DNA of 64,000 nt from an uncultured Bacteroidales bacterium (GCA_900320865.1 ONTT01000006.1:19285-83284), one strand, 5' to 3'. Positions 1 to 64,000 are shown, counted from the first letter of the stretch. The notes: a model not told the origin generated them from the sequence alone. Translations and numbers: made by a program.

Positions 1-794
1 ACCGTTTTGGCTCCTCCGCGGAGCGCATACAACGAGAAGCCACCGGTATAGCAGAACATATTCAGTACATCTTTTCCGCTCGCATAGCGTTCCACCAAGA
101 CGCGGTTCTCCCGCTGGTCCACAAAGAACCCGGTCTTCTGTCCCCGTAGCCAGTCGATGCGAAACTCCAAACCGTTCTCCACACTCCAGAACTCATCTGA
201 ATTGGGGATTTTTGATTTTTGATTTTTGATTTTTGATTCTTGATTTTTGATTAGATAGCCTACCTTATCGCCTTCTATCGATGCTTTGAAGGGCAAGGTA
301 TCATCGGATTTATAATAGACGTTTTGCACCTGCGGGATTTCGCTCATCAGTGCGTTGGCGATCTCATTCCGGCTCTCATGCATGCCTATCGAATGAGCTT
401 GAACCACTGCCGTATCGGCATACACATCTACGATCAGTCCCGGCAGGAAATCACCTTCACCGTGAATGAGACGGAACGTGTTATTATCCGGCCTGATCAA
501 CCCGATCGCTTCACGCACCTTATAGGCGGCATGAATTCGTTCGCACCAGAAATCGGAAGGCAATTGTTCGACCCCAAAGGCAAGAATACGCACGGCTATC
601 GAGCCAATCTGCCAGTGACCGATGCCCAAGACTTCGTTAGCCGCCGAACGCACAGATACCAATTCGCCCTCCACGGGTGCGTCCCCCTTATGCGAGGCGT
701 CTAACAGGACACGGGCAATAGCACCCGAGAACACCCAGGGATGAAAACGCTTGAGCGATTCTTCTTTCTTCGGTTTTAAAAAGACAGTCGTCAT
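1..794 (-). CDS. rlmI: RlmI-like SAM-dependent 23S rRNA (cytosine-C5) methyltransferase, N-terminal 264 codons; the C-terminal part lies beyond the left window edge
   Basis: Own minus-strand translation from ATG 792-794: MTTVFLKPKKEESLKRFHPWVFSGAI...IDWLRGQKTGFFVDQRENR...NMFCYTGGFSLYALRGGAKT. Open to nt 1, so it is absent from the ORF track. The + ORF 324..704 is its antisense shadow. Confidence 0.75.
   Translation of the reverse strand, partial: MTTVFLKPKKEESLKRFHPWVFSGAIARVLLDASHKGDAPVEGELVSVRSAANEVLGIGHWQIGSIAVRILAFGVEQLPSDFWCERIHAAYKVREAIGLIRPDNNTFRLIHGEGDFLPGLIVDVYADTAVVQAHSIGMHESRNEIANALMSEIPQVQNVYYKSDDTLPFKASIEGDKVGYLIKNQESKIKNQKSKIPNSDEFWSVENGLEFRIDWLRGQKTGFFVDQRENRVLVERYASGKDVLNMFCYTGGFSLYALRGGAKT
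207..252. repeat. Heptamer array (GATTTTT)x6.5 inside rlmI
   Basis: Period-7 tandem repeat read directly from the sequence; encodes IKNQESKIKNQKSKI in the rlmI frame. Confidence 0.95.
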
Positions 795-804
795 AAATCG
801 TCTA

Positions 805-1317
805 TTATTCCACGCCGTGGGTTAAATCGTGATACGTATGCAAGGACAGATTGTCGCTCACGTACTTCAGGCTATGCAACTGCTTGAACCCCAACGAGGC
901 GATGAAAGCCAACTCCATATCAAAAACGCAGTCTTTATAATCCGAAGCCAGGACAAAATCCGTATTGGTATAACAAACGGATCTTATAATTTTTGATTTT
1001 TGATTTTTGATTGGTGATTTTTGATTGGGGATTTGTGAAAGATGCAACTCCGGTTCGGGATAGGTGACATTCGGGTGATTGAGACGCACTTCGGTCACTT
1101 CCACCCATGTACCGATTTCGAAATTGGCACTACCGGCATATCCGATATTATACACCTCCGCATCACGGTCCAATCCGGCCAGACTGCGAATGATATTGAT
1201 AGCTCCGACACCGGTATAAATCAGTTGGGCATCCCTCAGATCCAGGCCCAATTGTTCCTTTGCTTTGTCCAGCAAACTGAGTTCGCCTTCCTCCGCCATT
1301 ACGATGATTTTCCTCAT
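805..1317 (-). CDS. Small PNP_UDP_1-family nucleosidase/phosphorylase-like protein (MTA/SAH nucleosidase-like)
   Basis: IVMAEEGE, YTGVGAINII and DMELAFIA resemble Pfs/MtnN motifs. Contains the repeat-encoded segment SQIPNQKSPIKNQKSKI. Confidence 0.55.
   Translation of the reverse strand: MRKIIVMAEEGELSLLDKAKEQLGLDLRDAQLIYTGVGAINIIRSLAGLDRDAEVYNIGYAGSANFEIGTWVEVTEVRLNHPNVTYPEPELHLSQIPNQKSPIKNQKSKIIRSVCYTNTDFVLASDYKDCVFDMELAFIASLGFKQLHSLKYVSDNLSLHTYHDLTHGVE
988..1038. repeat. Heptamer array (GATTTTT/GATTGGN)x7 inside the nucleosidase-like gene
   Basis: Period-7 repeat; encodes SQIPNQKSPIKNQKSKI. Confidence 0.95.
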
Positions 1318-1387
1318 AAAAATTCGATTTACGCCGCAAAATTACAAAAAAATTAGCACATATCAAAATTTTTTATTAATTTTGCAT

Positions 1388-2020
1388 ATGATTTACGGTT
1401 ACATTCGCGTAAGTTCCGAGAAGCAGACGGTCGAGAACCAGCGTTATGAGATAGAACAGTTCTGCGCAGTCAACAACCTGAGTATTGACGGGTGGATAGA
1501 AGAGACCATCAGTGGCACTCGTGCGTACAGTAAACGCCGTTTAGGTCAGTTACTTAAACAGGTTCGTCCGGGAGATACCATCATTTGCTCCGAGTTATCC
1601 CGTTTAGGCAGGTCGCTATTCATGGTTATGGAGATACTGAGTCTCTGCATGAAAAAAGAATGCCGGGTCTGGACGATTAAAGACAACTATCGTTTAGGGG
1701 ACGATATTCAGTCGAAAGTACTGGCATTCGCTTTTGCCTTATCGGCAGAGATAGAGCGTAACCTGATTTCGCAACGCACCAAAGAGGCTTTGGCACGTCT
1801 TCGTGCCGAAGGGAAACACCTGGGTCGCCCCAAAGGAGCCCGGTCATCACAGTCAACTTACAAACTGCGCAACAAAGAGCAGCGTATTCGGAGGATGTTA
1901 AAGCAAGGCTATTCGATGCGAAAAATCAGCGACCAGCTACATTGCAGTCGCAGCACGATTCTTCGATATTACCAGCGGTTTATTGCCCAAGAAAGTGCAG
2001 ATTTGACTGAAAAATTGTAG
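1388..2020 (+). CDS. Serine recombinase (resolvase/invertase family) with C-terminal HTH
   Basis: MIYGYIRVSSEKQ (catalytic Ser motif), GDTIICSELSRLGRS, ISQRTKEAL, C-terminal HTH YSMRKISDQLHCSRSTILRY. The track ORF starts at 1265, but the family N-terminus begins at ATG 1388. Confidence 0.85.
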   Translation: MIYGYIRVSSEKQTVENQRYEIEQFCAVNNLSIDGWIEETISGTRAYSKRRLGQLLKQVRPGDTIICSELSRLGRSLFMVMEILSLCMKKECRVWTIKDNYRLGDDIQSKVLAFAFALSAEIERNLISQRTKEALARLRAEGKHLGRPKGARSSQSTYKLRNKEQRIRRMLKQGYSMRKISDQLHCSRSTILRYYQRFIAQESADLTEKL

Positions 2021-2070
2021 TTTTTTATCACTTTTTTGTCAAAATATTTGCATATGTCAAAAAAAAGCAG

Positions 2071-2078
2071 TACTTTTG
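2071..2078 (+). promoter_or_regulatory. Bacteroidetes -7 box TACTTTTG upstream of tRNA-Met
   Basis: Matches TAnnTTTG; 31 nt upstream of the mature tRNA 5-prime end. Confidence 0.6.
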
Positions 2079-2108
2079 CAGTCCCGTTTGAAAAAAGCGG
2101 TGTAGTAT

Positions 2109-2183
<75 letters not shown>

Positions 2184-2212
2184 AGAGACATTCGCTGAAT
2201 GTCTCTTTTTGT
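2184..2212 (+). terminator. Rho-independent terminator after tRNA-Met
   Basis: 9-bp stem AGAGACATT/AATGTCTCT, 5-nt loop, T-run. Confidence 0.8.
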
Positions 2213-2228
2213 TAAAAAACGAAATACC

Positions 2229-3506
2229 ATGCGAAAACTTCTTACTCTGTTTTGCTTAGCATTCTGTTGCGCATCCATCATCTCGGTAGAGCGCGTCTCG
2301 TTAGAGCAACTTCAATCGGACTGGACCAAGTATACCAACCAAACCGTGGAGATAACTACCCCACTCGTTGTGTGCGGTAGTTTTTATGACTCGCTGGTGT
2401 TAGCTCCGGAGCGTCTCTTCTGTCCGGAGGAGCGAGCTATTGGTTTGGCGGACGGAGACAGCACGATGTATTATCAGTTGGCGGCTCATAACCGGGAAAC
2501 CAGTATCTGTGTACACCTGCGTAACAGTTATTATAAGGTGCGGACCGGAGATATCGTGCGCGGGTTGAAGGCTCGTGTGAGCGGAGAACGCCAACTGGTG
2601 ACCGGTAAGTCGGTTCGCACACGACATTTGCCGCAGGACCGTTTACCGAGACCAAAGAAAGGGGAACTGCGTGTCGTAGGCGCGAATATAGAAAATTACT
2701 TCGCGGACTTAGGCGGCTATGCGCATAAGAAAACCACTCCTGCGCAACAAGCGCTGAAGACCACGAAGTTGGTTGCGGGTCTGCAAGCGATGCATGCGGA
2801 TATCATTGCATGCTGCGAGATGCAGGTAGGCGCCAAAGCGCCGAAGATGCTGCTGGAGGCACTGAACAGAAACGGTGAACGCTATGCCTATATCACCCTG
2901 CCGCTGGAGGACATGGATCGTATCGGCGGATGCTTTATATACAATAAGGAGCGCGTGCGCCCGTATGAAGAACCGCTTTCGGCCTATCAGGACACCGGTT
3001 CTCATTACTACGCACGCATGTACGCAGTCGGTTTTGAAGAGATAGCAACCGGAGAAAAACTGATCATCGGTCTCAACCACTTCAAGTCCAAACGAGCAGG
3101 ACGAGGCAATTACGACACCCACCTCAAACGCATGCAGAACACGGACAGTCTGCTCGCGATGTTACCGCAGGCTATAGCCCGTTTCGAAGACGCAGACATC
3201 CTGTTATTGGGAGACTATAACTGCTATACGCAGGAGGGACCTATTCAAGCCATCGTGCGGGCAGGCTATGCGGATATGTTACCTCTGGGACACGCGGCAG
3301 ACTACTCCTATTCCTTCAAAGGCGAAGCCGGATACCTGGATCGCTGCTTTGCCAACCCGTCTATGAGCACCCAGATCATACGCGTGCGTCCCTGGCATGT
3401 GAATGCCGACTGGTATTACCAACACGGCGCGTATAAGATGAAAGACAAGAGCTTGCATCGCTACGCCGATCACGATCCGATTATTGTAGATATCAAATTA
3501 AAATGA
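2229..3506 (+). CDS. Secreted endonuclease/exonuclease/phosphatase (EEP) family nuclease, ExeM/NucH-like
   Basis: Signal peptide MRKLLTLFCLAFCCASI; EEP motifs VVGANIENYF, DIIACCEMQ, LLLGDYNCY, HRYADHDPIIVDI. Start moved to ATG 2229 because the track start overlaps the tRNA terminator. Confidence 0.7.
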   Translation: MRKLLTLFCLAFCCASIISVERVSLEQLQSDWTKYTNQTVEITTPLVVCGSFYDSLVLAPERLFCPEERAIGLADGDSTMYYQLAAHNRETSICVHLRNSYYKVRTGDIVRGLKARVSGERQLVTGKSVRTRHLPQDRLPRPKKGELRVVGANIENYFADLGGYAHKKTTPAQQALKTTKLVAGLQAMHADIIACCEMQVGAKAPKMLLEALNRNGERYAYITLPLEDMDRIGGCFIYNKERVRPYEEPLSAYQDTGSHYYARMYAVGFEEIATGEKLIIGLNHFKSKRAGRGNYDTHLKRMQNTDSLLAMLPQAIARFEDADILLLGDYNCYTQEGPIQAIVRAGYADMLPLGHAADYSYSFKGEAGYLDRCFANPSMSTQIIRVRPWHVNADWYYQHGAYKMKDKSLHRYADHDPIIVDIKLK

Positions 3507-3513
3507 AAAATGA

Positions 3514-3542
3514 AAATAGCAGCCATCGAGGCTGCTATTTTT
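3514..3542. terminator. Bidirectional hairpin terminator between the EEP nuclease gene and tRNA-Arg
   Basis: 11-bp stem AAATAGCAGCC/GGCTGCTATTT flanked by an A-run and a T-run. Confidence 0.8.
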
Positions 3543-3560
3543 CTGTGACCCTGCTGGGGC
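3541..3560 (-). repeat. Duplicate of the tRNA-Arg 3-prime end (20 nt identical to 3591-3610)
   Basis: TTCTGTGACCCTGCTGGGGC occurs at 3541-3560 and at 3591-3610. The second copy is the real tRNA acceptor/T-stem plus 5 trailer nt. Confidence 0.9.
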
Positions 3561-3595
3561 AGGTTCTACCTTGCGCCTGGCGGCGCGAGCTTCTG

Positions 3596-3669
3596 TGACC
3601 CTGCTGGGGCTCAAACCCAGAACCTTCAGAACCGGAATCTGACACTCTATTCAATTGAGCTACAGGGCC
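3596..3669 (-). tRNA. tRNA-Arg (CCG)
   Basis: Minus strand GGCCCTGTAGCTCAATTGAATAGAGTGTCAGATTCCGGTTCTGAAGGTTCTGGGTTTGAGCCCCAGCAGGGTCA. Anticodon loop TTCCGGT, T-loop TTTGAGC, 7-bp acceptor stem. Confidence 0.9.
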
Positions 3670-3674
3670 AAAAC

Positions 3675-4133
3675 TTATTCTTTTTTTCTGCGCCGTCTGC
3701 AGGTTCTACACTCGCCGTAGATAAAAAGCGAGAAACGCTGCATTTCGAAATTGGTATATTTTCGTTCTTCCACCAACCGCTCGATGGCTTTATCCTGGAT
3801 ATCCGTCACACGGCCGCATTTCAAGCATACGACTTGCATGCGCGGGCGGGGAAGGACTATCAATTCGTACTCATTATTTGTTTTACCGCGCTGCCTGTTA
3901 TTCACATGCAGTATCTGCGCGTCTACCAGCAACTCCAGCACATTATACACCGTAGCCACCGAGATATGTTCCGGTTCGCACGCCTTCACCAACAGCTGAG
4001 CCGTAAAGGGTTGCGGTAACTGGCATATCAATTCCAGCACCATATTACGGACCGAGGAAGGACGCATGCCGTGCGTTTTCACATAGTTGCTCAACGCCAG
4101 CAAGGCGGCTCGATATAACTTCGCTCCTTTCAC
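3675..4133 (-). CDS. Fur-family metal-responsive transcriptional repressor
   Basis: Winged-helix N-domain (RPSSVRNMVLELI...ATVYNVLELL) and two CxxC pairs (CLKCGRV, CRTC). 152 aa. Confidence 0.75.
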   Translation of the reverse strand: MKGAKLYRAALLALSNYVKTHGMRPSSVRNMVLELICQLPQPFTAQLLVKACEPEHISVATVYNVLELLVDAQILHVNNRQRGKTNNEYELIVLPRPRMQVVCLKCGRVTDIQDKAIERLVEERKYTNFEMQRFSLFIYGECRTCRRRRKKE

Positions 4134-4136
4134 CTG

Positions 4137-5267
4137 TTAGATCGGTTTGATATACGCGCGACGACGTTTATGCTGCTTGTGCGGCACCTGCTCAAAGAAC
4201 CCGATGATATTACGATTGGTCTCCAGCATCGATGTCGTCTCCATGCGTTGGATCTTATAGTCGTTGATATACGGAATCTGATCGCGCAGACACAACTGAC
4301 TCAGACCCTTGTTCTCGTAGTCCGAACGAACGGCAATAAGCAGGAAGTTAAAGGCCTCCATCGGCTTTGCCTTCAGCGCTTTCAGGATATGATACCATCC
4401 GAAGGGGAAGAGCCGGCCACCGCATTTACGAAGAGCTTTGGAGATATCCGGCATACCCAGACCGACGCAGACCAACTCGTCTTTCTCATTCACTATTAAT
4501 GAAACGAAGTCGAAGTTCAATATCGGGAAGTACATATCTTTGTAATAGTTCTTCTGGCGCTCCGTCATCGGCTGGAAGTTATACAAACGCTGGTAAGCCT
4601 GGTCGATGATATCCATATACGATGTACCGAACCGACGCACTAACTCACGGGCATTCTTCACTTTGACGGGATGCACTTTCGCGCGCTGCATGATAACCTG
4701 ACAAAGGCGCTCCTGACGCTCCGTCCAATCCAATGGCGGGTGGATCTGCATCTCAATCCAGTCGACCTCTTTCTTCAAACCATAGGCATCGACATGCTTC
4801 ACATAATACGGATAGTTATACAACGAAGCCATCGGCGCCAGGTACTCATATCCCTCCAGCAGCAAACCCTCGTGATCAAAATCCGTGAATCCGACCGGTC
4901 CGTTCAAGGCATCCATGCCGTGTTCCTTTCCCCACGCAGCCACCGTATCGAGCAGGGCTTTGCTCACCTCGAAATCATCAATGAAGTCGAACCACCCGAA
5001 ACGAACATGCTTGAAACCCCATTTCTCATTCGCACGATGATTGATGATACCGGCAATACGTCCTACAGGCTTGTTATCGCGATAAGCCATCCATAACCGG
5101 AACTCACTTACCTCCAAAGCCGGGTTCTTCTCGGGAGTGAAGCAATTCATCTCATCGAAGAACAAAGGCGGACAATAATACGGACAGTCCTTGTATAAGT
5201 CGTTCGCAAACTCAATGAAGCGCTTCAGCTCTTTGCGCGTACGTATTTCACGAATCTCTACTGCCAT
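4137..5267 (-). CDS. GNAT-like acyltransferase-family protein (function unknown)
   Basis: MAVEIREIRTRKELKRFIEFANDLYKDCPYYCPPLFFDE... About 376 aa. Start chosen at ATG 5265-5267, downstream of a -7 box. The family assignment is a recollection, not verified. Confidence 0.5.
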   Translation of the reverse strand: MAVEIREIRTRKELKRFIEFANDLYKDCPYYCPPLFFDEMNCFTPEKNPALEVSEFRLWMAYRDNKPVGRIAGIINHRANEKWGFKHVRFGWFDFIDDFEVSKALLDTVAAWGKEHGMDALNGPVGFTDFDHEGLLLEGYEYLAPMASLYNYPYYVKHVDAYGLKKEVDWIEMQIHPPLDWTERQERLCQVIMQRAKVHPVKVKNARELVRRFGTSYMDIIDQAYQRLYNFQPMTERQKNYYKDMYFPILNFDFVSLIVNEKDELVCVGLGMPDISKALRKCGGRLFPFGWYHILKALKAKPMEAFNFLLIAVRSDYENKGLSQLCLRDQIPYINDYKIQRMETTSMLETNRNIIGFFEQVPHKQHKRRRAYIKPI

Positions 5268-5294
5268 TCTATACCGTTTTAGTAAAAAATCGTG

Positions 5295-5302
5295 CAAAAG
5301 TA
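5295..5302 (-). promoter_or_regulatory. -7 box (TACTTTTG on the minus strand) for the GNAT-like gene
   Basis: TAnnTTTG match 28 nt upstream of ATG 5267. Confidence 0.55.
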
Positions 5303-5334
5303 CAAAAATATTTTGATATATGCAAAAAAAAGTG

Positions 5335-5342
5335 TAATTTTG
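5335..5342 (+). promoter_or_regulatory. -7 box TAATTTTG, candidate ssrA promoter
   Basis: TAnnTTTG match ~155 nt upstream of mature tmRNA; implies a processed leader containing the 72-nt element. Confidence 0.4.
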
Positions 5343-5425
5343 CACGCTTTTTCGCCATTAGGGGTACTTTGCCCCTTCCGGCGGAGGCCGACAAGTAGGG
5401 CTCCCGAAAATTTTTAATTTTTGGG

Positions 5426-5497
5426 AAGAGCGTAGCACAACACGTAGCGCTATACAAGGGCAGAGCCCGCAGTCGCGCGAGTGTTAGTGTAAGCGAG
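5426..5497 (+). repeat. 72-nt leader element upstream of tmRNA, paralogous to 6128-6199
   Basis: Hand-made ungapped alignment with 6128-6199 gives 55/72 identities. Both copies end exactly at the first nt of the mature RNA. Confidence 0.8.
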
Positions 5498-5864
5498 GGG
5501 GCTATTTGGTTTTGACAGCAGGTAGAATGGTTATGTAAGCACGCCGAGCAATGAAGCACGCTCGTTAATCTCGCTTCAAAAAATTAACTGGCAACTATGA
5601 GTATGCTCTCGCTGCCTAATCGAAGTATAGTAGATTAGCCTTTTTCGGATGCAAGGCGTCTGAACGAGACATCGCTCGGATATAGCGGTGCGGAAATTCA
5701 CAGAATAGATGTCGCAGGCTGCGATGCGAGGTCGAAAACAAAGCAGATAAGTCGGTAGTTGGTGGCTTGGGTCTTGCTGCCGAACGAAAATCAAGGCCAA
5801 GATAAGCGTGTAGAAAGCGTAAGTATTCCTTGTTTGGACACGGGTTCGAATCCCGTTAGCTCCA
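5498..5864 (+). ncRNA. ssrA: tmRNA (SsrA); tag reading frame 5590-5619 encodes GNYEYALAA*
   Basis: 5-prime GGGGCTATTTGGTTTTGACAG, tag GGC AAC TAT GAG TAT GCT CTC GCT GCC TAA, 3-prime tRNA-like end GGACACGGGTTCGAATCCCGTTAGCTCCA. G3:U70 is present in the acceptor stem. Confidence 0.92.
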
Positions 5865-5957
5865 CACCGCAACAGCTATAGGCTGTTCCGGGGATCTAAA
5901 GGGATCCACACCCGGGTTCTTAACCCTAAAGGGTACGATTAATGCACAAGTGCATTT

Positions 5958-5978
5958 TTCGAATCCCGTTAGCTCCAC
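5958..5978 (+). repeat. Duplicate of the tmRNA 3-prime end (21 nt identical to 5845-5865)
   Basis: TTCGAATCCCGTTAGCTCCAC occurs at 5845-5865 (in ssrA) and again at 5958-5978. Confidence 0.9.
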
Positions 5979-6127
5979 TCGTCGGAAGTGGCTTACAACG
6001 ACTTCGTTACTCTGTAACTCGTGTGGTTGCCGCACTTCCTCCTCTCCGATTAAAATATCGCTGCGCTAGCATTTTAATCGGTCATTAAAAACTAGCGAGG
6101 ACTGCTAGTGAAACGATAGTCCGAGCT

Positions 6128-6199
6128 AAGAGCGTAGCGCAATACGTAGCGTTATCGAGCGACAGGGTCGCGAGTCACGCGAGTATTAGCGTAAGCGGG
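6128..6199 (+). repeat. 72-nt leader element upstream of tRNA-Ala(GGC), paralogous to 5426-5497
   Basis: See 5426-5497. Shared blocks: AAGAGCGTAGC, ACGTAGCG, GCGAGT, TTAG.GTAAGCG. Confidence 0.8.
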
Positions 6200-6273
6200 G
6201 GGGTATTAGCTCATCTGGCTAGAGCGCAACACTGGCAGTGTTGAGGTGGGGAGTTCGAGTCTCCCATGCTCCA
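6200..6273 (+). tRNA. tRNA-Ala (GGC)
   Basis: GGGGTATTAGCTCATCTGGCTAGAGCGCAACACTGGCAGTGTTGAGGTGGGGAGTTCGAGTCTCCCATGCTCCA. G3:U70, anticodon loop CTGGCAG. Confidence 0.9.
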
Positions 6274-6274
6274 C

Positions 6275-6302
6275 AAAAAAAGAGGCTCAGCGCCTCTTTT
6301 TT
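6275..6302. terminator. Bidirectional terminator between tRNA-Ala(GGC) and the AI-2E transporter gene
   Basis: AAAAAAAGAGGCTCAGCGCCTCTTTTTT. Confidence 0.75.
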
Positions 6303-7339
6303 GTTTTTGACTCTTGTTTAGGAATCTCTTGTGTTTGAGCTTTCACCTCTTTTTTGGCAGCGAAGTTCTTGTAATACGATACCATCAGCGTGGTAAGCGG
6401 CAAAGCTACGATCATACCGATTATACCAAACAGCACACCCCAGATACTGAGTGAGAGTAAGATAGATGCAGGTCCTAAACCTGTCACTTTACCCATGATT
6501 TTAGGAGTGAGTACCATATCTTGTAAAGTCTGGACGATGACAAACACCAGCGCCATGCAAAGAAGCGTGAGCCATATGGGTCGGCCTGTTTGCGCCGACT
6601 GAACCAGACAAAGCAGGATACAAGGCGGAATACCCAGCCCTTGCATATACGGCACCAGATTGAGGACTCCGATGATGAGTCCCATCGCAATACCCATCGG
6701 CATACCAATAATGCAGAAACCGATAGCAAAGAGGATACCTACGATCAGCGCAACCAGTCCCTGTCCGCGGAAATAGGCGTTCATATTATGGTTCACGTCG
6801 CGCATAAGCACGCGCGCTTTATCGCGGTACTTCACCGGCACATAGTAAATCCAGTTAGCCCGAATCTTCGGGAAATCGATCATCAGGAAGATGAGGTACA
6901 TCAGACTGATGAAGATCACAACCAACTCCGCCAACCAACTCAATCCGCCGGTGATCCATCCACCCACTTTGGGAGCCAGATCTTTCAATGCATCCCGCAC
7001 TTCCGGATAGGATAACACAGACTCCAAGTTCAGTCCATCAAGGGTGCTATGGATCTTCTCCTGTTGTTCGGGCGTGAAATATTTGTCCGCATCGAAACCG
7101 GCAAAATACTGCTCCACTCCTACGGCAGCCGATTTCACTTCTCGCCCGATAGCCGGAATGAGCAGATAAACGGACAGCGTGAGCAAACCGACAAACAGCA
7201 GCAGGACAATTGCTACCGATAGTCCACGGAACTTCACTCTGCACTTATTCTGCACAAAGTTAACCAGCGGATCCAGCAGGTATGCCAGCAGGAAACTGAC
7301 AAAGAACGGCAATAACACGCCGTATATACGAGAAAGCAT
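6287..7339 (-). CDS. AI-2E family transporter (PerM/UPF0118)
   Basis: 350 aa polytopic membrane protein with an N-terminus of LLPFFVSFLLAYLLDPLVNF and a basic C-terminal tail. Typical family length and topology. Confidence 0.7.
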   Translation of the reverse strand: MLSRIYGVLLPFFVSFLLAYLLDPLVNFVQNKCRVKFRGLSVAIVLLLFVGLLTLSVYLLIPAIGREVKSAAVGVEQYFAGFDADKYFTPEQQEKIHSTLDGLNLESVLSYPEVRDALKDLAPKVGGWITGGLSWLAELVVIFISLMYLIFLMIDFPKIRANWIYYVPVKYRDKARVLMRDVNHNMNAYFRGQGLVALIVGILFAIGFCIIGMPMGIAMGLIIGVLNLVPYMQGLGIPPCILLCLVQSAQTGRPIWLTLLCMALVFVIVQTLQDMVLTPKIMGKVTGLGPASILLSLSIWGVLFGIIGMIVALPLTTLMVSYYKNFAAKKEVKAQTQEIPKQESKTKKRR

Positions 7340-7345
7340 AGCGGT

Positions 7346-7864
7346 TTATTTGCGGAACAAACCACGGATGAAATTCCAAGCTGTCTGCGCCAGATTCACA
7401 TAGTGATTGTACATCGCTTTGGCAAAACGCACATAGCCGTTCAGGCGCTCGCGTTGAACCGCCGCACGACCTTCGGCACGAAGGGATTCCAATTGCAGTT
7501 CCTCGCTATTCTTCAGTCCACTCAGTTTGCGCACGATAGGATCGACAAAGAGCGCTTTGCTGCAGAGAATCAGCACAGGAATCAACAGCAGATAAACGGC
7601 TCCCACAATCAGGCATGCCGCCCACGCAGGTACGCACAGCGCCAAAGCAAAGACGGCAGCCGCAGCACAGAAGGAAAGTACCGCGAAGGCCACCAGAATA
7701 ATGCAGATCGTGAGCAGCAACGAACCTACCAGACGGCTGGAGTGGTCTATCATCTTCAAACGGGCTACTTCGTATTCCGCTTTCGCCAGAGTCTCTACTT
7801 CCGACAAGATCTGTTCGGTCTTGTCCTGTAATTCATTCTTTTCCTTTTCCATAGTAGTACGCAT
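7346..7864 (-). CDS. Holin-like (Phage_holin_3_6 / DUF1469, YqjE-like) membrane protein
   Basis: Coiled N-terminus, two adjacent TM helices (LLLTICIILVAFAVLSF..., WAACLIVGAVYLLLIPVLIL). Directly follows ytxH, as in the conserved Bacteroidales trio. Confidence 0.55.
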   Translation of the reverse strand: MRTTMEKEKNELQDKTEQILSEVETLAKAEYEVARLKMIDHSSRLVGSLLLTICIILVAFAVLSFCAAAAVFALALCVPAWAACLIVGAVYLLLIPVLILCSKALFVDPIVRKLSGLKNSEELQLESLRAEGRAAVQRERLNGYVRFAKAMYNHYVNLAQTAWNFIRGLFRK

Positions 7865-8095
7865 TTATGCCTTAGCGGCAGGTTGATCTTTTTCAGCGAC
7901 TTTGGTAGCGGCTTCCACCTCTTGCTTCATCTTCTCGCAGCACTCCTGAACCTTGTCCTTTGCCTGCGAAGCAAGGTTGCGCAATTCGCCCCGCACTTCT
8001 TTTCCGGAATCCGACATGAGCCACATAGCTCCTGCAGCTCCTACGGCTACGCCTGCTGTAAACAGCACCGCGCCTCTGATCAATTTTTCAAACAT
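7865..8095 (-). CDS. YtxH domain protein
   Basis: 76 aa with an N-terminal TM (AVLFTAGVAVGAAGAMW) followed by a charged helix SGKEVRGELRNLASQAKDKVQE. Confidence 0.65.
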   Translation of the reverse strand: MFEKLIRGAVLFTAGVAVGAAGAMWLMSDSGKEVRGELRNLASQAKDKVQECCEKMKQEVEAATKVAEKDQPAAKA

Positions 8096-8179
8096 AATGA
8101 ATAGATATTTAGTTTTAAAAAAATATGTACAAAAAGCAATTTTCTTACTAAAAAATTTGTGTATTTCAGAAAAAAGCAG

Positions 8180-8187
8180 TACCTTTG
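8180..8187 (+). promoter_or_regulatory. -7 box TACCTTTG upstream of tRNA-Ala(CGC)
   Basis: TAnnTTTG match 16 nt upstream of the mature tRNA. Confidence 0.6.
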
Positions 8188-8202
8188 CAGCCGATTTTCA
8201 AA

Positions 8203-8275
8203 GGGGTACTAGCTCATCTGGTAGAGCGTAACGTTCGCATCGTTAAGGTAAGGGGTTCGAGTCCCCTGTGCTCCA
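8203..8275 (+). tRNA. tRNA-Ala (CGC)
   Basis: GGGGTACTAGCTCATCTGGTAGAGCGTAACGTTCGCATCGTTAAGGTAAGGGGTTCGAGTCCCCTGTGCTCCA. G3:U70, anticodon loop TTCGCAT. Confidence 0.9.
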
Positions 8276-8280
8276 CTTTC

Positions 8281-8302
8281 TCGAGTCCCCTGTGCTCCAC
8301 TT
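8281..8302 (+). repeat. Duplicate of the tRNA-Ala(CGC) 3-prime end (22 nt identical to 8257-8278)
   Basis: TCGAGTCCCCTGTGCTCCACTT occurs at 8257-8278 and at 8281-8302 (tandem, period 24). Confidence 0.9.
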
Positions 8303-8304
8303 AA

Positions 8305-8358
8305 AACAAACGTCCATCCGGGCGTTTTTTTTAGTAACAAACGTCCATCCGGGCGTTT
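8305..8358. repeat. Tandem duplication (period 31) of a 23-nt terminator hairpin unit
   Basis: AACAAACGTCCATCCGGGCGTTT occurs at 8305-8327 and 8336-8358. Confidence 0.9.
8308..8332 (+). terminator. Terminator after tRNA-Ala(CGC)
   Basis: 8-bp stem AAACGTCC/GGGCGTTT, loop ATCC, T8 run. Confidence 0.75.
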
Positions 8359-8364
8359 GTTTGT

Positions 8365-9378
8365 TTATAAGCTCTTGATGTATTTATCTGCCTCAATCGC
8401 TGCTTTCGCGCCACTACCCGCTGCTACAATAGCTTGACGGTAATGCGGGTCAGCACAGTCTCCGGCCGCAAAGACACCAGGGAGGATTGGTGATTGGTTA
8501 TTGGTCATTGATGATTGGTAGCACTGTGTGCTATTATCATGCGTGATGATATACCCTTCTGCATCACGAGCGATGTAATCCTTGAAGAGTTCGGTATTGG
8601 GATGGTGACCGATAGCCAGGAAAAAACCGTCAATCTCAATATGCTTCACTGCCTCATCAGGTTCGCCTTTGCGATAGATCAGATCAGCACCTTGCACCTT
8701 GCCTTCTCCCGTCAGCTGGAGGGTATTATGCTCAAAGAGCACCTCTATCTTCGGGTTATTCAGCACGCGTTGCTGCATGATCTCCGAGGCACGCAGATAG
8801 GGTTTGCGCACGATCATATATACTTTCTCGCACAAGCCGGCTAAGTAATTCGCTTCCTCGCAGGCTGTATCACCTCCACCTACTACGGCAACCGTCTTCT
8901 TGCGATAGAAGAAACCGTCGCAGGTAGCACAGGCACTCACGCCGCGACCGCGATAGGTGCGCTCGGATTCGATACCCAGGTATTTGGCCGATGCACCGGT
9001 GGCGATGATGACCGCGTCTGCTTCGTAGAGGTCCGTATCTTCCACCCAGACTTTATGGGTTACGGGAGACGGGTTACCGGTTACGGGAGACGGGTTACCG
9101 GTTACGGGAGCGGCAAACTCTACTTTGGTGACGATACCGGAGACGAACTGCGTACCGAAGCGCTCTGCCTGACGACGCAGATCATCCATCATCGTGAAGG
9201 GTTCTACGCCGTCGGGATAGCCCGGGAAATTCTCCACTTCGGTGGTAGTGGTCAACTGGCCGCCTAACTGCGGTCCTTCGATCAGCACCGGTGCCAGATT
9301 CGCACGCGATGCATAGATAGCAGCGGTATACCCGGCCGGGCCGCTACCAATAATCAAACATTTTACTTTATTTTCCAT
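8365..9378 (-). CDS. trxB: Thioredoxin-disulfide reductase carrying two repeat-encoded insertions
   Basis: GSGPAGYTAAIYA (FAD), ACATCDG redox centre, VVGGGDTA (NADPH), PGVFAAGD. Extra segments PVTGNPSPVTGNPSPVT and YQSSMTNNQSPI. Confidence 0.92.
   Translation of the reverse strand: MENKVKCLIIGSGPAGYTAAIYASRANLAPVLIEGPQLGGQLTTTTEVENFPGYPDGVEPFTMMDDLRRQAERFGTQFVSGIVTKVEFAAPVTGNPSPVTGNPSPVTHKVWVEDTDLYEADAVIIATGASAKYLGIESERTYRGRGVSACATCDGFFYRKKTVAVVGGGDTACEEANYLAGLCEKVYMIVRKPYLRASEIMQQRVLNNPKIEVLFEHNTLQLTGEGKVQGADLIYRKGEPDEAVKHIEIDGFFLAIGHHPNTELFKDYIARDAEGYIITHDNSTQCYQSSMTNNQSPILPGVFAAGDCADPHYRQAIVAAGSGAKAAIEADKYIKSL
8485..8519. repeat. Heptamer array (NATTGGT)x5 inside trxB
   Basis: GATTGGT GATTGGT TATTGGT CATTGAT GATTGGT; encodes SSMTNNQSPI just before PGVFAAGD. 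Confidence 0.9.
9058..9113. repeat. Heptamer-based 21-bp tandem repeat (GGTTACG GGAGACG GGTTACC)x2.7 inside trxB
   Basis: Encodes PVTGNPSPVTGNPSPVT. Confidence 0.95.
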
Positions 9379-9383
9379 CTTCT

Positions 9384-9947
9384 CTAAAATCTCAAATCAT
9401 TCACAAACGTCGTCTCTTCCGGCTCCAACACATACTTCGGTTCGGTTGTGATAAACGACGGCCCCATCAAAGTCAGCGTGGATGTCTTCGTTCCTTCGCG
9501 CACCTCTACCTGCAGCGGCAGTAAGGTACCGTTCTGCACTTTGAGCACAAATCGATTAATACCCAGCGTCTCTTCGCGCGGCACCAAGGTGATGATGGTC
9601 TGTTTGCCGTCACTCGATGCACGTTCGGTCACTTCGCATTGTTGGGCCATCTCCAGTGCAAAAAGGAACGGGTTGGACTCTATCAACTCCCGATCGGTCG
9701 GCGAAGTGAGGTTCAACTCATCGGTCTCCGCCGAATACATATACATCGTCTGTCCGTCAAAAGCCGCCTCTATCGAACCCATCGAAAGGCGGAACTGTTT
9801 GCCCTTCATTGTGATGGAGCCCGGATAGTTCATAGGCGCATCGGCGGTCTCAGCCACCGTTGCTACAAAGTCCGCCTTCAAAGTCTTCTGCTCCAACGAA
9901 GTCAGAAACGAACTCAATACAGATAATATTACTAAAAGTCCTTTCAC
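9384..9947 (-). CDS. lolA: LolA-like outer-membrane lipoprotein carrier
   Basis: Signal peptide, LKADFVATV...GSITMKGKQFRL...FDGQTMYMYSAETDEL. Conserved position between ftsK and trxB. Confidence 0.7.
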   Translation of the reverse strand: MKGLLVILSVLSSFLTSLEQKTLKADFVATVAETADAPMNYPGSITMKGKQFRLSMGSIEAAFDGQTMYMYSAETDELNLTSPTDRELIESNPFLFALEMAQQCEVTERASSDGKQTIITLVPREETLGINRFVLKVQNGTLLPLQVEVREGTKTSTLTLMGPSFITTEPKYVLEPEETTFVNDLRF

Positions 9948-9950
9948 CTC

Positions 9951-9978
9951 TAAACTTTAAACTTTAAACTTTACTTCA
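9951..9978. repeat. Heptamer array (TAAACTT)x4 in the ftsK-lolA spacer
   Basis: Lies between the lolA ATG (9945-9947) and the ftsK stop (9971-9973), and covers that stop. Confidence 0.9.
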
Positions 9979-12619
9979 CTCCCAGCTCTTCGAGCAGTTT
10001 ATCCAGTTGATCCAGGTCCTGAATCAAGACGTCTCGTCCCTTCGGTCCTTTGTTCGGTCCCACGATACCGGCGGCTTCGAGTTGGTCACTTAACTTACCG
10101 GCGCGGTTATAACCGATTTCGAACGCACGTTGCAGACGCGAGGTCGAACCCTCTTGTTTGGTTACTACGTAACGGGCCACATCCGCAAACATCGGATCGA
10201 GACGTTTCATATCTACGCTACCCGGTGCGAGTGCCTCGCCTTCCCCGCCTTCACCTACATACTCCGGTAACTGATACGGTTCGGAGTAACGCTGCTGTTT
10301 GGCTATATGTTTGACGATCTCATCCACCTCGGGTGTATCGACGAACGCGCACTGCACACGGGTGATGCTGGCATTCCCGGCATACAACGAGTCTCCGCGA
10401 CCGATCAACTGCTCTGCCCCTTTGGCATCCAGCACTGTACGGCTGTCGATCACACTCTGCGTACGCAGCGCGATTCGCGTCGGGATATTGGCCTTAATGA
10501 CACCTGTCACGATGTTGACGGACGGACGTTGGGTAGCCAAGATCATATGCATTCCTACCGCACGGGCTTTCTGGGTGATACGCGCAATAGGCGTCTCCAC
10601 CTGTTTGCCGGCCTGCATGATGAAATCGCCGTACTCATCGATGATGATGACGATATAAGGCAGATATTGGTGATGCAGGCTGTCAGCCACTAACTTATGC
10701 GGGTTCAGGCGACGTTTGACGAACTTGTCGTTATAGTCCTCCAAGTTACGCACGCCGGCATCCATCAGCAGTTTGTAGCGGTTCTCCATCTCGATGACGA
10801 GGGAGTTGAGCGTATTGATGACGCGGTCGCAGTCGGTGATGACGATCTGCTCCGGATCGGTGTCCGGCATCGCCGCCAAGTAATGTTTCAACAGCGGTTT
10901 ATACGGCGCGAACTCCACCATCTTCGGGTCCACCATCACCAGTTTCAACTCCGCCGGGTGCTTCTTATAGAGCAGCGACGTGATGATGGCGTTGATGGCA
11001 ACGGACTTACCCGTTCCCGTAGCACCGGCTACCAGCAAGTGCGGCGTCTTGGCGAGGTCGAACATAAAGACCTCATTCGTGATGGTTCGGCCGTAGGCGA
11101 TCGGCAGACGCATCTTCTGCTCCTCCTGGAAACGCTTGGACGCGATCACCGAGTGCATGGAAACGACCTGAGGTTTCTCGTTCGGCACTTCAATACCGAT
11201 GGTACCTTTACCCGGCATCGGGGCAATGATACGAATACCCGTAGCACTCAGGCTCATCATAATATCGTTCTCCAGCACCTGGATCTTCGCCACGCGGATA
11301 CCTGCTTTCGGTACTATTTCATAGAGCGTTACGGTCGGACCGACCGTTGCTTTGATACTATCAATTTCTATGCCATAGTTGCGCAGGGTCGTTACAATTC
11401 GTGCTCCGTTCGCGCGCTGCTCCTCTTCGTTAATCACCGGCGCCGCCTCGTTGTCGTACACTTTGAGCAAATTCAGACTCGGGAACTTAAAGAACTCCAG
11501 GTCTTTGCGGGGATCGTACGGACCGAGTTTCGCCAACAGCGCATCGGGATCCTTAGTGTATAACTCATCTTCGTTCACATCCTCGATCTCCAGTTCCGGT
11601 TCTTTCTTCGTTCTTTTCTTTCCGCTCTCAGCTTTGGTCTCTTGACTCTTCTCTTTCTCCAGCAGGTCAGCCAGCGTACCGTCGGTCGGACCGCCATCAT
11701 CGGGCAGCGGTTCCTCTTCCGGTTCTTCCCCTTCTTCCTCGACGGACTCGTCCGACTCCTCTTCGCTCACCGGCTCAATGGTAAAGGTCACTTTGTCCTC
11801 ATCTCCTTCCGTTTTCGGTTTTTCTTCGGTCTCCTCGTCTACCAACGGAATATCGATCGTCACTTCATCATTCTCATCATTCTCATCATTCTCATCATTC
11901 TCACCATTCTCACCATTCTCACCATTCTCCGCCACTTTCGGTTTTTTCTTAAACAAACCGACGAACCAGAAGCCAAAGGCTTTGCAGCGATCGATGAACT
12001 TCGGATCGGTAACAATAAGGAAGATCACCAGTACGGCCGCTAAGATCAATACCATGCCGGTGATGTGTACATAACTCTCCATCTTCAGGGCTGCTGCATC
12101 GCCGAAACGACCGCCCCATCGGAAGGCGCCGATATGGGCCAGTTGCTGAATGAAACCCAGCACGATGGAACCCCAAAGCACCCAGAAAGCCGTGGTGCAG
12201 AAGATCTTAATGGCCTTGATGTCTTTTAATACATGCATAATACGCAAAGCGTACGTACCACACATCAGCACCAGCAGAATAGAGACAAAACCGAATGAAC
12301 CGTCAATGAGAAAACGCGCCAGGCGAGCACCCGGAAGACCCAATATATTACGAATCTCATGGCGATTCGCCACTTGGTCCGCATAGGCCTGCGAAAGCAC
12401 CGACTGATCGGCCGTGCCCGTGAACAGGAAACTCACGTACGCCAACAGCGCGATCACCGAGAACAACAGCAACAGCACACCGAGAATCATTCGCGTCTCG
12501 CGTGCCATCGCATAGTGCTTCAGCGTCATCCACCAACTCTCCTTCTCCACACGGATAGAGCGTTCTGCACTACGCTCATCGATGTCATTATTTTTTAACT
12601 TTGATACGGTTCGGGGCAT
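9971..12619 (-). CDS. ftsK: DNA translocase FtsK/SpoIIIE
   Basis: N-terminal TM domain, acidic linker, motor with Walker A GATGTGKS, C-terminal gamma winged helix (STSRLQRAFEIGYNRAGKL). Confidence 0.95.
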   Translation of the reverse strand: MPRTVSKLKNNDIDERSAERSIRVEKESWWMTLKHYAMARETRMILGVLLLLFSVIALLAYVSFLFTGTADQSVLSQAYADQVANRHEIRNILGLPGARLARFLIDGSFGFVSILLVLMCGTYALRIMHVLKDIKAIKIFCTTAFWVLWGSIVLGFIQQLAHIGAFRWGGRFGDAAALKMESYVHITGMVLILAAVLVIFLIVTDPKFIDRCKAFGFWFVGLFKKKPKVAENGENGENGENDENDENDENDEVTIDIPLVDEETEEKPKTEGDEDKVTFTIEPVSEEESDESVEEEGEEPEEEPLPDDGGPTDGTLADLLEKEKSQETKAESGKKRTKKEPELEIEDVNEDELYTKDPDALLAKLGPYDPRKDLEFFKFPSLNLLKVYDNEAAPVINEEEQRANGARIVTTLRNYGIEIDSIKATVGPTVTLYEIVPKAGIRVAKIQVLENDIMMSLSATGIRIIAPMPGKGTIGIEVPNEKPQVVSMHSVIASKRFQEEQKMRLPIAYGRTITNEVFMFDLAKTPHLLVAGATGTGKSVAINAIITSLLYKKHPAELKLVMVDPKMVEFAPYKPLLKHYLAAMPDTDPEQIVITDCDRVINTLNSLVIEMENRYKLLMDAGVRNLEDYNDKFVKRRLNPHKLVADSLHHQYLPYIVIIIDEYGDFIMQAGKQVETPIARITQKARAVGMHMILATQRPSVNIVTGVIKANIPTRIALRTQSVIDSRTVLDAKGAEQLIGRGDSLYAGNASITRVQCAFVDTPEVDEIVKHIAKQQRYSEPYQLPEYVGEGGEGEALAPGSVDMKRLDPMFADVARYVVTKQEGSTSRLQRAFEIGYNRAGKLSDQLEAAGIVGPNKGPKGRDVLIQDLDQLDKLLEELGVK
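11867..11929. repeat. 9-bp tandem repeat x7 in the ftsK linker
   Basis: ATCATTCTC x4 then ACCATTCTC x3; encodes ENGENGENGENDENDENDE. Confidence 0.95.
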
Positions 12620-12639
12620 ATTATCACAAATTTAGCATG

Positions 12640-12647
12640 CAAAAGTA
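12640..12647 (-). promoter_or_regulatory. -7 box (TACTTTTG on the minus strand) for ftsK
   Basis: TAnnTTTG match 21 nt upstream of ATG 12619. Confidence 0.55.
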
Positions 12648-12653
12648 CAATAA

Positions 12654-12682
12654 AAAGTTGAAAGTTGAAAGTTGAAAGTTGA
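12654..12682. repeat. Heptamer array (AAAGTTG)x4 in the divergent ftsK/rseC region
   Basis: Read directly; lies just upstream of the ftsK -7 box. Confidence 0.9.
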
Positions 12683-12762
12683 TTTTTTTGTGTTTTTCTT
12701 TAAAAAGCCTACTTTTTTTATAAAAATGTTCGCGCGCACTTGCGTATATAAAAAACTTTTCG

Positions 12763-12770
12763 TACCTTTG
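12763..12770 (+). promoter_or_regulatory. -7 box TACCTTTG for the rseC-rnf operon
   Basis: TAnnTTTG match 18 nt upstream of ATG 12788. Confidence 0.6.
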
Positions 12771-12787
12771 CACGCTTTTTTTGGGCT

Positions 12788-13201
12788 ATGGAGGAATTAA
12801 TCAGACATGAAGGAATCGTGCTGAGCACGGAGGGCAAGATGGCGCACATTGTTATTTTGCAGACCAGTGCATGTGCGGCATGCAAGGCGAAAAGTATGTG
12901 TATGTCCTCTGAAAGTCAGCAAAAAGAGATGGACGCATTTATGCTGGAGCCGATGAACGCAGGTGACCGCGTGGAAGTGGAGGTAAGGGAGCAATTGGCA
13001 TGGAAGGCTGTGTTATTGGCGTACATCGTTCCGTTCCTGGTGATGATTGCGGTGATAACGATCCTGGATATCGCTACTGCGCTGGATGAAGCGGTTGTCG
13101 GTTCTATCTCGCTGGCCTCCATGGCATTGTATTTCCTGGTGTTGCGTCTCTTCCGCTCGAAGCTGCAGAAGCAGTTCAGCTTCACCGCCCGCAAACTGTA
13201 A
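12788..13201 (+). CDS. rseC: RseC/MucC-family (SoxR-reducing system) protein at the head of the rnf operon
   Basis: GIVLSTEGKMAHIVILQTSACAACKAKSMC followed by two TM helices. Precedes rnfB. Confidence 0.75.
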   Translation: MEELIRHEGIVLSTEGKMAHIVILQTSACAACKAKSMCMSSESQQKEMDAFMLEPMNAGDRVEVEVREQLAWKAVLLAYIVPFLVMIAVITILDIATALDEAVVGSISLASMALYFLVLRLFRSKLQKQFSFTARKL

Positions 13202-13233
13202 AAAACGCAAAATCTAAAAATTATCAATAGTAT

Positions 13234-13665
13234 ATGGAACTGATTCTTATTTCCATGGGAGTTTTGGGAGTGACGGGTTTTGTAGCCGCCGTGCTGCTTT
13301 ACGTCGTCAGCCAACTCTTCAAAGTAGAGGAAGATCCCCGTATTGACCTGGTGCAGGCCGTTTTGCCCGGTGCGAACTGTGGCGGTTGCGGTTTTGCCGG
13401 CTGCCGTAATTTCGCGGAGGCATGTGTCAAAGCGGGAGGTATTGAAGGGCTGTCTTGCCCTGTAGGAGGTGAACCCACGATGGATGAGGTAAAACGCATC
13501 CTCACCCCGAGTGATGACAAATTGCCCTCTTCGGCGGAGGCCGCTTCTCCCGATAAGCGGGAGACCGCTCCGGGCTTCGACCCGGTGATCGCTGCGAAGA
13601 TCAAAGCGCTCGCTACACCGAGAGCCGTGTTCCCCAACTTAGTCGCGTTGGCGCAGAAGAAATGA
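13234..13665 (+). CDS. rnfB: RnfB-like subunit, short form (N-terminal TM plus one Cys-rich Fe-S domain; no ferredoxin-type 4Fe-4S domains)
   Basis: LPGANCGGCGFAGCRNFAEACV...LSCPVGG is the RnfB N-terminal Fe-S motif. The ORF stops at 13665 and rnfC starts at 13704. Confidence 0.75.
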   Translation: MELILISMGVLGVTGFVAAVLLYVVSQLFKVEEDPRIDLVQAVLPGANCGGCGFAGCRNFAEACVKAGGIEGLSCPVGGEPTMDEVKRILTPSDDKLPSSAEAASPDKRETAPGFDPVIAAKIKALATPRAVFPNLVALAQKK

Positions 13666-13667
13666 AC

Positions 13668-13696
13668 AAATGTTAAATGTGTAAATGTTAAAATGA
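13668..13696. repeat. Imperfect 7-8 bp array (AAATGTN)x4 in the rnfB-rnfC spacer
   Basis: Starts 3 nt after the rnfB stop and ends 8 nt before the rnfC ATG. Confidence 0.7.
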
Positions 13697-13703
13697 AGAA
13701 ATA

Positions 13704-15059
13704 ATGAGGACATTTCATATCGGCGGTGTTCATCCGCGTGATAACAAACAATTCTCCGCGCTGCAACGCATCACGGAGTGCCCGCTGCCCAAGCAGGCGA
13801 TCATTCCGCTTGTGCAGCATATCGGTGCTCCGACGCAACCTGTTGTAGAAGCAGGAGCGAAAGTGAAAGTAGGCCAACTGCTGGCAAAAGCCGGTGGTTT
13901 CGTGAGCGCGAACATCTGTTCGCCGGTCAGCGGTACGGTCACCAAGATCGGTGAGTGGAAAGACGCATGGGGTGCACCCGGTCAGGCCATTTATATCGAC
14001 GTAGAAGGCGATGAATGGTTGCCGGAGATCGACCGCTCCGACAAACTCGAGAACCAGTGTACACTGGAGCCGAAAGCCATCATCGACAAGATCGCCGCAG
14101 CCGGCATCGTAGGTCTGGGAGGTGCTTGTTTCCCGACGCACGTCAAACTGCTGCCGCCTCCGGGAAAGAAGGCCGAAGTGCTCATCGTCAACGGCGTAGA
14201 ATGCGAACCGTATCTGACCTGCGACCATCAGTTGATGCTGGAGCACGGCGAAGAGATCATCGTCGGCATCAAGATATTGATGAAGGCCCTGCAAGTGGAC
14301 CGCGCTATCATCGGTATTGAGAATAACAAACCCGAAGCCATCGAGCATATGACGAAGTTGGCGAACGCCCAATTAGGTATCGAGGTAATGCCGCTTAAGT
14401 TGCGTTATCCGCAGGGCGGTGAGAAACAGCTCATCGACGCCTGCATCGGTCGTCAAGTGCCGAGCGGTGCGCTACCGATTGAGGTAGGCGCCGTAGTAGA
14501 TAACGTAGCTACGATCTTCGCTATCTACGAGGCCGTACAGAAGAACAAACCGCTCATCAGCCGCGTGATGACCGTCACCGGTAAGAACGTAGCGAAACCG
14601 GGTAACTATTCCGTTCGTTTCGGTACACCGATCGAGCAAGTGATCGAGTTCGCAGGCGGTATCCCGATGAACACGGGTAAGATCATCGGCGGCGGTCCGA
14701 TGATGGGTCGCGCGATGGATCATATAGAAGATATGCCGGCTTATAAACGCCTCAGCGGACTGCTCTTCTTGGATGCCGCCGAGTGCGAGCGCGCAGAAGA
14801 AGAGAACTGTATCCGCTGCGGTAAGTGTGTGCAGGCTTGTCCGATGGGACTCGAGCCGTATCTGCTGAGCCGCTTGCAGGAACTGGAGATGTGGGATGAG
14901 CTCGAGAAGCACGATATTATGGACTGCATCGACTGCGGTTGCTGCGTCTTCACCTGTCCTGCGCATCGTCGTCTGCTCGATCATATCCGTCCGGGTAAAG
15001 CGAAAGTAGGCAGTATCCTCCGCGAACGTGCTGCTGCCGCTGCTGCCGAGAAAAAATAA
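13704..15059 (+). CDS. rnfC: Rnf complex subunit C
   Basis: GIVGLGGACFPTHVK, VNGVECEPYLT, two 4Fe-4S motifs CIRCGKCVQACP and CIDCGCCVFTCP. Confidence 0.95.
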   Translation: MRTFHIGGVHPRDNKQFSALQRITECPLPKQAIIPLVQHIGAPTQPVVEAGAKVKVGQLLAKAGGFVSANICSPVSGTVTKIGEWKDAWGAPGQAIYIDVEGDEWLPEIDRSDKLENQCTLEPKAIIDKIAAAGIVGLGGACFPTHVKLLPPPGKKAEVLIVNGVECEPYLTCDHQLMLEHGEEIIVGIKILMKALQVDRAIIGIENNKPEAIEHMTKLANAQLGIEVMPLKLRYPQGGEKQLIDACIGRQVPSGALPIEVGAVVDNVATIFAIYEAVQKNKPLISRVMTVTGKNVAKPGNYSVRFGTPIEQVIEFAGGIPMNTGKIIGGGPMMGRAMDHIEDMPAYKRLSGLLFLDAAECERAEEENCIRCGKCVQACPMGLEPYLLSRLQELEMWDELEKHDIMDCIDCGCCVFTCPAHRRLLDHIRPGKAKVGSILRERAAAAAAEKK

Positions 15060-15093
15060 ATTACCAATTACAAATCACAAATTACCAATATAA
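15059..15093. repeat. Heptamer array (AATTACC-like)x5 in the rnfC-rnfD spacer
   Basis: AATTACC AATTACA AATCACA AATTACC AATATAA; fills the whole spacer up to the rnfD ATG at 15095. Confidence 0.9.
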
Positions 15094-15094
15094 A

Positions 15095-16111
15095 ATGTCA
15101 AATTTTATTACAACTCCGGCTCCGCACGTCCATAGTGGCGATAGTGTCCGCCGGAATATGCTCTTGGTCATTTTGGCGCTGATGCCCGCGTATGTGGTAT
15201 CGGTGCTGGAATTCGGCATCGGAGCACTCATCACAGCCGCTGTCAGTGTAGCGGCCTGCGTGCTCATCGAGTGGCTCATCAGCCGTTTCCTGCTGAAGGA
15301 GAGCGGTAAATCGATCGGAGACCTCTCGGCCGCACTTACCGGTTTGTTGCTGGCTTTCAACCTGCCGTCGAACATCGACTGGTGGATCGTCGTGTTAGGT
15401 GCACTCATAGCAATCGGCGTAGGCAAAATGAGTTTCGGCGGATTGGGCCAGAACCCCTTCAACCCCGCTCTCGTGGGACGTGTGTTCCTGCTCATCTCTT
15501 TCCCGCAGCAAATGACGACCTGGCCGGTTGCGAACGGCTTCGAGACGAGTTATGTAGACGCCCAAACGGGTGCCACCCCGCTCTATTACCTCAAGCACTT
15601 GATCGGTTTGAGTAACGGTTCTGAAGCAGTAGACACCGCGAATGCGCTGCCGAGCCTATGGGATTCGCTGATGGGTGCTATGGGCGGTTCGCTCGGTGAA
15701 GTATGCGCCCTCGCGCTGATCATCGGCGGTATCTTCCTCATCGCTATGCGCGTTATCACTTGGCATATCCCTGTTGCCATCATCGCTACCGTAGCCCTCT
15801 TCGCGGCGTGTGTCAGCTGGTTCGGCGGAGTACCGAACGAAGCAATCTCGACGGGTTCGTTCGTAGCCTACGAACTGCTCACCGGTGGCTTGATGCTCGG
15901 TGCATTCTTTATGGCGACGGACTATGTCACCAGCCCGATGACCGCGTGGGGCAAGATCATCTTCGGTGTCGGCATCGGTATCATTATGATGGTGATTCGT
16001 CTGCTGGGTAACTACCCTGAAGGTATGTCGTTCGCTATCCTGATTATGAACGCGTGCGTTCCATTGTTGAACAAGTTCCGTCCGCAACGGTTCGGAGAAA
16101 AACGTAAATAA
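15095..16111 (+). CDS. rnfD: Rnf complex subunit D
   Basis: Polytopic NqrB/RnfD-like protein; GGLGQNPFNPALVGRVFLL, FFMATDYVTSP. Confidence 0.92.
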   Translation: MSNFITTPAPHVHSGDSVRRNMLLVILALMPAYVVSVLEFGIGALITAAVSVAACVLIEWLISRFLLKESGKSIGDLSAALTGLLLAFNLPSNIDWWIVVLGALIAIGVGKMSFGGLGQNPFNPALVGRVFLLISFPQQMTTWPVANGFETSYVDAQTGATPLYYLKHLIGLSNGSEAVDTANALPSLWDSLMGAMGGSLGEVCALALIIGGIFLIAMRVITWHIPVAIIATVALFAACVSWFGGVPNEAISTGSFVAYELLTGGLMLGAFFMATDYVTSPMTAWGKIIFGVGIGIIMMVIRLLGNYPEGMSFAILIMNACVPLLNKFRPQRFGEKRK

Positions 16112-16123
16112 GGAGGACCGGCT

Positions 16124-16831
16124 ATGAAGAAATTAGAAAGTACATTCCTGAATATGGTGCTGAGCCTCGTGCTGATCGCCGTGGTAGCAGCAGCCGGTTT
16201 GGCCGGTATCTACTCCTTGACCAAAGAGAAGATCGACGACCAGCAGAATCAGAAACGTCAGGCGGCTATCCGCGAGGTTGTTCTCCCGAACGCAGAAGCA
16301 ACCGTAGAGATTCAGATCACGTCCGACACCATCCTCGCAGAGGAAGGCAACGATAAGAAATGGGTCATTCATAATATTCACCAAGACGGTCAGTTCATCG
16401 GCGCTGCCGTTGAGACCAGCGGTACCGGTTTCGGCGGAGAGCAGAAACTGATGGTCGGTTTCAACCCCGAAGGCGAGATCATCAACTATACCGTGCTCGA
16501 GCATCAAGAGACGCCGGGCTTGGGCGATAAGATCTCCAACTGGTTCAAGACCGAAAAAGGCAACCAGGACATCCGCGGTCGCAAAGGCGGCGAACTCTTG
16601 GTAAAGCAGGATGGCGGCGATGTAGATGCTATCACAGCGGCTACCATCTCGTCTCGCGCTTTCCTCAAGGCTATCCGCGAAGCGTATTTCGCTTTCAAAG
16701 AGGACGAGGTGCAGGCAGTGACCGGCGCCAGCCAACTCAAAAATCAACCCGCAGAACCGGCAGTAGATGCGACGACCGAAGCTACGACCGGTGCTACCCA
16801 AATCAACGAAACGGAGGTAAGTCATGAGTAA
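16124..16831 (+). CDS. rnfG: Rnf complex subunit G (FMN-binding)
   Basis: N-terminal TM, ETPGLGDK, FMN attachment motif DAITAATISSRA. Confidence 0.9.
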   Translation: MKKLESTFLNMVLSLVLIAVVAAAGLAGIYSLTKEKIDDQQNQKRQAAIREVVLPNAEATVEIQITSDTILAEEGNDKKWVIHNIHQDGQFIGAAVETSGTGFGGEQKLMVGFNPEGEIINYTVLEHQETPGLGDKISNWFKTEKGNQDIRGRKGGELLVKQDGGDVDAITAATISSRAFLKAIREAYFAFKEDEVQAVTGASQLKNQPAEPAVDATTEATTGATQINETEVSHE

Positions 16832-17429
16832 CGGATTAAAAACACTCACCAACGGACTTCTCAAGGAGAATCCGACCTTTGTACTGGTATTAGGTATGTG
16901 TCCTACGTTGGCCACAACCACCAGCGCCATCAATGGTATGTCCATGGGCTTGGCTACGATGTTTGTGCTCGTTTGCTCGAATATCGTGATCTCGCTGCTC
17001 AAGAACCTCATCCCTGATAAGGTACGTATCCCGGCGTTTATCGTCGTCATCGCTACCTTCGTGACTATCGTCCAACTGGCGATGCAGGCATACCTGCCGT
17101 CTATCTACGAGGTGCTGGGACTCTTCATCCCGCTGATCGTAGTGAACTGTATCGTTCTCGGTCGCGCCGAAGCGTTCGCAGCAAAGAACAGCGTAGGCCT
17201 CAGCGCACTCGATGGCATCGGCATGGGTCTTGGTTTCACGCTGGCACTCACCTTACTGGGCGCTTGCCGCGAGATCCTGGGTTCCGGTAAAATCTTCAGC
17301 ATCGGCACGTTCGAAGGCTTCCAGATTTTCCCGAATAACTTCGCAGCCCTCATCTTTGTCCTGGCGCCGGGTGCATTCATCGCCCTCGCTTACCTCATGG
17401 CCATCATGAACAAACTGCAGAAAAAGTAA
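16824..17429 (+). CDS. rnfE: Rnf complex subunit E
   Basis: NPTFVLVLGMCPTLATTTSA, IPLIVVNCIVLGRAEAFA. Overlaps the rnfG stop by 8 nt. Confidence 0.92.
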   Translation: MSNGLKTLTNGLLKENPTFVLVLGMCPTLATTTSAINGMSMGLATMFVLVCSNIVISLLKNLIPDKVRIPAFIVVIATFVTIVQLAMQAYLPSIYEVLGLFIPLIVVNCIVLGRAEAFAAKNSVGLSALDGIGMGLGFTLALTLLGACREILGSGKIFSIGTFEGFQIFPNNFAALIFVLAPGAFIALAYLMAIMNKLQKK

Positions 17430-17431
17430 CT

Positions 17432-17466
17432 AAATATCAAATTTCAAATATCAAATTTCAAATATT
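17432..17466. repeat. Heptamer array (AAATWTC)x5 in the rnfE-rnfA spacer
   Basis: AAATATC AAATTTC AAATATC AAATTTC AAATATT. Confidence 0.9.
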
Positions 17467-17471
17467 GACTT

Positions 17472-18080
17472 ATGTTACCTTATATTTTGATATTCGTCTC
17501 GGCGATATTCGTTAACAATATCGTTTTGAGCCAGTTCTTAGGTATCTGCCCGTTCTTGGGAGTAAGTAAGAAAATAGACACGGCGCTTGGTATGGGCGCA
17601 GCGGTGACCTTTGTGCTCACCGTAGCTACGATAGTTACTTATCTGCTGCAGATCTTGCTCAAGGCTTGGCATGTAGAGTTCCTGCAGACTATCCTCTTCA
17701 TCCTCGTTATCGCGGCCCTCGTGCAGATGATCGAGATCATTTTGAAGAAGATCAGTCCGGCGCTTTATCAGGCCCTCGGCGTCTTCCTGCCGCTGATCAC
17801 CACCAACTGCTGTATTCTCGGTGTAGCCATCATCGTGGCGGACGAGAAGAAACTGCTGGCCAGCCTGCCCGCAGGCGCAGAGTACGGATTGCTCTCCGGA
17901 ACACTCTTCGCCTTCGCTACGGCACTCGGCTTTGCGTTGGCACTCGTCCTCTTCGCCGGTATCCGTGAGCAGTTAGCGCTCAATAAAGTTCCGAAAGCGA
18001 TGCAGGGCACGCCGATCGCGCTGCTCACAGCCGGTCTTTTGGCGATGGCCTTCATGGGCTTCAGCGGAGTAGTCGGATAA
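17472..18080 (+). CDS. rnfA: Rnf complex subunit A
   Basis: NNIVLSQFLGICPFLGVSKK, FLPLITTNCCILGVA. Confidence 0.92.
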   Translation: MLPYILIFVSAIFVNNIVLSQFLGICPFLGVSKKIDTALGMGAAVTFVLTVATIVTYLLQILLKAWHVEFLQTILFILVIAALVQMIEIILKKISPALYQALGVFLPLITTNCCILGVAIIVADEKKLLASLPAGAEYGLLSGTLFAFATALGFALALVLFAGIREQLALNKVPKAMQGTPIALLTAGLLAMAFMGFSGVVG

Positions 18081-18107
18081 ATCATCCAACGTCCGCTTTA
18101 TGGATAA

Positions 18108-18137
18108 AATGCACACTTCACCGTGTGCATTTTTTTG
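18108..18137 (+). terminator. Terminator of the rnf operon
   Basis: AATGCACAC TTCACC GTGTGCATT followed by T7. Confidence 0.85.
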
Positions 18138-18311
18138 TATTCTTTTCCGTCACAGAACGTAAGACGCTAAACGGACTTTAGTAAGAGGCAAGTAAGACCC
18201 AAGTAGGACTAAATACGGGTTTAGAATTTATCGTTAATAATTTTGTTCGCTCAAAAATGTTGAAATTTGTTAAAATTTGCAATTTTATTTGCAGGTTTCA
18301 TATTTTTTTTG

Positions 18312-18319
18312 TACCTTTG
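18312..18319 (+). promoter_or_regulatory. -7 box TACCTTTG for the giant surface protein gene
   Basis: TAnnTTTG match preceded by a T8 tract; ~85 nt upstream of ATG 18405. Confidence 0.55.
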
Positions 18320-18404
18320 CACACTCTTTTGCATGACGTGCCCGCACGTACCCGCGTTCGCGCCGCATGTGTATAATAAATATGGATATATAAACCCAAT
18401 TAAT

Positions 18405-21400
18405 ATGAAAAATATTTACCTTTTATCTAATCAAACCAAGACATCGGTTTCTCAACATCTCGATTCCATCTCGAATCCGTCTCGTCTCCGTGTTTTGCCT
18501 ATTATCCTACTTTGCCTTGCGTTCAGCACGAGCGTGTGGGGAGCGGATCAGACTGCAAGTAAAACAATAGCTCAAATTGCGTCTGCAAATTCTTGGACCA
18601 ACGGAACAAAATACACTTCTTGCTCTCTCGATTCTAAAATATCTGCTTCTGTAAGTGGAGGTTCAAATACGGGTAAGTATTATTCGGCATCCCCTGGAAC
18701 TTGGCGTTTATATGCGAATGAAAGTGCAACGCTTTCCATAACGGCGGCCTCCGGATGCACACTCCAATCCATAACAATTTCCTTTAGCCCATCTGACAAT
18801 GGTACGTTGTTAAATGGAGGCGACGTAATGACTTCGGGTACAGCAGTATCAGCTTCAGGCACAAGTCACTCATTTACGGTAAGTCAGTCATCTGGGACAA
18901 AAGGGAAAATATTTATTTCTAGCATTTCTGTCACTTATGACGATGGAGAAGGCGGCGGAGGCACTCCGACACTTTCCTCTATCGCTGTAAAGACCGCACC
19001 GACTAAGACCTCATATACTGAAGGAGAGAACTTCGATCCGACAGGATTGGTTATCACTCGTACCTATAGCGATGCGTCCACATCGGATTGGAGTTATGCA
19101 GGGCACACAAGTGACTTCACATTTACACCATCCCTTTCTACAGCGTTGACAACAGGTAACACTTCTGTGACCATCACTTATGGCGGCAAGTCCACCACTC
19201 AAGCCATTACGGTTGTTTCTGGCGGCGGAGGTGGCGGAGGGTGCTCCTACGACCTCAGTACTTCTTCGTATGCAAGTGCTACAACTGATCTTGTAACTTG
19301 GAGTTCTAATAGCACCGCCACAATGACGGTGGGTGGTTCTAGTACAGCCGCAAATAACTATTTGCCTTCTACAAGAACCAGTACGCGTTTTTACAATGGC
19401 GCTACATTAACCATTACGCCTAAATCAGGAAAAAACATTTCTTCTATTGTATTTACGGCGACAAGTAGTGGTTACGCAACGACTCTCGCTGGTTGCGAGT
19501 GGACTAATGCCTCTGCATCAGCTACCGGGAGCACGGTAACCGTGACTCCCTCCGATGGTTTAAATGTTATTTCTGCCGCAATTGATGCCACTTGTGGTTT
19601 TACTTGTGTAGAATTTATAGAAGGAGTATCCTATGATATTACAGCTGTCTCTAATGACAACACGATGGGAACTGTTTCCATTACGGGAAGCACCATTACA
19701 GCAAGTCCCGCCGCAGGCTATCGAGTAAAAGACAGTGAACCCTATAACGTCACAAGTGGTACAGCCACAGTAACTCGTGGAACAGGAGCAAATAGCAATA
19801 AATTTTACGTAACAGCTTCTTCAGATTGTACTGTTCGTATTAATTTCGAGGCTCTCCCGACATATAAAATACAGTTCTTTGACAACGGTGTAAAAATTAA
19901 AGAAGAAACTGTTGCCTTAGGTAGTGCTGCAACTCCTCCGAGCGATCCTATTGCTTGCGATGGGTATACTTTTGTAGGTTGGTGGACTTCTGAACTACCA
20001 ACAGACAACACAACAGCATATAGCTGGGTTTCTGACTTTACCGTTTCCGGCGCACAAGACTACTATGCTGTATTTTCCAGCCTCTCCGGCGGTTCTAATG
20101 AGACCGAAACCATCTCAATTGCTGATGTTGCTACTGCCAATTCATGGGTAAATGCAACGCGTTATTCACCTTTTACGGTCGGAGACGTTACTATTACTGA
20201 AACAACGGGCAAAGGAGATAATGCAAAATACTACAGTGCAAATAATAGTTGGCGTTTATACTCATCAACATCACCCGCTGGAACTGTTCAAATTTCGGTA
20301 GCAGGGGCAAGTGTAACTTCCGTAACATCATCTCCTGATAAAGATTTTACGATTACAGCAGGTGTTGCGACATTCCAAGCCGGTTCAAACACCCAATTTA
20401 CATCATTTGTCGTAAACTACTCAACTGGTACAACTGTATATTCTACAACGGCTATCTGCGTGCCTAAGTGGGTTATCTCCTTCGATAAGAATGGAGCTTC
20501 AAGTGGAAAAGAGCCAGCAGTAATTAAAGTGGTTCAAGGAGAAAGCACGACACTTCCGGGAGCCGGGAATCTCGAGAAAACGCACTACAGCTTCATGGGT
20601 TGGAACACACAACCTGATGGTCTCGGTGTGACTTATACTGCGGGAGCATCCTTTACCCCGACAGCAGACATTACTCTGTATGCGAAGTGGGGTGAAAATC
20701 CGCAATACACGATTACATGGGATGACGGTCACTCCGATCCGCTTCCTACCACATCGGTATATGCGGGAGAGAAAGTTGTTCTTCCTTCCGATCCTACATC
20801 ATGTGATCCTTCGTATCCGCATTTCATGGGTTGGTATACTGCTCCGGAAGGAAGCTTATCAGCTCCGACCACCAGCATTAGCGGTACAAAAGTTACGGCT
20901 CAAACAAAGCCGAATTCCGACTCCCGCTATTATGCTGTCTTCTCTAACGGAGGAACGGTAGCAGGTAGTAAAGAGTATGCATTCAACATCACACCAAGTG
21001 ATTTCATTGGAGGCGGATACTCCGCTAATGATGGCGAGCACACCTCGATTGCTACCGCGACAGACGCCAGTGGAGCCACCTTCCAAGTTACATGGGAGTC
21101 CAAAAATGTGTACTTGAATGGAGGTAAAGCACAATGGAAAGCAGCGACAGACGATAGCTACACAAGTCGCATTCATAATATTACAGATTTAGGAAACGTT
21201 ACGGCAGTTGATGTTACTGCAACGGCTTTAGATGCTCGATTTGATATCTTCTCCGGCTCGACAGTAAAACCGGGTACAAGTATAGATTTCACAAGTGGAT
21301 ATCCATTCTTCGTTATTTATAACTGGGATGTAACGATTCGTTATACGACCAACATTCATATTGTCTTCACAGCTACAGGCGGTACATCCGCTGCAACCGG

Positions 21401-24389
21401 ATATATATCTACCTGCTCCGCTCCTACTACTTGGTCTGTAAGTTACAACGCGAACGGAAAACCTTTAAGTGTGGGTTCGGAAATTCCATCCGCCACAACC
21501 GGTATTCCGGAAGACGCCGCATTCGCTGTTCCGTCTAACAACTACGTTTCATCTCCTGGTTTTGCACAGATAGGTTGGAACACTGACCCAAGTGCCACTG
21601 TCGGATTAACTTCCGTACCGGCACAAACGGCAGGAACGATGATTACCCTGTACGCTATTTGGCAAAAATCTCAGATTGAAGTTGTTGAAGTAGATGACAA
21701 TAACAATATCTATTTGGATCACAACTTCGGAGGTTCTACCTCTGCTACGCTGCAGCAAGAAGTAACGACCGGAACGGGTAATACTGCAACGGATATCTTC
21801 TTCTCGAAGTACTTCGAGTCCACGTCGAACGTCAAACTCGTAGCTCTCTTCAATGGAACAGGTCACGACATCGATCTTAGTGGTTTGCGTATTCATATTC
21901 CTTATGGCAGTAGTGCACCTTACGGAGATCGTTACATTCGTTTGGATACCTTAATGGACCCTGTTAGTCATCCTGGAAGAAGCGCCACCCTTCCGACAGG
22001 CCAAGAATTAATCATCTATTCATGGCAGCCCTCGTCTACTTCTGGTGGTTGTCATCGAGATAACGCTATTCTTGAATCTGCTGCTGATAAGGTGGATATG
22101 AGCACCTGGATACCTATCCCATATAACTATGCGGCAGATAATGGTGATCACGCTCTCTGTTTCGGAGGACGCGAGGCTATCTTGTTGGAACGTGACTCTT
22201 CTACATGGGGAAAAGGTTGGAAACCTATTGATATCATCGGTGCGATGGATGATAGCGGGCATTCGATTTATCCGACCAAAAATCCTTCTTGGGGCGATGG
22301 ATCAGGATGGAACTGCAACTCCGGCAAGAGCATTGAAGACACCACAGATGTAATTGGTATCTCTACCAACCGTTGTTTGTTAGTGCGCAAGTTCTCTGTC
22401 CTGGATGGTTCTAAGGCGGTTAGCGGCAACATCGGCTCTGGTGCCACTTTCAGCACCTTGTGTGATGAATGGTATGGGAAACATGTGCAGAAATACTCCA
22501 ACGGTACTGGTACCGGATGTGAGGTTTATGCGAAAGATAACAATAGTGCTGCGGATGGTTTCTCTTTTGTTGGAGGTTACAACTATAATGAGAATCGTCA
22601 GCAATACGTTGAGGTAGCAGATACCAAGTTTACGGCTACATATGACGAAACGACAGGCTTTACTGTCCTACATATTAATCCGTGTGGTCCGGGTATCGCT
22701 CCCGAAAACTGCGTTGAAGGTGGTTTGGCCGGGTTGGCGTGCGACTATCTGAAGATTACCGTCACCAACTCCGAGAAAACTCAGGTACTTGAACAATTAG
22801 AATACAAAGTGCCGATTATCGTTTCGGGAGAGAAGTCTACAAACGATGCTATCTTCAGTAGTGAAACTGCATGCGAGACCTGCGACGTTGTTGTGCTTGG
22901 AAATGCCACCTTAACCAAAGCAGATGACGGGTCTACCGGTGATCAGCCTACTGTTCACAACTTAATGGTTTATCCGAATGGAACGCTGCATGTACCGGCT
23001 CCGCATACATATCACGTATCATCCGTACAGTTCCGCGTTCAAGGAGAAGAAGTTCCGGTTGCTAAACTGCAAGGAAACCTACAGACACCGGATAACAAAG
23101 TATATGTTTCCCGTCGTATAAACAACGATGATGCATACTTCTTCTCGTTGCCATACAACTGTAACATCGCAGATATCACATGGTCGAATGGCGATGCTGC
23201 TACACTCGGCGATGGATTTAAGATTCAAGAGTACGATGCAGCAACACGTGCCAACTCGGGTAGCACAGCTGGTGTTCCCGGTCATTGGACAGATGTTACC
23301 GGTGCTACCCTTTATACGAAGAAAGGTTACCAAATTATGGTTAATTCCAAGAAACTGCGCGAACTGATCTTCCCGATGGATATTGGTTATTCAAACGTTA
23401 CGACAGCCGAGAATGTGAAGATCAATAATACGGATAGAGTAACTATCGAACTTCATGAAGGATCAGCTACCAAAAACAACTGGAACTGGAACTTCATCGC
23501 TCAGCCTTATGTATGCGCGATGACTCCGATGGAAGGCGATAAAATTAAAGCCGGATGGCTGAAATATAACAAGGGAACTACGGAAGATCCGGGTGAATGG
23601 GTATACATGGATGGTACAAATGAGTACTTCACTATTTATAATCCATCCACGAAAACATACGATCAGAAGAAATGGGATGAAGTCAGCAGATTAGATCCTT
23701 TCGTTGCTTATTTCGTTCAAGGAAAAGCGGCAGGTGAGTTCCAATTTACCCAGAGCCATCGTATCATATCCGCCCCGGCTCGTCATTTGGCAGCTCAAGC
23801 AGAATTGGAGGATGAGGATGCTTCTATCTTCGTTGGTGTTACGCTCTCCGGTAATGGCCAGAGCGATGAGACAAGCCTGCGTATTCGTCCTGATTTCACA
23901 GATGACTACTTACCGGGCTACGACCTCCAGAAGTTTACCACATTCTATACCGAGCGTCCTCAGATTTACATGAAGACACCTGACTTCAGTTTGGCATTCC
24001 AGGCTGTAAGCGACTCGGTAGCAAAGAATACTTGGTTGCCGGTCGGTGTTTATATTCGCGATGCGGGTACGTATACTTTCGCACTCAACGAGAATAACCC
24101 GATTGATGAAGTAGAAGCCGTATATCTCTATGATAAGACTACTGGTACGACTACTAATCTTTTGAATGAGTCCTATACCATCACGACGAACAAGCAGGTT
24201 TATACCAATAAACGCTTCTCGCTCAATGTAATCCTCAATCGAAGAGCGCCGCAGGTAACTACCGATCTCATCGATCCTTCGGGAGCCCCGGATGATATGG
24301 TGCGGAAGATACTTATCAACGGCCACGTTTACATCCAGCGTGGCGCTGCGATATACGATATTACAGGTAAACAAATGTTGAACTTTTAA
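18405..24389 (+). CDS. Giant (~1994 aa) secreted multi-domain surface protein: duplicated N-terminal module, Ig-like domain, four to five Listeria-Bacteroides (InlB B-type) repeats, a lamin-tail-like domain, a long beta-rich C-terminal region and a short C-terminal tag
   Basis: Signal peptide ...LLCLAFSTSVWGADQ. Repeats YTFVGWWT, YSFMGWNTQPDG, HFMGWYTAPEG, AQIGWNTDP. LTD-like FFSKYFESTSNVKLVALFNGTGHDIDLSGL. Poly-Gly linkers. Start set to ATG 18405 because track residues 1-46 cover the promoter. Confidence 0.7.
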   Translation: MKNIYLLSNQTKTSVSQHLDSISNPSRLRVLPIILLCLAFSTSVWGADQTASKTIAQIASANSWTNGTKYTSCSLDSKISASVSGGSNTGKYYSASPGTWRLYANESATLSITAASGCTLQSITISFSPSDNGTLLNGGDVMTSGTAVSASGTSHSFTVSQSSGTKGKIFISSISVTYDDGEGGGGTPTLSSIAVKTAPTKTSYTEGENFDPTGLVITRTYSDASTSDWSYAGHTSDFTFTPSLSTALTTGNTSVTITYGGKSTTQAITVVSGGGGGGGCSYDLSTSSYASATTDLVTWSSNSTATMTVGGSSTAANNYLPSTRTSTRFYNGATLTITPKSGKNISSIVFTATSSGYATTLAGCEWTNASASATGSTVTVTPSDGLNVISAAIDATCGFTCVEFIEGVSYDITAVSNDNTMGTVSITGSTITASPAAGYRVKDSEPYNVTSGTATVTRGTGANSNKFYVTASSDCTVRINFEALPTYKIQFFDNGVKIKEETVALGSAATPPSDPIACDGYTFVGWWTSELPTDNTTAYSWVSDFTVSGAQDYYAVFSSLSGGSNETETISIADVATANSWVNATRYSPFTVGDVTITETTGKGDNAKYYSANNSWRLYSSTSPAGTVQISVAGASVTSVTSSPDKDFTITAGVATFQAGSNTQFTSFVVNYSTGTTVYSTTAICVPKWVISFDKNGASSGKEPAVIKVVQGESTTLPGAGNLEKTHYSFMGWNTQPDGLGVTYTAGASFTPTADITLYAKWGENPQYTITWDDGHSDPLPTTSVYAGEKVVLPSDPTSCDPSYPHFMGWYTAPEGSLSAPTTSISGTKVTAQTKPNSDSRYYAVFSNGGTVAGSKEYAFNITPSDFIGGGYSANDGEHTSIATATDASGATFQVTWESKNVYLNGGKAQWKAATDDSYTSRIHNITDLGNVTAVDVTATALDARFDIFSGSTVKPGTSIDFTSGYPFFVIYNWDVTIRYTTNIHIVFTATGGTSAATGYISTCSAPTTWSVSYNANGKPLSVGSEIPSATTGIPEDAAFAVPSNNYVSSPGFAQIGWNTDPSATVGLTSVPAQTAGTMITLYAIWQKSQIEVVEVDDNNNIYLDHNFGGSTSATLQQEVTTGTGNTATDIFFSKYFESTSNVKLVALFNGTGHDIDLSGLRIHIPYGSSAPYGDRYIRLDTLMDPVSHPGRSATLPTGQELIIYSWQPSSTSGGCHRDNAILESAADKVDMSTWIPIPYNYAADNGDHALCFGGREAILLERDSSTWGKGWKPIDIIGAMDDSGHSIYPTKNPSWGDGSGWNCNSGKSIEDTTDVIGISTNRCLLVRKFSVLDGSKAVSGNIGSGATFSTLCDEWYGKHVQKYSNGTGTGCEVYAKDNNSAADGFSFVGGYNYNENRQQYVEVADTKFTATYDETTGFTVLHINPCGPGIAPENCVEGGLAGLACDYLKITVTNSEKTQVLEQLEYKVPIIVSGEKSTNDAIFSSETACETCDVVVLGNATLTKADDGSTGDQPTVHNLMVYPNGTLHVPAPHTYHVSSVQFRVQGEEVPVAKLQGNLQTPDNKVYVSRRINNDDAYFFSLPYNCNIADITWSNGDAATLGDGFKIQEYDAATRANSGSTAGVPGHWTDVTGATLYTKKGYQIMVNSKKLRELIFPMDIGYSNVTTAENVKINNTDRVTIELHEGSATKNNWNWNFIAQPYVCAMTPMEGDKIKAGWLKYNKGTTEDPGEWVYMDGTNEYFTIYNPSTKTYDQKKWDEVSRLDPFVAYFVQGKAAGEFQFTQSHRIISAPARHLAAQAELEDEDASIFVGVTLSGNGQSDETSLRIRPDFTDDYLPGYDLQKFTTFYTERPQIYMKTPDFSLAFQAVSDSVAKNTWLPVGVYIRDAGTYTFALNENNPIDEVEAVYLYDKTTGTTTNLLNESYTITTNKQVYTNKRFSLNVILNRRAPQVTTDLIDPSGAPDDMVRKILINGHVYIQRGAAIYDITGKQMLNF

Positions 24390-24404
24390 TGAGAAAGGAA
24401 AGCT

Positions 24405-25109
24405 ATGATGAGTCCAGTTCAACGTGCCATATCGCAACGTCACAAACACATTTTGATTGGTGTCGGTGTTCTTGTTGCCGGCCTGTGGGTTCTGCTGGTA
24501 ATGTACCTGCTCCGCGAAAGCCGCAACGCAACTACCGAAGTGCACCCCGGTGCAGTAGCCGTTACTTCCGCGCCTACCTTTAATAGTAACTCTACCGTTA
24601 CGCTATCCGGTTCGCGCCCGTCGGCTACTTCCCTGCTGCATCATAAGGTACCCTCTACCCCGATGGTTTATCGTTCGGTAACCCCGAATCAATCCATGAG
24701 TAGTACCTCTACTTTCCATATCCATCAGACAAGCAGCGCTACGCCGCATTCTATCGGAGGAGGCGGAAGTGGCAGCATAGGTGTGCTCGCTACGACCAGC
24801 AGCAGTAGCAACAGAGGTATTCAGTCCACCACAGCGTCGTACACCGGTGCCATATATATTCCGTTGGCTACGAATGCCATCACGGCTGTTGGTGCTACAA
24901 CAGCGGAAGAAGTGGTGAATCAAAAAATGGGAATTATCCGTCGGGCAAAAATGACCAATGACGGCGAATATCCGGGCGGTCGTCCGGATCCTGTACCAGA
25001 CGAAGAAGACGATCCGACCCCGGTAGGAGATGTCGTTTGGCCGCTGATGGTGCTGCTTGCTGCAGTATATGCCTTCTTCTGCTATCGTCGACGTCGTGCA
25101 CGTGCGTAA
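24405..25109 (+). CDS. Hypothetical bitopic Ser/Thr-rich membrane protein, likely co-transcribed with the giant protein gene
   Basis: N-terminal TM ILIGVGVLVAGLWVLLVMYLL, S/T/G-rich middle, acidic Pro-rich stretch, then C-terminal TM WPLMVLLAAVYAFFCY followed by RRRRARA. Starts 16 nt after the upstream stop. Confidence 0.5.
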   Translation: MMSPVQRAISQRHKHILIGVGVLVAGLWVLLVMYLLRESRNATTEVHPGAVAVTSAPTFNSNSTVTLSGSRPSATSLLHHKVPSTPMVYRSVTPNQSMSSTSTFHIHQTSSATPHSIGGGGSGSIGVLATTSSSSNRGIQSTTASYTGAIYIPLATNAITAVGATTAEEVVNQKMGIIRRAKMTNDGEYPGGRPDPVPDEEDDPTPVGDVVWPLMVLLAAVYAFFCYRRRRARA

Positions 25110-25140
25110 CACACGCGCAACACGCGCATAAATAAAAAAA

Positions 25141-25170
25141 AGGAGTGGTTCGTTTACCACTCCTTTTTGT
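25141..25170. terminator. Bidirectional terminator between the convergent 24405..25109 gene and the fusion ORF
   Basis: AAAAAAAAGGAGTGG TTCGTTTA CCACTCCTTTTT; overlaps the last codons of the minus-strand ORF. Confidence 0.75.
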
Positions 25171-26941
25171 TATTCATTCCGCCGATCAGGCAAATCAACA
25201 AATAAAAGGGATAGAGGATTTCTAATAGCAAGGCTGTTAGAAATAATTTGTGATTTGTGATTTGTGATTGGTGATTTTTACTCATCCTTGCCTTTATCAG
25301 GCCGTACTCGTACGGGAACTTAATGAAGATGATCGGGAAGAACAAGAGCTGCAGCACATTCGCTACCACAATAAATTTCCCGTAATCTAAAATATCTTTA
25401 TCCGTATAATGCGGTGCTTTTCCTGCCCAGCGCATCCGTTGCCGCCAGAATGCTCTCCAATTGGTCGCCGGTCTTACTATCGCCGTATACTCCTCTTCAT
25501 CAATCACACCGATCTTATATCCTTTCCGCTTCACGGCTTCCAACAGGAACATATCATCCCCGCTCGGGATCTCCGGGTGCAACTCACTCTCGCATTCCAA
25601 CCACACTTCTCTTCTTACAATCAGGTTCGCACCAGAGCACATGATAGCTTGGTCCTTTTTTGCCGTACGCATCGTCAATTCCTGTATCGCTGCGTATTCG
25701 GCTATCTGGAGTTGCTCCAACAAACTCGGCTTCGCGTTCTCACTCTCCATCCGAAGCGGCAAGATAATGAGATCCGGATCTTCCTTCTTCAATTTACACT
25801 CTCCTCTGGAAGCTTGCGGCCGCACTATATCATCGTCATGCAACCATAGATACTCCGTATCTGTACCATGAATCAGCTTGCTTAACGCAAACTTTTTCCC
25901 TTTGCCTTCATCGTTGACGCCCTTGATGGGTGTAATATGTCCGATAGAAATAGACTTTGTCGATGCCTTCTTTTCGCGTTCAGGCTGCGGAACACTCTCC
26001 TCCTTCTTCGGGCTTAGACTCTTTACCTGCTCGAAATACTTTATAAAAGCCGGATAACTCTTTCCAATACACCCTTGCTCTTCTTTTGACACCGGAAAAT
26101 CTGCACACATCAGCGCCATCGCCATTCGGTGATCGTTGCGTACCTCATGTAAGCGCACTGCCGTCAAGCGGTTCGACTCCTTAAACCGCAAACGGGAAGT
26201 TCCGGTCGCCTCTAAGGTGATATGGAGCCGCTCGCAGGTAAAGGCTATCGCCGGATAGAGATCAGGTATGTTCTCGAAATCAATACTTACCTTATCATAC
26301 TTCAGCGGGAAGGACGATTTATATATCTTCGCCCCTTCATCGGTATACGAGGTGATCACGCCGAAATATTTGCTGTACAAAGACGCAACCATCTTATCGC
26401 CCTGCAGCGTCTCGCGCTTCAGACCTTCTAATAACAGTACCCCGCCATGAATCGCAACATACTCATACCAGAAAGCCGCAGCACTCCAATCCGCTTCAAT
26501 TGGATCTTGGATATTGGATATTGAATAATTCTTTGCGAGTTCGCGAGACATGGTGATGTAGGGGCTCTCGTTTTCCTGAACCGGTACATTCAAACCATGC
26601 AGTATACGGGCAGAGTCTATCTGGCTGGTCAGTTTGCCTTTGCGCTCCATCAGCCGTTCATCACCCGTTAACTCGATCGGTTCGCCCGGATAACACTGCT
26701 CCAAATGAACCTGCAAGAACCGCAAAGCGGTACCACAATTCTTCAAATGAAGAACTAATGGTGATTGTTGATTTTCGATTTTTGATTTTTGATATTCCTG
26801 CAAAGCCTCTAAGGCATCGTGCAGTACGACTACATCATCCGGCATACCCGTAGAGACCCGCATCAGCGGATCTCCATGGATAGCCTGCAATAGAAGAATT
26901 CTATTCGCTATAGATTTTGATATCGGAAGTTGAATCTCCAA
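25154..26941 (-). CDS. Fusion ORF: reduced EPSP-synthase-like N-domain (~305 aa) + GT2-like domain with a QxxRW-type motif + C-terminal TM helices; apparent TTG start
   Basis: EPSPS motifs LPISKSIANRILLL, LKNCGTALRFL, FKESNRL, NDHRMAMAL, KSYPAFIKYFE. GT2 motifs LWLHDDDI, SGDDMFL, WRQRMRWAGK. One uninterrupted 595-codon frame; the codon before the TTG is TAA. Confidence 0.6.
   Translation of the reverse strand: MEIQLPISKSIANRILLLQAIHGDPLMRVSTGMPDDVVVLHDALEALQEYQKSKIENQQSPLVLHLKNCGTALRFLQVHLEQCYPGEPIELTGDERLMERKGKLTSQIDSARILHGLNVPVQENESPYITMSRELAKNYSISNIQDPIEADWSAAAFWYEYVAIHGGVLLLEGLKRETLQGDKMVASLYSKYFGVITSYTDEGAKIYKSSFPLKYDKVSIDFENIPDLYPAIAFTCERLHITLEATGTSRLRFKESNRLTAVRLHEVRNDHRMAMALMCADFPVSKEEQGCIGKSYPAFIKYFEQVKSLSPKKEESVPQPEREKKASTKSISIGHITPIKGVNDEGKGKKFALSKLIHGTDTEYLWLHDDDIVRPQASRGECKLKKEDPDLIILPLRMESENAKPSLLEQLQIAEYAAIQELTMRTAKKDQAIMCSGANLIVRREVWLECESELHPEIPSGDDMFLLEAVKRKGYKIGVIDEEEYTAIVRPATNWRAFWRQRMRWAGKAPHYTDKDILDYGKFIVVANVLQLLFFPIIFIKFPYEYGLIKARMSKNHQSQITNHKLFLTALLLEILYPFYLLICLIGGMNNKKEW
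25244..25278. repeat. Heptamer array (GATTTGT-like)x5 inside the GT2 part of the fusion ORF
   Basis: Encodes SKNHQSQITNHK. Confidence 0.9.
26756..26797. repeat. Heptamer array x6 (42 bp) inside the EPSPS-like part of the fusion ORF
   Basis: TAATGGT GATTGTT GATTTTC GATTTTT GATTTTT GATATTC; encodes EYQKSKIENQQSPL. Confidence 0.9.
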
Positions 26942-26967
26942 TTACCAATTACCAATTATCAATTAAC
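26940..26967. repeat. Heptamer array (AATTACC)x4 in the spacer between DPP3 and the fusion ORF
   Basis: Covers the DPP3 stop (26959-26961) and abuts the TTG start at 26941. Confidence 0.9.
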
Positions 26968-28962
26968 ATCGGGTAGCGGCGAGTAGTCGCGACTGTAACG
27001 CAGGTGTTGATCGATATATCCTTCCGTGAAATCAATCGTCACATCCGTGATATTGCCCTCTGCATCGCGAATAGCCGTATAAACCGGATTGACAAAACCC
27101 TTATATGGCGCTAAGTTCAGTTTCTCATAGCGAGCCAAGATCTCGTTGTGCAGTTCCTGATTGACCTTTACTGCATAGGTCTCGACCATCTCTTTGGATG
27201 CCGGATAGTCGCCCTCGGAAGTGATGCGTTGAATCTCAGCCAACAGTTCTCCATACAAACGACGAAGACCCTGATAGTCGTTCACGCGCAGGTAGTGCTT
27301 GCCGTCTTTTTCGATGATCTCTACTTCCGGATTCTCCGGCGTCACATGCGCCAGTACCCAATTAGCAATCAGTTGACGGTTGCGCATGTGCGCTTCTTCC
27401 ACATCCTTACCCGGCTCAATACGAACCAACTGCGTCATGGCTCCATTCATCATCTGCTGATAATATCCGGCCTTAAACGCCTCTTCATTCGGCAGTAAGC
27501 CCAGTTCTACGAGTTTCGGATCCGCCAGATAATACAAGCCGAACAGGTCCGCACGGGCCTCTTCTATCGTCGAAGCATGCTCTTTGAGCGCATCCTTGCT
27601 GACACCCGGCATCAGTTTACCGCTACCGTGTCCAACACATTCGTGCAAGTCGGTATGTAAATCGCCGCATTGAGCACCGTAATTGAGGTATATCTCACGA
27701 ATCTCATCGTCGATCATAAACTCCTCGTTGAAACCGTTGCCTTTCGCAGCCTCGTTATAGGCGTGCATCAGGTTGTCGATCGTCACGGATTTAGAACCGT
27801 ACTCCTTACGAATCCAGTTCGCATTCGGCAGGTTGATACCTATCGGCGTAGCCGGATAGCAATCGCCCGCCAGAATAGCCGCGGTGATGACTTTGGCACT
27901 CACGCCCTTCACTTCCTCTTTCTTGTATTTCGGATCGGTTGTGGAGTGGTCCTCAAACCATTGTGCGTTCTCCGAAATCAACTGTGCACGCTCGGTCGCC
28001 GTCAGGTCCTTGAAGTTCACCATCGACTCCCATGTACCGGTGATACCCAGCGGGTCGGTGTAGGTCTCCGTAAAACCGTTCACAAAGTCCACACGGCTCT
28101 CCAGATCTTTCACCCATGCAATGCAATACTCGTTGAAGAGTTGGAGATCACCCGTCTCATTGAAGGCGATCAACTTCTCCAATACCGCACGCTGCTGGTC
28201 GTTCTCTACGTATTTCTGCGCCTCTTTGAGCCAATAGACTACATGCTCCAGCGCTTCGCCATAGAGACCGCCTACTTTATAAACGCGCTCTTCTATCTCA
28301 CCGTTCTCGTTCTTTACCAGTTGGCTATTCAGACCGATCCACAGCGGTTCAGAACTGTTGTCCTTATGCGCCGCATACCATGCTTCGGCCTCAGCCTGCG
28401 TCACACCTTCGCCGTAGTAGTTTCCAGCCGAACCTGCTATCAGGTCCACACCGTCTTGTGCAGTCATTCGCTTCGTCATCACGTTCGGATCGAACATCAC
28501 CGGCAAGATCGCCTCGTCATATTCCACTCCGGCTTTCTCACAAGCAGTTACAAACCAATCTTGCGTAAACTCCGGCAAGAACTTATCCTCGCTGTAATGA
28601 TGATGGATTCCATTGGAGAACCAGACGCGCTTGAGATACTTCTCAAAGACCTCAAACTCTGCCGTACCCTTCTCGTATGGATAGTTGAGATACAATGCCT
28701 CGCACGCACGACGGATACGCAGGTTGTAACGTCCGTTCTGGTCAAACAGGATATCACGTCCCCACAGCGCCGCCTCACTCAAGCAATAAATCAACTGCTT
28801 CTGCTGCAGCGTCAAACTATCGAACTCCGGCACATCGTAGCGCAGGATCTCCAGGTCATAAAACTTATCCACGTTATACTGGAAAGAAGTTTGCTGCTTT
28901 GGCTGGCAGGCACAAAGCACTACCGCACAAAGCAGCAATATTTGAGATTTTATATTTAGCAT
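26959..28962 (-). CDS. Dipeptidyl-peptidase III (peptidase family M49), lipoprotein
   Basis: Zinc motifs HECVGHGSG and EEARADL; lipobox LLCAVVLCAC. Confidence 0.85.
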   Translation of the reverse strand: MLNIKSQILLLCAVVLCACQPKQQTSFQYNVDKFYDLEILRYDVPEFDSLTLQQKQLIYCLSEAALWGRDILFDQNGRYNLRIRRACEALYLNYPYEKGTAEFEVFEKYLKRVWFSNGIHHHYSEDKFLPEFTQDWFVTACEKAGVEYDEAILPVMFDPNVMTKRMTAQDGVDLIAGSAGNYYGEGVTQAEAEAWYAAHKDNSSEPLWIGLNSQLVKNENGEIEERVYKVGGLYGEALEHVVYWLKEAQKYVENDQQRAVLEKLIAFNETGDLQLFNEYCIAWVKDLESRVDFVNGFTETYTDPLGITGTWESMVNFKDLTATERAQLISENAQWFEDHSTTDPKYKKEEVKGVSAKVITAAILAGDCYPATPIGINLPNANWIRKEYGSKSVTIDNLMHAYNEAAKGNGFNEEFMIDDEIREIYLNYGAQCGDLHTDLHECVGHGSGKLMPGVSKDALKEHASTIEEARADLFGLYYLADPKLVELGLLPNEEAFKAGYYQQMMNGAMTQLVRIEPGKDVEEAHMRNRQLIANWVLAHVTPENPEVEIIEKDGKHYLRVNDYQGLRRLYGELLAEIQRITSEGDYPASKEMVETYAVKVNQELHNEILARYEKLNLAPYKGFVNPVYTAIRDAEGNITDVTIDFTEGYIDQHLRYSRDYSPLPDVN

Positions 28963-28974
28963 TTGTGATTTGAA

Positions 28975-29850
28975 TTAGATTCGCTCAAGAACAGTCTTGA
29001 TTAATTCTTTTACACGCGGCTTATAGTCCGTATTCGCTGCCTCCACCTTACGTTGTGCTATCACGCAGCAAACCGTCATGGCCTTATGACCCATATGCAG
29101 AGCCAAACCGGCGATACAACTACCTTCCATCTCGTAGTTGGTGATGCGTTGACCCTCATAACGGAACGCAGAGATCTTCTCGTTGATATCCGGAACAGCG
29201 ATATCCACACGCAAGTTACGTCCTTGCGGGCCATAGAAACCGTTAGCCGCAATCGTGCAACCGCGCATCATATCATCCTTCGCGATGCGATCCACCAACT
29301 CCGGATTAGCCGCAACAATATAAGGAACAGCCGCTTTCTTCGGATAACCGATGAAGTCAACCAACGCTTTCTCAAAGCCGAGGTCAGACAGTTTGTCACG
29401 GTCGTGATAGAACGCCAGAACACCATCGAAACCGATCGACTTCTGGCTTACGAGGAACGTACCCAGAGGAATATCCTCCTGCATTCCGCCGCATGTACCG
29501 ATACGAACGATCTCCAACTGGCGTTTTTGCTCTTTCTCCGTACGGGTGTTATAATCGATATTCGCCAACGAGTCAATCTCGTTCATCACGATATCGCAGT
29601 TATCTGTACCGATACCGGTTGAGATACAACTGATACGTTTGCCATGATACTTACCGGTGATGGTATGGAACTCACGACTCTGAACGTCGCACTCAATAGA
29701 ACCTTCATCGAAGAACGAAGCTACAATGTTTACACGGTCTTGGTCACCCACCAAAATAATCTTGTCTGCCAAGAACTCCGGTTTCAAATGTAAATGAAAT
29801 GCAGAACCATCCGCATTGATGATTAACTGCGAAGCAGGGAATTGTTTCAT
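28975..29850 (-). CDS. Nucleoside phosphorylase (PNP_UDP_1 family, uridine/purine phosphorylase-like)
   Basis: ILVGDQDRV, ISTGIGTDNCDIVMNE, VRIGTCGG, YEMEGSCIAG. Confidence 0.75.
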   Translation of the reverse strand: MKQFPASQLIINADGSAFHLHLKPEFLADKIILVGDQDRVNIVASFFDEGSIECDVQSREFHTITGKYHGKRISCISTGIGTDNCDIVMNEIDSLANIDYNTRTEKEQKRQLEIVRIGTCGGMQEDIPLGTFLVSQKSIGFDGVLAFYHDRDKLSDLGFEKALVDFIGYPKKAAVPYIVAANPELVDRIAKDDMMRGCTIAANGFYGPQGRNLRVDIAVPDINEKISAFRYEGQRITNYEMEGSCIAGLALHMGHKAMTVCCVIAQRKVEAANTDYKPRVKELIKTVLERI

Positions 29851-29852
29851 AA

Positions 29853-29908
29853 TATTTTAGATTTTAGATTGTTGATTTTTGATTTTTGATTTTTGATTTT
29901 TGATTTTA
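29853..29908. repeat. Heptamer array (GATTTTT)x8 in the spacer between DUF3467 and the nucleoside phosphorylase gene
   Basis: Fills the spacer from the DUF3467 stop (29906-29908) to 2 nt from the phosphorylase ATG (29850). Confidence 0.95.
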
Positions 29909-30214
29909 AGCTTCACCGCCGGTAAAGGTCAACGGAAGGGTACTGCCTTTGACAGGACCACCTATCGGCTCTATGGTACCGAACTTCTGCTCGTATTGAG
30001 CGATGTTATTCTGCAGCGCACCCAGAATCTTCTTTGCCTGATCCGGCGTTACTACTACGCGCGCTACTACATTAGCCTGCTGAATACCCGGCATAATTTG
30101 TGCGAAATCCAATACAAACTCCGTAGGAGTATGCGCAATCAGCGCTAAGTTTGCAAATACACCTTGCGCCTTATCTTGCGCAATGTTAATCGATAATTGT
30201 TTCTGTTCTGCCAT
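29906..30214 (-). CDS. DUF3467 family protein
   Basis: 102 aa; GVFANLALIAHTPTEFVLDFAQIMPG...VVTPDQAKKILGALQNNIAQYE matches my recollection of the DUF3467 consensus. Confidence 0.65.
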   Translation of the reverse strand: MAEQKQLSINIAQDKAQGVFANLALIAHTPTEFVLDFAQIMPGIQQANVVARVVVTPDQAKKILGALQNNIAQYEQKFGTIEPIGGPVKGSTLPLTFTGGEA

Positions 30215-30353
30215 TCGCGTGTGGCTATCCTCGTACGTGTACCAAAACTCCGTTTTAGTAGTAAGTACTCGGATGCACCCGCTCTTAACTCGGACTCACG
30301 AAGTCCTCGTTAGGGGATGCCCTCTAAGCCACTCGAGAGGTTTTAATTATAAT

Positions 30354-30388
30354 TAAACTTTAAACTCTAAACTTTCAACTTTTAACTA
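30354..30388. repeat. Heptamer array (TAAACTT-like)x5 at the GT2 stop
   Basis: TAAACTT TAAACTC TAAACTT TCAACTT TTAACTA; same unit as the array at 9951-9978. Confidence 0.9.
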
Positions 30389-31597
30389 CCATTTATATTG
30401 CTTTTTCAACGGTACCGCCAACATCCAGAGGTTCACCAGCGGTAAAGCAATATCAAACCATAGTACACTCATCATACTGAAGCGTCTCAACCCCATTCGA
30501 CGTGCCGACACATTGATGATCGTCGTTTGAATAATCCATCGCAAAAGGAATAAGCCTAATGCCACAGCCGGTACCAGGAAACCCGGATTTAACCAATCAA
30601 TCGTTCCTGCCTTCAGCAACTGCCATCCGTATCCTACCAGTATCAACAGCACCGCTGCATAAAACAACCCACGAGTCATCGGCTCTACACCCAAACGCCA
30701 CTTTGTACTTGTCATATAAGCCGGCGAAACCGATAGATGTCTGCGTTTCTGCTGCCACCACTCTTTCATCGTCTGTTTCGCTGTGGACCACATATAACTC
30801 TCTCTACTCAGCACAACGGCCGTATTCGAACGCGTCGCTACATGATTCACAAACAAATCATCATCACCCGCCTTATTGGTCATAAGATGCGAAAAACCAC
30901 CCGATTCAAAGAACAAACGCTTGCGATAAGCCAGATTACGCCCCACGCCCATATACGGATGTCCGCACAACGCGGCGCCTAAGTAATGCAATCCGTTAAA
31001 CAAGGTGTCGAAGCGCACCAATCGGTTAATATGCCCTTTGTCCTCAAAATACGGACTGAAGCCCAACACGATATCCTTTTGTTCTGCGTCAAAACCCTTC
31101 ATCATCTCGCGAATCCAACTGCTGCTCTCCGGTACACAATCCGCATCGGTTAACAACAGGTATTCGTATTGAGCTGCCTTAGCAGCCAGGGTGATGGCTA
31201 ATTTCTTGGTTGAACCCACCCGCGCTTCATGCGGCACAAAGGTCATCTTTAATCGCGGATCACGATGCATATACTGCTCTACCACGTCGCGCGTCGAGTC
31301 CTCCGAACCATCATCCACCACGATCACCTCGTACGTCGGATACTCCTGCGTCAACAAGGCCTGCAGGTAATTCGAGAGGTTCACGCATTCATTATGCGCC
31401 GCCAAAATCACCGTTACACCCGGTAACTCTTGTTGCTCTTCGATTTCCTGCCCCTTGGCTTTCGCTTTCTTATCCTTGCGCATCCGTCTTGCCGGAGCGG
31501 CCAGATAACGGCTGTACCAATAGAGTTGAATCAAGAACAGCGCACCTACTACACCCAACGCGATCCAATCAATCGTATTAAAACTACCTAAATCCAA
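30386..31597 (-). CDS. Membrane-anchored family 2 glycosyltransferase
   Basis: N-terminal TM, VTVILAAHNE, VIVVDDGSEDST, LLLTDADCVP, C-terminal TM helices. Confidence 0.8.
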   Translation of the reverse strand: MDLGSFNTIDWIALGVVGALFLIQLYWYSRYLAAPARRMRKDKKAKAKGQEIEEQQELPGVTVILAAHNECVNLSNYLQALLTQEYPTYEVIVVDDGSEDSTRDVVEQYMHRDPRLKMTFVPHEARVGSTKKLAITLAAKAAQYEYLLLTDADCVPESSSWIREMMKGFDAEQKDIVLGFSPYFEDKGHINRLVRFDTLFNGLHYLGAALCGHPYMGVGRNLAYRKRLFFESGGFSHLMTNKAGDDDLFVNHVATRSNTAVVLSRESYMWSTAKQTMKEWWQQKRRHLSVSPAYMTSTKWRLGVEPMTRGLFYAAVLLILVGYGWQLLKAGTIDWLNPGFLVPAVALGLFLLRWIIQTTIINVSARRMGLRRFSMMSVLWFDIALPLVNLWMLAVPLKKQYKW

Positions 31598-31622
31598 TTG
31601 TCTCTCTCCTCTCTACCATTCC

Positions 31623-32708
31623 TTAGCGCACTACCTTGATCATATAGGTATGCGTCGAACTGCCGTCCTCCGCCTTCACGGTAATTTCCCACGGTTTACC
31701 ATTCACCTGACCGGGCACCACACTCATCTCTTGCTTATCCAATTTACGTCCCTTGAACTGCACCGTTTGACCCTTGATATTCGTTAACGAACCAATACCG
31801 CGGAAACCGGCGAACGTAAAGTCCGAACGGGTGTCTTTCTTATCGATTCGATAGATCTGAACCGCCTCACTATCCGGATTGAACTCCGACCATACGATAT
31901 TATCAATCGTTAATCGATCGATGCGCGACGAATAAATCAACTCCACATCATCCACATAAATGGCATTACCGGCATACAATCCGTTGTTCGCGCGGAAAGC
32001 TGGATAATTACCCGCAGAGAAGATCACATTGCACATCGTCGGACGACCGTCATTCATATAGAAAATAGGCACCTTAATCCGTGTCCAGGTGCTGTACTTC
32101 GCACGCGCACGGTACCATCCTTCCGCCACTTGCTTCACCGGTTGGTCTGTACCGCACTCATTGCCATCGGTAGCCTGACGAATATCGGATTCCTCATTGA
32201 TACGCTCGGTAGACGTACATTTCTCTACTTTATTCTTGTACTGACCACTCTTCGCTGTACCTTGCCAAGAGTAATACAAGAGATGAAAATCCTCATCCGC
32301 CGTATGATCACCCGTACGCTTAATCCAAACCGACATCGTATCCGGGCGGTATTTCCATGCAATACCACCTTCCGTACCCGCCGTAGCACTCTTCACGCTT
32401 AAGCCCTTCAGATACTGCCAAGGCTGACCCAAAGTAACATAACCCGGCCCCACCTCCGTAATACCTAATGCACCTACGGAACGATCTGCCACATACATAC
32501 AATACCCGCCGTTGCGACCGGGCTTCTGATATAAGAACGTGAACTTCAAACCTATCTGCGATACGTTCGATCCATGCCATGCGGCCGGCTGCAAATCGCC
32601 ATTATACGTCTCGGGCCAACTCTCAAAATGATTGTTCGGCAACTGCTGCGCTACGGCAGAAAGCGCCGTAACTGCACCTAAGAAAATACCAATTATTGCT
32701 TTTTTCAT
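31623..32708 (-). CDS. Secreted PCMD-domain (putative carbohydrate metabolism domain) protein
   Basis: Signal peptide MKKAIIGIFLGAVTALSAVAQQ, NNHFESWP...LQPAAWHGSNV. The family call is from memory of Bacteroides PCMD proteins. Start set at ATG 32706-32708. Confidence 0.5.
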   Translation of the reverse strand: MKKAIIGIFLGAVTALSAVAQQLPNNHFESWPETYNGDLQPAAWHGSNVSQIGLKFTFLYQKPGRNGGYCMYVADRSVGALGITEVGPGYVTLGQPWQYLKGLSVKSATAGTEGGIAWKYRPDTMSVWIKRTGDHTADEDFHLLYYSWQGTAKSGQYKNKVEKCTSTERINEESDIRQATDGNECGTDQPVKQVAEGWYRARAKYSTWTRIKVPIFYMNDGRPTMCNVIFSAGNYPAFRANNGLYAGNAIYVDDVELIYSSRIDRLTIDNIVWSEFNPDSEAVQIYRIDKKDTRSDFTFAGFRGIGSLTNIKGQTVQFKGRKLDKQEMSVVPGQVNGKPWEITVKAEDGSSTHTYMIKVVR

Positions 32709-32732
32709 TGTCATACGTATTAAAAAACGCTG

Positions 32733-32740
32733 CAAAGATA
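32733..32740 (-). promoter_or_regulatory. -7 box (TATCTTTG on the minus strand) for the PCMD gene
   Basis: TAnnTTTG match 25 nt upstream of ATG 32708. Confidence 0.5.
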
Positions 32741-32772
32741 GTGTTTTTTTTGCATATATGCAAACTTTTTAG

Positions 32773-32780
32773 TAATTTTG
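32773..32780 (+). promoter_or_regulatory. -7 box TAATTTTG for aroC
   Basis: TAnnTTTG match 28 nt upstream of ATG 32808. Confidence 0.55.
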
Positions 32781-32807
32781 CAGCCGATTTATGCAAATAT
32801 AGTACCT

Positions 32808-33758
32808 ATGGAGGCGAATTCTTTTGGCGATAAATGGACCTTTACCAGCTTCGGTGAATCGCATGGAGCGGCGGTAGGAGGTGTGCTGGATGGTGTTCCT
32901 GCCGGCATTTCTATCAACATAGAAATGATTCGTGAGGAATTGAACCGACGGGCTGGGAAAGGGGACATCGGTTACGGGTTACAGGTTACCGGAGTTTCCG
33001 CACGAGCAAAGAATGAACCCGACGAAGTCGAGTGGCTCTCGGGTGTTATCGCCAAGGATCCGTCTGGCGAACTCATCACCTTAGGTACTCCGATTGCTTT
33101 TCTCATTCGTAACCGCGATGCGCGGCCGGAGGCGTACGAAGCCTTTAAGCACACCTACCGCGTCGGGCACGCCGATAAAACCTATGAAATCAAATACGGC
33201 ATCCGAGATTGGCGGGGAGGAGGTAGAGCCTCTGCACGAGAGACCGCTTCGCGGGTGGTGGCCGGCGAGATAGCCAAACAGCAGTTAGCGGCCAAAGGAA
33301 TTACCATTCAGGCTAAACTCATCCAAGTAGGCGAGGAAACGAACCCGGATGCTTTCTCGGCTTTGATTGAGCGCATCCAAAGCGAAGGAGACTCTATCGG
33401 TGGTGTTATCGAGTGCATCATTCATGGTCTTCCGGCCGGTACGGGAGAACCTATCTTCCATAAACTGCAGGCAGAACTGGCCTTCGCCATTCTTAGCATC
33501 AATGCCTGTAAAGGCTTTGAATACGGTACGGGCTTTGAGGGTGTCGGTAAAAAGGGAAGTGAGATCAACCATATCTCGGGAGGTATTGCCGGAGGTATTT
33601 CCGACGGAACAGACATCGTCTTCCGCTGCGTTTTCAAGCCCACCCCTTCTACTCCAAAGGCCGGTGTAAAAGGTCGCCACGATGCCTGCGTGGCCGTACG
33701 TGCCGTACCGGTAGTAGAAGCGATGACGGCCTTGACGCTCATCAATCTAATCGATTAA
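32808..33758 (+). CDS. aroC: Chorismate synthase (compact form with a 21-bp repeat-encoded segment)
   Basis: FTSFGESHG, GRASARETASRVVAG, SIGGVIEC, INACKGFEYG, KGRHDACVAVRAVPVVEAM. ATG 32808 lies downstream of the -7 box at 32773-32780. Confidence 0.88.
   Translation: MEANSFGDKWTFTSFGESHGAAVGGVLDGVPAGISINIEMIREELNRRAGKGDIGYGLQVTGVSARAKNEPDEVEWLSGVIAKDPSGELITLGTPIAFLIRNRDARPEAYEAFKHTYRVGHADKTYEIKYGIRDWRGGGRASARETASRVVAGEIAKQQLAAKGITIQAKLIQVGEETNPDAFSALIERIQSEGDSIGGVIECIIHGLPAGTGEPIFHKLQAELAFAILSINACKGFEYGTGFEGVGKKGSEINHISGGIAGGISDGTDIVFRCVFKPTPSTPKAGVKGRHDACVAVRAVPVVEAMTALTLINLID
32970..32990. repeat. Heptamer array (GGTTACN)x3, 21 bp, inside aroC
   Basis: GGTTACG GGTTACA GGTTACC; encodes GYGLQVT. 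Same unit family as the trxB array at 9058-9113. Confidence 0.85.
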
Positions 33759-33783
33759 CTCAGGTGGAAAAATTGACATAATT

Positions 33784-34782
33784 ATGGTAAATATCTTATC
33801 CGACATTCGCCAACCTATCGCGGAGGCATGGAAGCAATACGAGCGACTCATGGAGCAAAGTCTGCGCGCAGATAACAAACTGCAGCAGGAGGTGCTTCGT
33901 TATGTAGGCGCACGTCGCGGCAAACAGTTGCGCCCGTTACTTGTACTGCTCAGCGCACAGTTATGCAATCCGATTACCGATAAGACGCTTCGCTCGGCCG
34001 TAGCCTTGGAACTGCTGCATACAGCGAGTTTGGTGCATGACGATGTAGTGGATAGCTCCGATACGCGCAGAGGTGCCGCAGCCGTACATGTGAAATGGAA
34101 TAATAAGGTGGCTGTGCTCATCGGCGATTACATGCTCGCGAAAGTGATCGGACTGACGGCCGAAGTGCGTAACATCCGTATCCTGGAAATCGTTGCTAAT
34201 CTCGGTAAGAGTCTCTCTTCCGGCGAGATGGTACAACTGCACGTCGGCCAATCGATGTGGATTGATGAGGAACGCTATTTCCAAGTCATTGAGCAAAAGA
34301 CCGCACAACTCTTCCAGGCTTGCGCAGAAGCAGGAGCAGAGTCAGCCGGCTGTACACCGCGTCAACGCGCTGCGTTACGCGACTACGGACGATTCTTAGG
34401 GATCTGTTTCCAGATTAAAGACGATATCTTCGATTATAGCGATTTGGAGGAAATCGGCAAACCTACCATGAGTGACCTGCAGGACGGCAAGGTCACCTTA
34501 CCACTCATCGAAGCCCTGCGTCGTGCACCGAAGGATGAGGCAGAAGAGATCCGGATGAAAGGAGAGCAATTGGTGGCAGACGGCTATTCGCCGGAGGACC
34601 GCAAGCGTGTGCTCGAGGAGATCAAAGCTTTTGTCATTCGTTTCCACGGCGACGAATACGCCGTGCAACGGATGCTGGAGTATAAAAAACAAGCCACAGA
34701 AGCCTTATCGGTCTTCCGTGACTGTGATGAAAAAAAGAGTCTGATCTCCTTACTCGATTACGCCATCAATCGCGTTCAATAA
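33784..34782 (+). CDS. Polyprenyl diphosphate synthase (trans-IPPS, IspB-like)
   Basis: First Asp-rich motif LVHDDVVD and second FQIKDDIFDY. Confidence 0.85.
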   Translation: MVNILSDIRQPIAEAWKQYERLMEQSLRADNKLQQEVLRYVGARRGKQLRPLLVLLSAQLCNPITDKTLRSAVALELLHTASLVHDDVVDSSDTRRGAAAVHVKWNNKVAVLIGDYMLAKVIGLTAEVRNIRILEIVANLGKSLSSGEMVQLHVGQSMWIDEERYFQVIEQKTAQLFQACAEAGAESAGCTPRQRAALRDYGRFLGICFQIKDDIFDYSDLEEIGKPTMSDLQDGKVTLPLIEALRRAPKDEAEEIRMKGEQLVADGYSPEDRKRVLEEIKAFVIRFHGDEYAVQRMLEYKKQATEALSVFRDCDEKKSLISLLDYAINRVQ

Positions 34783-35376
34783 TTGCTCTCGGATATCTGA
34801 ATACGAATCACCAATCGAATCTACGATCTCTCGCATAAACGCGCCGACCAACAGTTGGCGCGCTTTTTGTTTTCCGATACCGCGCTGCTGCATGTAGAAG
34901 AGGGCCGACTCGTCCAATTGACCGGTAGAAGCACCGTGCGTCGCTTGTACATCGTCCGCATAGATCTCCAACTGCGGTTGGGTACGCATCTCCGCATCCT
35001 CCGATAGCAAGAGGTTGCGATTCGTCTGATGCGCCTCCACTTGTTGCGCATCGGGAGCAATCTTCAAGTCGCCAATGAAATGTCCGCGAGCATGGTCATC
35101 CAACACGAACTTGATCAACTGATTCGAGGTGCCGCCTCCGACGGCATGCTTCACATGCGTCTCGGCGATCACCTTCTCCTCTCCATGTAAGTGCTCCAGA
35201 CCATATATCTCCGTTTTGCAACCTTCTTCCAATTGATTGACCGTGATGGAAAACGGCGCATTGATCACATGAATCTTCACATGCGAACCTGCTTCCTGGT
35301 CAATCTGAAGATCGACTGCTTCGTTAACGAAGACGCGCTCGAAGACCTCGCCCTTATGCAATACCATCGTATCCAT
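34750..35376 (-). CDS. sufD: Short SufD-like Fe-S assembly protein (only the conserved SufBD C-terminal half)
   Basis: [51 protein letters not shown] is the SufB/D core. 208 aa, versus my recollection of ~440 aa for typical SufD. Confidence 0.7.
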
Positions 35377-36100
35377 GTTCTTCGAGTTCCAGCGCCAGTG
35401 TTTTATCTCCGGTCTTGATGATCTTCCCGTCGGCTAACACATGTACAAAATCAGGCACGATATAATCCAACAGACGTTGATAGTGGGTGATGACGATAGA
35501 GGCATTCTCGGGTGTCTTCAAACGATTAACACCTTCCGCTACGATACGCAGGGCATCGATATCCAAACCGCTGTCCGTCTCATCCAATATCGACAAACAG
35601 GGCTCTAACATCGCCATCTGGAAGATCTCGTTTTTCTTCTTCTCGCCTCCGGAGAAACCTTCGTTCACCGATCGGTTATTTAACTTATCCGGTAACTCCA
35701 GCAGTTTCTTCTTCTCGCGCATCAAGCCCAGAAACTCCTTCGCGGAAATAGGTTCTTTGCCCTCATATGCACGCTTCTCATTAAGCGCCGTGCGCATGAA
35801 ATTCGTCATACTCACGCCGGGGATCTCAACGGGATATTGGAAACTGAGGAACACACCCGCACGGGCACGCACCTCCGGCTCCATCGCCAACAGGTTCTCT
35901 CCGTGCAGAAGCACTTCTCCTGCCGTCACTTCATACGCCGGATTACCGGTCAAAACCGCCGATAAGGTCGACTTACCCGCACCATTCGGACCCATGATGG
36001 CATGTACCTCGCCTTCGTTTATAACGAGGTTAACCCCCTTCAATATCTCTTTCCCCCCTATTGAGGCATGTAGATTTTTTATTTCAAGCAGTCTTTTCAT
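35354..36100 (-). CDS. sufC: Fe-S cluster assembly ATPase SufC
   Basis: [18 protein letters not shown], Walker [13 protein letters not shown] signature FSGGEKK, Walker [13 protein letters not shown]. An alternative ATG at 36121 adds 7 aa. Confidence 0.92.
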
Positions 36101-36120
36101 TCCTTTTCTCGCAGAGAACA

Positions 36121-37557
36121 TTAGAAATTATACTTGGTCATCAATTGCACACGATGGTTTGTAACCCAGTGAAGGTCTTGCTGTGCTATTCCGCGCAGGT
36201 CCAATGTACCTCCCTTGCCGTATTGCACCGAGGTTACCTCATACTCCAGTCCGACTTGGAACTTGCCAACGGTATAAAGCAGCGTGGGTGACAGACGCCA
36301 CATACGGTTCATATTACTCGGACGCGGCGTGAAAATATTATCCGGCTTGCCATCACTGTTGCCATCGTACAAATCCTCTTTTGTCCCAAGGTTTTGGATA
36401 TATCCGGCGAACAGAATACCTTGCAGTTTTTGCGGATGTTTCTCCTCTTGTTTGCCTACCTTGCCTCCATAGACCATACTAATCCATGACGAAGAATTAC
36501 GCAGCGGAGTATATTCCCACGAGCCATCGGCATTTTTGGCCTTCACACCATAACCGCTATTGAGGTTCATATGCTCACCTGCCTCTGCAAAGATAGTCTT
36601 TGCCTTGATGGAAAACTCGCCTTTTTTATATTGCAGGTATAGGAAGGGGGAGGCTGTGGTCAGACGGTCTTTGACTGTAACCATTATCGTATCTCCGGGA
36701 GTCGGCACCGTTTTACCCAGATTGCGGGGTTTAATGCTCAGCACATCAGCTCCGACACGCATCAAGAAGCCCTTGTGATGCACGCTCAAACCCAAGTACG
36801 CTTCGGGCGTCTTACCATACAGCATATAGTCGGCCGACTGCGCATAAGGACCGGTGGACAAGTACTGCATTTGCCAGATACCCGCGGCCGTCAAAGTGAT
36901 ATATTTGCCCAAGCGCGCATCCATCTTCACCATCGGAGAACGGTTAAAGGGACCAAAAGGCGCACCGGAGGCAAGAGATATGACATCGCATAAATCAGCT
37001 GCCATCGGGTGCCATGCCTGACCCAGTGTCAGATCAACGCGGGCATAGTCTTTACCACCTAACATCGGTAGACTATCCCATCCTAAAGACACGTATGCCT
37101 GACGAAGTCGGAACTGCGCCACACCACTAACCGAGTGAGCTCCGGTGAAGGAGACGGGTGAACCCGATTTGGTACTCAATCCAGCATAGAAATCAGCCTC
37201 TATTTTTCCTGAGAACTCCGTTCCGCGCCACTTGTAACCCACGATATTCAGTCCGACACGGGTCGTAAGACTTAAGAAACGGAAAGTACTTACCGCATTG
37301 AGATCTTCGCGCAGTGCCGGGTCATCGGTATTCCAGACTTTGTCACGAGGCTGGTAGTTGTACAAATCGCCCGTTCCTGAGATGGACTCGCGGGAGTCAA
37401 AAGCAAAATAGTTACGAATAAATCCGTAGGGTTTGAAATGTTGCTTGAGGTGCGACTTTACCGCCTCTTTTTTCTGCTGCTTCGTCGCCGTCTCTTGCGC
37501 CATGACAGACGCAGAGAGCAGCGAGAAAAGCAAGCATATGGATACGATACGTTTCAT
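36121..37557 (-). CDS. Outer-membrane beta-barrel porin-like protein
   Basis: Signal peptide, alternating beta-strand pattern, terminal ...LMTKYNF. Starts 2 nt after the DASS transporter stop. Confidence 0.6.
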
Positions 37558-37558
37558 A

Positions 37559-38971
37559 TTACTTGAATGGGAAAATCAACAACACGGCATAAGCCAGAGC
37601 TATACCTGTCAGACCGAGGATGAGTCCAACTTTCGCCATATCGTTGGTCTTGATCAAACCCGTTGAACAAGCGATGGCATTCGGCGGAGTGGAGATCGGC
37701 AGAAGCATAGCAAACGAGGTGGAAGCAGCAACGCAGACCAACAAAGTGGTCACACCGCCGAAAGCACCTAACTGCTCGCTCATAGCCGTTCCGACAACCG
37801 CCAAGATCGGAATAAGCAAGTTCGCTGCGGACGAGTGAGAGATAAAGTTGGAGAGTAACCATCCTAACAAACCGGAAATAATCAAAACGGCGATGACAGA
37901 CCAACTGCCGAACGGAATGGACTCCACCAACGCAGTTGCCAGACCAGTCTTGTGAAGAGCCGTTCCGATGGCGAAACCACCGGCCACCATCCACAGCACA
38001 TGCCAATCGATCTTTGAGAAATCGTCACGAGTAAACACGCCGGTCAATGCAAAGACCGCAAAAGGAATCAGCGCTACCACATTGGAATTCAGGTGAGTCA
38101 ACTCACCAGTCATCCACAGCAGGATGGTAGCAATAAATGTAATGGTTACAACCCAGAATTTCCAATCCATCTCGTGATGCTCATCGGGATTGATGACAAT
38201 CTTTACATCCTTTGCCTTGAAAGGGAAAAGGAACATCAGCAACCACCATGCAAAAAGAATCATGATAATCACTACCGGCACAAAACGAACCATCCATGCG
38301 CCGAAACCGATGTTAATATCCATAGAAGCCAACTGACCAATCGCAATCGCGTTCGGAGGAGTACCGATTGGCGTTCCCAGACCGCCAATATTCGCAGCAA
38401 TAGGAATCGACATAGCCAGGCTCACACGACCACCGCCATCTACCGGCAGCGTGCGAAGTACAGGAGCCAGGAAGGCCAGCATCATGGCTGCCGTTGCGGT
38501 ATTGGACATAAACATGGACATTACGCTAATTAGTGTCAAAAAACCTAACAACACCCATTTAGGGTTTGTTCCAAAAGGCTTCAACATAACCCGTGCCAAG
38601 ACCACATCCAGCCCCACTTTGCTCGCAGCGATAGCCAATACGAAACCACCTAAAAACAACATGATAACCGGGTCGGCAAAAGCTGCCATCAACTCCTTAT
38701 AGTTCACCAAAGAGCCCATATCCGGGTTGGTCAAACCTTTGTTGGAAACGGCGATTAGCAAAAATACAATCGCGGACACAGATGTCGCCCAGGCCGGGAT
38801 GATCTCAAACATCCACATTAGGGCTGCGTAACAGAAAATAGCAATCGTGCGCTGCTGCACTACCGTCAATCCATCTATGCCGAAGAAAGAAGCCGGCACG
38901 AACCACATGAATAGCACAACTGCAACTGTCAGCGGTGCTAAAATATATTTTTTAACGTCAAAATTTTTCAT
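37559..38971 (-). CDS. SLC13/DASS-family anion:sodium symporter
   Basis: Polytopic protein with duplicated hairpin motifs SNTATAAMM and STPPNAIA. Start set to ATG 38969-38971 (MKNFDVKKY); the track start lies inside a heptamer array. Confidence 0.75.
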   Translation of the reverse strand: MKNFDVKKYILAPLTVAVVLFMWFVPASFFGIDGLTVVQQRTIAIFCYAALMWMFEIIPAWATSVSAIVFLLIAVSNKGLTNPDMGSLVNYKELMAAFADPVIMLFLGGFVLAIAASKVGLDVVLARVMLKPFGTNPKWVLLGFLTLISVMSMFMSNTATAAMMLAFLAPVLRTLPVDGGGRVSLAMSIPIAANIGGLGTPIGTPPNAIAIGQLASMDINIGFGAWMVRFVPVVIIMILFAWWLLMFLFPFKAKDVKIVINPDEHHEMDWKFWVVTITFIATILLWMTGELTHLNSNVVALIPFAVFALTGVFTRDDFSKIDWHVLWMVAGGFAIGTALHKTGLATALVESIPFGSWSVIAVLIISGLLGWLLSNFISHSSAANLLIPILAVVGTAMSEQLGAFGGVTTLLVCVAASTSFAMLLPISTPPNAIACSTGLIKTNDMAKVGLILGLTGIALAYAVLLIFPFK

Positions 38972-39013
38972 CAATTGTAATTTTTCAATTATCAATTCTT
39001 AATTATCAATTTT
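38972..39013. repeat. Heptamer array (CAATTNT)x6 in the rpiB-DASS spacer
   Basis: CAATTGT AATTTTT CAATTAT CAATTCT TAATTAT CAATTTT; covers the rpiB stop. Confidence 0.85.
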
Positions 39014-39482
39014 CCAAAATCCATTCACCATTCTCAATCCGGTATTTATTGGGATTAGCCAAATGATGATTGCGACGCTCATATCGTTCGCCGCCGGCAT
39101 AAGCGGTGGTTACAAATGCATGAATAATATCCAATGCCTTGTCCGGAGCTACACTTCCTGCCGGCAAACAGAGTACGTTGGCATTGAAGAATCGACGTGC
39201 ATTCTCCGCCATGCGTGTCTCCCAGCAAACAACTGCGCGTACATGAGGGTGCGTGTTCGCGCACATGCTCATTCCGTTGCCTGTATAGCAAAAACCGATA
39301 CCAAAATCGCATTCGCCTTTCTCCACTGCGGTTGCCATCGGATGTGCAAAATCCGGAAAGTCGCAATTATCCATTGAGTTGCAGCCGAAATCAACTACCT
39401 TGGCGCCTTCACGCTCAAGAAACAGGTGAATCATCGATTTTAGACCAAAGCCTGCATGGTCACTTGCTAAAGCAATAGTCAT
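39006..39482 (-). CDS. rpiB: Ribose-5-phosphate isomerase B (RpiB/LacAB family)
   Basis: MTIALASDHAGFGLK, GIGFCYTGNGMSMCANT, VLCLPAG. An alternative ATG at 39500 adds 6 aa. Confidence 0.85.
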   Translation of the reverse strand: MTIALASDHAGFGLKSMIHLFLEREGAKVVDFGCNSMDNCDFPDFAHPMATAVEKGECDFGIGFCYTGNGMSMCANTHPHVRAVVCWETRMAENARRFFNANVLCLPAGSVAPDKALDIIHAFVTTAYAGGERYERRNHHLANPNKYRIENGEWILEN

Positions 39483-39544
39483 TTCGTTTAATGGTTTCAT
39501 AGATATATTGTTTTGATTGTTTGTCTATCTTGTCTTTCGGGCTG

Positions 39545-39552
39545 CAAAAGTA
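39545..39552 (-). promoter_or_regulatory. -7 box (TACTTTTG on the minus strand) for the rpiB cluster
   Basis: TAnnTTTG match 45-63 nt upstream of the two candidate rpiB starts. Confidence 0.55.
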
Positions 39553-39574
39553 CTGCTTTTTTCTGAATTACGCA

Positions 39575-39607
39575 AGAAAAAAAACAAAAAAAGCGTCCTA
39601 AGACGCC
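39575..39607 (-). terminator. Terminator of the PUL transcript (after GH81)
   Basis: On the minus strand: GGCGTC TTAG GACGCT followed by TTTTTTTGTTTTTTTT. Confidence 0.7.
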
Positions 39608-39636
39608 TTTTTCGCCGTTTCACGTACTTGGGAGCA

Positions 39637-42600
39637 CTATTGAAGGGTTCCGAATGCGTTGTAAATCGTGCCATCTGTCAAACGAATAAACAGTTGACCA
39701 TCCCGAATAAACTTGTAATTGGAGCCATCCTTATGACCGTCCGTCCACTCGATAGCCGTCTCTTCTTTTTCGCAAAGTGCCTCGCCATACACCTCCAGTT
39801 CCCACAAGGAAGAACCATAGCCTGTATTGCGTTTTTTACAGTAAATTCGAACGAACTGTGCTTCAACAGTCTGATTGCCCTTCCGGATATCAATCGGCTG
39901 CACACCGCCTTCTGCACCCGTGATAGACTTCGCTATCGTATACTGCTCGCCATCTTCACTCACTTCCACATCAAAATCCGTTGCATAAGCGGCTTCCCAA
40001 TAGAGTTTAACAGTGGTCAGTTGATAGCAATCGCCTAAATCCACCACAATCCATTCGTTGTCCTGATGACGGCTGGACCAACGGGAATTCTGGTCTCCGT
40101 CCACCGCCTTCACCGGTTTGGTTCCATCGTTCTCATATCCCGAAGCGGTAACCGACTTATTCAACGCCAGATTGACCTCATCGAAAGACTGTACATGCAC
40201 AAGGGCAGTATCTTCCTGCTCGAAGCAAGGGAAGATCAATTCGAAATCTCCGACCTGCGTCGCGCGGTAGGATGAGTTACATGTGTCCATCACCTCGCCG
40301 AACTGATTAAGAATCGACACGACGAACTGCTGCGTGGTACCCAGGGGCATCGTTACTTCCTTCGGCTCTACCTTCGCATTCGCCACTTGCTCCGCTTCCA
40401 GCACTACAAATGTCAACGAAGCGGAACAACCGTCTATCGTACGTGTCTCTGTAAACAGGCCATAGTGCGAATAACTCAGCGTCTCGTTCTTCACAGAGAG
40501 TACCTTACCTGCACAGTCATAAGCCGTGATCGTTAAGGTCGTTGTTTGCCCAGGAAAAAGCACCGAATCCGTTGCCGAAAGTGCAATCGCAAACACACTC
40601 GTCGACTCGCAACTCAGCGGACGACCATAGGCTTCCAACTCATAGAGCGAAGTGCCGTATTGCGTAGCCCGCTCTACTCCGGTCAAACGAATATACCTTC
40701 CTCTGGAAGGATTAGAGATTGTAGATTGGAGATTTGAGATTTGGATTTTCTCCACGCCTCCGGCGGAAGAGAGGACGGCGGTGCGCCATGTACTGTTATC
40801 ATCGCTCAGCGCCAACTCGTATTGCGATGCATAAGCGGCCTCCCAACGCAAAATAATATGATCTATATAGCACATTTGTCCAAGGTCAACGACGACAAAC
40901 TCATTATCTTTATGCACCGACCCCCATCGTGTTTTCACATCGCCGTCTGTCAGGTTTTTTGCCAAACAGCCGGCGTTCTCTTCCGAAGAAGCCGTTACCG
41001 GTTTATGCAGCGCTAAGTTCGGATACGGTAAATCCCATGCCATCGGATCGGGTGTTATTTCTTCCTTCTCGTCCTCGATCGTCGTAATCGTCCGCTTCTG
41101 ATTGCCACAGATAAGCGTCAGTCCATGCGGCACCGTAACCGTCGTATCAACAGCCCCGAAGAAATGAACCGATAGCGGCGCAACCCCTACGTGATAAACG
41201 GCATACGTAGTACGCCCGCTGACCGTATCCGTGTAAGCACAAGCCATCGGATGGTTAGAATATATATCGTATCGTTTCTCGCCCAACGCCTTGTGGGAAT
41301 GCGCCAACCAATAGGTGATACCTCCCGTATCGGCATTCTTTGCTAACGCTTTGCCCATCTTATCCATTTTGTCCCAGACACGAACCGCCGAATCCGCATC
41401 GAAGAGGGAGAGGTAAGACAGACATACATTACCTAATCCCGACTCGTCACCCAGACCACCACTGGCGGCTTCGTAGTTTCCGACTTCCTTGCTCTTGTAC
41501 ATTTCGGTATAATCCCATTTGGTAAAGGGGATGTCTTCACAGAAATGATTGGTCAGGATAGGGGATATCGGCAGCCATTGTATCGAATGCATCCAAACAG
41601 GATCTCCGGAAAACCACGTCCACCAACCTACTCCTTGCATCGTCAAATTGCAGCAATAGGGATGTTTGTATTTTGTAAAATCGATGTTTCTGCGTTGGCG
41701 GTCGAACCAATACTCCGCCGTTGCACGGGTCTCAAGGGTATAGCCGAAGATTCCCGCCTCAAGCATCTCCGGATCCTGCAGCGCAGCGCCTAACATCCAG
41801 ATTCCACCCCAGGCCTGAATGGCCTCTGAACTCGATTCCTGTCCGTTGCCGTTTCCCTGATTTCCCAAACCGCCGGCAAAAGAGTGTCCGCAGTAGGGAT
41901 CTAAAGTCCTGAACCAGGGTTCATCTGCCGACCGCTGCCAGTTGGCATAGTCACGCGCCACCTCACGAGCCATCGGACCGTATTTATCGCGAAAATCCTC
42001 ATCCAGCATGCAGAGGATAGCCGAAGCATAAACGAAATAGCCATAATGGAAATGATGGTCGTTGAAGGTGTCGGAGTCATAGGATGGATCCATTCCGATT
42101 AGCGCTCCCCATCGCGGATAGCGAGCGAAGTAATACCGCTCTTCACCCGGTGTATAGGTGTACCAATCGATCAGCACCTCTTTCAGTCGCTGTTTAGCCA
42201 TGCGGAACGTAGCCGTATCGCCCATTTGCAACGCAAAAGTCATATAATGCGCCATCTGCGTCAGGCCTTTGCCGCCCCAATAGGTATCCCCTCCGAATGA
42301 ACCTTTCTTCGCATAATCGCTATTGAGTTCCGCCATCCGCGTAGCCGAGAATCCTTCCTTCCACTCTAACGGAGCAGGAAAGAAAGGTAAAAACGAATGT
42401 ACCGGATAGGTAAAAGTGAAGTCTTTGCCTTCGAAGATCCGCATTTGACCACGAGGCGTCTGATAAGTAGGTTGATAGATCGGCAAAACCGGTGTGCCAA
42501 AACCCTCTTCGCTGTAATAATGATGAGGAAGGAATCCCATTATCACCGACTTGTCCACATGGAAAGAGGTGGATAAAGTGGATTTATTCGCATCATAATG

Positions 42601-43323
42601 ATAGTCAATCCGTGTCGTACGCGGGATCTTAAAAGCGTACGGAGCAAAAGCCTCTTGATTCAATCCTTCTGTCAGCAAAGCGATACTTAACAAATCGCCC
42701 TGCGTGAATACAGCGTATTTGGTGGCATCGGGATTCGTGGTAGTCATCGTGATACCCGAGGCTTCTATCCAAACAATCGGAGAACCGTGCATACAGGTCA
42801 CACGCACCCATGCCTCACCGTCCTGCATGATAAACGACATCATAAAATCCGACCATGCATCAACAAGTGCCTCTTGGAAATTGGCTTTCTTGCCGGTCGC
42901 CGTATTCGTGAAAGTCACCAACAGCGGAGTATCCCATTTCATCTCGCATCCGGTGGGTTCCCAATATGTAGGATACCCTATCGTCAACTCTCCGTCTTTG
43001 GCCTCAGCCCAACCGGGATAAAACCAAATCTTACCGGTCCATTCGTTCACCAAGGCATGAGTCCACCAATCATTGGTCGGCAACGCCATTAATCCTTGTT
43101 TGGATCCATTGGCTGCCCCCAGACGCGCTAATAACGAGTCCGGCACATAAAGCCGGCGATGTTCCATCTGATAGGCTTGACATCCGCCATGCTCAGAGGT
43201 ATGACTCTTGGTTAAAGGGACAATGGAAGCGTACGAACCGCTGCCAACGGATATCGGCGTTTGGGCATGCAGAAACAAGCTAACCATGAAGGCAGCCAGA
43301 GTTAAATAGATAGATTTTTTCAT
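39637..43323 (-). CDS. Secreted GH81 endo-beta-1,3-glucanase with two F5/8 type C (CBM32-like) domains, Ig-like domains and a C-terminal tag
   Basis: GH81 motifs FNDHHFHYGYFVY and GQESSSEA; two discoidin modules (DGDVKTRWGS..., DGDQNSRWSS...); SPI-type signal peptide. Confidence 0.85.
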   Translation of the reverse strand: MKKSIYLTLAAFMVSLFLHAQTPISVGSGSYASIVPLTKSHTSEHGGCQAYQMEHRRLYVPDSLLARLGAANGSKQGLMALPTNDWWTHALVNEWTGKIWFYPGWAEAKDGELTIGYPTYWEPTGCEMKWDTPLLVTFTNTATGKKANFQEALVDAWSDFMMSFIMQDGEAWVRVTCMHGSPIVWIEASGITMTTTNPDATKYAVFTQGDLLSIALLTEGLNQEAFAPYAFKIPRTTRIDYHYDANKSTLSTSFHVDKSVIMGFLPHHYYSEEGFGTPVLPIYQPTYQTPRGQMRIFEGKDFTFTYPVHSFLPFFPAPLEWKEGFSATRMAELNSDYAKKGSFGGDTYWGGKGLTQMAHYMTFALQMGDTATFRMAKQRLKEVLIDWYTYTPGEERYYFARYPRWGALIGMDPSYDSDTFNDHHFHYGYFVYASAILCMLDEDFRDKYGPMAREVARDYANWQRSADEPWFRTLDPYCGHSFAGGLGNQGNGNGQESSSEAIQAWGGIWMLGAALQDPEMLEAGIFGYTLETRATAEYWFDRQRRNIDFTKYKHPYCCNLTMQGVGWWTWFSGDPVWMHSIQWLPISPILTNHFCEDIPFTKWDYTEMYKSKEVGNYEAASGGLGDESGLGNVCLSYLSLFDADSAVRVWDKMDKMGKALAKNADTGGITYWLAHSHKALGEKRYDIYSNHPMACAYTDTVSGRTTYAVYHVGVAPLSVHFFGAVDTTVTVPHGLTLICGNQKRTITTIEDEKEEITPDPMAWDLPYPNLALHKPVTASSEENAGCLAKNLTDGDVKTRWGSVHKDNEFVVVDLGQMCYIDHIILRWEAAYASQYELALSDDNSTWRTAVLSSAGGVEKIQISNLQSTISNPSRGRYIRLTGVERATQYGTSLYELEAYGRPLSCESTSVFAIALSATDSVLFPGQTTTLTITAYDCAGKVLSVKNETLSYSHYGLFTETRTIDGCSASLTFVVLEAEQVANAKVEPKEVTMPLGTTQQFVVSILNQFGEVMDTCNSSYRATQVGDFELIFPCFEQEDTALVHVQSFDEVNLALNKSVTASGYENDGTKPVKAVDGDQNSRWSSRHQDNEWIVVDLGDCYQLTTVKLYWEAAYATDFDVEVSEDGEQYTIAKSITGAEGGVQPIDIRKGNQTVEAQFVRIYCKKRNTGYGSSLWELEVYGEALCEKEETAIEWTDGHKDGSNYKFIRDGQLFIRLTDGTIYNAFGTLQ
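40710..40751. repeat. Heptamer array (GATTNNA)x6, 42 bp, inside the first CBM32 module of GH81
   Basis: GATTAGA GATTGTA GATTGGA GATTTGA GATTTGG ATTTTCT; encodes IQISNLQSTISNPS. Confidence 0.9.
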
Positions 43324-44917
43324 AAGTTCACGATAATGGTTTCGACACTATTGGCCGGCATGTTAATATTCGCTACGTACTCACCTATCTGGAGCGGGAA
43401 ATTTTTCTCAGCACCGGTGTTGAGCATATTGATGGCATACGAACCGTATTGCTTAGCCACGGCGCAGAGATGGAGTTCAGGATCCGGACACTCCGAAACA
43501 CCTAATACCACATCACCCGGTCGCATCGAGCGGCTAAACTGCTTTAGCACATAATAATAGGGAGTGAAATAGAGTTTCTCATTCTCATAATCAACCATCA
43601 ACATTGCACCGCAGTTATTATTCACATGCGTCGGGCCTCCAATCGAATCCAGCACGGCATTCCAATCGATGTAACCCGTCAGCCAGTGATTGAGACCGTC
43701 GATGATATAACTTGCATAACGGTGAACGACAGCATACTTGGGATGCCACTCCGGCCACCATGGCGTCGAATAAGCCCAATCGGTCGCATTCGGATTCCAC
43801 CAGAAGCTGTCGTTATCAAACCAGCAGCACTCTTTGTATCCTTCATAATCCGATACGCCGGGCCAACCCTCTCGACCCAAGTTATCCACACAGCCTTCGG
43901 TGTGAATCAAACGCTTGTCGGGATGTGCCGCATGAAGCGAATCCAGCACATCGGGGAAACAACTGATGGTCGATCCGTACCAGTGAAGGGCCGATCCATC
44001 CGTATAAGCGTTTGCCAAGGAATCGCTGAAAATGGCAGCTGTATAAGGGGCTGCCTCAAACGTATTCTGATCAAAGCCCAGTATCTTCACATTGCCAAAA
44101 CCGTTCTTCGCCATCTCCGGTCCGAGGTTGCGGCCTATCAGCGCAGTTTCCGCGGCAGGCGACAAGTGCATGGATTCCCATGAGCCGTCATTGCCCATCG
44201 GCTCGTTCTCCGGCGTGATAGCCCAGAATTCAATACCGGACTCGCGATACGCCTGCAAGTACTTCACATAATAGCGCGCGAAAGCATCGTAGTACTCCGG
44301 CAGCAAAGCACCGCCGTAACGATTCGATTTATCGAAAAATTGTTTGTTGTCTTTCATCCAGGCCGGTGCCGTCCATGGTGATGCCACCAGCCGCCATTCA
44401 TGATCTTTCTGGTTGGACTTGATAGTTGCTATCTCATGTAGGCATTGCCACATGTCATATTGCTCGTCCTTAATCTGGGGATACTCCTCCTTCGTAAAGC
44501 CATCTTTGTGCACATCCATACTGAAGTAATCCAAAGCTTTGTCCCCATCCACGTCGTCAAACGAATAATGACCTTTAAGAGCAAAATCCGAGGAGCCTAC
44601 TACTGTACGCGATGCAGAGAAATTAGCACCCTCTTCGCCATACATCTCTTCTAATGCCGCATGGCGTTGCTCGGGTGTCAGGCATGCCAACACGAACACC
44701 GACGACTCAGTAATCGAGTTACCAAAGCCGTCGATCTGCTGCCTACGGTCGTTGAGATCAACGCTAATTGCGCCGTCAACGGCACCTTTGTGGAAAAACA
44801 CCGCCTCTTTCTCGGCACACTTGTCTCCGGCTTCAGAGGTAAGCCACACGTGGGCAGAAGGCACTTTCGCCGTGCAGGCACTCAGCGCGCAGAGCGCGAA
44901 TAAAAAGATTGTATTTC

Positions 44918-44921
<4 letters not shown>
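43320..44921 (-). CDS. GH30 glycoside hydrolase (beta-1,6-glucanase / glucosylceramidase-like), lipoprotein
   Basis: IDGFGNSITESS, WAITPENEP (acid/base), LIHTEGC (nucleophile); lipobox LSACT. ATGA overlaps with both neighbouring genes. Confidence 0.8.
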
Positions 44922-49418
<4,497 letters not shown>

Positions 49419-49424
49419 AACTAT

Positions 49425-50396
49425 TTAACGTTTTTTATAAACGCGAATATAATCCACGTACATTTTAACAGGAGTGCCGTCTTCCGGCAGAGCAGTCACC
49501 TTGAGGAACGACGGGTCATCGCTCGGGATAACCTTCGGATATTTCTCGGCTGCAGGCATATCCGGGAAGAAACCGCCAACCGACAGGTTCAGCACCAGAT
49601 AAAACGGGTGGTTAAAATAATGTCCCGGTTCATTGACCTCTTTGCCGCGCAGCGATAACTGGAAATACGGCGCTACATCCGGATACTGATCCCGATCCAA
49701 ATACATCGCAATCGTATCTTCCGTCCATATCAACGTAAACAAATGAAAATCACCTTGAACCGGATATTCCGACGTGTTGAACTGTCCGTAATTGGGATAT
49801 GCCCCATTATTAAACGATTCACCCCAATGGCACGCACCGTTGAAATAACGATCCTGTATACCGAGTTCAATACCGGTATGATGCCCCATCTCGCAGATGT
49901 CAATCTCACCGCATTTCGGCCAAACGACTCTACCCTCTTTCGCCAATTCCGCCAACCTTTTATCCACGTCGTCGTTATCGCCTAAGTTGGTCGCAAGGTT
50001 ATTTCCTAACATCCAAAACGCCGGCCAAAGACCGTCTGCCGTGTACGGAAATGCTATACGGGCTTCCACCTTACCGTACTCCACGGTCACCTTGTCCTGC
50101 GTATTGAGACGTGCCGAAGTACAAGGCCGATTGCCATATTCCTCGCGTTGCGCATTCAGCACCAGACAGCTCTCGCCTGTCAGCGGATGACGTTCAATCG
50201 TCACGTTCTTCGGCGCATAGTATTGCAACTCTGCATTACCTCCGCCGCGCGCATTGTCCTCTACGTTCCAATACGCTTCGTTCAGGCTCTCGCCGTCAAA
50301 CTCATCGTTCCAAACAAGTTGCCACTCGCTCTTCGCGCAAGAGCTTAGACAAAAGACCACTACGCTCAAAGACAAAAGATAAAAGACTTTTTTCAT
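49425..50396 (-). CDS. GH16 endo-beta-1,3(4)-glucanase (laminarinase), lipoprotein
   Basis: WNDEFDG, NAELQYY, catalytic GEIDICEM, lipobox LSSCA. Confidence 0.9.
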   Translation of the reverse strand: MKKVFYLLSLSVVVFCLSSCAKSEWQLVWNDEFDGESLNEAYWNVEDNARGGGNAELQYYAPKNVTIERHPLTGESCLVLNAQREEYGNRPCTSARLNTQDKVTVEYGKVEARIAFPYTADGLWPAFWMLGNNLATNLGDNDDVDKRLAELAKEGRVVWPKCGEIDICEMGHHTGIELGIQDRYFNGACHWGESFNNGAYPNYGQFNTSEYPVQGDFHLFTLIWTEDTIAMYLDRDQYPDVAPYFQLSLRGKEVNEPGHYFNHPFYLVLNLSVGGFFPDMPAAEKYPKVIPSDDPSFLKVTALPEDGTPVKMYVDYIRVYKKR

Positions 50397-50426
50397 TGAT
50401 TTTCAGCTATTTAACATACATGTTAT

Positions 50427-50481
50427 CGGAGGCAATACGGATGCATCTCGGAGGCATCTCGGAGGCAATACGGAGGCATTA
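50427..50481. repeat. 11-bp tandem repeat (CGGAGGCAWHW)x5 between two GH16 genes
   Basis: CGGAGGCAATA CGGATGCATCT CGGAGGCATCT CGGAGGCAATA CGGAGGCATTA; ends on the stop of the upstream GH16. Confidence 0.9.
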
Positions 50482-52008
50482 CCTGTTAACGTTGTTATTA
50501 ACCGTCACCTCTTTTCCCATTATATCATACATCTTCTCTCCAAGGCGGATCAACAACTGCCCGTTGCGAAGCACCTTCTCTCCCTCCCTTGAGGGGAGGG
50601 TCGGGGAGAGGTTGTTCTCTGTTCTCTCCGGTTCTATGGGGTCGGAGGCCGAGGGGCAATGGAACGACTCGCCTTCATCTCCGCGCTGATAGATACGTAT
50701 CCAGTCGATATACATCGACCGCGGTCCGCCAGCCAAGGCCGTAATGCTGTTGATGTTGTAGATGCCCGTAAAAACGCCACCTATCGCAAGATTCGCGATG
50801 ATGAAGTTCGGTTTGCCGAAAATCACTTGCCGGTTGTAGTTCGGGTCATCGTTCGGTTTCAGGTCCGCAAGGAAATACGCTCCTTTATTCGGATACGCAT
50901 CTTTGTCCATGTACATGTCGATCGAGGTCGGCGTCCAGATCATCGTCACGATGTGGAAGGTGTCCTCCACCGAGTAATCCCAGGTAACGCTATTGGCTTC
51001 GCTCCATACGGCATCCCAGCGGGCACCGACGTGCATGGCACCGTTGAAATAGCGATCCTGGACATTGGTCCTAAAGGCGTTCTGATGGCCTAACTCGATA
51101 AGATCGGTCTCGCCACAACGGGGCCAACCCACCTCATCGAAGTTATTGCCCATCTGCCAGAACGCGGGCCACAAACCGTTGGCGGTCTGAGGGAAGCGGA
51201 TGCGTGCCTCAATCTTGCCGAACGTATAGTACATCTTGTTTTTCGTGTTCACACGGCCGGACGTACAACTCTTGCCGTTGTAATCTTCCTTGGTGGCGGT
51301 GAGGATGAGGCAGTGCTTGCCGGTCTGCGGCTCGACACCCAAGGTCACCCCTTTCTGGCAGTAGTACTGCAACTCGTTGTTACCGCCGCCGTCATCGCTC
51401 ACTTCGACATTCCATACCGCATCATCCAGCGAGACTTCCGTGAAGTCTTCGTTCCACACCAAGACGTATTCCCCCGATTCTCCTCCACACGCGTTAGCAG
51501 GCGTTGTCCGCGGTGTGGCATCGTTGGATAAGATGACATCATCGATATACACCACCGCATCCTCGGTTAATTCTTCCCGATCCGCCATGAAGAAAATAAA
51601 ATCCACTTGCGCCTTATCGCTGATATCGAATACCACATCCTGCCATGTATTGGCTACGATACTCGTCATCGGCGCAATATCGAGGTTCGTTCCATTGTCC
51701 GTCACCTTCAGGTTCGGTTTGTGGCTGTTATTGCGATACATGAGCGCGTGCACGTATTTATAACCCGTCACGGCTTGCGGCAATGTATAAATAGCCCCTG
51801 ACCAGTTATCACACTCAGGTGCACGAACAATCTGCAGACATCTGCAACTGAGGTTCAAACCCGTCTGATACGGGTTATCTACGATCGCCGATGAACACGA
51901 TATATTATCCCATTGCCGGGGATTCTTATCAAACGAATCGATATCCACCTGCGCCATAGCACTCACCGCCAGACATAATATGGTCAAAAGAGAGAAAAGA
52001 TGCTTCAT
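50479..52008 (-). CDS. GH16 beta-glucanase with an N-terminal CBM-like domain and a C-terminal tag
   Basis: WNEDFT, NNELQYY, catalytic GETDLIEL. SPI signal peptide; ~170-aa N-terminal beta-sandwich; C-terminal KVLRNGQLLIRLGEKMYDIMGKEV. Confidence 0.85.
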   Translation of the reverse strand: MKHLFSLLTILCLAVSAMAQVDIDSFDKNPRQWDNISCSSAIVDNPYQTGLNLSCRCLQIVRAPECDNWSGAIYTLPQAVTGYKYVHALMYRNNSHKPNLKVTDNGTNLDIAPMTSIVANTWQDVVFDISDKAQVDFIFFMADREELTEDAVVYIDDVILSNDATPRTTPANACGGESGEYVLVWNEDFTEVSLDDAVWNVEVSDDGGGNNELQYYCQKGVTLGVEPQTGKHCLILTATKEDYNGKSCTSGRVNTKNKMYYTFGKIEARIRFPQTANGLWPAFWQMGNNFDEVGWPRCGETDLIELGHQNAFRTNVQDRYFNGAMHVGARWDAVWSEANSVTWDYSVEDTFHIVTMIWTPTSIDMYMDKDAYPNKGAYFLADLKPNDDPNYNRQVIFGKPNFIIANLAIGGVFTGIYNINSITALAGGPRSMYIDWIRIYQRGDEGESFHCPSASDPIEPERTENNLSPTLPSREGEKVLRNGQLLIRLGEKMYDIMGKEVTVNNNVNR

Positions 52009-52022
52009 AGAATTATATGTCT

Positions 52023-53297
52023 TTACTTTAAACTAAATGCAGAAAACAACATACTGCCGGACAACCATTCCAACTTCACTTTATGCATCCCGCTTACCGG
52101 TTGTTGGGCCTCAGCCAAAGGACACGAAGTCGTTGCCCAGTTATCCATACCTCCGGTACGGGCTATCGTAGTGGTCACCACTTCATTTCCATCCACGTAC
52201 ACGCGAAGCATGGCATCCGTATAACCGGCCGTTCGGATATGAAAAGCGGTTGCTTGGTTCTGGAGGCATACCCGGTACTCCTGCGTCATACCCGCTCCGA
52301 TATTTTTAATCATCAATGGCAACTCCAAGGCCTCCACTTGCGCATCGGTATTGGGTCGGACGTTCGGAGCCGTACCTTCCGCCGCACAATAACTTCCGGC
52401 CGGAATCCACTCCGTCGTCAGATAGGTCTGCGTATCATAACTCGAGAAACCGCAATACACTTTCCCGGCATCCGTCAGTTCACCCGGCACCTCATTGGTA
52501 ATGAGTTGCATATGCGGGTCGTTGTTCTTATTCGTATAGCGCGGAATAAACCATGCGTACCGCTCCACCAACGGCTCATTCTCCATGTAATGCAACACCG
52601 TACACATATAGTCCATCTGCACCTCTGCCGATGCCGGTAGCGGATCCCATGCGCAGAACTCTGTCACCCATACCGGTTTGCCATACTTGCGGAATCGTTC
52701 CATATACGATTGCACCGCACTGGGCGAAGCCATGTAACTATGCACCGAGATGGCGTACACATCGTTGATATCTACGTTCGGTTGGGCAAAGAACTCATCC
52801 AGCCATTTAATCGGATCGCTGTAACCCGCTAAGGTACCGTAGTTCATCGCCGGAGAAACCAACTTCAGGTTCAGTTCCTTTGCCAGTGCTACCACCGGAG
52901 ACCATAACTCAGCAGCTTTTGCTGGCGTCATGTTCGCCTGATCCGTTAAGTTCGGTTCATTGAACGCCAACAGATACTTTGTCTTCGGATGCGCCGCCAC
53001 ATAAGCTCGAATTTTATCCGTGCTATAGTTGCCATTCCAGCACATGGGGCAGTAATCAATCTCATTGGCGTCGAACCACAAGGCCGCATTCTCATTCGTG
53101 TTGTTTCCCCAGTTATAATCCCATGTGATATACGGGCTTAATAAAGGCAGGTCCGATACATAATTGAAATTGAACGCCACGCCTCGTTTTGCAGAACGCG
53201 CCATATGCGCTCCTGTTTTCTGAACCGTAGGCTCACTCGGACTACATGCTACCAACGCGGCGCATGCCAACCATCCTATAATCTTATTCCACTTCAT
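52023..53297 (-). CDS. Clan GH-A beta-1,3-glucanase-like enzyme (GH158/GH128-like TIM barrel plus C-terminal beta-sandwich), lipoprotein
   Basis: LLAFNEPN (acid/base) and PVWVTEFCAW (nucleophile); lipobox LVACS. Context: laminarin PUL. Confidence 0.6.
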   Translation of the reverse strand: MKWNKIIGWLACAALVACSPSEPTVQKTGAHMARSAKRGVAFNFNYVSDLPLLSPYITWDYNWGNNTNENAALWFDANEIDYCPMCWNGNYSTDKIRAYVAAHPKTKYLLAFNEPNLTDQANMTPAKAAELWSPVVALAKELNLKLVSPAMNYGTLAGYSDPIKWLDEFFAQPNVDINDVYAISVHSYMASPSAVQSYMERFRKYGKPVWVTEFCAWDPLPASAEVQMDYMCTVLHYMENEPLVERYAWFIPRYTNKNNDPHMQLITNEVPGELTDAGKVYCGFSSYDTQTYLTTEWIPAGSYCAAEGTAPNVRPNTDAQVEALELPLMIKNIGAGMTQEYRVCLQNQATAFHIRTAGYTDAMLRVYVDGNEVVTTTIARTGGMDNWATTSCPLAEAQQPVSGMHKVKLEWLSGSMLFSAFSLK

Positions 53298-54549
53298 CGC
53301 GTTGATATACTCGAACCCAATCTACTTTCATCAATAACGGGTTATTAAAGATAGCATCGTCGATATTGCCGCCAAGTGTTCCGCCTAAAGCCAGATTAAT
53401 AATGAAATAGTTCGGACGGTTAAACGGCCAATACTCGTCGTTGTCTATCACCTCTTCTATTTGCTCCGAATAAACGATGTCATCCACATAGAAGCGAATC
53501 ACATCCTTTCCGTTCTTTTCCTCACATGTCCACTCGCATCCATATACGTGGAAATTGTTCTCAATATTCTCAATTCCTGTATAGGCTCGACTACTGCGAC
53601 TACCGCTACGGTCCTTCACTGTATGCAGCGTTCCAAATATACGATTTGGTACACTTCCGGTATGCTCCATAATATCAATCTCGCCGCAATTAGGCCAGCT
53701 ACCACGATTGCCCAAGGTCCAGAAAGCAGGCCACGTACCCTGACCGGCCGGCAACGAGATACGTGCCTCTAACTTACCGTACGTAAACTCGCGTTTACCT
53801 TTCGAATAGATACGCGCCGAGGTATATTCGTTATTCTCGTATTGCTCCTTTCGACCTTCAATCACCAGACATCCGTCCTCTACGCGCAAATTCTCAGGAC
53901 GAGAGGTATAGTATTGCGCTTCCTGGTTACCCCAACCACCTCCGCCTATCTGCGGTGTCCAGTTCGATTCATCGAGCGCGTTACCGTCAAACTCATCGCT
54001 CCAAACCAGTTTATACTCACTCCATGTATGCTCCACGGCTACTAATGCAGTAACCGAACCTACGTTCGTCGCCAACGTAATAGTAGCATTGCCGGCTTTG
54101 TGCGCTGTTGCCAAACCCGTCTGATCTACGGATGCAATACTCTCATCGCTACTACTCCACGTCACATCCAGATCGTACGCGTTGCCGTATGAGAATTGGA
54201 AGGTCCCGCCCGGTTTTAGACTTACCACGGCCGGCGTGATACGTAAGGTAGCACCATCCGAACCCGTTACGAACACTTCGCATGTCGCAGCTTGTTTGCC
54301 GCTTTTGGCAGTAATAATTGTCTTACCAATCGCTTGCGCCGTAACTACGCCGTAATAAACGGTGGCTACATCCGGATTCGACGATGTCCACTCTACATTG
54401 GATGCCGAACCAACAATTTCAACCGTTTGCATATCACCCGGTTTTAGTTGCAATACATTGGGGCTTAACGTGAAGGAAGCACCATTCGGATCACAAGCTG
54501 CCAATAGGACTACTGCAGCCCAAAGAATCAGATTTCTGAGTTTACGCAT
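53284..54549 (-). CDS. GH16 beta-glucanase with two N-terminal Big_2-like Ig domains, lipoprotein
   Basis: WSDEFDG, NQEAQYY, catalytic GEIDIMEH. Two repeats of the type SSNPDVATV / SSDESIASV. Confidence 0.9.
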   Translation of the reverse strand: MRKLRNLILWAAVVLLAACDPNGASFTLSPNVLQLKPGDMQTVEIVGSASNVEWTSSNPDVATVYYGVVTAQAIGKTIITAKSGKQAATCEVFVTGSDGATLRITPAVVSLKPGGTFQFSYGNAYDLDVTWSSSDESIASVDQTGLATAHKAGNATITLATNVGSVTALVAVEHTWSEYKLVWSDEFDGNALDESNWTPQIGGGGWGNQEAQYYTSRPENLRVEDGCLVIEGRKEQYENNEYTSARIYSKGKREFTYGKLEARISLPAGQGTWPAFWTLGNRGSWPNCGEIDIMEHTGSVPNRIFGTLHTVKDRSGSRSSRAYTGIENIENNFHVYGCEWTCEEKNGKDVIRFYVDDIVYSEQIEEVIDNDEYWPFNRPNYFIINLALGGTLGGNIDDAIFNNPLLMKVDWVRVYQRDEVE

Positions 54550-54613
54550 AGTAAAAATGTTTTAATAGAGCAATGGGGGAAAACCAATTCCCCCAAAGCA
54601 ATGTTAGATACAA

Positions 54614-55558
54614 TTAGTTCTTCTCGTAGAAGTAAACAGCATCAAGGTTGAGCTGAGCACCTACAGTTGCACCCGAGCGAATACAGAAAATATTCATACC
54701 AGATTTTACGATTGATCCGGCAATCTCTGCTGTGTATGCCGACAGAGGCACATCAAACTCATGCCATTCACCATCACGCTCAAAGTTTCCAATGATATTA
54801 CCCTTGTTATCAATCTTCTCTGTTCCAATGTTGAAGAATGCAGCATCATCAAATACAGAGAATTGATGTGTACCATCGTTAGCAGCCTTGATAGCAATGT
54901 GAAGGAAGTACTTATCAGGATTAGCGGTTACTGCCTCTTTAAGAACTTGAGCGGCTGCTACAGACTCTGTATTCGTAATACAGAAACCACCACCCGACCA
55001 ACCTGCCGGAGCAGCAACGGTCAATGCCATATATCCTTCCGTATTTCCAAAGAAGTTCTTTCCTGTACCGTCACCTGCGTTGTAGGTCTCGCCAGCAGCC
55101 CAGATATAAAGGAAGTTATCTACGTCATTTACACGGAAGTCACCTGCGATCAGGCTTGCATACTTCTCCGCTGTTACGCCATCCAGGATAACCGGCCAAA
55201 TACGTTTTGCCTCAATCTTCTTGTCACCACTCGGATCTTCACCCTTCTCTACGAGAACGACACAGGTCTTGGTCTCACCGTTAGCAGTTGCGGAGATAAT
55301 TGCATTACCTGCTGCTACGGCAGTAATAAGAGCGCTCTTACCGTCATTACCCGGAACTACGGTTGCTACAGCCTCGTTGTTCGAAGCCCAAGATACTACT
55401 GCTACATTTGCAGTAACAGTTGCGGTTTCAGCTACTTTCAGCGTTACCGAAGTCGGATCCAGTTTCAGCGCTTCGGGTTGCTCTTTTTGTTTGCAAGCAT
55501 TAAAGCCTACTAATGTCAGCGCTGCCAGCGCTACAGCAAAAAATTTGTTTGCTTTCAT
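54614..55558 (-). CDS. SusE/F-position surface glycan-binding lipoprotein (SGBP) with an N-terminal Big_2-like domain
   Basis: Lipobox GFNAC, SNNEAVATVVPG Ig-like motif. Located immediately downstream of susD. Confidence 0.6.
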   Translation of the reverse strand: MKANKFFAVALAALTLVGFNACKQKEQPEALKLDPTSVTLKVAETATVTANVAVVSWASNNEAVATVVPGNDGKSALITAVAAGNAIISATANGETKTCVVLVEKGEDPSGDKKIEAKRIWPVILDGVTAEKYASLIAGDFRVNDVDNFLYIWAAGETYNAGDGTGKNFFGNTEGYMALTVAAPAGWSGGGFCITNTESVAAAQVLKEAVTANPDKYFLHIAIKAANDGTHQFSVFDDAAFFNIGTEKIDNKGNIIGNFERDGEWHEFDVPLSAYTAEIAGSIVKSGMNIFCIRSGATVGAQLNLDAVYFYEKN

Positions 55559-55630
55559 AATGTTGAGTTTTTAAAAGGTTAATTAATCTAGTTTTACCTA
55601 GTTGAATATTATTGTTAATTATTCATTAAA

Positions 55631-57259
55631 TTAGTTGTATCCCGGATTTTGATCCATGTCGGGATTAAGGATACGCTCTTCATACGGGATAGGGAATATC
55701 TCGTGTTTGCCGGAGATGAACTCGCGCATGTGGCTCTGGGCGTCCGCTGTCTCGGTAGCCTTGTACGCATCCATGTGTTGTTTAAGTCCTGTGCCTGCTA
55801 CGCCTTTCCAGCGAACGAGGTCGAACCAGCGATGACCTTCCATCGCCAATTCGCAGCGACGCTCGTGGCGCAAAGCGGCATCATCAGCCACCGGTACACC
55901 GGCCAAGCCGACGCGGGCACGCACTCGGTCGATATCGTTCTTCGCCGTTCCTGCATCGCCCGTTCCCAGACAAGCCTCGGCATGCATCAGCAGCACATCC
56001 GCATAGCGGATCTGACGGTTGTTGAGCGGACCACGGCTCGCGTGGATACCCCATTGTCCGAAGCCTGCACCCGCATAAGTCGAGTCGCGATACATGGCGT
56101 ATTTGTTGTTCAGCAGTTTGTTGCCCAGATAATATTCTACCGCCGGTGTCTCGATGAGGCTATCCTCAGGGTTGAGAATCGCTACCTCACGACGAATATC
56201 GCCTGCCTCGAACTCATCGTACAGGTTCTGCGTCGGATGGTTGAAACCCCAACCGCCACCGATCTTACTCGAGCGGCTACGGGTCAGAATCTGCGTGAAG
56301 CTACCGGCAGTACGGCCAAAACCTTTCCAGTCATAGTCCCATGTGTAGTCGCCCCACGATACCTCTGCATACTGGATCTCAAAGACGGACTCAATACCAT
56401 TCTCGCCTTCAATAGTGAAGTTATCCTCATACTTCGGGCAGAGATCATATTCTCCGGAAGCAATGATAGAGTCACCCCAAGCCTTTGCATCCGCAAAGCA
56501 CTGCGCAGCCAACTTGCTGGGATTATAACTCTGCCAATACGGCGAACCCATAAAGAGGTTCACTTTCATCAACATAGCCTGCGCTGCACCTTTCGTTGCA
56601 CGACCTGCATCGGCAGGCAGATAGGCGCTTTTTACCCAGAGATACTTATTGGCCATCTCCAAATCAGCCAGTATCTGATCGTAGATCGTAGCTACCGAAG
56701 CACGCGGCATATGCCAATCATCCGTATTATCCACCACTTTCGTTACGAGAGGTACTCCGGCGAACACACGCAGCAGACGGAAATAATAGTATGCACGCAG
56801 ATAATAAGCCTCGCCCAACAGACGATTTTTCATCGATTGCGTAAAATCGGCATCGATGCCTACCGGCATATTCGTGATATACTTGATGGATAGGTTGCAA
56901 CGCGCGATACCTTGGAACTGCGCAATATAGAAGTCGTGCAGTAGCGTGCTATTCGACTCCGTACGCCAGTTCTCGAAATCGTATGCGTCCGCCATATCGG
57001 TTGTGCTACCGCCACCCTTCAGCGCATCGTCACTCGCGATATCGCCGATAAACCACTCGGAGCAATAGGTCGCGTTATACTCCCACATTAGTGGCACATA
57101 GCAACCTACCAAGTTCTCTTGAGCCGCAGCGGTAGAAGTGAAATAATCACTCAACAACGTCGTGCCCGGCTCAATCTCCGTCAAATAGTCTTTACATCCT
57201 GTCAGAGAGAGGACAGAACACAAGATACAAAGTACCGATAAATTTTTAATAGTCTTCAT
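55631..57259 (-). CDS. susD: SusD/RagB-family nutrient-binding lipoprotein
   Basis: Lipobox LSLTGCKD, TPR-like helices, RAYYYFRLLRVFAGVPL, C-terminal NPGYN. Follows susC by 16 nt. Confidence 0.9.
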   Translation of the reverse strand: MKTIKNLSVLCILCSVLSLTGCKDYLTEIEPGTTLLSDYFTSTAAAQENLVGCYVPLMWEYNATYCSEWFIGDIASDDALKGGGSTTDMADAYDFENWRTESNSTLLHDFYIAQFQGIARCNLSIKYITNMPVGIDADFTQSMKNRLLGEAYYLRAYYYFRLLRVFAGVPLVTKVVDNTDDWHMPRASVATIYDQILADLEMANKYLWVKSAYLPADAGRATKGAAQAMLMKVNLFMGSPYWQSYNPSKLAAQCFADAKAWGDSIIASGEYDLCPKYEDNFTIEGENGIESVFEIQYAEVSWGDYTWDYDWKGFGRTAGSFTQILTRSRSSKIGGGWGFNHPTQNLYDEFEAGDIRREVAILNPEDSLIETPAVEYYLGNKLLNNKYAMYRDSTYAGAGFGQWGIHASRGPLNNRQIRYADVLLMHAEACLGTGDAGTAKNDIDRVRARVGLAGVPVADDAALRHERRCELAMEGHRWFDLVRWKGVAGTGLKQHMDAYKATETADAQSHMREFISGKHEIFPIPYEERILNPDMDQNPGYN

Positions 57260-57275
57260 AATTATCCCCTTTCTT

Positions 57276-60200
57276 TTAGAAGTTAGCATTCAAACCAAAC
57301 GTAAACGTACGGCTCTGCGGATAGTTTCCGTAATCGATACTGTTACCTACCTCCGGATCATATCCCGAGTATTTGGTAATGGTGAACAGGTTCGATGCCG
57401 TTACATAGAAGCGCAGACGGTTGCAGTAGAATTTCTTCGTGATATGCTCCGGCAGCGTATAACCAATCTGCATATTCTTCAGACGCAAGTAGCTGGCATC
57501 CTCCAAGAAACGGGTAGAAGCAGCCATATTGGATGCCGAACCCAGCGGATTAGGAATGGTACCATTGCGGTTCTCAAAATCCATAGGATTGAGACCCTTG
57601 GCAATCATGGCATTATATACTCCTTCCGTATAACCAACCCATACCTGGTCCTTCATGTACGAAGCCAAGACATTGGAGGAACCGTCGCCCTCCAGACGCA
57701 TACGGGCGGCATTATATACATCGATTCCCGCTACGCCTTGGAAGAAGATCTGAATATCCACCCCGTAGAAATCGGCGGCGAGATTCAAACCGTAACTAAT
57801 CTTCGGGAACGGGTTACCGATATAATGCTGGTCATTATCATCGATCTTACCATCGTTGTTCAAGTCGGTATAACGCGCATCACCAGCATGTACCGGAATC
57901 GTCTTTGCGTCATAGGCCGTTAAATGAGCCAATGCTTCTGCATCGGACTGATATACACCTTCATACGTATAACCCCAGAAAGCGCGCAGCGGCAGTCCGT
58001 AGTCGGTCATTACATAGCCATCAGCCGGAAGACGTGAACCGCCATTCAATGCCGTCAACTCGTTATGCAAGTACGAGAAGTTACCTCCAATGCTGTAATG
58101 TACCGGGCCAACCTTATTCTCATGATTGAGCGTCAATTCCACACCCATGTTGCGGATGTTACCTACGTTACTAATCATCTTAACACGGTTACCCACGTGC
58201 GCAGGTGCTACCACATAAAGGAGTGCATCCTTCGTGTCGCGGCAGTAGAAGTCAAACGATCCGCTCAACTTTCCGTTCCAGAAACCAAAGTCAACACCGG
58301 CATCCCATTGCTCGTTCGTCTCCCATTTGCCGGACTCATTTACCTGAGTCAACACGGCCGCACCAGGAGTTGCCTCGCTGTTGTTATTACCCAGCGGATA
58401 ACCGGTATTCAGAGCATTTCCCTGATTCATCACGGCTACGAACGAACCCGACGGAACGGCTTCGTTACCTACTTGACCGAAGCCAGCACGAATCTTGATA
58501 TTATCCAACCAATCGAGATCTTTATCCTTGATAAAATGCTCTTCGCTCAAACGCCAAGCCAATGCCACCGAAGGGAAGAAGCCCCACGGGTTCTTGGTGA
58601 ACTTACTCGATGCATCCGCACGGAAGTTAACCGTAATCATATAGCGGCTGTCGTAGTTATAGAATGCACGACCGAGGAATGACAAACGGCGTACACGTGC
58701 CACCCAATCACCGGCCGGATCCTTGTCTGTTTTAGTGTTAAGCAGATACCAGTTACTCGGAATCGGATTAAGGATTGTAGCGCCCGAACCGCCTATACCG
58801 TATTGGTTCCATTCCTCCCAAGTCTGACCGGCCATCACGCTGAAGTTATGTTTACCGATTTGACGGGCATAGGTGATGGTCAACTCTTCCAGCAGCGATA
58901 ACTGGCGCTCCATATTGGACGAGAGGAAGTTCTTTTCCATATAGTTATAACTGGTGTATGTATTCGGCGCAGTATAGTTACGCTCACGAACAAGTTGATA
59001 GTTCGCAGAGATCGACGGACGAATCGTCAATCCCTCTACCGGCGTAATCTCAAAGAATATATCGCCTACCAAACGCTCCGTTTTCTTATTCGGCTCACCG
59101 TTATAAACCATCTGATAGGGGTTCGTCACGTTCTTGAAGTTCGAACCTGCGGAATAACGTCCGCTCAAATCTTCGCCCGCCGGATTCACGCTTCCCTGCG
59201 GATAATAAACCGGATCCCACGGCGCCATTGCCAAAGCAGCAGAGATAACGGATGCACCGGCAGAACTGCTATTGTTCATCGCGTTACGTCCCGTACTGGA
59301 CATCAACGAGAAATGCTCACCTATCTTCAACCATTTGCGTACTACGTAATCGCTATTCAAACGCAGCGTAAAACGTTTGTAGTTACTTCCAATAATCGTT
59401 CCTTCCTGACCATAGTACGAAGCCGACATCGCGTAGTGACCTTTTTCACTACCGCCGTCGAACGACAAGTTATAGCTATGCATAAATGCGTTAGCTTTGA
59501 ATACCTCGTCTTGCCAATCCGTCTCCTGATTTGCGTAATCGAAATTGGTCGGATAGAATACCGAACTACCTAATTTATAATCGCGCAACCACTGTGAAAA
59601 ACCGTATTTTTTATAATCGGATATCTGCGTAGCGCCATCACGCATCGCGCCGATGCGTAACTCTGTCTCGGCGAGATCTTTTGAGTTCATCACATCCAGC
59701 TTCTTCCAGCGATTCTGGAATCCCCAATACGCATCAAACGAGATGTTCACTTTGCCTTCGTTACCCGATTTGGTAGTAATCAAGATCACACCGTTCGCAC
59801 CACGGCTACCGTAGATAGCGGTGGCCGATGCGTCCTTCAGAATCTCCATTGATTTGATGTCGTTCGGCGACAACCACTTGATATCGCTTACAATCACTCC
59901 GTCTACCACATACAACGGGTCATTGCCGGCAAGAGCAGAACCGATACCGCGGATACGGATCACCGCCGCCTCGCCGGGCTGTCCCGACTCACTGACCACC
60001 GTCACACCGGCTGCGCGACCCTGAAGGGCCTGGTCCAAACCGGATACAGGAGCTTTGAGCAACTGGTCCGCACTCACACTCGTTACAGCACCGGTCAGAT
60101 CGCTCTTCTTCATCGTACCGTAACCGATCGCTACCACTTCCTGCAGCTGTACGTTGTCCGGCACGAGCGTCACGCGAATCGGCCCCGCGTTCGTCACCTT

Positions 60201-60443
60201 CACCTCCTGGGTCTTGTAACCCATAAAACTAACCTGCAGGACATCGCCCGCTTTGGCTTGTAACTCGAAATTACCATCAAAATCCGTGATTGTACCTACC
60301 GTGCTGCCTTTTACCATCACGTTCGCGCCAATCACAGGATCCGGCTCGTCCTGAGCCATCACCACGCCCGTCACAGTCATACTCTGCGCCCACATTCCAA
60401 GCGCCATAATGACCATAGCGGAGATTGTCAGAATTCGTTTCAT
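57276..60443 (-). CDS. susC: SusC-type TonB-dependent transporter
   Basis: Carboxypeptidase-regulatory-like N-domain (GANVMVKGSTVGTITDFDGNFEL), plug (DPLYVVDGV), 22-strand barrel ending FGLNANF. Confidence 0.95.
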   Translation of the reverse strand: MKRILTISAMVIMALGMWAQSMTVTGVVMAQDEPDPVIGANVMVKGSTVGTITDFDGNFELQAKAGDVLQVSFMGYKTQEVKVTNAGPIRVTLVPDNVQLQEVVAIGYGTMKKSDLTGAVTSVSADQLLKAPVSGLDQALQGRAAGVTVVSESGQPGEAAVIRIRGIGSALAGNDPLYVVDGVIVSDIKWLSPNDIKSMEILKDASATAIYGSRGANGVILITTKSGNEGKVNISFDAYWGFQNRWKKLDVMNSKDLAETELRIGAMRDGATQISDYKKYGFSQWLRDYKLGSSVFYPTNFDYANQETDWQDEVFKANAFMHSYNLSFDGGSEKGHYAMSASYYGQEGTIIGSNYKRFTLRLNSDYVVRKWLKIGEHFSLMSSTGRNAMNNSSSAGASVISAALAMAPWDPVYYPQGSVNPAGEDLSGRYSAGSNFKNVTNPYQMVYNGEPNKKTERLVGDIFFEITPVEGLTIRPSISANYQLVRERNYTAPNTYTSYNYMEKNFLSSNMERQLSLLEELTITYARQIGKHNFSVMAGQTWEEWNQYGIGGSGATILNPIPSNWYLLNTKTDKDPAGDWVARVRRLSFLGRAFYNYDSRYMITVNFRADASSKFTKNPWGFFPSVALAWRLSEEHFIKDKDLDWLDNIKIRAGFGQVGNEAVPSGSFVAVMNQGNALNTGYPLGNNNSEATPGAAVLTQVNESGKWETNEQWDAGVDFGFWNGKLSGSFDFYCRDTKDALLYVVAPAHVGNRVKMISNVGNIRNMGVELTLNHENKVGPVHYSIGGNFSYLHNELTALNGGSRLPADGYVMTDYGLPLRAFWGYTYEGVYQSDAEALAHLTAYDAKTIPVHAGDARYTDLNNDGKIDDNDQHYIGNPFPKISYGLNLAADFYGVDIQIFFQGVAGIDVYNAARMRLEGDGSSNVLASYMKDQVWVGYTEGVYNAMIAKGLNPMDFENRNGTIPNPLGSASNMAASTRFLEDASYLRLKNMQIGYTLPEHITKKFYCNRLRFYVTASNLFTITKYSGYDPEVGNSIDYGNYPQSRTFTFGLNANF

Positions 60444-60581
60444 TATTAGATTTGTTTGTTATTAGTTTTTATTGGGGTCCCCTAAAATTTTATATTTTGG
60501 GGGAGAGCGGAGGCAGGAGTTGCCTGTTGATTTAGCGGAGCGGTATCAACCCTTGCAAGCTCCTTGCCGAACGCGACTGAA

Positions 60582-60609
60582 GGTATGAGCCGACCCAACG
60601 GCTCATACC
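60582..60609 (-). other. Strong 11-bp hairpin between the first PUL gene and susC (attenuator/processing site candidate)
   Basis: GGTATGAGCCG ACCCAA CGGCTCATACC; no clear U-tract on the minus strand. Confidence 0.4.
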
Positions 60610-60626
60610 CGGAAATCTTTTGTACC

Positions 60627-63479
60627 TTATTTAACGCGTACGCCCGTGATAGTGTAGCGTTTGCCGTCACGAATAATGATCAACTGACCATTCTCGATCA
60701 TCTTGATTGCCTTTTCGCCTATCTCGTTGTTGACAACGGAAGTGCCTTGACCTAGGTTCTTGTAGAAATAGACGTTATCAACGAAGAAGTCACCACCGTT
60801 ACCGCCGTCGAACTTGAACTGGAAGACATTGTTCCACTCGATGTTGGCAGCCGCATACTCGCTCAGCGCGATATCCAGCGAAGTCCACTCGCCGCTCGTC
60901 AGGCTCTTCTCGATCACTTGCTCGTGACCCGGGCTGATCGGAGTAACCTTGATAGAAGTCATGCTCGTACTGTAGATATCCAAGTGCAGATATTCCATAC
61001 CAGTTGCATCAACTGCCGGAGTCAGTTCCCAACCGAGGTAGTTGAAGTTGCTCATATACTGTACTGTGTCGCCTGCAGCCAGTTCACCGAATGCTACTTG
61101 AGTGCTCTGTCCCCAGCCGCCGATATTGATAGCCGGTGCGCCGTCCAGTTCGTCGCAGAATACAGCTACCGCCGTTTTGCCCGTGAAACTGGGTTTCGGA
61201 GCGGGCGCGGGAGCGGCCTGTGTCTTAGCAACGACGTTGATAGCCTCAGCGACATTACCCTTCTCATCTTTAGCGATAATAGCAAAACTGTAATCTGCAT
61301 TCGCTTGCAGGCCATTCACTACCACGTTCACTTTAGCACCGCTGGCTCCTCCAATGTTAGCCACCTCTTTGTCGCCGTCCTTCACAACAAAGCTTACTGC
61401 ACCGCTGTTATCTTCTGCGCTCAATGCCAGTGTCACGCTGAAATAGCCGACTTCAGCTACCTCGCCTTTCACGTTCTTCGGAGCCTCGGTGTCCACCAAC
61501 TCGGTCGTGCGGTAGAAATACATATTATCGACGCTGATGTGCTCTCCAACCAGACCGCCAGCCTGATAAGCTTCGATAGCATATTGGAAGAAACGCGTCC
61601 AGTTGTGGTCAGCAGAGAAATCAGCCAGGTCAAAGTCGAACGAGTTCCACTTGCCACCCACCAAATTAAGTGTCTGTTTCGTCTGATTAACAGCCTCTGC
61701 ATCACCTGCGCAGATCAGACGGAAAGTCACGCTGCCGCTTGCCGATGCAAACACATCGATATGGAATTTCTCCATCGTGGCTACAGATGTCTCTGCCATC
61801 TGCGCACCAATCATACCATCGCGATACAGATCATAATGCAGATAATGGTCCTCACCGATAGCCTCTTCGGTCATGTTCGGCTTGTTCCACCAGCTCTCGT
61901 TGTAACTGTTCAAAGAAGCGGGCGCAAAAGTATAGGCATCGCTGTAGATGCTCTTCACTTGTGCAGCAGGCCATTCAGGAACAGGAGCCGCTGCAGTAGG
62001 AACGGTCACACGTGTATCGGTGGTAACGGTTACCGTCTTGCTATTCTCCGATTCGTTCTGCGCTGCATCAAAAGCGGTAATCACAAATGCATATGTCGTT
62101 GCGCCTTGCAGACCCGTGATCGTGATCTTGCCATCATTAGCCACATACTTGGCATCGATGCCGTGGTTCGTCTCAACCACGCGATATTTGGCCACCTCGT
62201 CATTGTCCGTTGCATCAACAGCTATGATGGCGCTGTTCCATGTCTTGCTTACCAAGGTGGCGTTTCCCATCACCGGCTTCTCGGTGTCGTCGGATGCCAC
62301 GTATTCGCGACCGAAGACTTGGAACTCAAAGATCTTCACACCCCACGGCGTACCGGCTTTCGTGCTCCAGAAACGGACGTAACGTACTTTGTTATTGTTA
62401 TCCAACTTAGTGCTCAACATATCCGTACGACCGTTGATACCGGCAGTGCCGATATGGTTGTAACCCAATACCCAATCGGTATTGTTCTCCGAAAAATCTA
62501 CGTGATAATCCTGCGCGCACGCACCTTCAAAATGAATAGTAATAAGGTCAATGCTGTAGTTAGCACCCAGATCCACTACGAACCAAGCGTCGAAAGTACG
62601 GCTTGTCTCATCTTCGGCAGTACCGTTGGTCAAACTGCCTTGCCATACACTACCGTCGTTGCCATCTACGGCAAAGAAAGCGTCATTGGCGCTTCCGTTC
62701 GGATTCTCTGCAACCTGTGCAACAATCTTATTGTCCGTTACGATATTCGTACTCAGCGCTAAGTTGGTCCCTTCGTAACCGAAGATCTCAATAGCCGGGG
62801 AACTAACCGTACCGCTCTTGGCCACGATAGAAGCGTTACCCACCTTCGCGGGAACATACTTACCATCTACCACTGCACCTGCGTCCGCCGGAGTGATCTC
62901 ATAGGAGAGAGCCACAGACATCTCGGCATTGTTCTGGTCCAGCGCGCGAGCAGCAAGACTAACGCCCTCTGCCACTTTAGCTACAGCCTGTGCGCTCAAC
63001 TCGATCTTCGTCAGCACGCTCACACCCGGCAGCAATACCTGAAACTCCCAGAACGACTGTCCGTAAACGGTAGCACGTTTCGTGCCGTGATACTGGATGT
63101 AACGAGCGGTTGTCTCATCTACATCGATAGTCTGCCAACCGGCTTGCGTGAGGTTGGTCTCTACATAGAGGGGGCTCCAGCTCTCACCGTCATTGGAGAT
63201 ACTCAGCGTGAACTCTTTCGCATAAGCACCTTCCCAAAGGATTTTGATGCGGCTGAACGTACGGGCTTGCCCCATATCCAAGGTCCACGTCTCGTCATCG
63301 GTCTGCGCACTCTCCCAACGGGTGCCTTCATCGCCATCAATGGCATTAGCTGCCGTACCGGAAGAGGCAGTAGCACTCGATCCTTGAGAAGCCAAGGCGA
63401 AGTTCACGTCATACACCTTGTCTGCAAAACTCATGATACTTGCGCTTAAGAAAGCGACTAAGAAGAAAATCTTTCTCAT
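60627..63479 (-). CDS. Secreted multi-domain carbohydrate-binding protein (two F5/8 type C / CBM32-like domains, an FN3-like domain, further beta-sandwich modules, C-terminal tag); first gene of the PUL
   Basis: AIDGDEGTRWES and AVDGNDGSVWQGS discoidin signatures; FN3-like segment (TDNDEVAKYRVVE...TYAFVITAFD); no catalytic motif recognised; C-terminal KMIENGQLIIIRDGKRYTITGVRV. Confidence 0.6.
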   Translation of the reverse strand: MRKIFFLVAFLSASIMSFADKVYDVNFALASQGSSATASSGTAANAIDGDEGTRWESAQTDDETWTLDMGQARTFSRIKILWEGAYAKEFTLSISNDGESWSPLYVETNLTQAGWQTIDVDETTARYIQYHGTKRATVYGQSFWEFQVLLPGVSVLTKIELSAQAVAKVAEGVSLAARALDQNNAEMSVALSYEITPADAGAVVDGKYVPAKVGNASIVAKSGTVSSPAIEIFGYEGTNLALSTNIVTDNKIVAQVAENPNGSANDAFFAVDGNDGSVWQGSLTNGTAEDETSRTFDAWFVVDLGANYSIDLITIHFEGACAQDYHVDFSENNTDWVLGYNHIGTAGINGRTDMLSTKLDNNNKVRYVRFWSTKAGTPWGVKIFEFQVFGREYVASDDTEKPVMGNATLVSKTWNSAIIAVDATDNDEVAKYRVVETNHGIDAKYVANDGKITITGLQGATTYAFVITAFDAAQNESENSKTVTVTTDTRVTVPTAAAPVPEWPAAQVKSIYSDAYTFAPASLNSYNESWWNKPNMTEEAIGEDHYLHYDLYRDGMIGAQMAETSVATMEKFHIDVFASASGSVTFRLICAGDAEAVNQTKQTLNLVGGKWNSFDFDLADFSADHNWTRFFQYAIEAYQAGGLVGEHISVDNMYFYRTTELVDTEAPKNVKGEVAEVGYFSVTLALSAEDNSGAVSFVVKDGDKEVANIGGASGAKVNVVVNGLQANADYSFAIIAKDEKGNVAEAINVVAKTQAAPAPAPKPSFTGKTAVAVFCDELDGAPAINIGGWGQSTQVAFGELAAGDTVQYMSNFNYLGWELTPAVDATGMEYLHLDIYSTSMTSIKVTPISPGHEQVIEKSLTSGEWTSLDIALSEYAAANIEWNNVFQFKFDGGNGGDFFVDNVYFYKNLGQGTSVVNNEIGEKAIKMIENGQLIIIRDGKRYTITGVRVK

Positions 63480-63541
63480 GATACTAAATTTTTGTTAAAC
63501 AATATTATTGGTTTAATTATTGCAATGTTGAAATTGCACGG

Positions 63542-63549
63542 CAAAGTTA
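63542..63549 (-). promoter_or_regulatory. -7 box (TAACTTTG on the minus strand), candidate PUL promoter
   Basis: TAnnTTTG match 63 nt upstream of ATG 63479. Confidence 0.5.
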
Positions 63550-63596
63550 CTGCTTTTTTTTCACATGCACAAACATGTTTATATGTTATGCAACAT

Positions 63597-63629
63597 AAAA
63601 GTACGTACCTTCCGAAAAAAGTACGTACC
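63597..63629. promoter_or_regulatory. Two copies of AAAAGTACGTACC (core palindrome GTACGTAC) 20 bp apart, upstream of the PUL promoter
   Basis: Exact 13-mers at 63597-63609 and 63617-63629; a third, degenerate copy AAAAGTACGG at 63674-63683. Confidence 0.4.
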
Positions 63630-63816
63630 ATCTTGCTGTTATTCAGATATTTACCTATTCTGACCTACCTTAAAAAAGTACGGAAATAGTATCTGTATTT
63701 TTGTGGAAAAATTCGTACAAACAGGAGTTTACATAGTCCATCACTTCCTGCTTAATGTCGGGCGGACAGAGGGCGGTGTTGGCAAGCGAAAAGAGAGAGG
63801 AATAGAAAGACGGATC

Positions 63817-64000
63817 CTATCGGCCTAAAAGCAAGACAACATCGAGGTCGTCCGTTCTGCTTTGCAGTCTCGGATCGGGGTTGTTATACTGGTTGATATC
63901 GGTCACCATGCTCTTTACTCCCGGCTCCATATACATGTTGTACATGTCATTGAAAGTATAGACTATCCCTTCGGTCTGCGTTTCATCCAAGCCGACCGTT
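63817..64000 (-). CDS. 3-prime end of an unidentified ORF running in from the right window edge
   Basis: Own translation: ...TVGLDETQTEGIVYTFNDMYNMYMEPGVKSMVTDINQYNNPDPRLQSRTDDLDVVLLLGR then TAG at 63817-63819. No family recognised. Confidence 0.3.
   Translation of the reverse strand, partial: TVGLDETQTEGIVYTFNDMYNMYMEPGVKSMVTDINQYNNPDPRLQSRTDDLDVVLLLGR

Follow-up and report, generated by a model that had tools for sequence, protein, structure and literature searches.

Heptanucleotide tandem repeats in frame within conserved genes and between genes of a rumen Bacteroidales contig

How can tandem repeats of a seven-nucleotide unit persist inside conserved genes, and which copy numbers do those genes accept? 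The question is raised by the window analyzed here, a 64-kb stretch of a rumen Paludibacteraceae-like metagenome contig, in which loops of essential enzymes hold unstable 7-base repeats otherwise found mostly in spacers, and in which whole-unit changes within genes among strains mostly comprise three units, i.e., seven amino acids. Arrays were called with Tandem Repeats Finder (TRF), their coding context was defined by long stop-free frames, and genes were identified by Pfam, NCBIfam and PDB searches (RlmI, with PUA and SAM methyltransferase domains; TrxB; AroC; GH81 with CBM32; EPSPS-like with GT2). About 21 tandem period-7 arrays are spread across the window. A strict detector recovers 13 period-7 arrays in the window versus 0.0 in dinucleotide-type shuffles, and 0 arrays of periods 5, 6, 8 and 10-12, neighbouring periods being almost absent overall; an enrichment restricted to period 7 is also seen across many Bacteroidales loci. 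Ten arrays lie in frame within genes, one of them (GH149) weakly periodic:

207..252 (-), rlmI; sense unit AAAAATC x6.6 (TRF match 94%), peptide IKNQESKIKNQKSKI
989..1038 (-), 170-aa ORF; units AAAAATC, ACCAATC and CCCAATC, peptide IPNQKSPIKNQKSKI
8485..8519 (-), trxB site 2, directly before the FAAGD motif; sense unit ACCAATC x5, peptide YQSSMTNNQSPI
9058..9110 (-), trxB site 1; heptamers GGTTACG, GGAGACG and GGTTACC (TRF period 21), peptide PVTGNPSPVTGNPSPVT
25246..25277 (-), EPSPS-like/GT2 fusion, near the C-terminus; sense unit ACAAATC, peptide KNHQSQITNHK
26499..26527 (-), same fusion, EPSPS-like part; ATTGGAT on the + strand, peptide YSISNIQDPI
26763..26797 (-), same fusion, N-terminal part; sense unit AAAAATC, peptide EYQKSKIENQQS
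32970..32989 (+), aroC; GGTTACG GGTTACA GGTTAC, peptide GYGLQVT
40710..40748 (-), GH81 glucanase, within its first CBM32 domain (F5/8 type C); sense unit close to NCAATCT, peptide KIQISNLQSTISNP
44999..45028 (-), GH149 beta-1,3-glucan phosphorylase, C-terminal tail; weak period-7/14, TRF scores 39-53

The other 11 of the 21 lie in non-coding DNA, which makes up 5.8% of the window, a marked intergenic over-representation (p = 5e-9), and the spacer arrays adjoin start codons:

3500..3516 (+), short array supplying the stop codon of ORF 2199-3506; AAAATGA
9951..9973 (-), filling the ftsK-lolA spacer; sense unit AAGTTTA, TRF 100% match
12654..12682 (no strand), between divergent genes; AAAGTTG x4.1
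13668..13692 (+), 11 nt upstream of rnfC; AAATGTT
15058..15104 (+), fills the rnfC-rnfD spacer and runs into the start of rnfD; AAATTAC
17432..17465 (+), between rnfE and rnfA; AAATATC/AAATTTC
26938..26965 (-), spacer between the M49 peptidase and fusion genes; CCAATTA
29854..29907 (-), 3 nt upstream of the PNP_UDP_1 gene; sense unit AAAAATC x7.7
30353..30387 (-), downstream of the GT2 gene; TTAAACT
38970..39017 (-), degenerate array at a gene junction; ATCAATT
47917..47993 (-), filling the MFS-GH149 spacer, the longest array; TACTTTC x11

At least 12 different units occur in the 64 kb, i.e., they do not form one family. ACCAATC units are common to the 989 and 8485 arrays, while AAAAATC recurs at four separate loci, both in genes (207, 989 and 26763) and in a spacer (29854), a recurrence that purely local birth by slippage would not obviously predict.

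Eight of the in-gene arrays had been flagged in an initial annotation, which is borne out at every one of these places by a TRF match, a stop-free frame and reproduction of the quoted peptide. Its list was nevertheless incomplete, the fusion array at 26499-26527 and the weak GH149 array at 44999-45028 having been overlooked, and its label 'nucleosidase-like' for ORF 805-1317 lacks support, since this ORF has no family match in Pfam, NCBIfam or PDB and the real PNP_UDP_1 gene lies at 28975-29850. The statement that several arrays measure exactly 21 or 42 bp depends on how their ends are placed (TRF gives 46, 50, 35, 53, 32, 35, 20 and 39 nt for the eight), whereas a quantum of 21 nt does hold between alleles: it is the allele difference that is quantised and not array length itself.

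Alignment with orthologues and solved structures marks the arrays as insertions, located at variable loops, and not as native residues (TrxB, AroC, RlmI, CBM32 and the fusion), as had been proposed. The rlmI array lies in the linker preceding the methyltransferase domain, where RlmI has ~13 aa more than the solved E. coli protein (3c0k); AroC is exactly 7 aa longer than close homologues having RRAGKG-QTG, a net insertion of 21 nt; the first CBM32 of GH81 has ~8 aa more than the solved CBM32 4zy9; and the GH149 array lies just past the region alignable to 6hq6. All three arrays of the 595-aa fusion (3/3) fall in gap or variable alignment columns, that at 25246..25277 in a gap of at least 9 aa across 11 fusion homologues and that at 26499..26527 in a loop of variable length among homologues. 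At these positions the relative L102 carries, respectively, a different unit (AATTGAT/GATAATT) and a GC-rich palindrome, and at 26763..26797 it carries the palindrome CCCCTCCCTGAAGGGAGGGG.

In TrxB, whose AlphaFold model (pLDDT only 54) is too poor to serve as independent support for surface exposure, site 1 falls in a 13-aa gap of solved TrxRs, the other gap being 7 aa, and P0001 (97% identical) is shorter at site 1 by exactly 7 aa. Array-free alleles (SVSPKKV, DGDSPRTNVPG) show net trxB insertions of 33 and 45 nt: 45 nt are missing at site 1 from L082, L084 and L086, and the site 2 array is missing from L082 and L005-L009, where DGDSPRTNVPG is found, while L084 is 21 nt longer at site 2. Many other repeat families occupy the position of site 2 in homologues, and within the single 'STQC[YF]' class of TrxB alleles at least five unrelated families share identical boundaries. 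The window also contains an in-frame element of another kind:

50582..50615 (-), GC-rich palindromic mini-element of 33 nt, in frame in a GH16 gene; peptide LSPTLPSREGEKV

The TrxB array sites of relatives hold this palindrome as well (both sites in L108), and the fusion gene of L102 has it at two of its array positions. The same repeat family is present at both TrxB sites in 19 of 77 proteins, versus a shuffled mean of 7.6 and a maximum of 20 in 2000 shuffles, relatedness among the proteins not being controlled for in this test. Neither this sharing nor the occurrence of unrelated families and of the palindrome at an identical codon position in relatives is obviously predicted by local slippage.

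Among strains 98-99% identical in flanking DNA, array length or presence differs at rlmI, the 170-aa ORF and both trxB sites, contrary to the suggestion that the arrays might be unexpectedly stable. The in-gene indels measure 21, 21, 21, 21, 33 and 45 nt, all multiples of three. Thus, the rlmI array differs by 21 nt from strains L084 and L086, and the conserved 170-aa ORF (805-1317) has an allele 21 nt shorter in L086-L088, encoding 163 aa. Among 120 RlmI homologues the array site holds 1, 2 or 3 heptapeptide units, and protein length is quantised (412 aa in 18, 419 in 61, 426 in 31 and 433 in 7). A gap-pattern scan of JGI metagenomes yielded four rlmI alleles, each of them in frame: in two the gap is 46 nt and in two 67 nt. 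The aroC array is constant in length in six strains (316 aa in 15/15 cluster members listed), as is that of the GH81 CBM32, where the units carry point changes. SNPs are clustered within ~100 bp of arrays.

Intergenic arrays of the same strains, in contrast, step by single 7-nt units. Their differences measure 7, 8, 14, 21, 27 and 35 nt, with alleles of 33, 40 and 54 nt at 29854..29907 and of 35, 36, 42 and 43 nt at 30353..30387, and with gains of 21 and 27 nt at 9951..9973, which has stop codons on both strands, and of 14 and 35 nt at 3500..3516. The survey of unit number in strains and metagenomes that the initial annotation had called for therefore reveals variation (indels of 7-35 nt among close relatives, in steps of multiples of 3 nt within genes), and it upholds the option, raised there among others, that selection purges variants that are not multiples of three. 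Out-of-frame alleles are absent from 21 gene-by-locus observations not selected on the gene in question (0/21), in consensus contigs that hide minority variants and in strain samples that are few and not independent, and absent as well from 120+120+120 homologues.

Reading direction is restricted too. Read in the sense direction, none of the in-gene units contains a stop; in the antisense direction most do. GATTTTT and GATTGGT contain TGA, so coding is possible only in the AAAAATC/ACCAATC sense. The view that insertion is independent of coding sense must therefore be qualified, as stop codons constrain orientation: GGTAACC can be coding in trxB only via mutated third units, its copy there being free of TAA because every third unit is mutated. 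Site 1 of trxB is a perfect 21-bp repeat x2.5 (TRF 100% match) composed of three diverged heptamers.

These data make it probable, at roughly 0.65, that the arrays are slippage-prone heptanucleotide microsatellites filtered by selection on frame, stop codons and loops, and not contingency switches, an interpretation that the initial annotation anticipated in part. The rumen Paludibacteraceae-like lineage would produce such microsatellites abundantly, units being gained and lost through replication slippage, unit sequence being turned over by concerted evolution, and alleles moving between strains by recombination, which may also underlie allele mosaics. Most arrays would have their home in short intergenic spacers, where any copy number could be tolerated, and a minority would arise or come to lie within ordinary genes, at linkers and surface loops that permit them. 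At such positions, only multiples of 3 nt would persist, so that whole-unit changes would come in threes (21 nt, 7 aa); the coding strand would need seven cyclic triplets without TAA, TAG or TGA, or else a mutated unit, as in the 21-bp higher-order repeat of trxB; and the fold would tolerate arrays only at loop positions. The hydrophilic heptapeptides KNQKSKI, TNHQSPI and PVTGNPS would be passengers, presumably neutral, and not functional modules, and the array-bearing genes would not be phase-variable.

That gain or loss of one unit could turn rlmI, trxB or aroC off and on, as the initial annotation had considered, has a precedent in neuO of E. coli K1, a phage-borne gene for a surface-modifying O-acetyltransferase: its coding region carries an AAGACTC heptanucleotide VNTR of 3-53 pure units at the 5' end, and 66% of 64 genomes are OFF (PMC13001214). 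As in NeuO, the repeat lies within an ORF, has a unit length not divisible by three, gives a full-length product only at a frame-keeping unit number and encodes one heptapeptide per three units; copy number varies among strains, and, with 6.6 units at a 94% match, the tract in rlmI is fairly pure. However, the tracts of the window are short (3-7 units) and often interrupted, they lie in cytoplasmic housekeeping genes under strong purifying selection (trxB dN/dS 0.03-0.06), every length change observed inside a gene is divisible by three, and the strains and homologues described above show no OFF allele. ON and OFF alleles do not coexist in the consensus contigs, which limit the power of this comparison, and the genes concerned (RlmI, TrxB, AroC, the glycosyltransferase fusion and glycoside hydrolases) do not serve a surface, host-interaction or restriction-modification role in which switching would be adaptive; switching of this kind is very improbable. 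Selection at the protein level, with the heptapeptides serving as functional flexible linkers or interaction motifs and the 7-nt periodicity being a by-product of recent 21-nt duplications, would fit the hydrophilic peptides in loops or linkers, the perfect 21-bp unit of trxB site 1 and the persistence of arrays in many strains. We nevertheless hold it to be improbable, since most arrays are periodic at 7 and not 21 nt (94% match at 207-252), the same units make up non-coding spacers, trxB arrays come and go between strains 98-99% identical, the inserts are wholly missing from many close homologues, and unrelated peptides interchange at one site.

Because other repeat families and the 33-nt palindrome occur in the same loops, some arrays may have spread between loci. 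In a stronger form of this idea, arrays and palindrome would be actively disseminated or homogenised between loci, whether through template switching at fragile repeats, through ectopic gene conversion there or through some novel kind of mobility, so that selfish micro-elements colonise housekeeping loops, as in Rickettsia, in place of a separate local origin for each array, with the frame, stop-codon and loop filters still acting afterwards. The identical unit at 207, 989, 26763 and 29854, the family sharing between TrxB sites, the palindrome in L108 TrxB, the GH16 gene of the window and the L102 fusion gene, the unrelated families with identical boundaries in one TrxB class and the SNP clustering all speak for it. 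On the other hand, neither target-site duplications nor terminal repeats nor a signature resembling a transposase were seen, the many units do not form a single family, and the shuffle test lacks a control for relatedness; moreover, synonymous divergence among TrxB homologues is saturated (dS > 1), so that arrays, which mutate fast, have had ample time for turnover at their own positions, and ACGAATG, present in the array-free trxB allele, could plausibly have been the proto-repeat of ACCAATC. Dissemination is thus rather unlikely, and so, to a similar degree, is active copying in rumen Paludibacteraceae in which each genome has its own families and these overwrite one set of permissive loops in essential enzymes again and again; if true, the latter would parallel, with tandem repeats, the protein-coding palindromes of Rickettsia.

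The filtered microsatellites favoured here resemble known prokaryotic repeats. According to PMC4679880 and PMC4692102 (citing Mrazek 2007), heptamers are the most abundant class of long simple sequence repeats (SSRs) in prokaryotes, with a preference for positions between aligned ORFs, and the SSRs of 5-11 nt include the cyanobacterial STRR, GGGNATC and TAACTGA heptamer repeats. The arrays of the window likewise comprise at least three head-to-tail copies of such a unit, far beyond chance, with variable copy number; they also share the concentration in short co-directional gene spacers, often adjoining start codons, and the sporadic distribution among lineages, including some Bacteroidetes. 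In contrast, those studies treat long SSRs as intergenic, under-represented in coding DNA and mostly built on one dominant heptamer per genome, whereas here ten arrays lie in frame in genes, many unit types coexist, and in-gene polymorphism in conserved enzymes is quantised at 21 nt.

Spacers also vary among relatives. Related species carry other heptamer units upstream of rnfC, and the rnfC-rnfD spacer has heptamer-type arrays in 8/8 related species, with differing units; the spacer between the M49 peptidase and fusion genes is 118 nt longer in L102, where arrays are present too, and the array at 38970..39017 lies inside a 1.9-kb strain-specific segment. In the TAACTGA type, reportedly described by MacGregor in 2015, one heptamer is favoured genome-wide, mostly just upstream of start codons. 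A regulatory repeat with a single heptamer of this type does not match the diversity of units in the window or the differences among eight species at one spacer.

A further parallel is offered by the Rickettsia palindromic elements (RPEs), which are inserted into protein-coding genes without loss of frame (Ogata et al. 2000, 2002) and which, according to the review PMC10969869, are palindromic, about 100-150 bp long and encode a conserved peptide. Both systems involve dispersed repeats tolerated in frame in unrelated metabolic genes, at positions that in the case of the arrays are putatively compatible with the fold, and presence or absence that varies among relatives. As with RPEs, single families occur both between genes and inside several genes unrelated to one another (AAAAATC and ACCAATC; the palindrome in GH16, TrxB and the fusion), and the frame is kept. 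The arrays differ from RPEs in that they consist of 20-55 nt of directly repeated heptamers without palindromic symmetry; their units are variable, they probably vary by slippage, and none is a palindrome of ~100-150 bp with a conserved peptide. The 33-nt palindrome is the closer analogue, yet far shorter than the elements reviewed.

Tandem Repeats Finder returned about 25 period-7 rows in the window, and a stricter detector gave 13 period-7 arrays totalling 463 nt, against 0.0 in shuffled sequence; at other periods it found zero arrays (periods 5, 6, 8 and 10-12) or one (period 9). All arrays named in the initial annotation are present, each within a long stop-free frame, and the peptides quoted for them were recovered. 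The host genes it had proposed also stand for RlmI (PUA and SAM methyltransferase domains), TrxB, AroC, GH81-CBM32 (GH81 with two CBM32 domains) and the EPSPS-like/GT2 fusion, but not for the 170-aa ORF at 805-1317, labelled nucleosidase-like, which had no family or structure match in Pfam, NCBIfam or PDB. Two further in-frame arrays, absent from that annotation, lie in the fusion gene (26499-26527) and, as a weak array, in the gene for the GH149 beta-1,3-glucan phosphorylase (44999-45028).

In the window, heptamer arrays belong mainly to intergenic spacers: our own gene map makes 94.2% of the sequence coding, yet 11 of 21 arrays fall in the other 5.8% (binomial p = 5e-9). Spacer arrays frequently occupy the entire gap between co-directional genes and touch the start codon, as in the ftsK-lolA, rnfC-rnfD, rnfE-rnfA, DUF3467-PNP and MFS-GH149 spacers and the one before rnfC. 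The rnfC-rnfD spacer (window 15058-15104) is a short tandem array in all eight related species compared (loci L002-L011), with heptamers in most and units that differ in nearly every species (AAATTAC, ATTTGAA, AATTGGT, AAATGTC, TAATTTT and AATTAGA, among others), and the spacer before rnfC (13668-13692) is such an array in six of nine compared sequences; at the rnf spacers the array feature is thus kept and its sequence is not. Period 7 also outnumbers other periods across loci of many Bacteroidales. Both the intergenic placement and this dominance agree with published descriptions, in which heptamers outnumber every other class of long simple sequence repeat in prokaryotes and favour positions between aligned ORFs (PMC4679880, PMC4692102). 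The feature itself, a heptanucleotide microsatellite, is of a known kind. Its setting is unusual and apparently undescribed: an uncultured rumen lineage whose housekeeping enzymes carry, in their loops, several in-frame arrays that vary between strains. A literature search on the encoded peptides and arrays (KNQKSKI, TNHQSPI, GATTTTT x3) found nothing.

Comparison with orthologues and solved structures shows that the in-gene arrays are insertions rather than native sequence. TrxB site 1 (PVTGNPSPVTGNPSPVT) faces a gap of 13 residues when aligned with solved thioredoxin reductases, relative to which site 2 has seven residues more; loop placement was taken from these alignments because an AlphaFold2 model of TrxB built with 35 close homologues (mean pLDDT 53.6) was unfit for mapping loops. 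Both sites emerge as indel hot spots with almost invariant flanks in a set of 120 TrxB homologues (81-97% identity), the insert being missing from site 1 in several (TKVDFSVSPKKV) and from site 2 in about 20 (YIIVDGDSPRTNVPG, 319 aa), and insert-free sites are also seen at the DNA level in species-level relatives. The AroC array makes the protein exactly 7 aa longer there than close homologues reading RRAGKG-QTG. A second AroC hot spot lies nearby (EWLSGV...LGTP; window ~33040-33070, residues ~95-105), where homologues carry 0-15 extra residues, repeat-derived in several of them; the window protein has six there, with nucleotide periodicity gone, and this insert is possibly a decayed array. 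The RlmI array accounts for about 13 extra residues relative to E. coli RlmI (3c0k), within the linker preceding the catalytic domain, the GH81 array for about eight inside a CBM32 domain relative to 4zy9, and each of the three fusion-gene arrays coincides with gaps or variable columns when 11 full-length homologues of the fusion are aligned to it. In TrxB, AroC and RlmI the arrays serve as natural markers of loops that tolerate insertion.

The 595-aa fusion (window 25154-26941) was considered as an assembly or array artefact and this was rejected, as a ~600-aa architecture is common to about 20 clusters at 50% identity; the ORF belongs to a conserved family joining an EPSPS-like fold to a GT2 glycosyltransferase. 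About 75 residues of the EPSPS fold are missing from both the window protein and its closest representative, which makes it unlikely that the fusion is a working AroA.

In-gene arrays change length in steps that preserve the frame, in contrast with those between genes. Among 120 RlmI homologues sharing 90% identity or more, lengths of 412, 419, 426 and 433 aa, that is 7-aa steps, occur in 18, 61, 31 and 7, the remaining three being 435 or 438 aa. The site in the window carries one, two or three heptapeptide units of the IKNQKSK or ITNHQSP type, and a second site just past the window edge (coordinate 1; residues ~305-316 in RlmI homologue P0121, ~10900-10950 in the related locus L082) carries one to three, reading EKIKNQKSKIT or ITNHQSPIT. 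One homologue has a third such site. Such tracts break protein clustering at 90% identity, which calls for caution. The comparison was extended to strains, represented by loci in other samples that are collinear with the window and match it at 98-99% identity across ~10 kb.

Array differences among strains 98-99% identical to the window
rlmI array: 21-nt indel, two strain classes
170-aa ORF array: 21-nt indel
8485-8519, trxB site 2 array: 21-nt indel
trxB arrays (site 1, 9058-9110; site 2): wholly missing in some strains, differences of 33 and 45 nt
aroC and GH81 arrays: length constant across six strains
3500-3516, spacer array: +14 or +35 nt
9951-9973, spacer array: +21 or +27 nt
29854-29907, spacer array: alleles of 33, 40 and 54 nt
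30353-30387, spacer array: alleles of 35, 36, 42 and 43 nt

All in-gene indels among these strains are multiples of 3 nt, whereas intergenic arrays vary by single units; likewise, P0001, a TrxB 97% identical to that of the window, has exactly one 7-aa unit fewer at site 1. Of the three options raised in the initial annotation, unexpected stability is refuted by this variation in array length and presence, and purging of variants that are not multiples of three is supported, reading-frame selection being directly visible as 21-nt quanta. Essential bacterial genes can harbour non-triplet microsatellites over long periods, as loop insertions that vary from strain to strain, and the arrays are natural strain-typing markers for uncultured rumen Bacteroidales.

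The third option, contingency switching in housekeeping genes, is not supported. Intactness was scored in loci retrieved via another gene, and hence unselected for the gene scored, where trxB was intact in four, the 170-aa ORF in seven, GH81 in five and the fusion gene in one; a degenerate flank-gap-flank pattern scan of JGI metagenomes, of low power because only 4 of its 13 matches were true rlmI, added four in-frame rlmI alleles, whose gaps measure 46, 46, 67 and 67 nt. Out-of-frame alleles therefore number 0 of 21, in non-independent observations on consensus contigs, in stark contrast with the neuO heptanucleotide switch, out of frame in 42 of 64 complete genomes (PMC13001214). A dN/dS of 0.03-0.06 against species-level relatives denotes strong purifying selection on trxB, so that it is not a pseudogene. 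Arrays of this kind may be mistaken for phase-variable loci.

Unit composition also bears on translation. Because 7 and 3 are coprime, all seven cyclic triplets of a unit are read as codons across an array, and the sense strand of every in-gene unit is free of stops, while 7 of 11 intergenic units have a sense-strand stop. The TGA in GATTTTT, GATTGGT and GATTTGT restricts coding to their complements. Pure GGTAACC would yield TAA; in trxB a GTCTCCC at every third unit eliminates this stop and makes the tract a perfect 21-bp repeat, and slippage in this register cannot break the frame. It is this third unit that allows GGTTACN to be read in opposite senses in aroC and trxB. That the A-rich array strand is the sense strand is true in the window but was dropped as a general rule, the bias being weak across 81 Bacteroidales loci (11:5 in ORFs, 12:7 at edges).

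At a single site, close relatives may carry unrelated repeat families: insert-bearing TrxB site 2 alleles all share the flank STQC[YF], followed by ACCAATC arrays, GGTAACC arrays, AAATGnn-type repeats, ACGACGA-like repeats or a palindrome. Alleles at one trxB site are paired with differing alleles at the other. Between strains 98-99% identical, SNPs are concentrated within ~100 bp of arrays, at 13-21 per 100 bp compared with 0-2 in the background (window 200-300, 1000-1100, 8400-8600 and 9100-9200), pointing to import of short patches or a locally higher mutation rate. We infer that the mosaics are old, fast-evolving array alleles shuffled by recombination.

Several findings sit poorly with a purely local model and allow for some copying of repeats between loci. 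One unit recurs at separate loci of the window, and in 19 of 77 distinct TrxB proteins the two sites carry the same repeat family, compared with a mean of 7.6 in shuffles, a control that takes no account of relatedness. A GH16 gene of the window contains, in frame at 50582-50615, a GC-rich palindrome of 33 nt, CTCCCTCCCTTGAGGGGAGGGnCGGGGAGAGGTTG, which recurs at both TrxB hot spots of one relative (locus L108, TrxB P0067), and related palindromes occupy two fusion-gene array sites in the related locus L102 (~2270; site orthologous to window 26499-26527). However, synonymous divergence is saturated among species-level TrxB homologues, leaving ample time for array turnover in place, and copying between loci seems to us improbable. 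Should exchange of repeat families between loci be demonstrated, it would represent an undescribed route for the spread of repeat DNA through coding sequence. The palindrome is hairpin-forming, encodes PSLEG..GERL-type peptides and resembles the in-frame Rickettsia palindromic elements (PMC10969869).

The window has a G+C content of ~49%. A protein identical to its TrxB occurs on eight contigs of public assemblies, one of them a 77.8-kb contig in ENA assembly ERZ930613 (record labelled PRJEB21624), and in a scan of species-representative genomes the closest TrxB proteins (84-88% identity) came from ruminant-gut MAGs of the RUG and RGIG series, labelled uncultured Bacteroidales or Paludibacteraceae. 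Rfam identified only four tRNAs and one tmRNA, with no match at the arrays. The tmRNA gene (5498-5867) and two tRNA-Ala genes lie in regions (5498-6274 and 8203-8333) that look like integrative-element scars; partial duplications of a tRNA 3' end occupy 8257-8333, and a 331-bp segment (5868-6198) is missing from strains L084 and L086. A further ~1.9 kb (37566-39493), with a 478-aa membrane-protein-like ORF and a 164-aa ORF, is missing in the related loci L102, L103 and L107. Tandem duplication of the 478-aa ORFs at 36121-37557 and 37559-38995 was considered and rejected, as the two are unrelated. A minus-strand beta-glucan utilisation cluster (39637-52008) comprises GH81-CBM32, a GH30-like endo-1,6-beta-glucanase, the GH149 phosphorylase, an MFS sugar transporter and two GH16 genes, between which lies an 11-bp repeat (50426-50479). 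Finally, the ftsK linker region (11865-11929) contains a 9-bp repeat (x7.2) encoding (ENG)3(END)4, which, unlike the heptamer arrays, is triplet-compatible.
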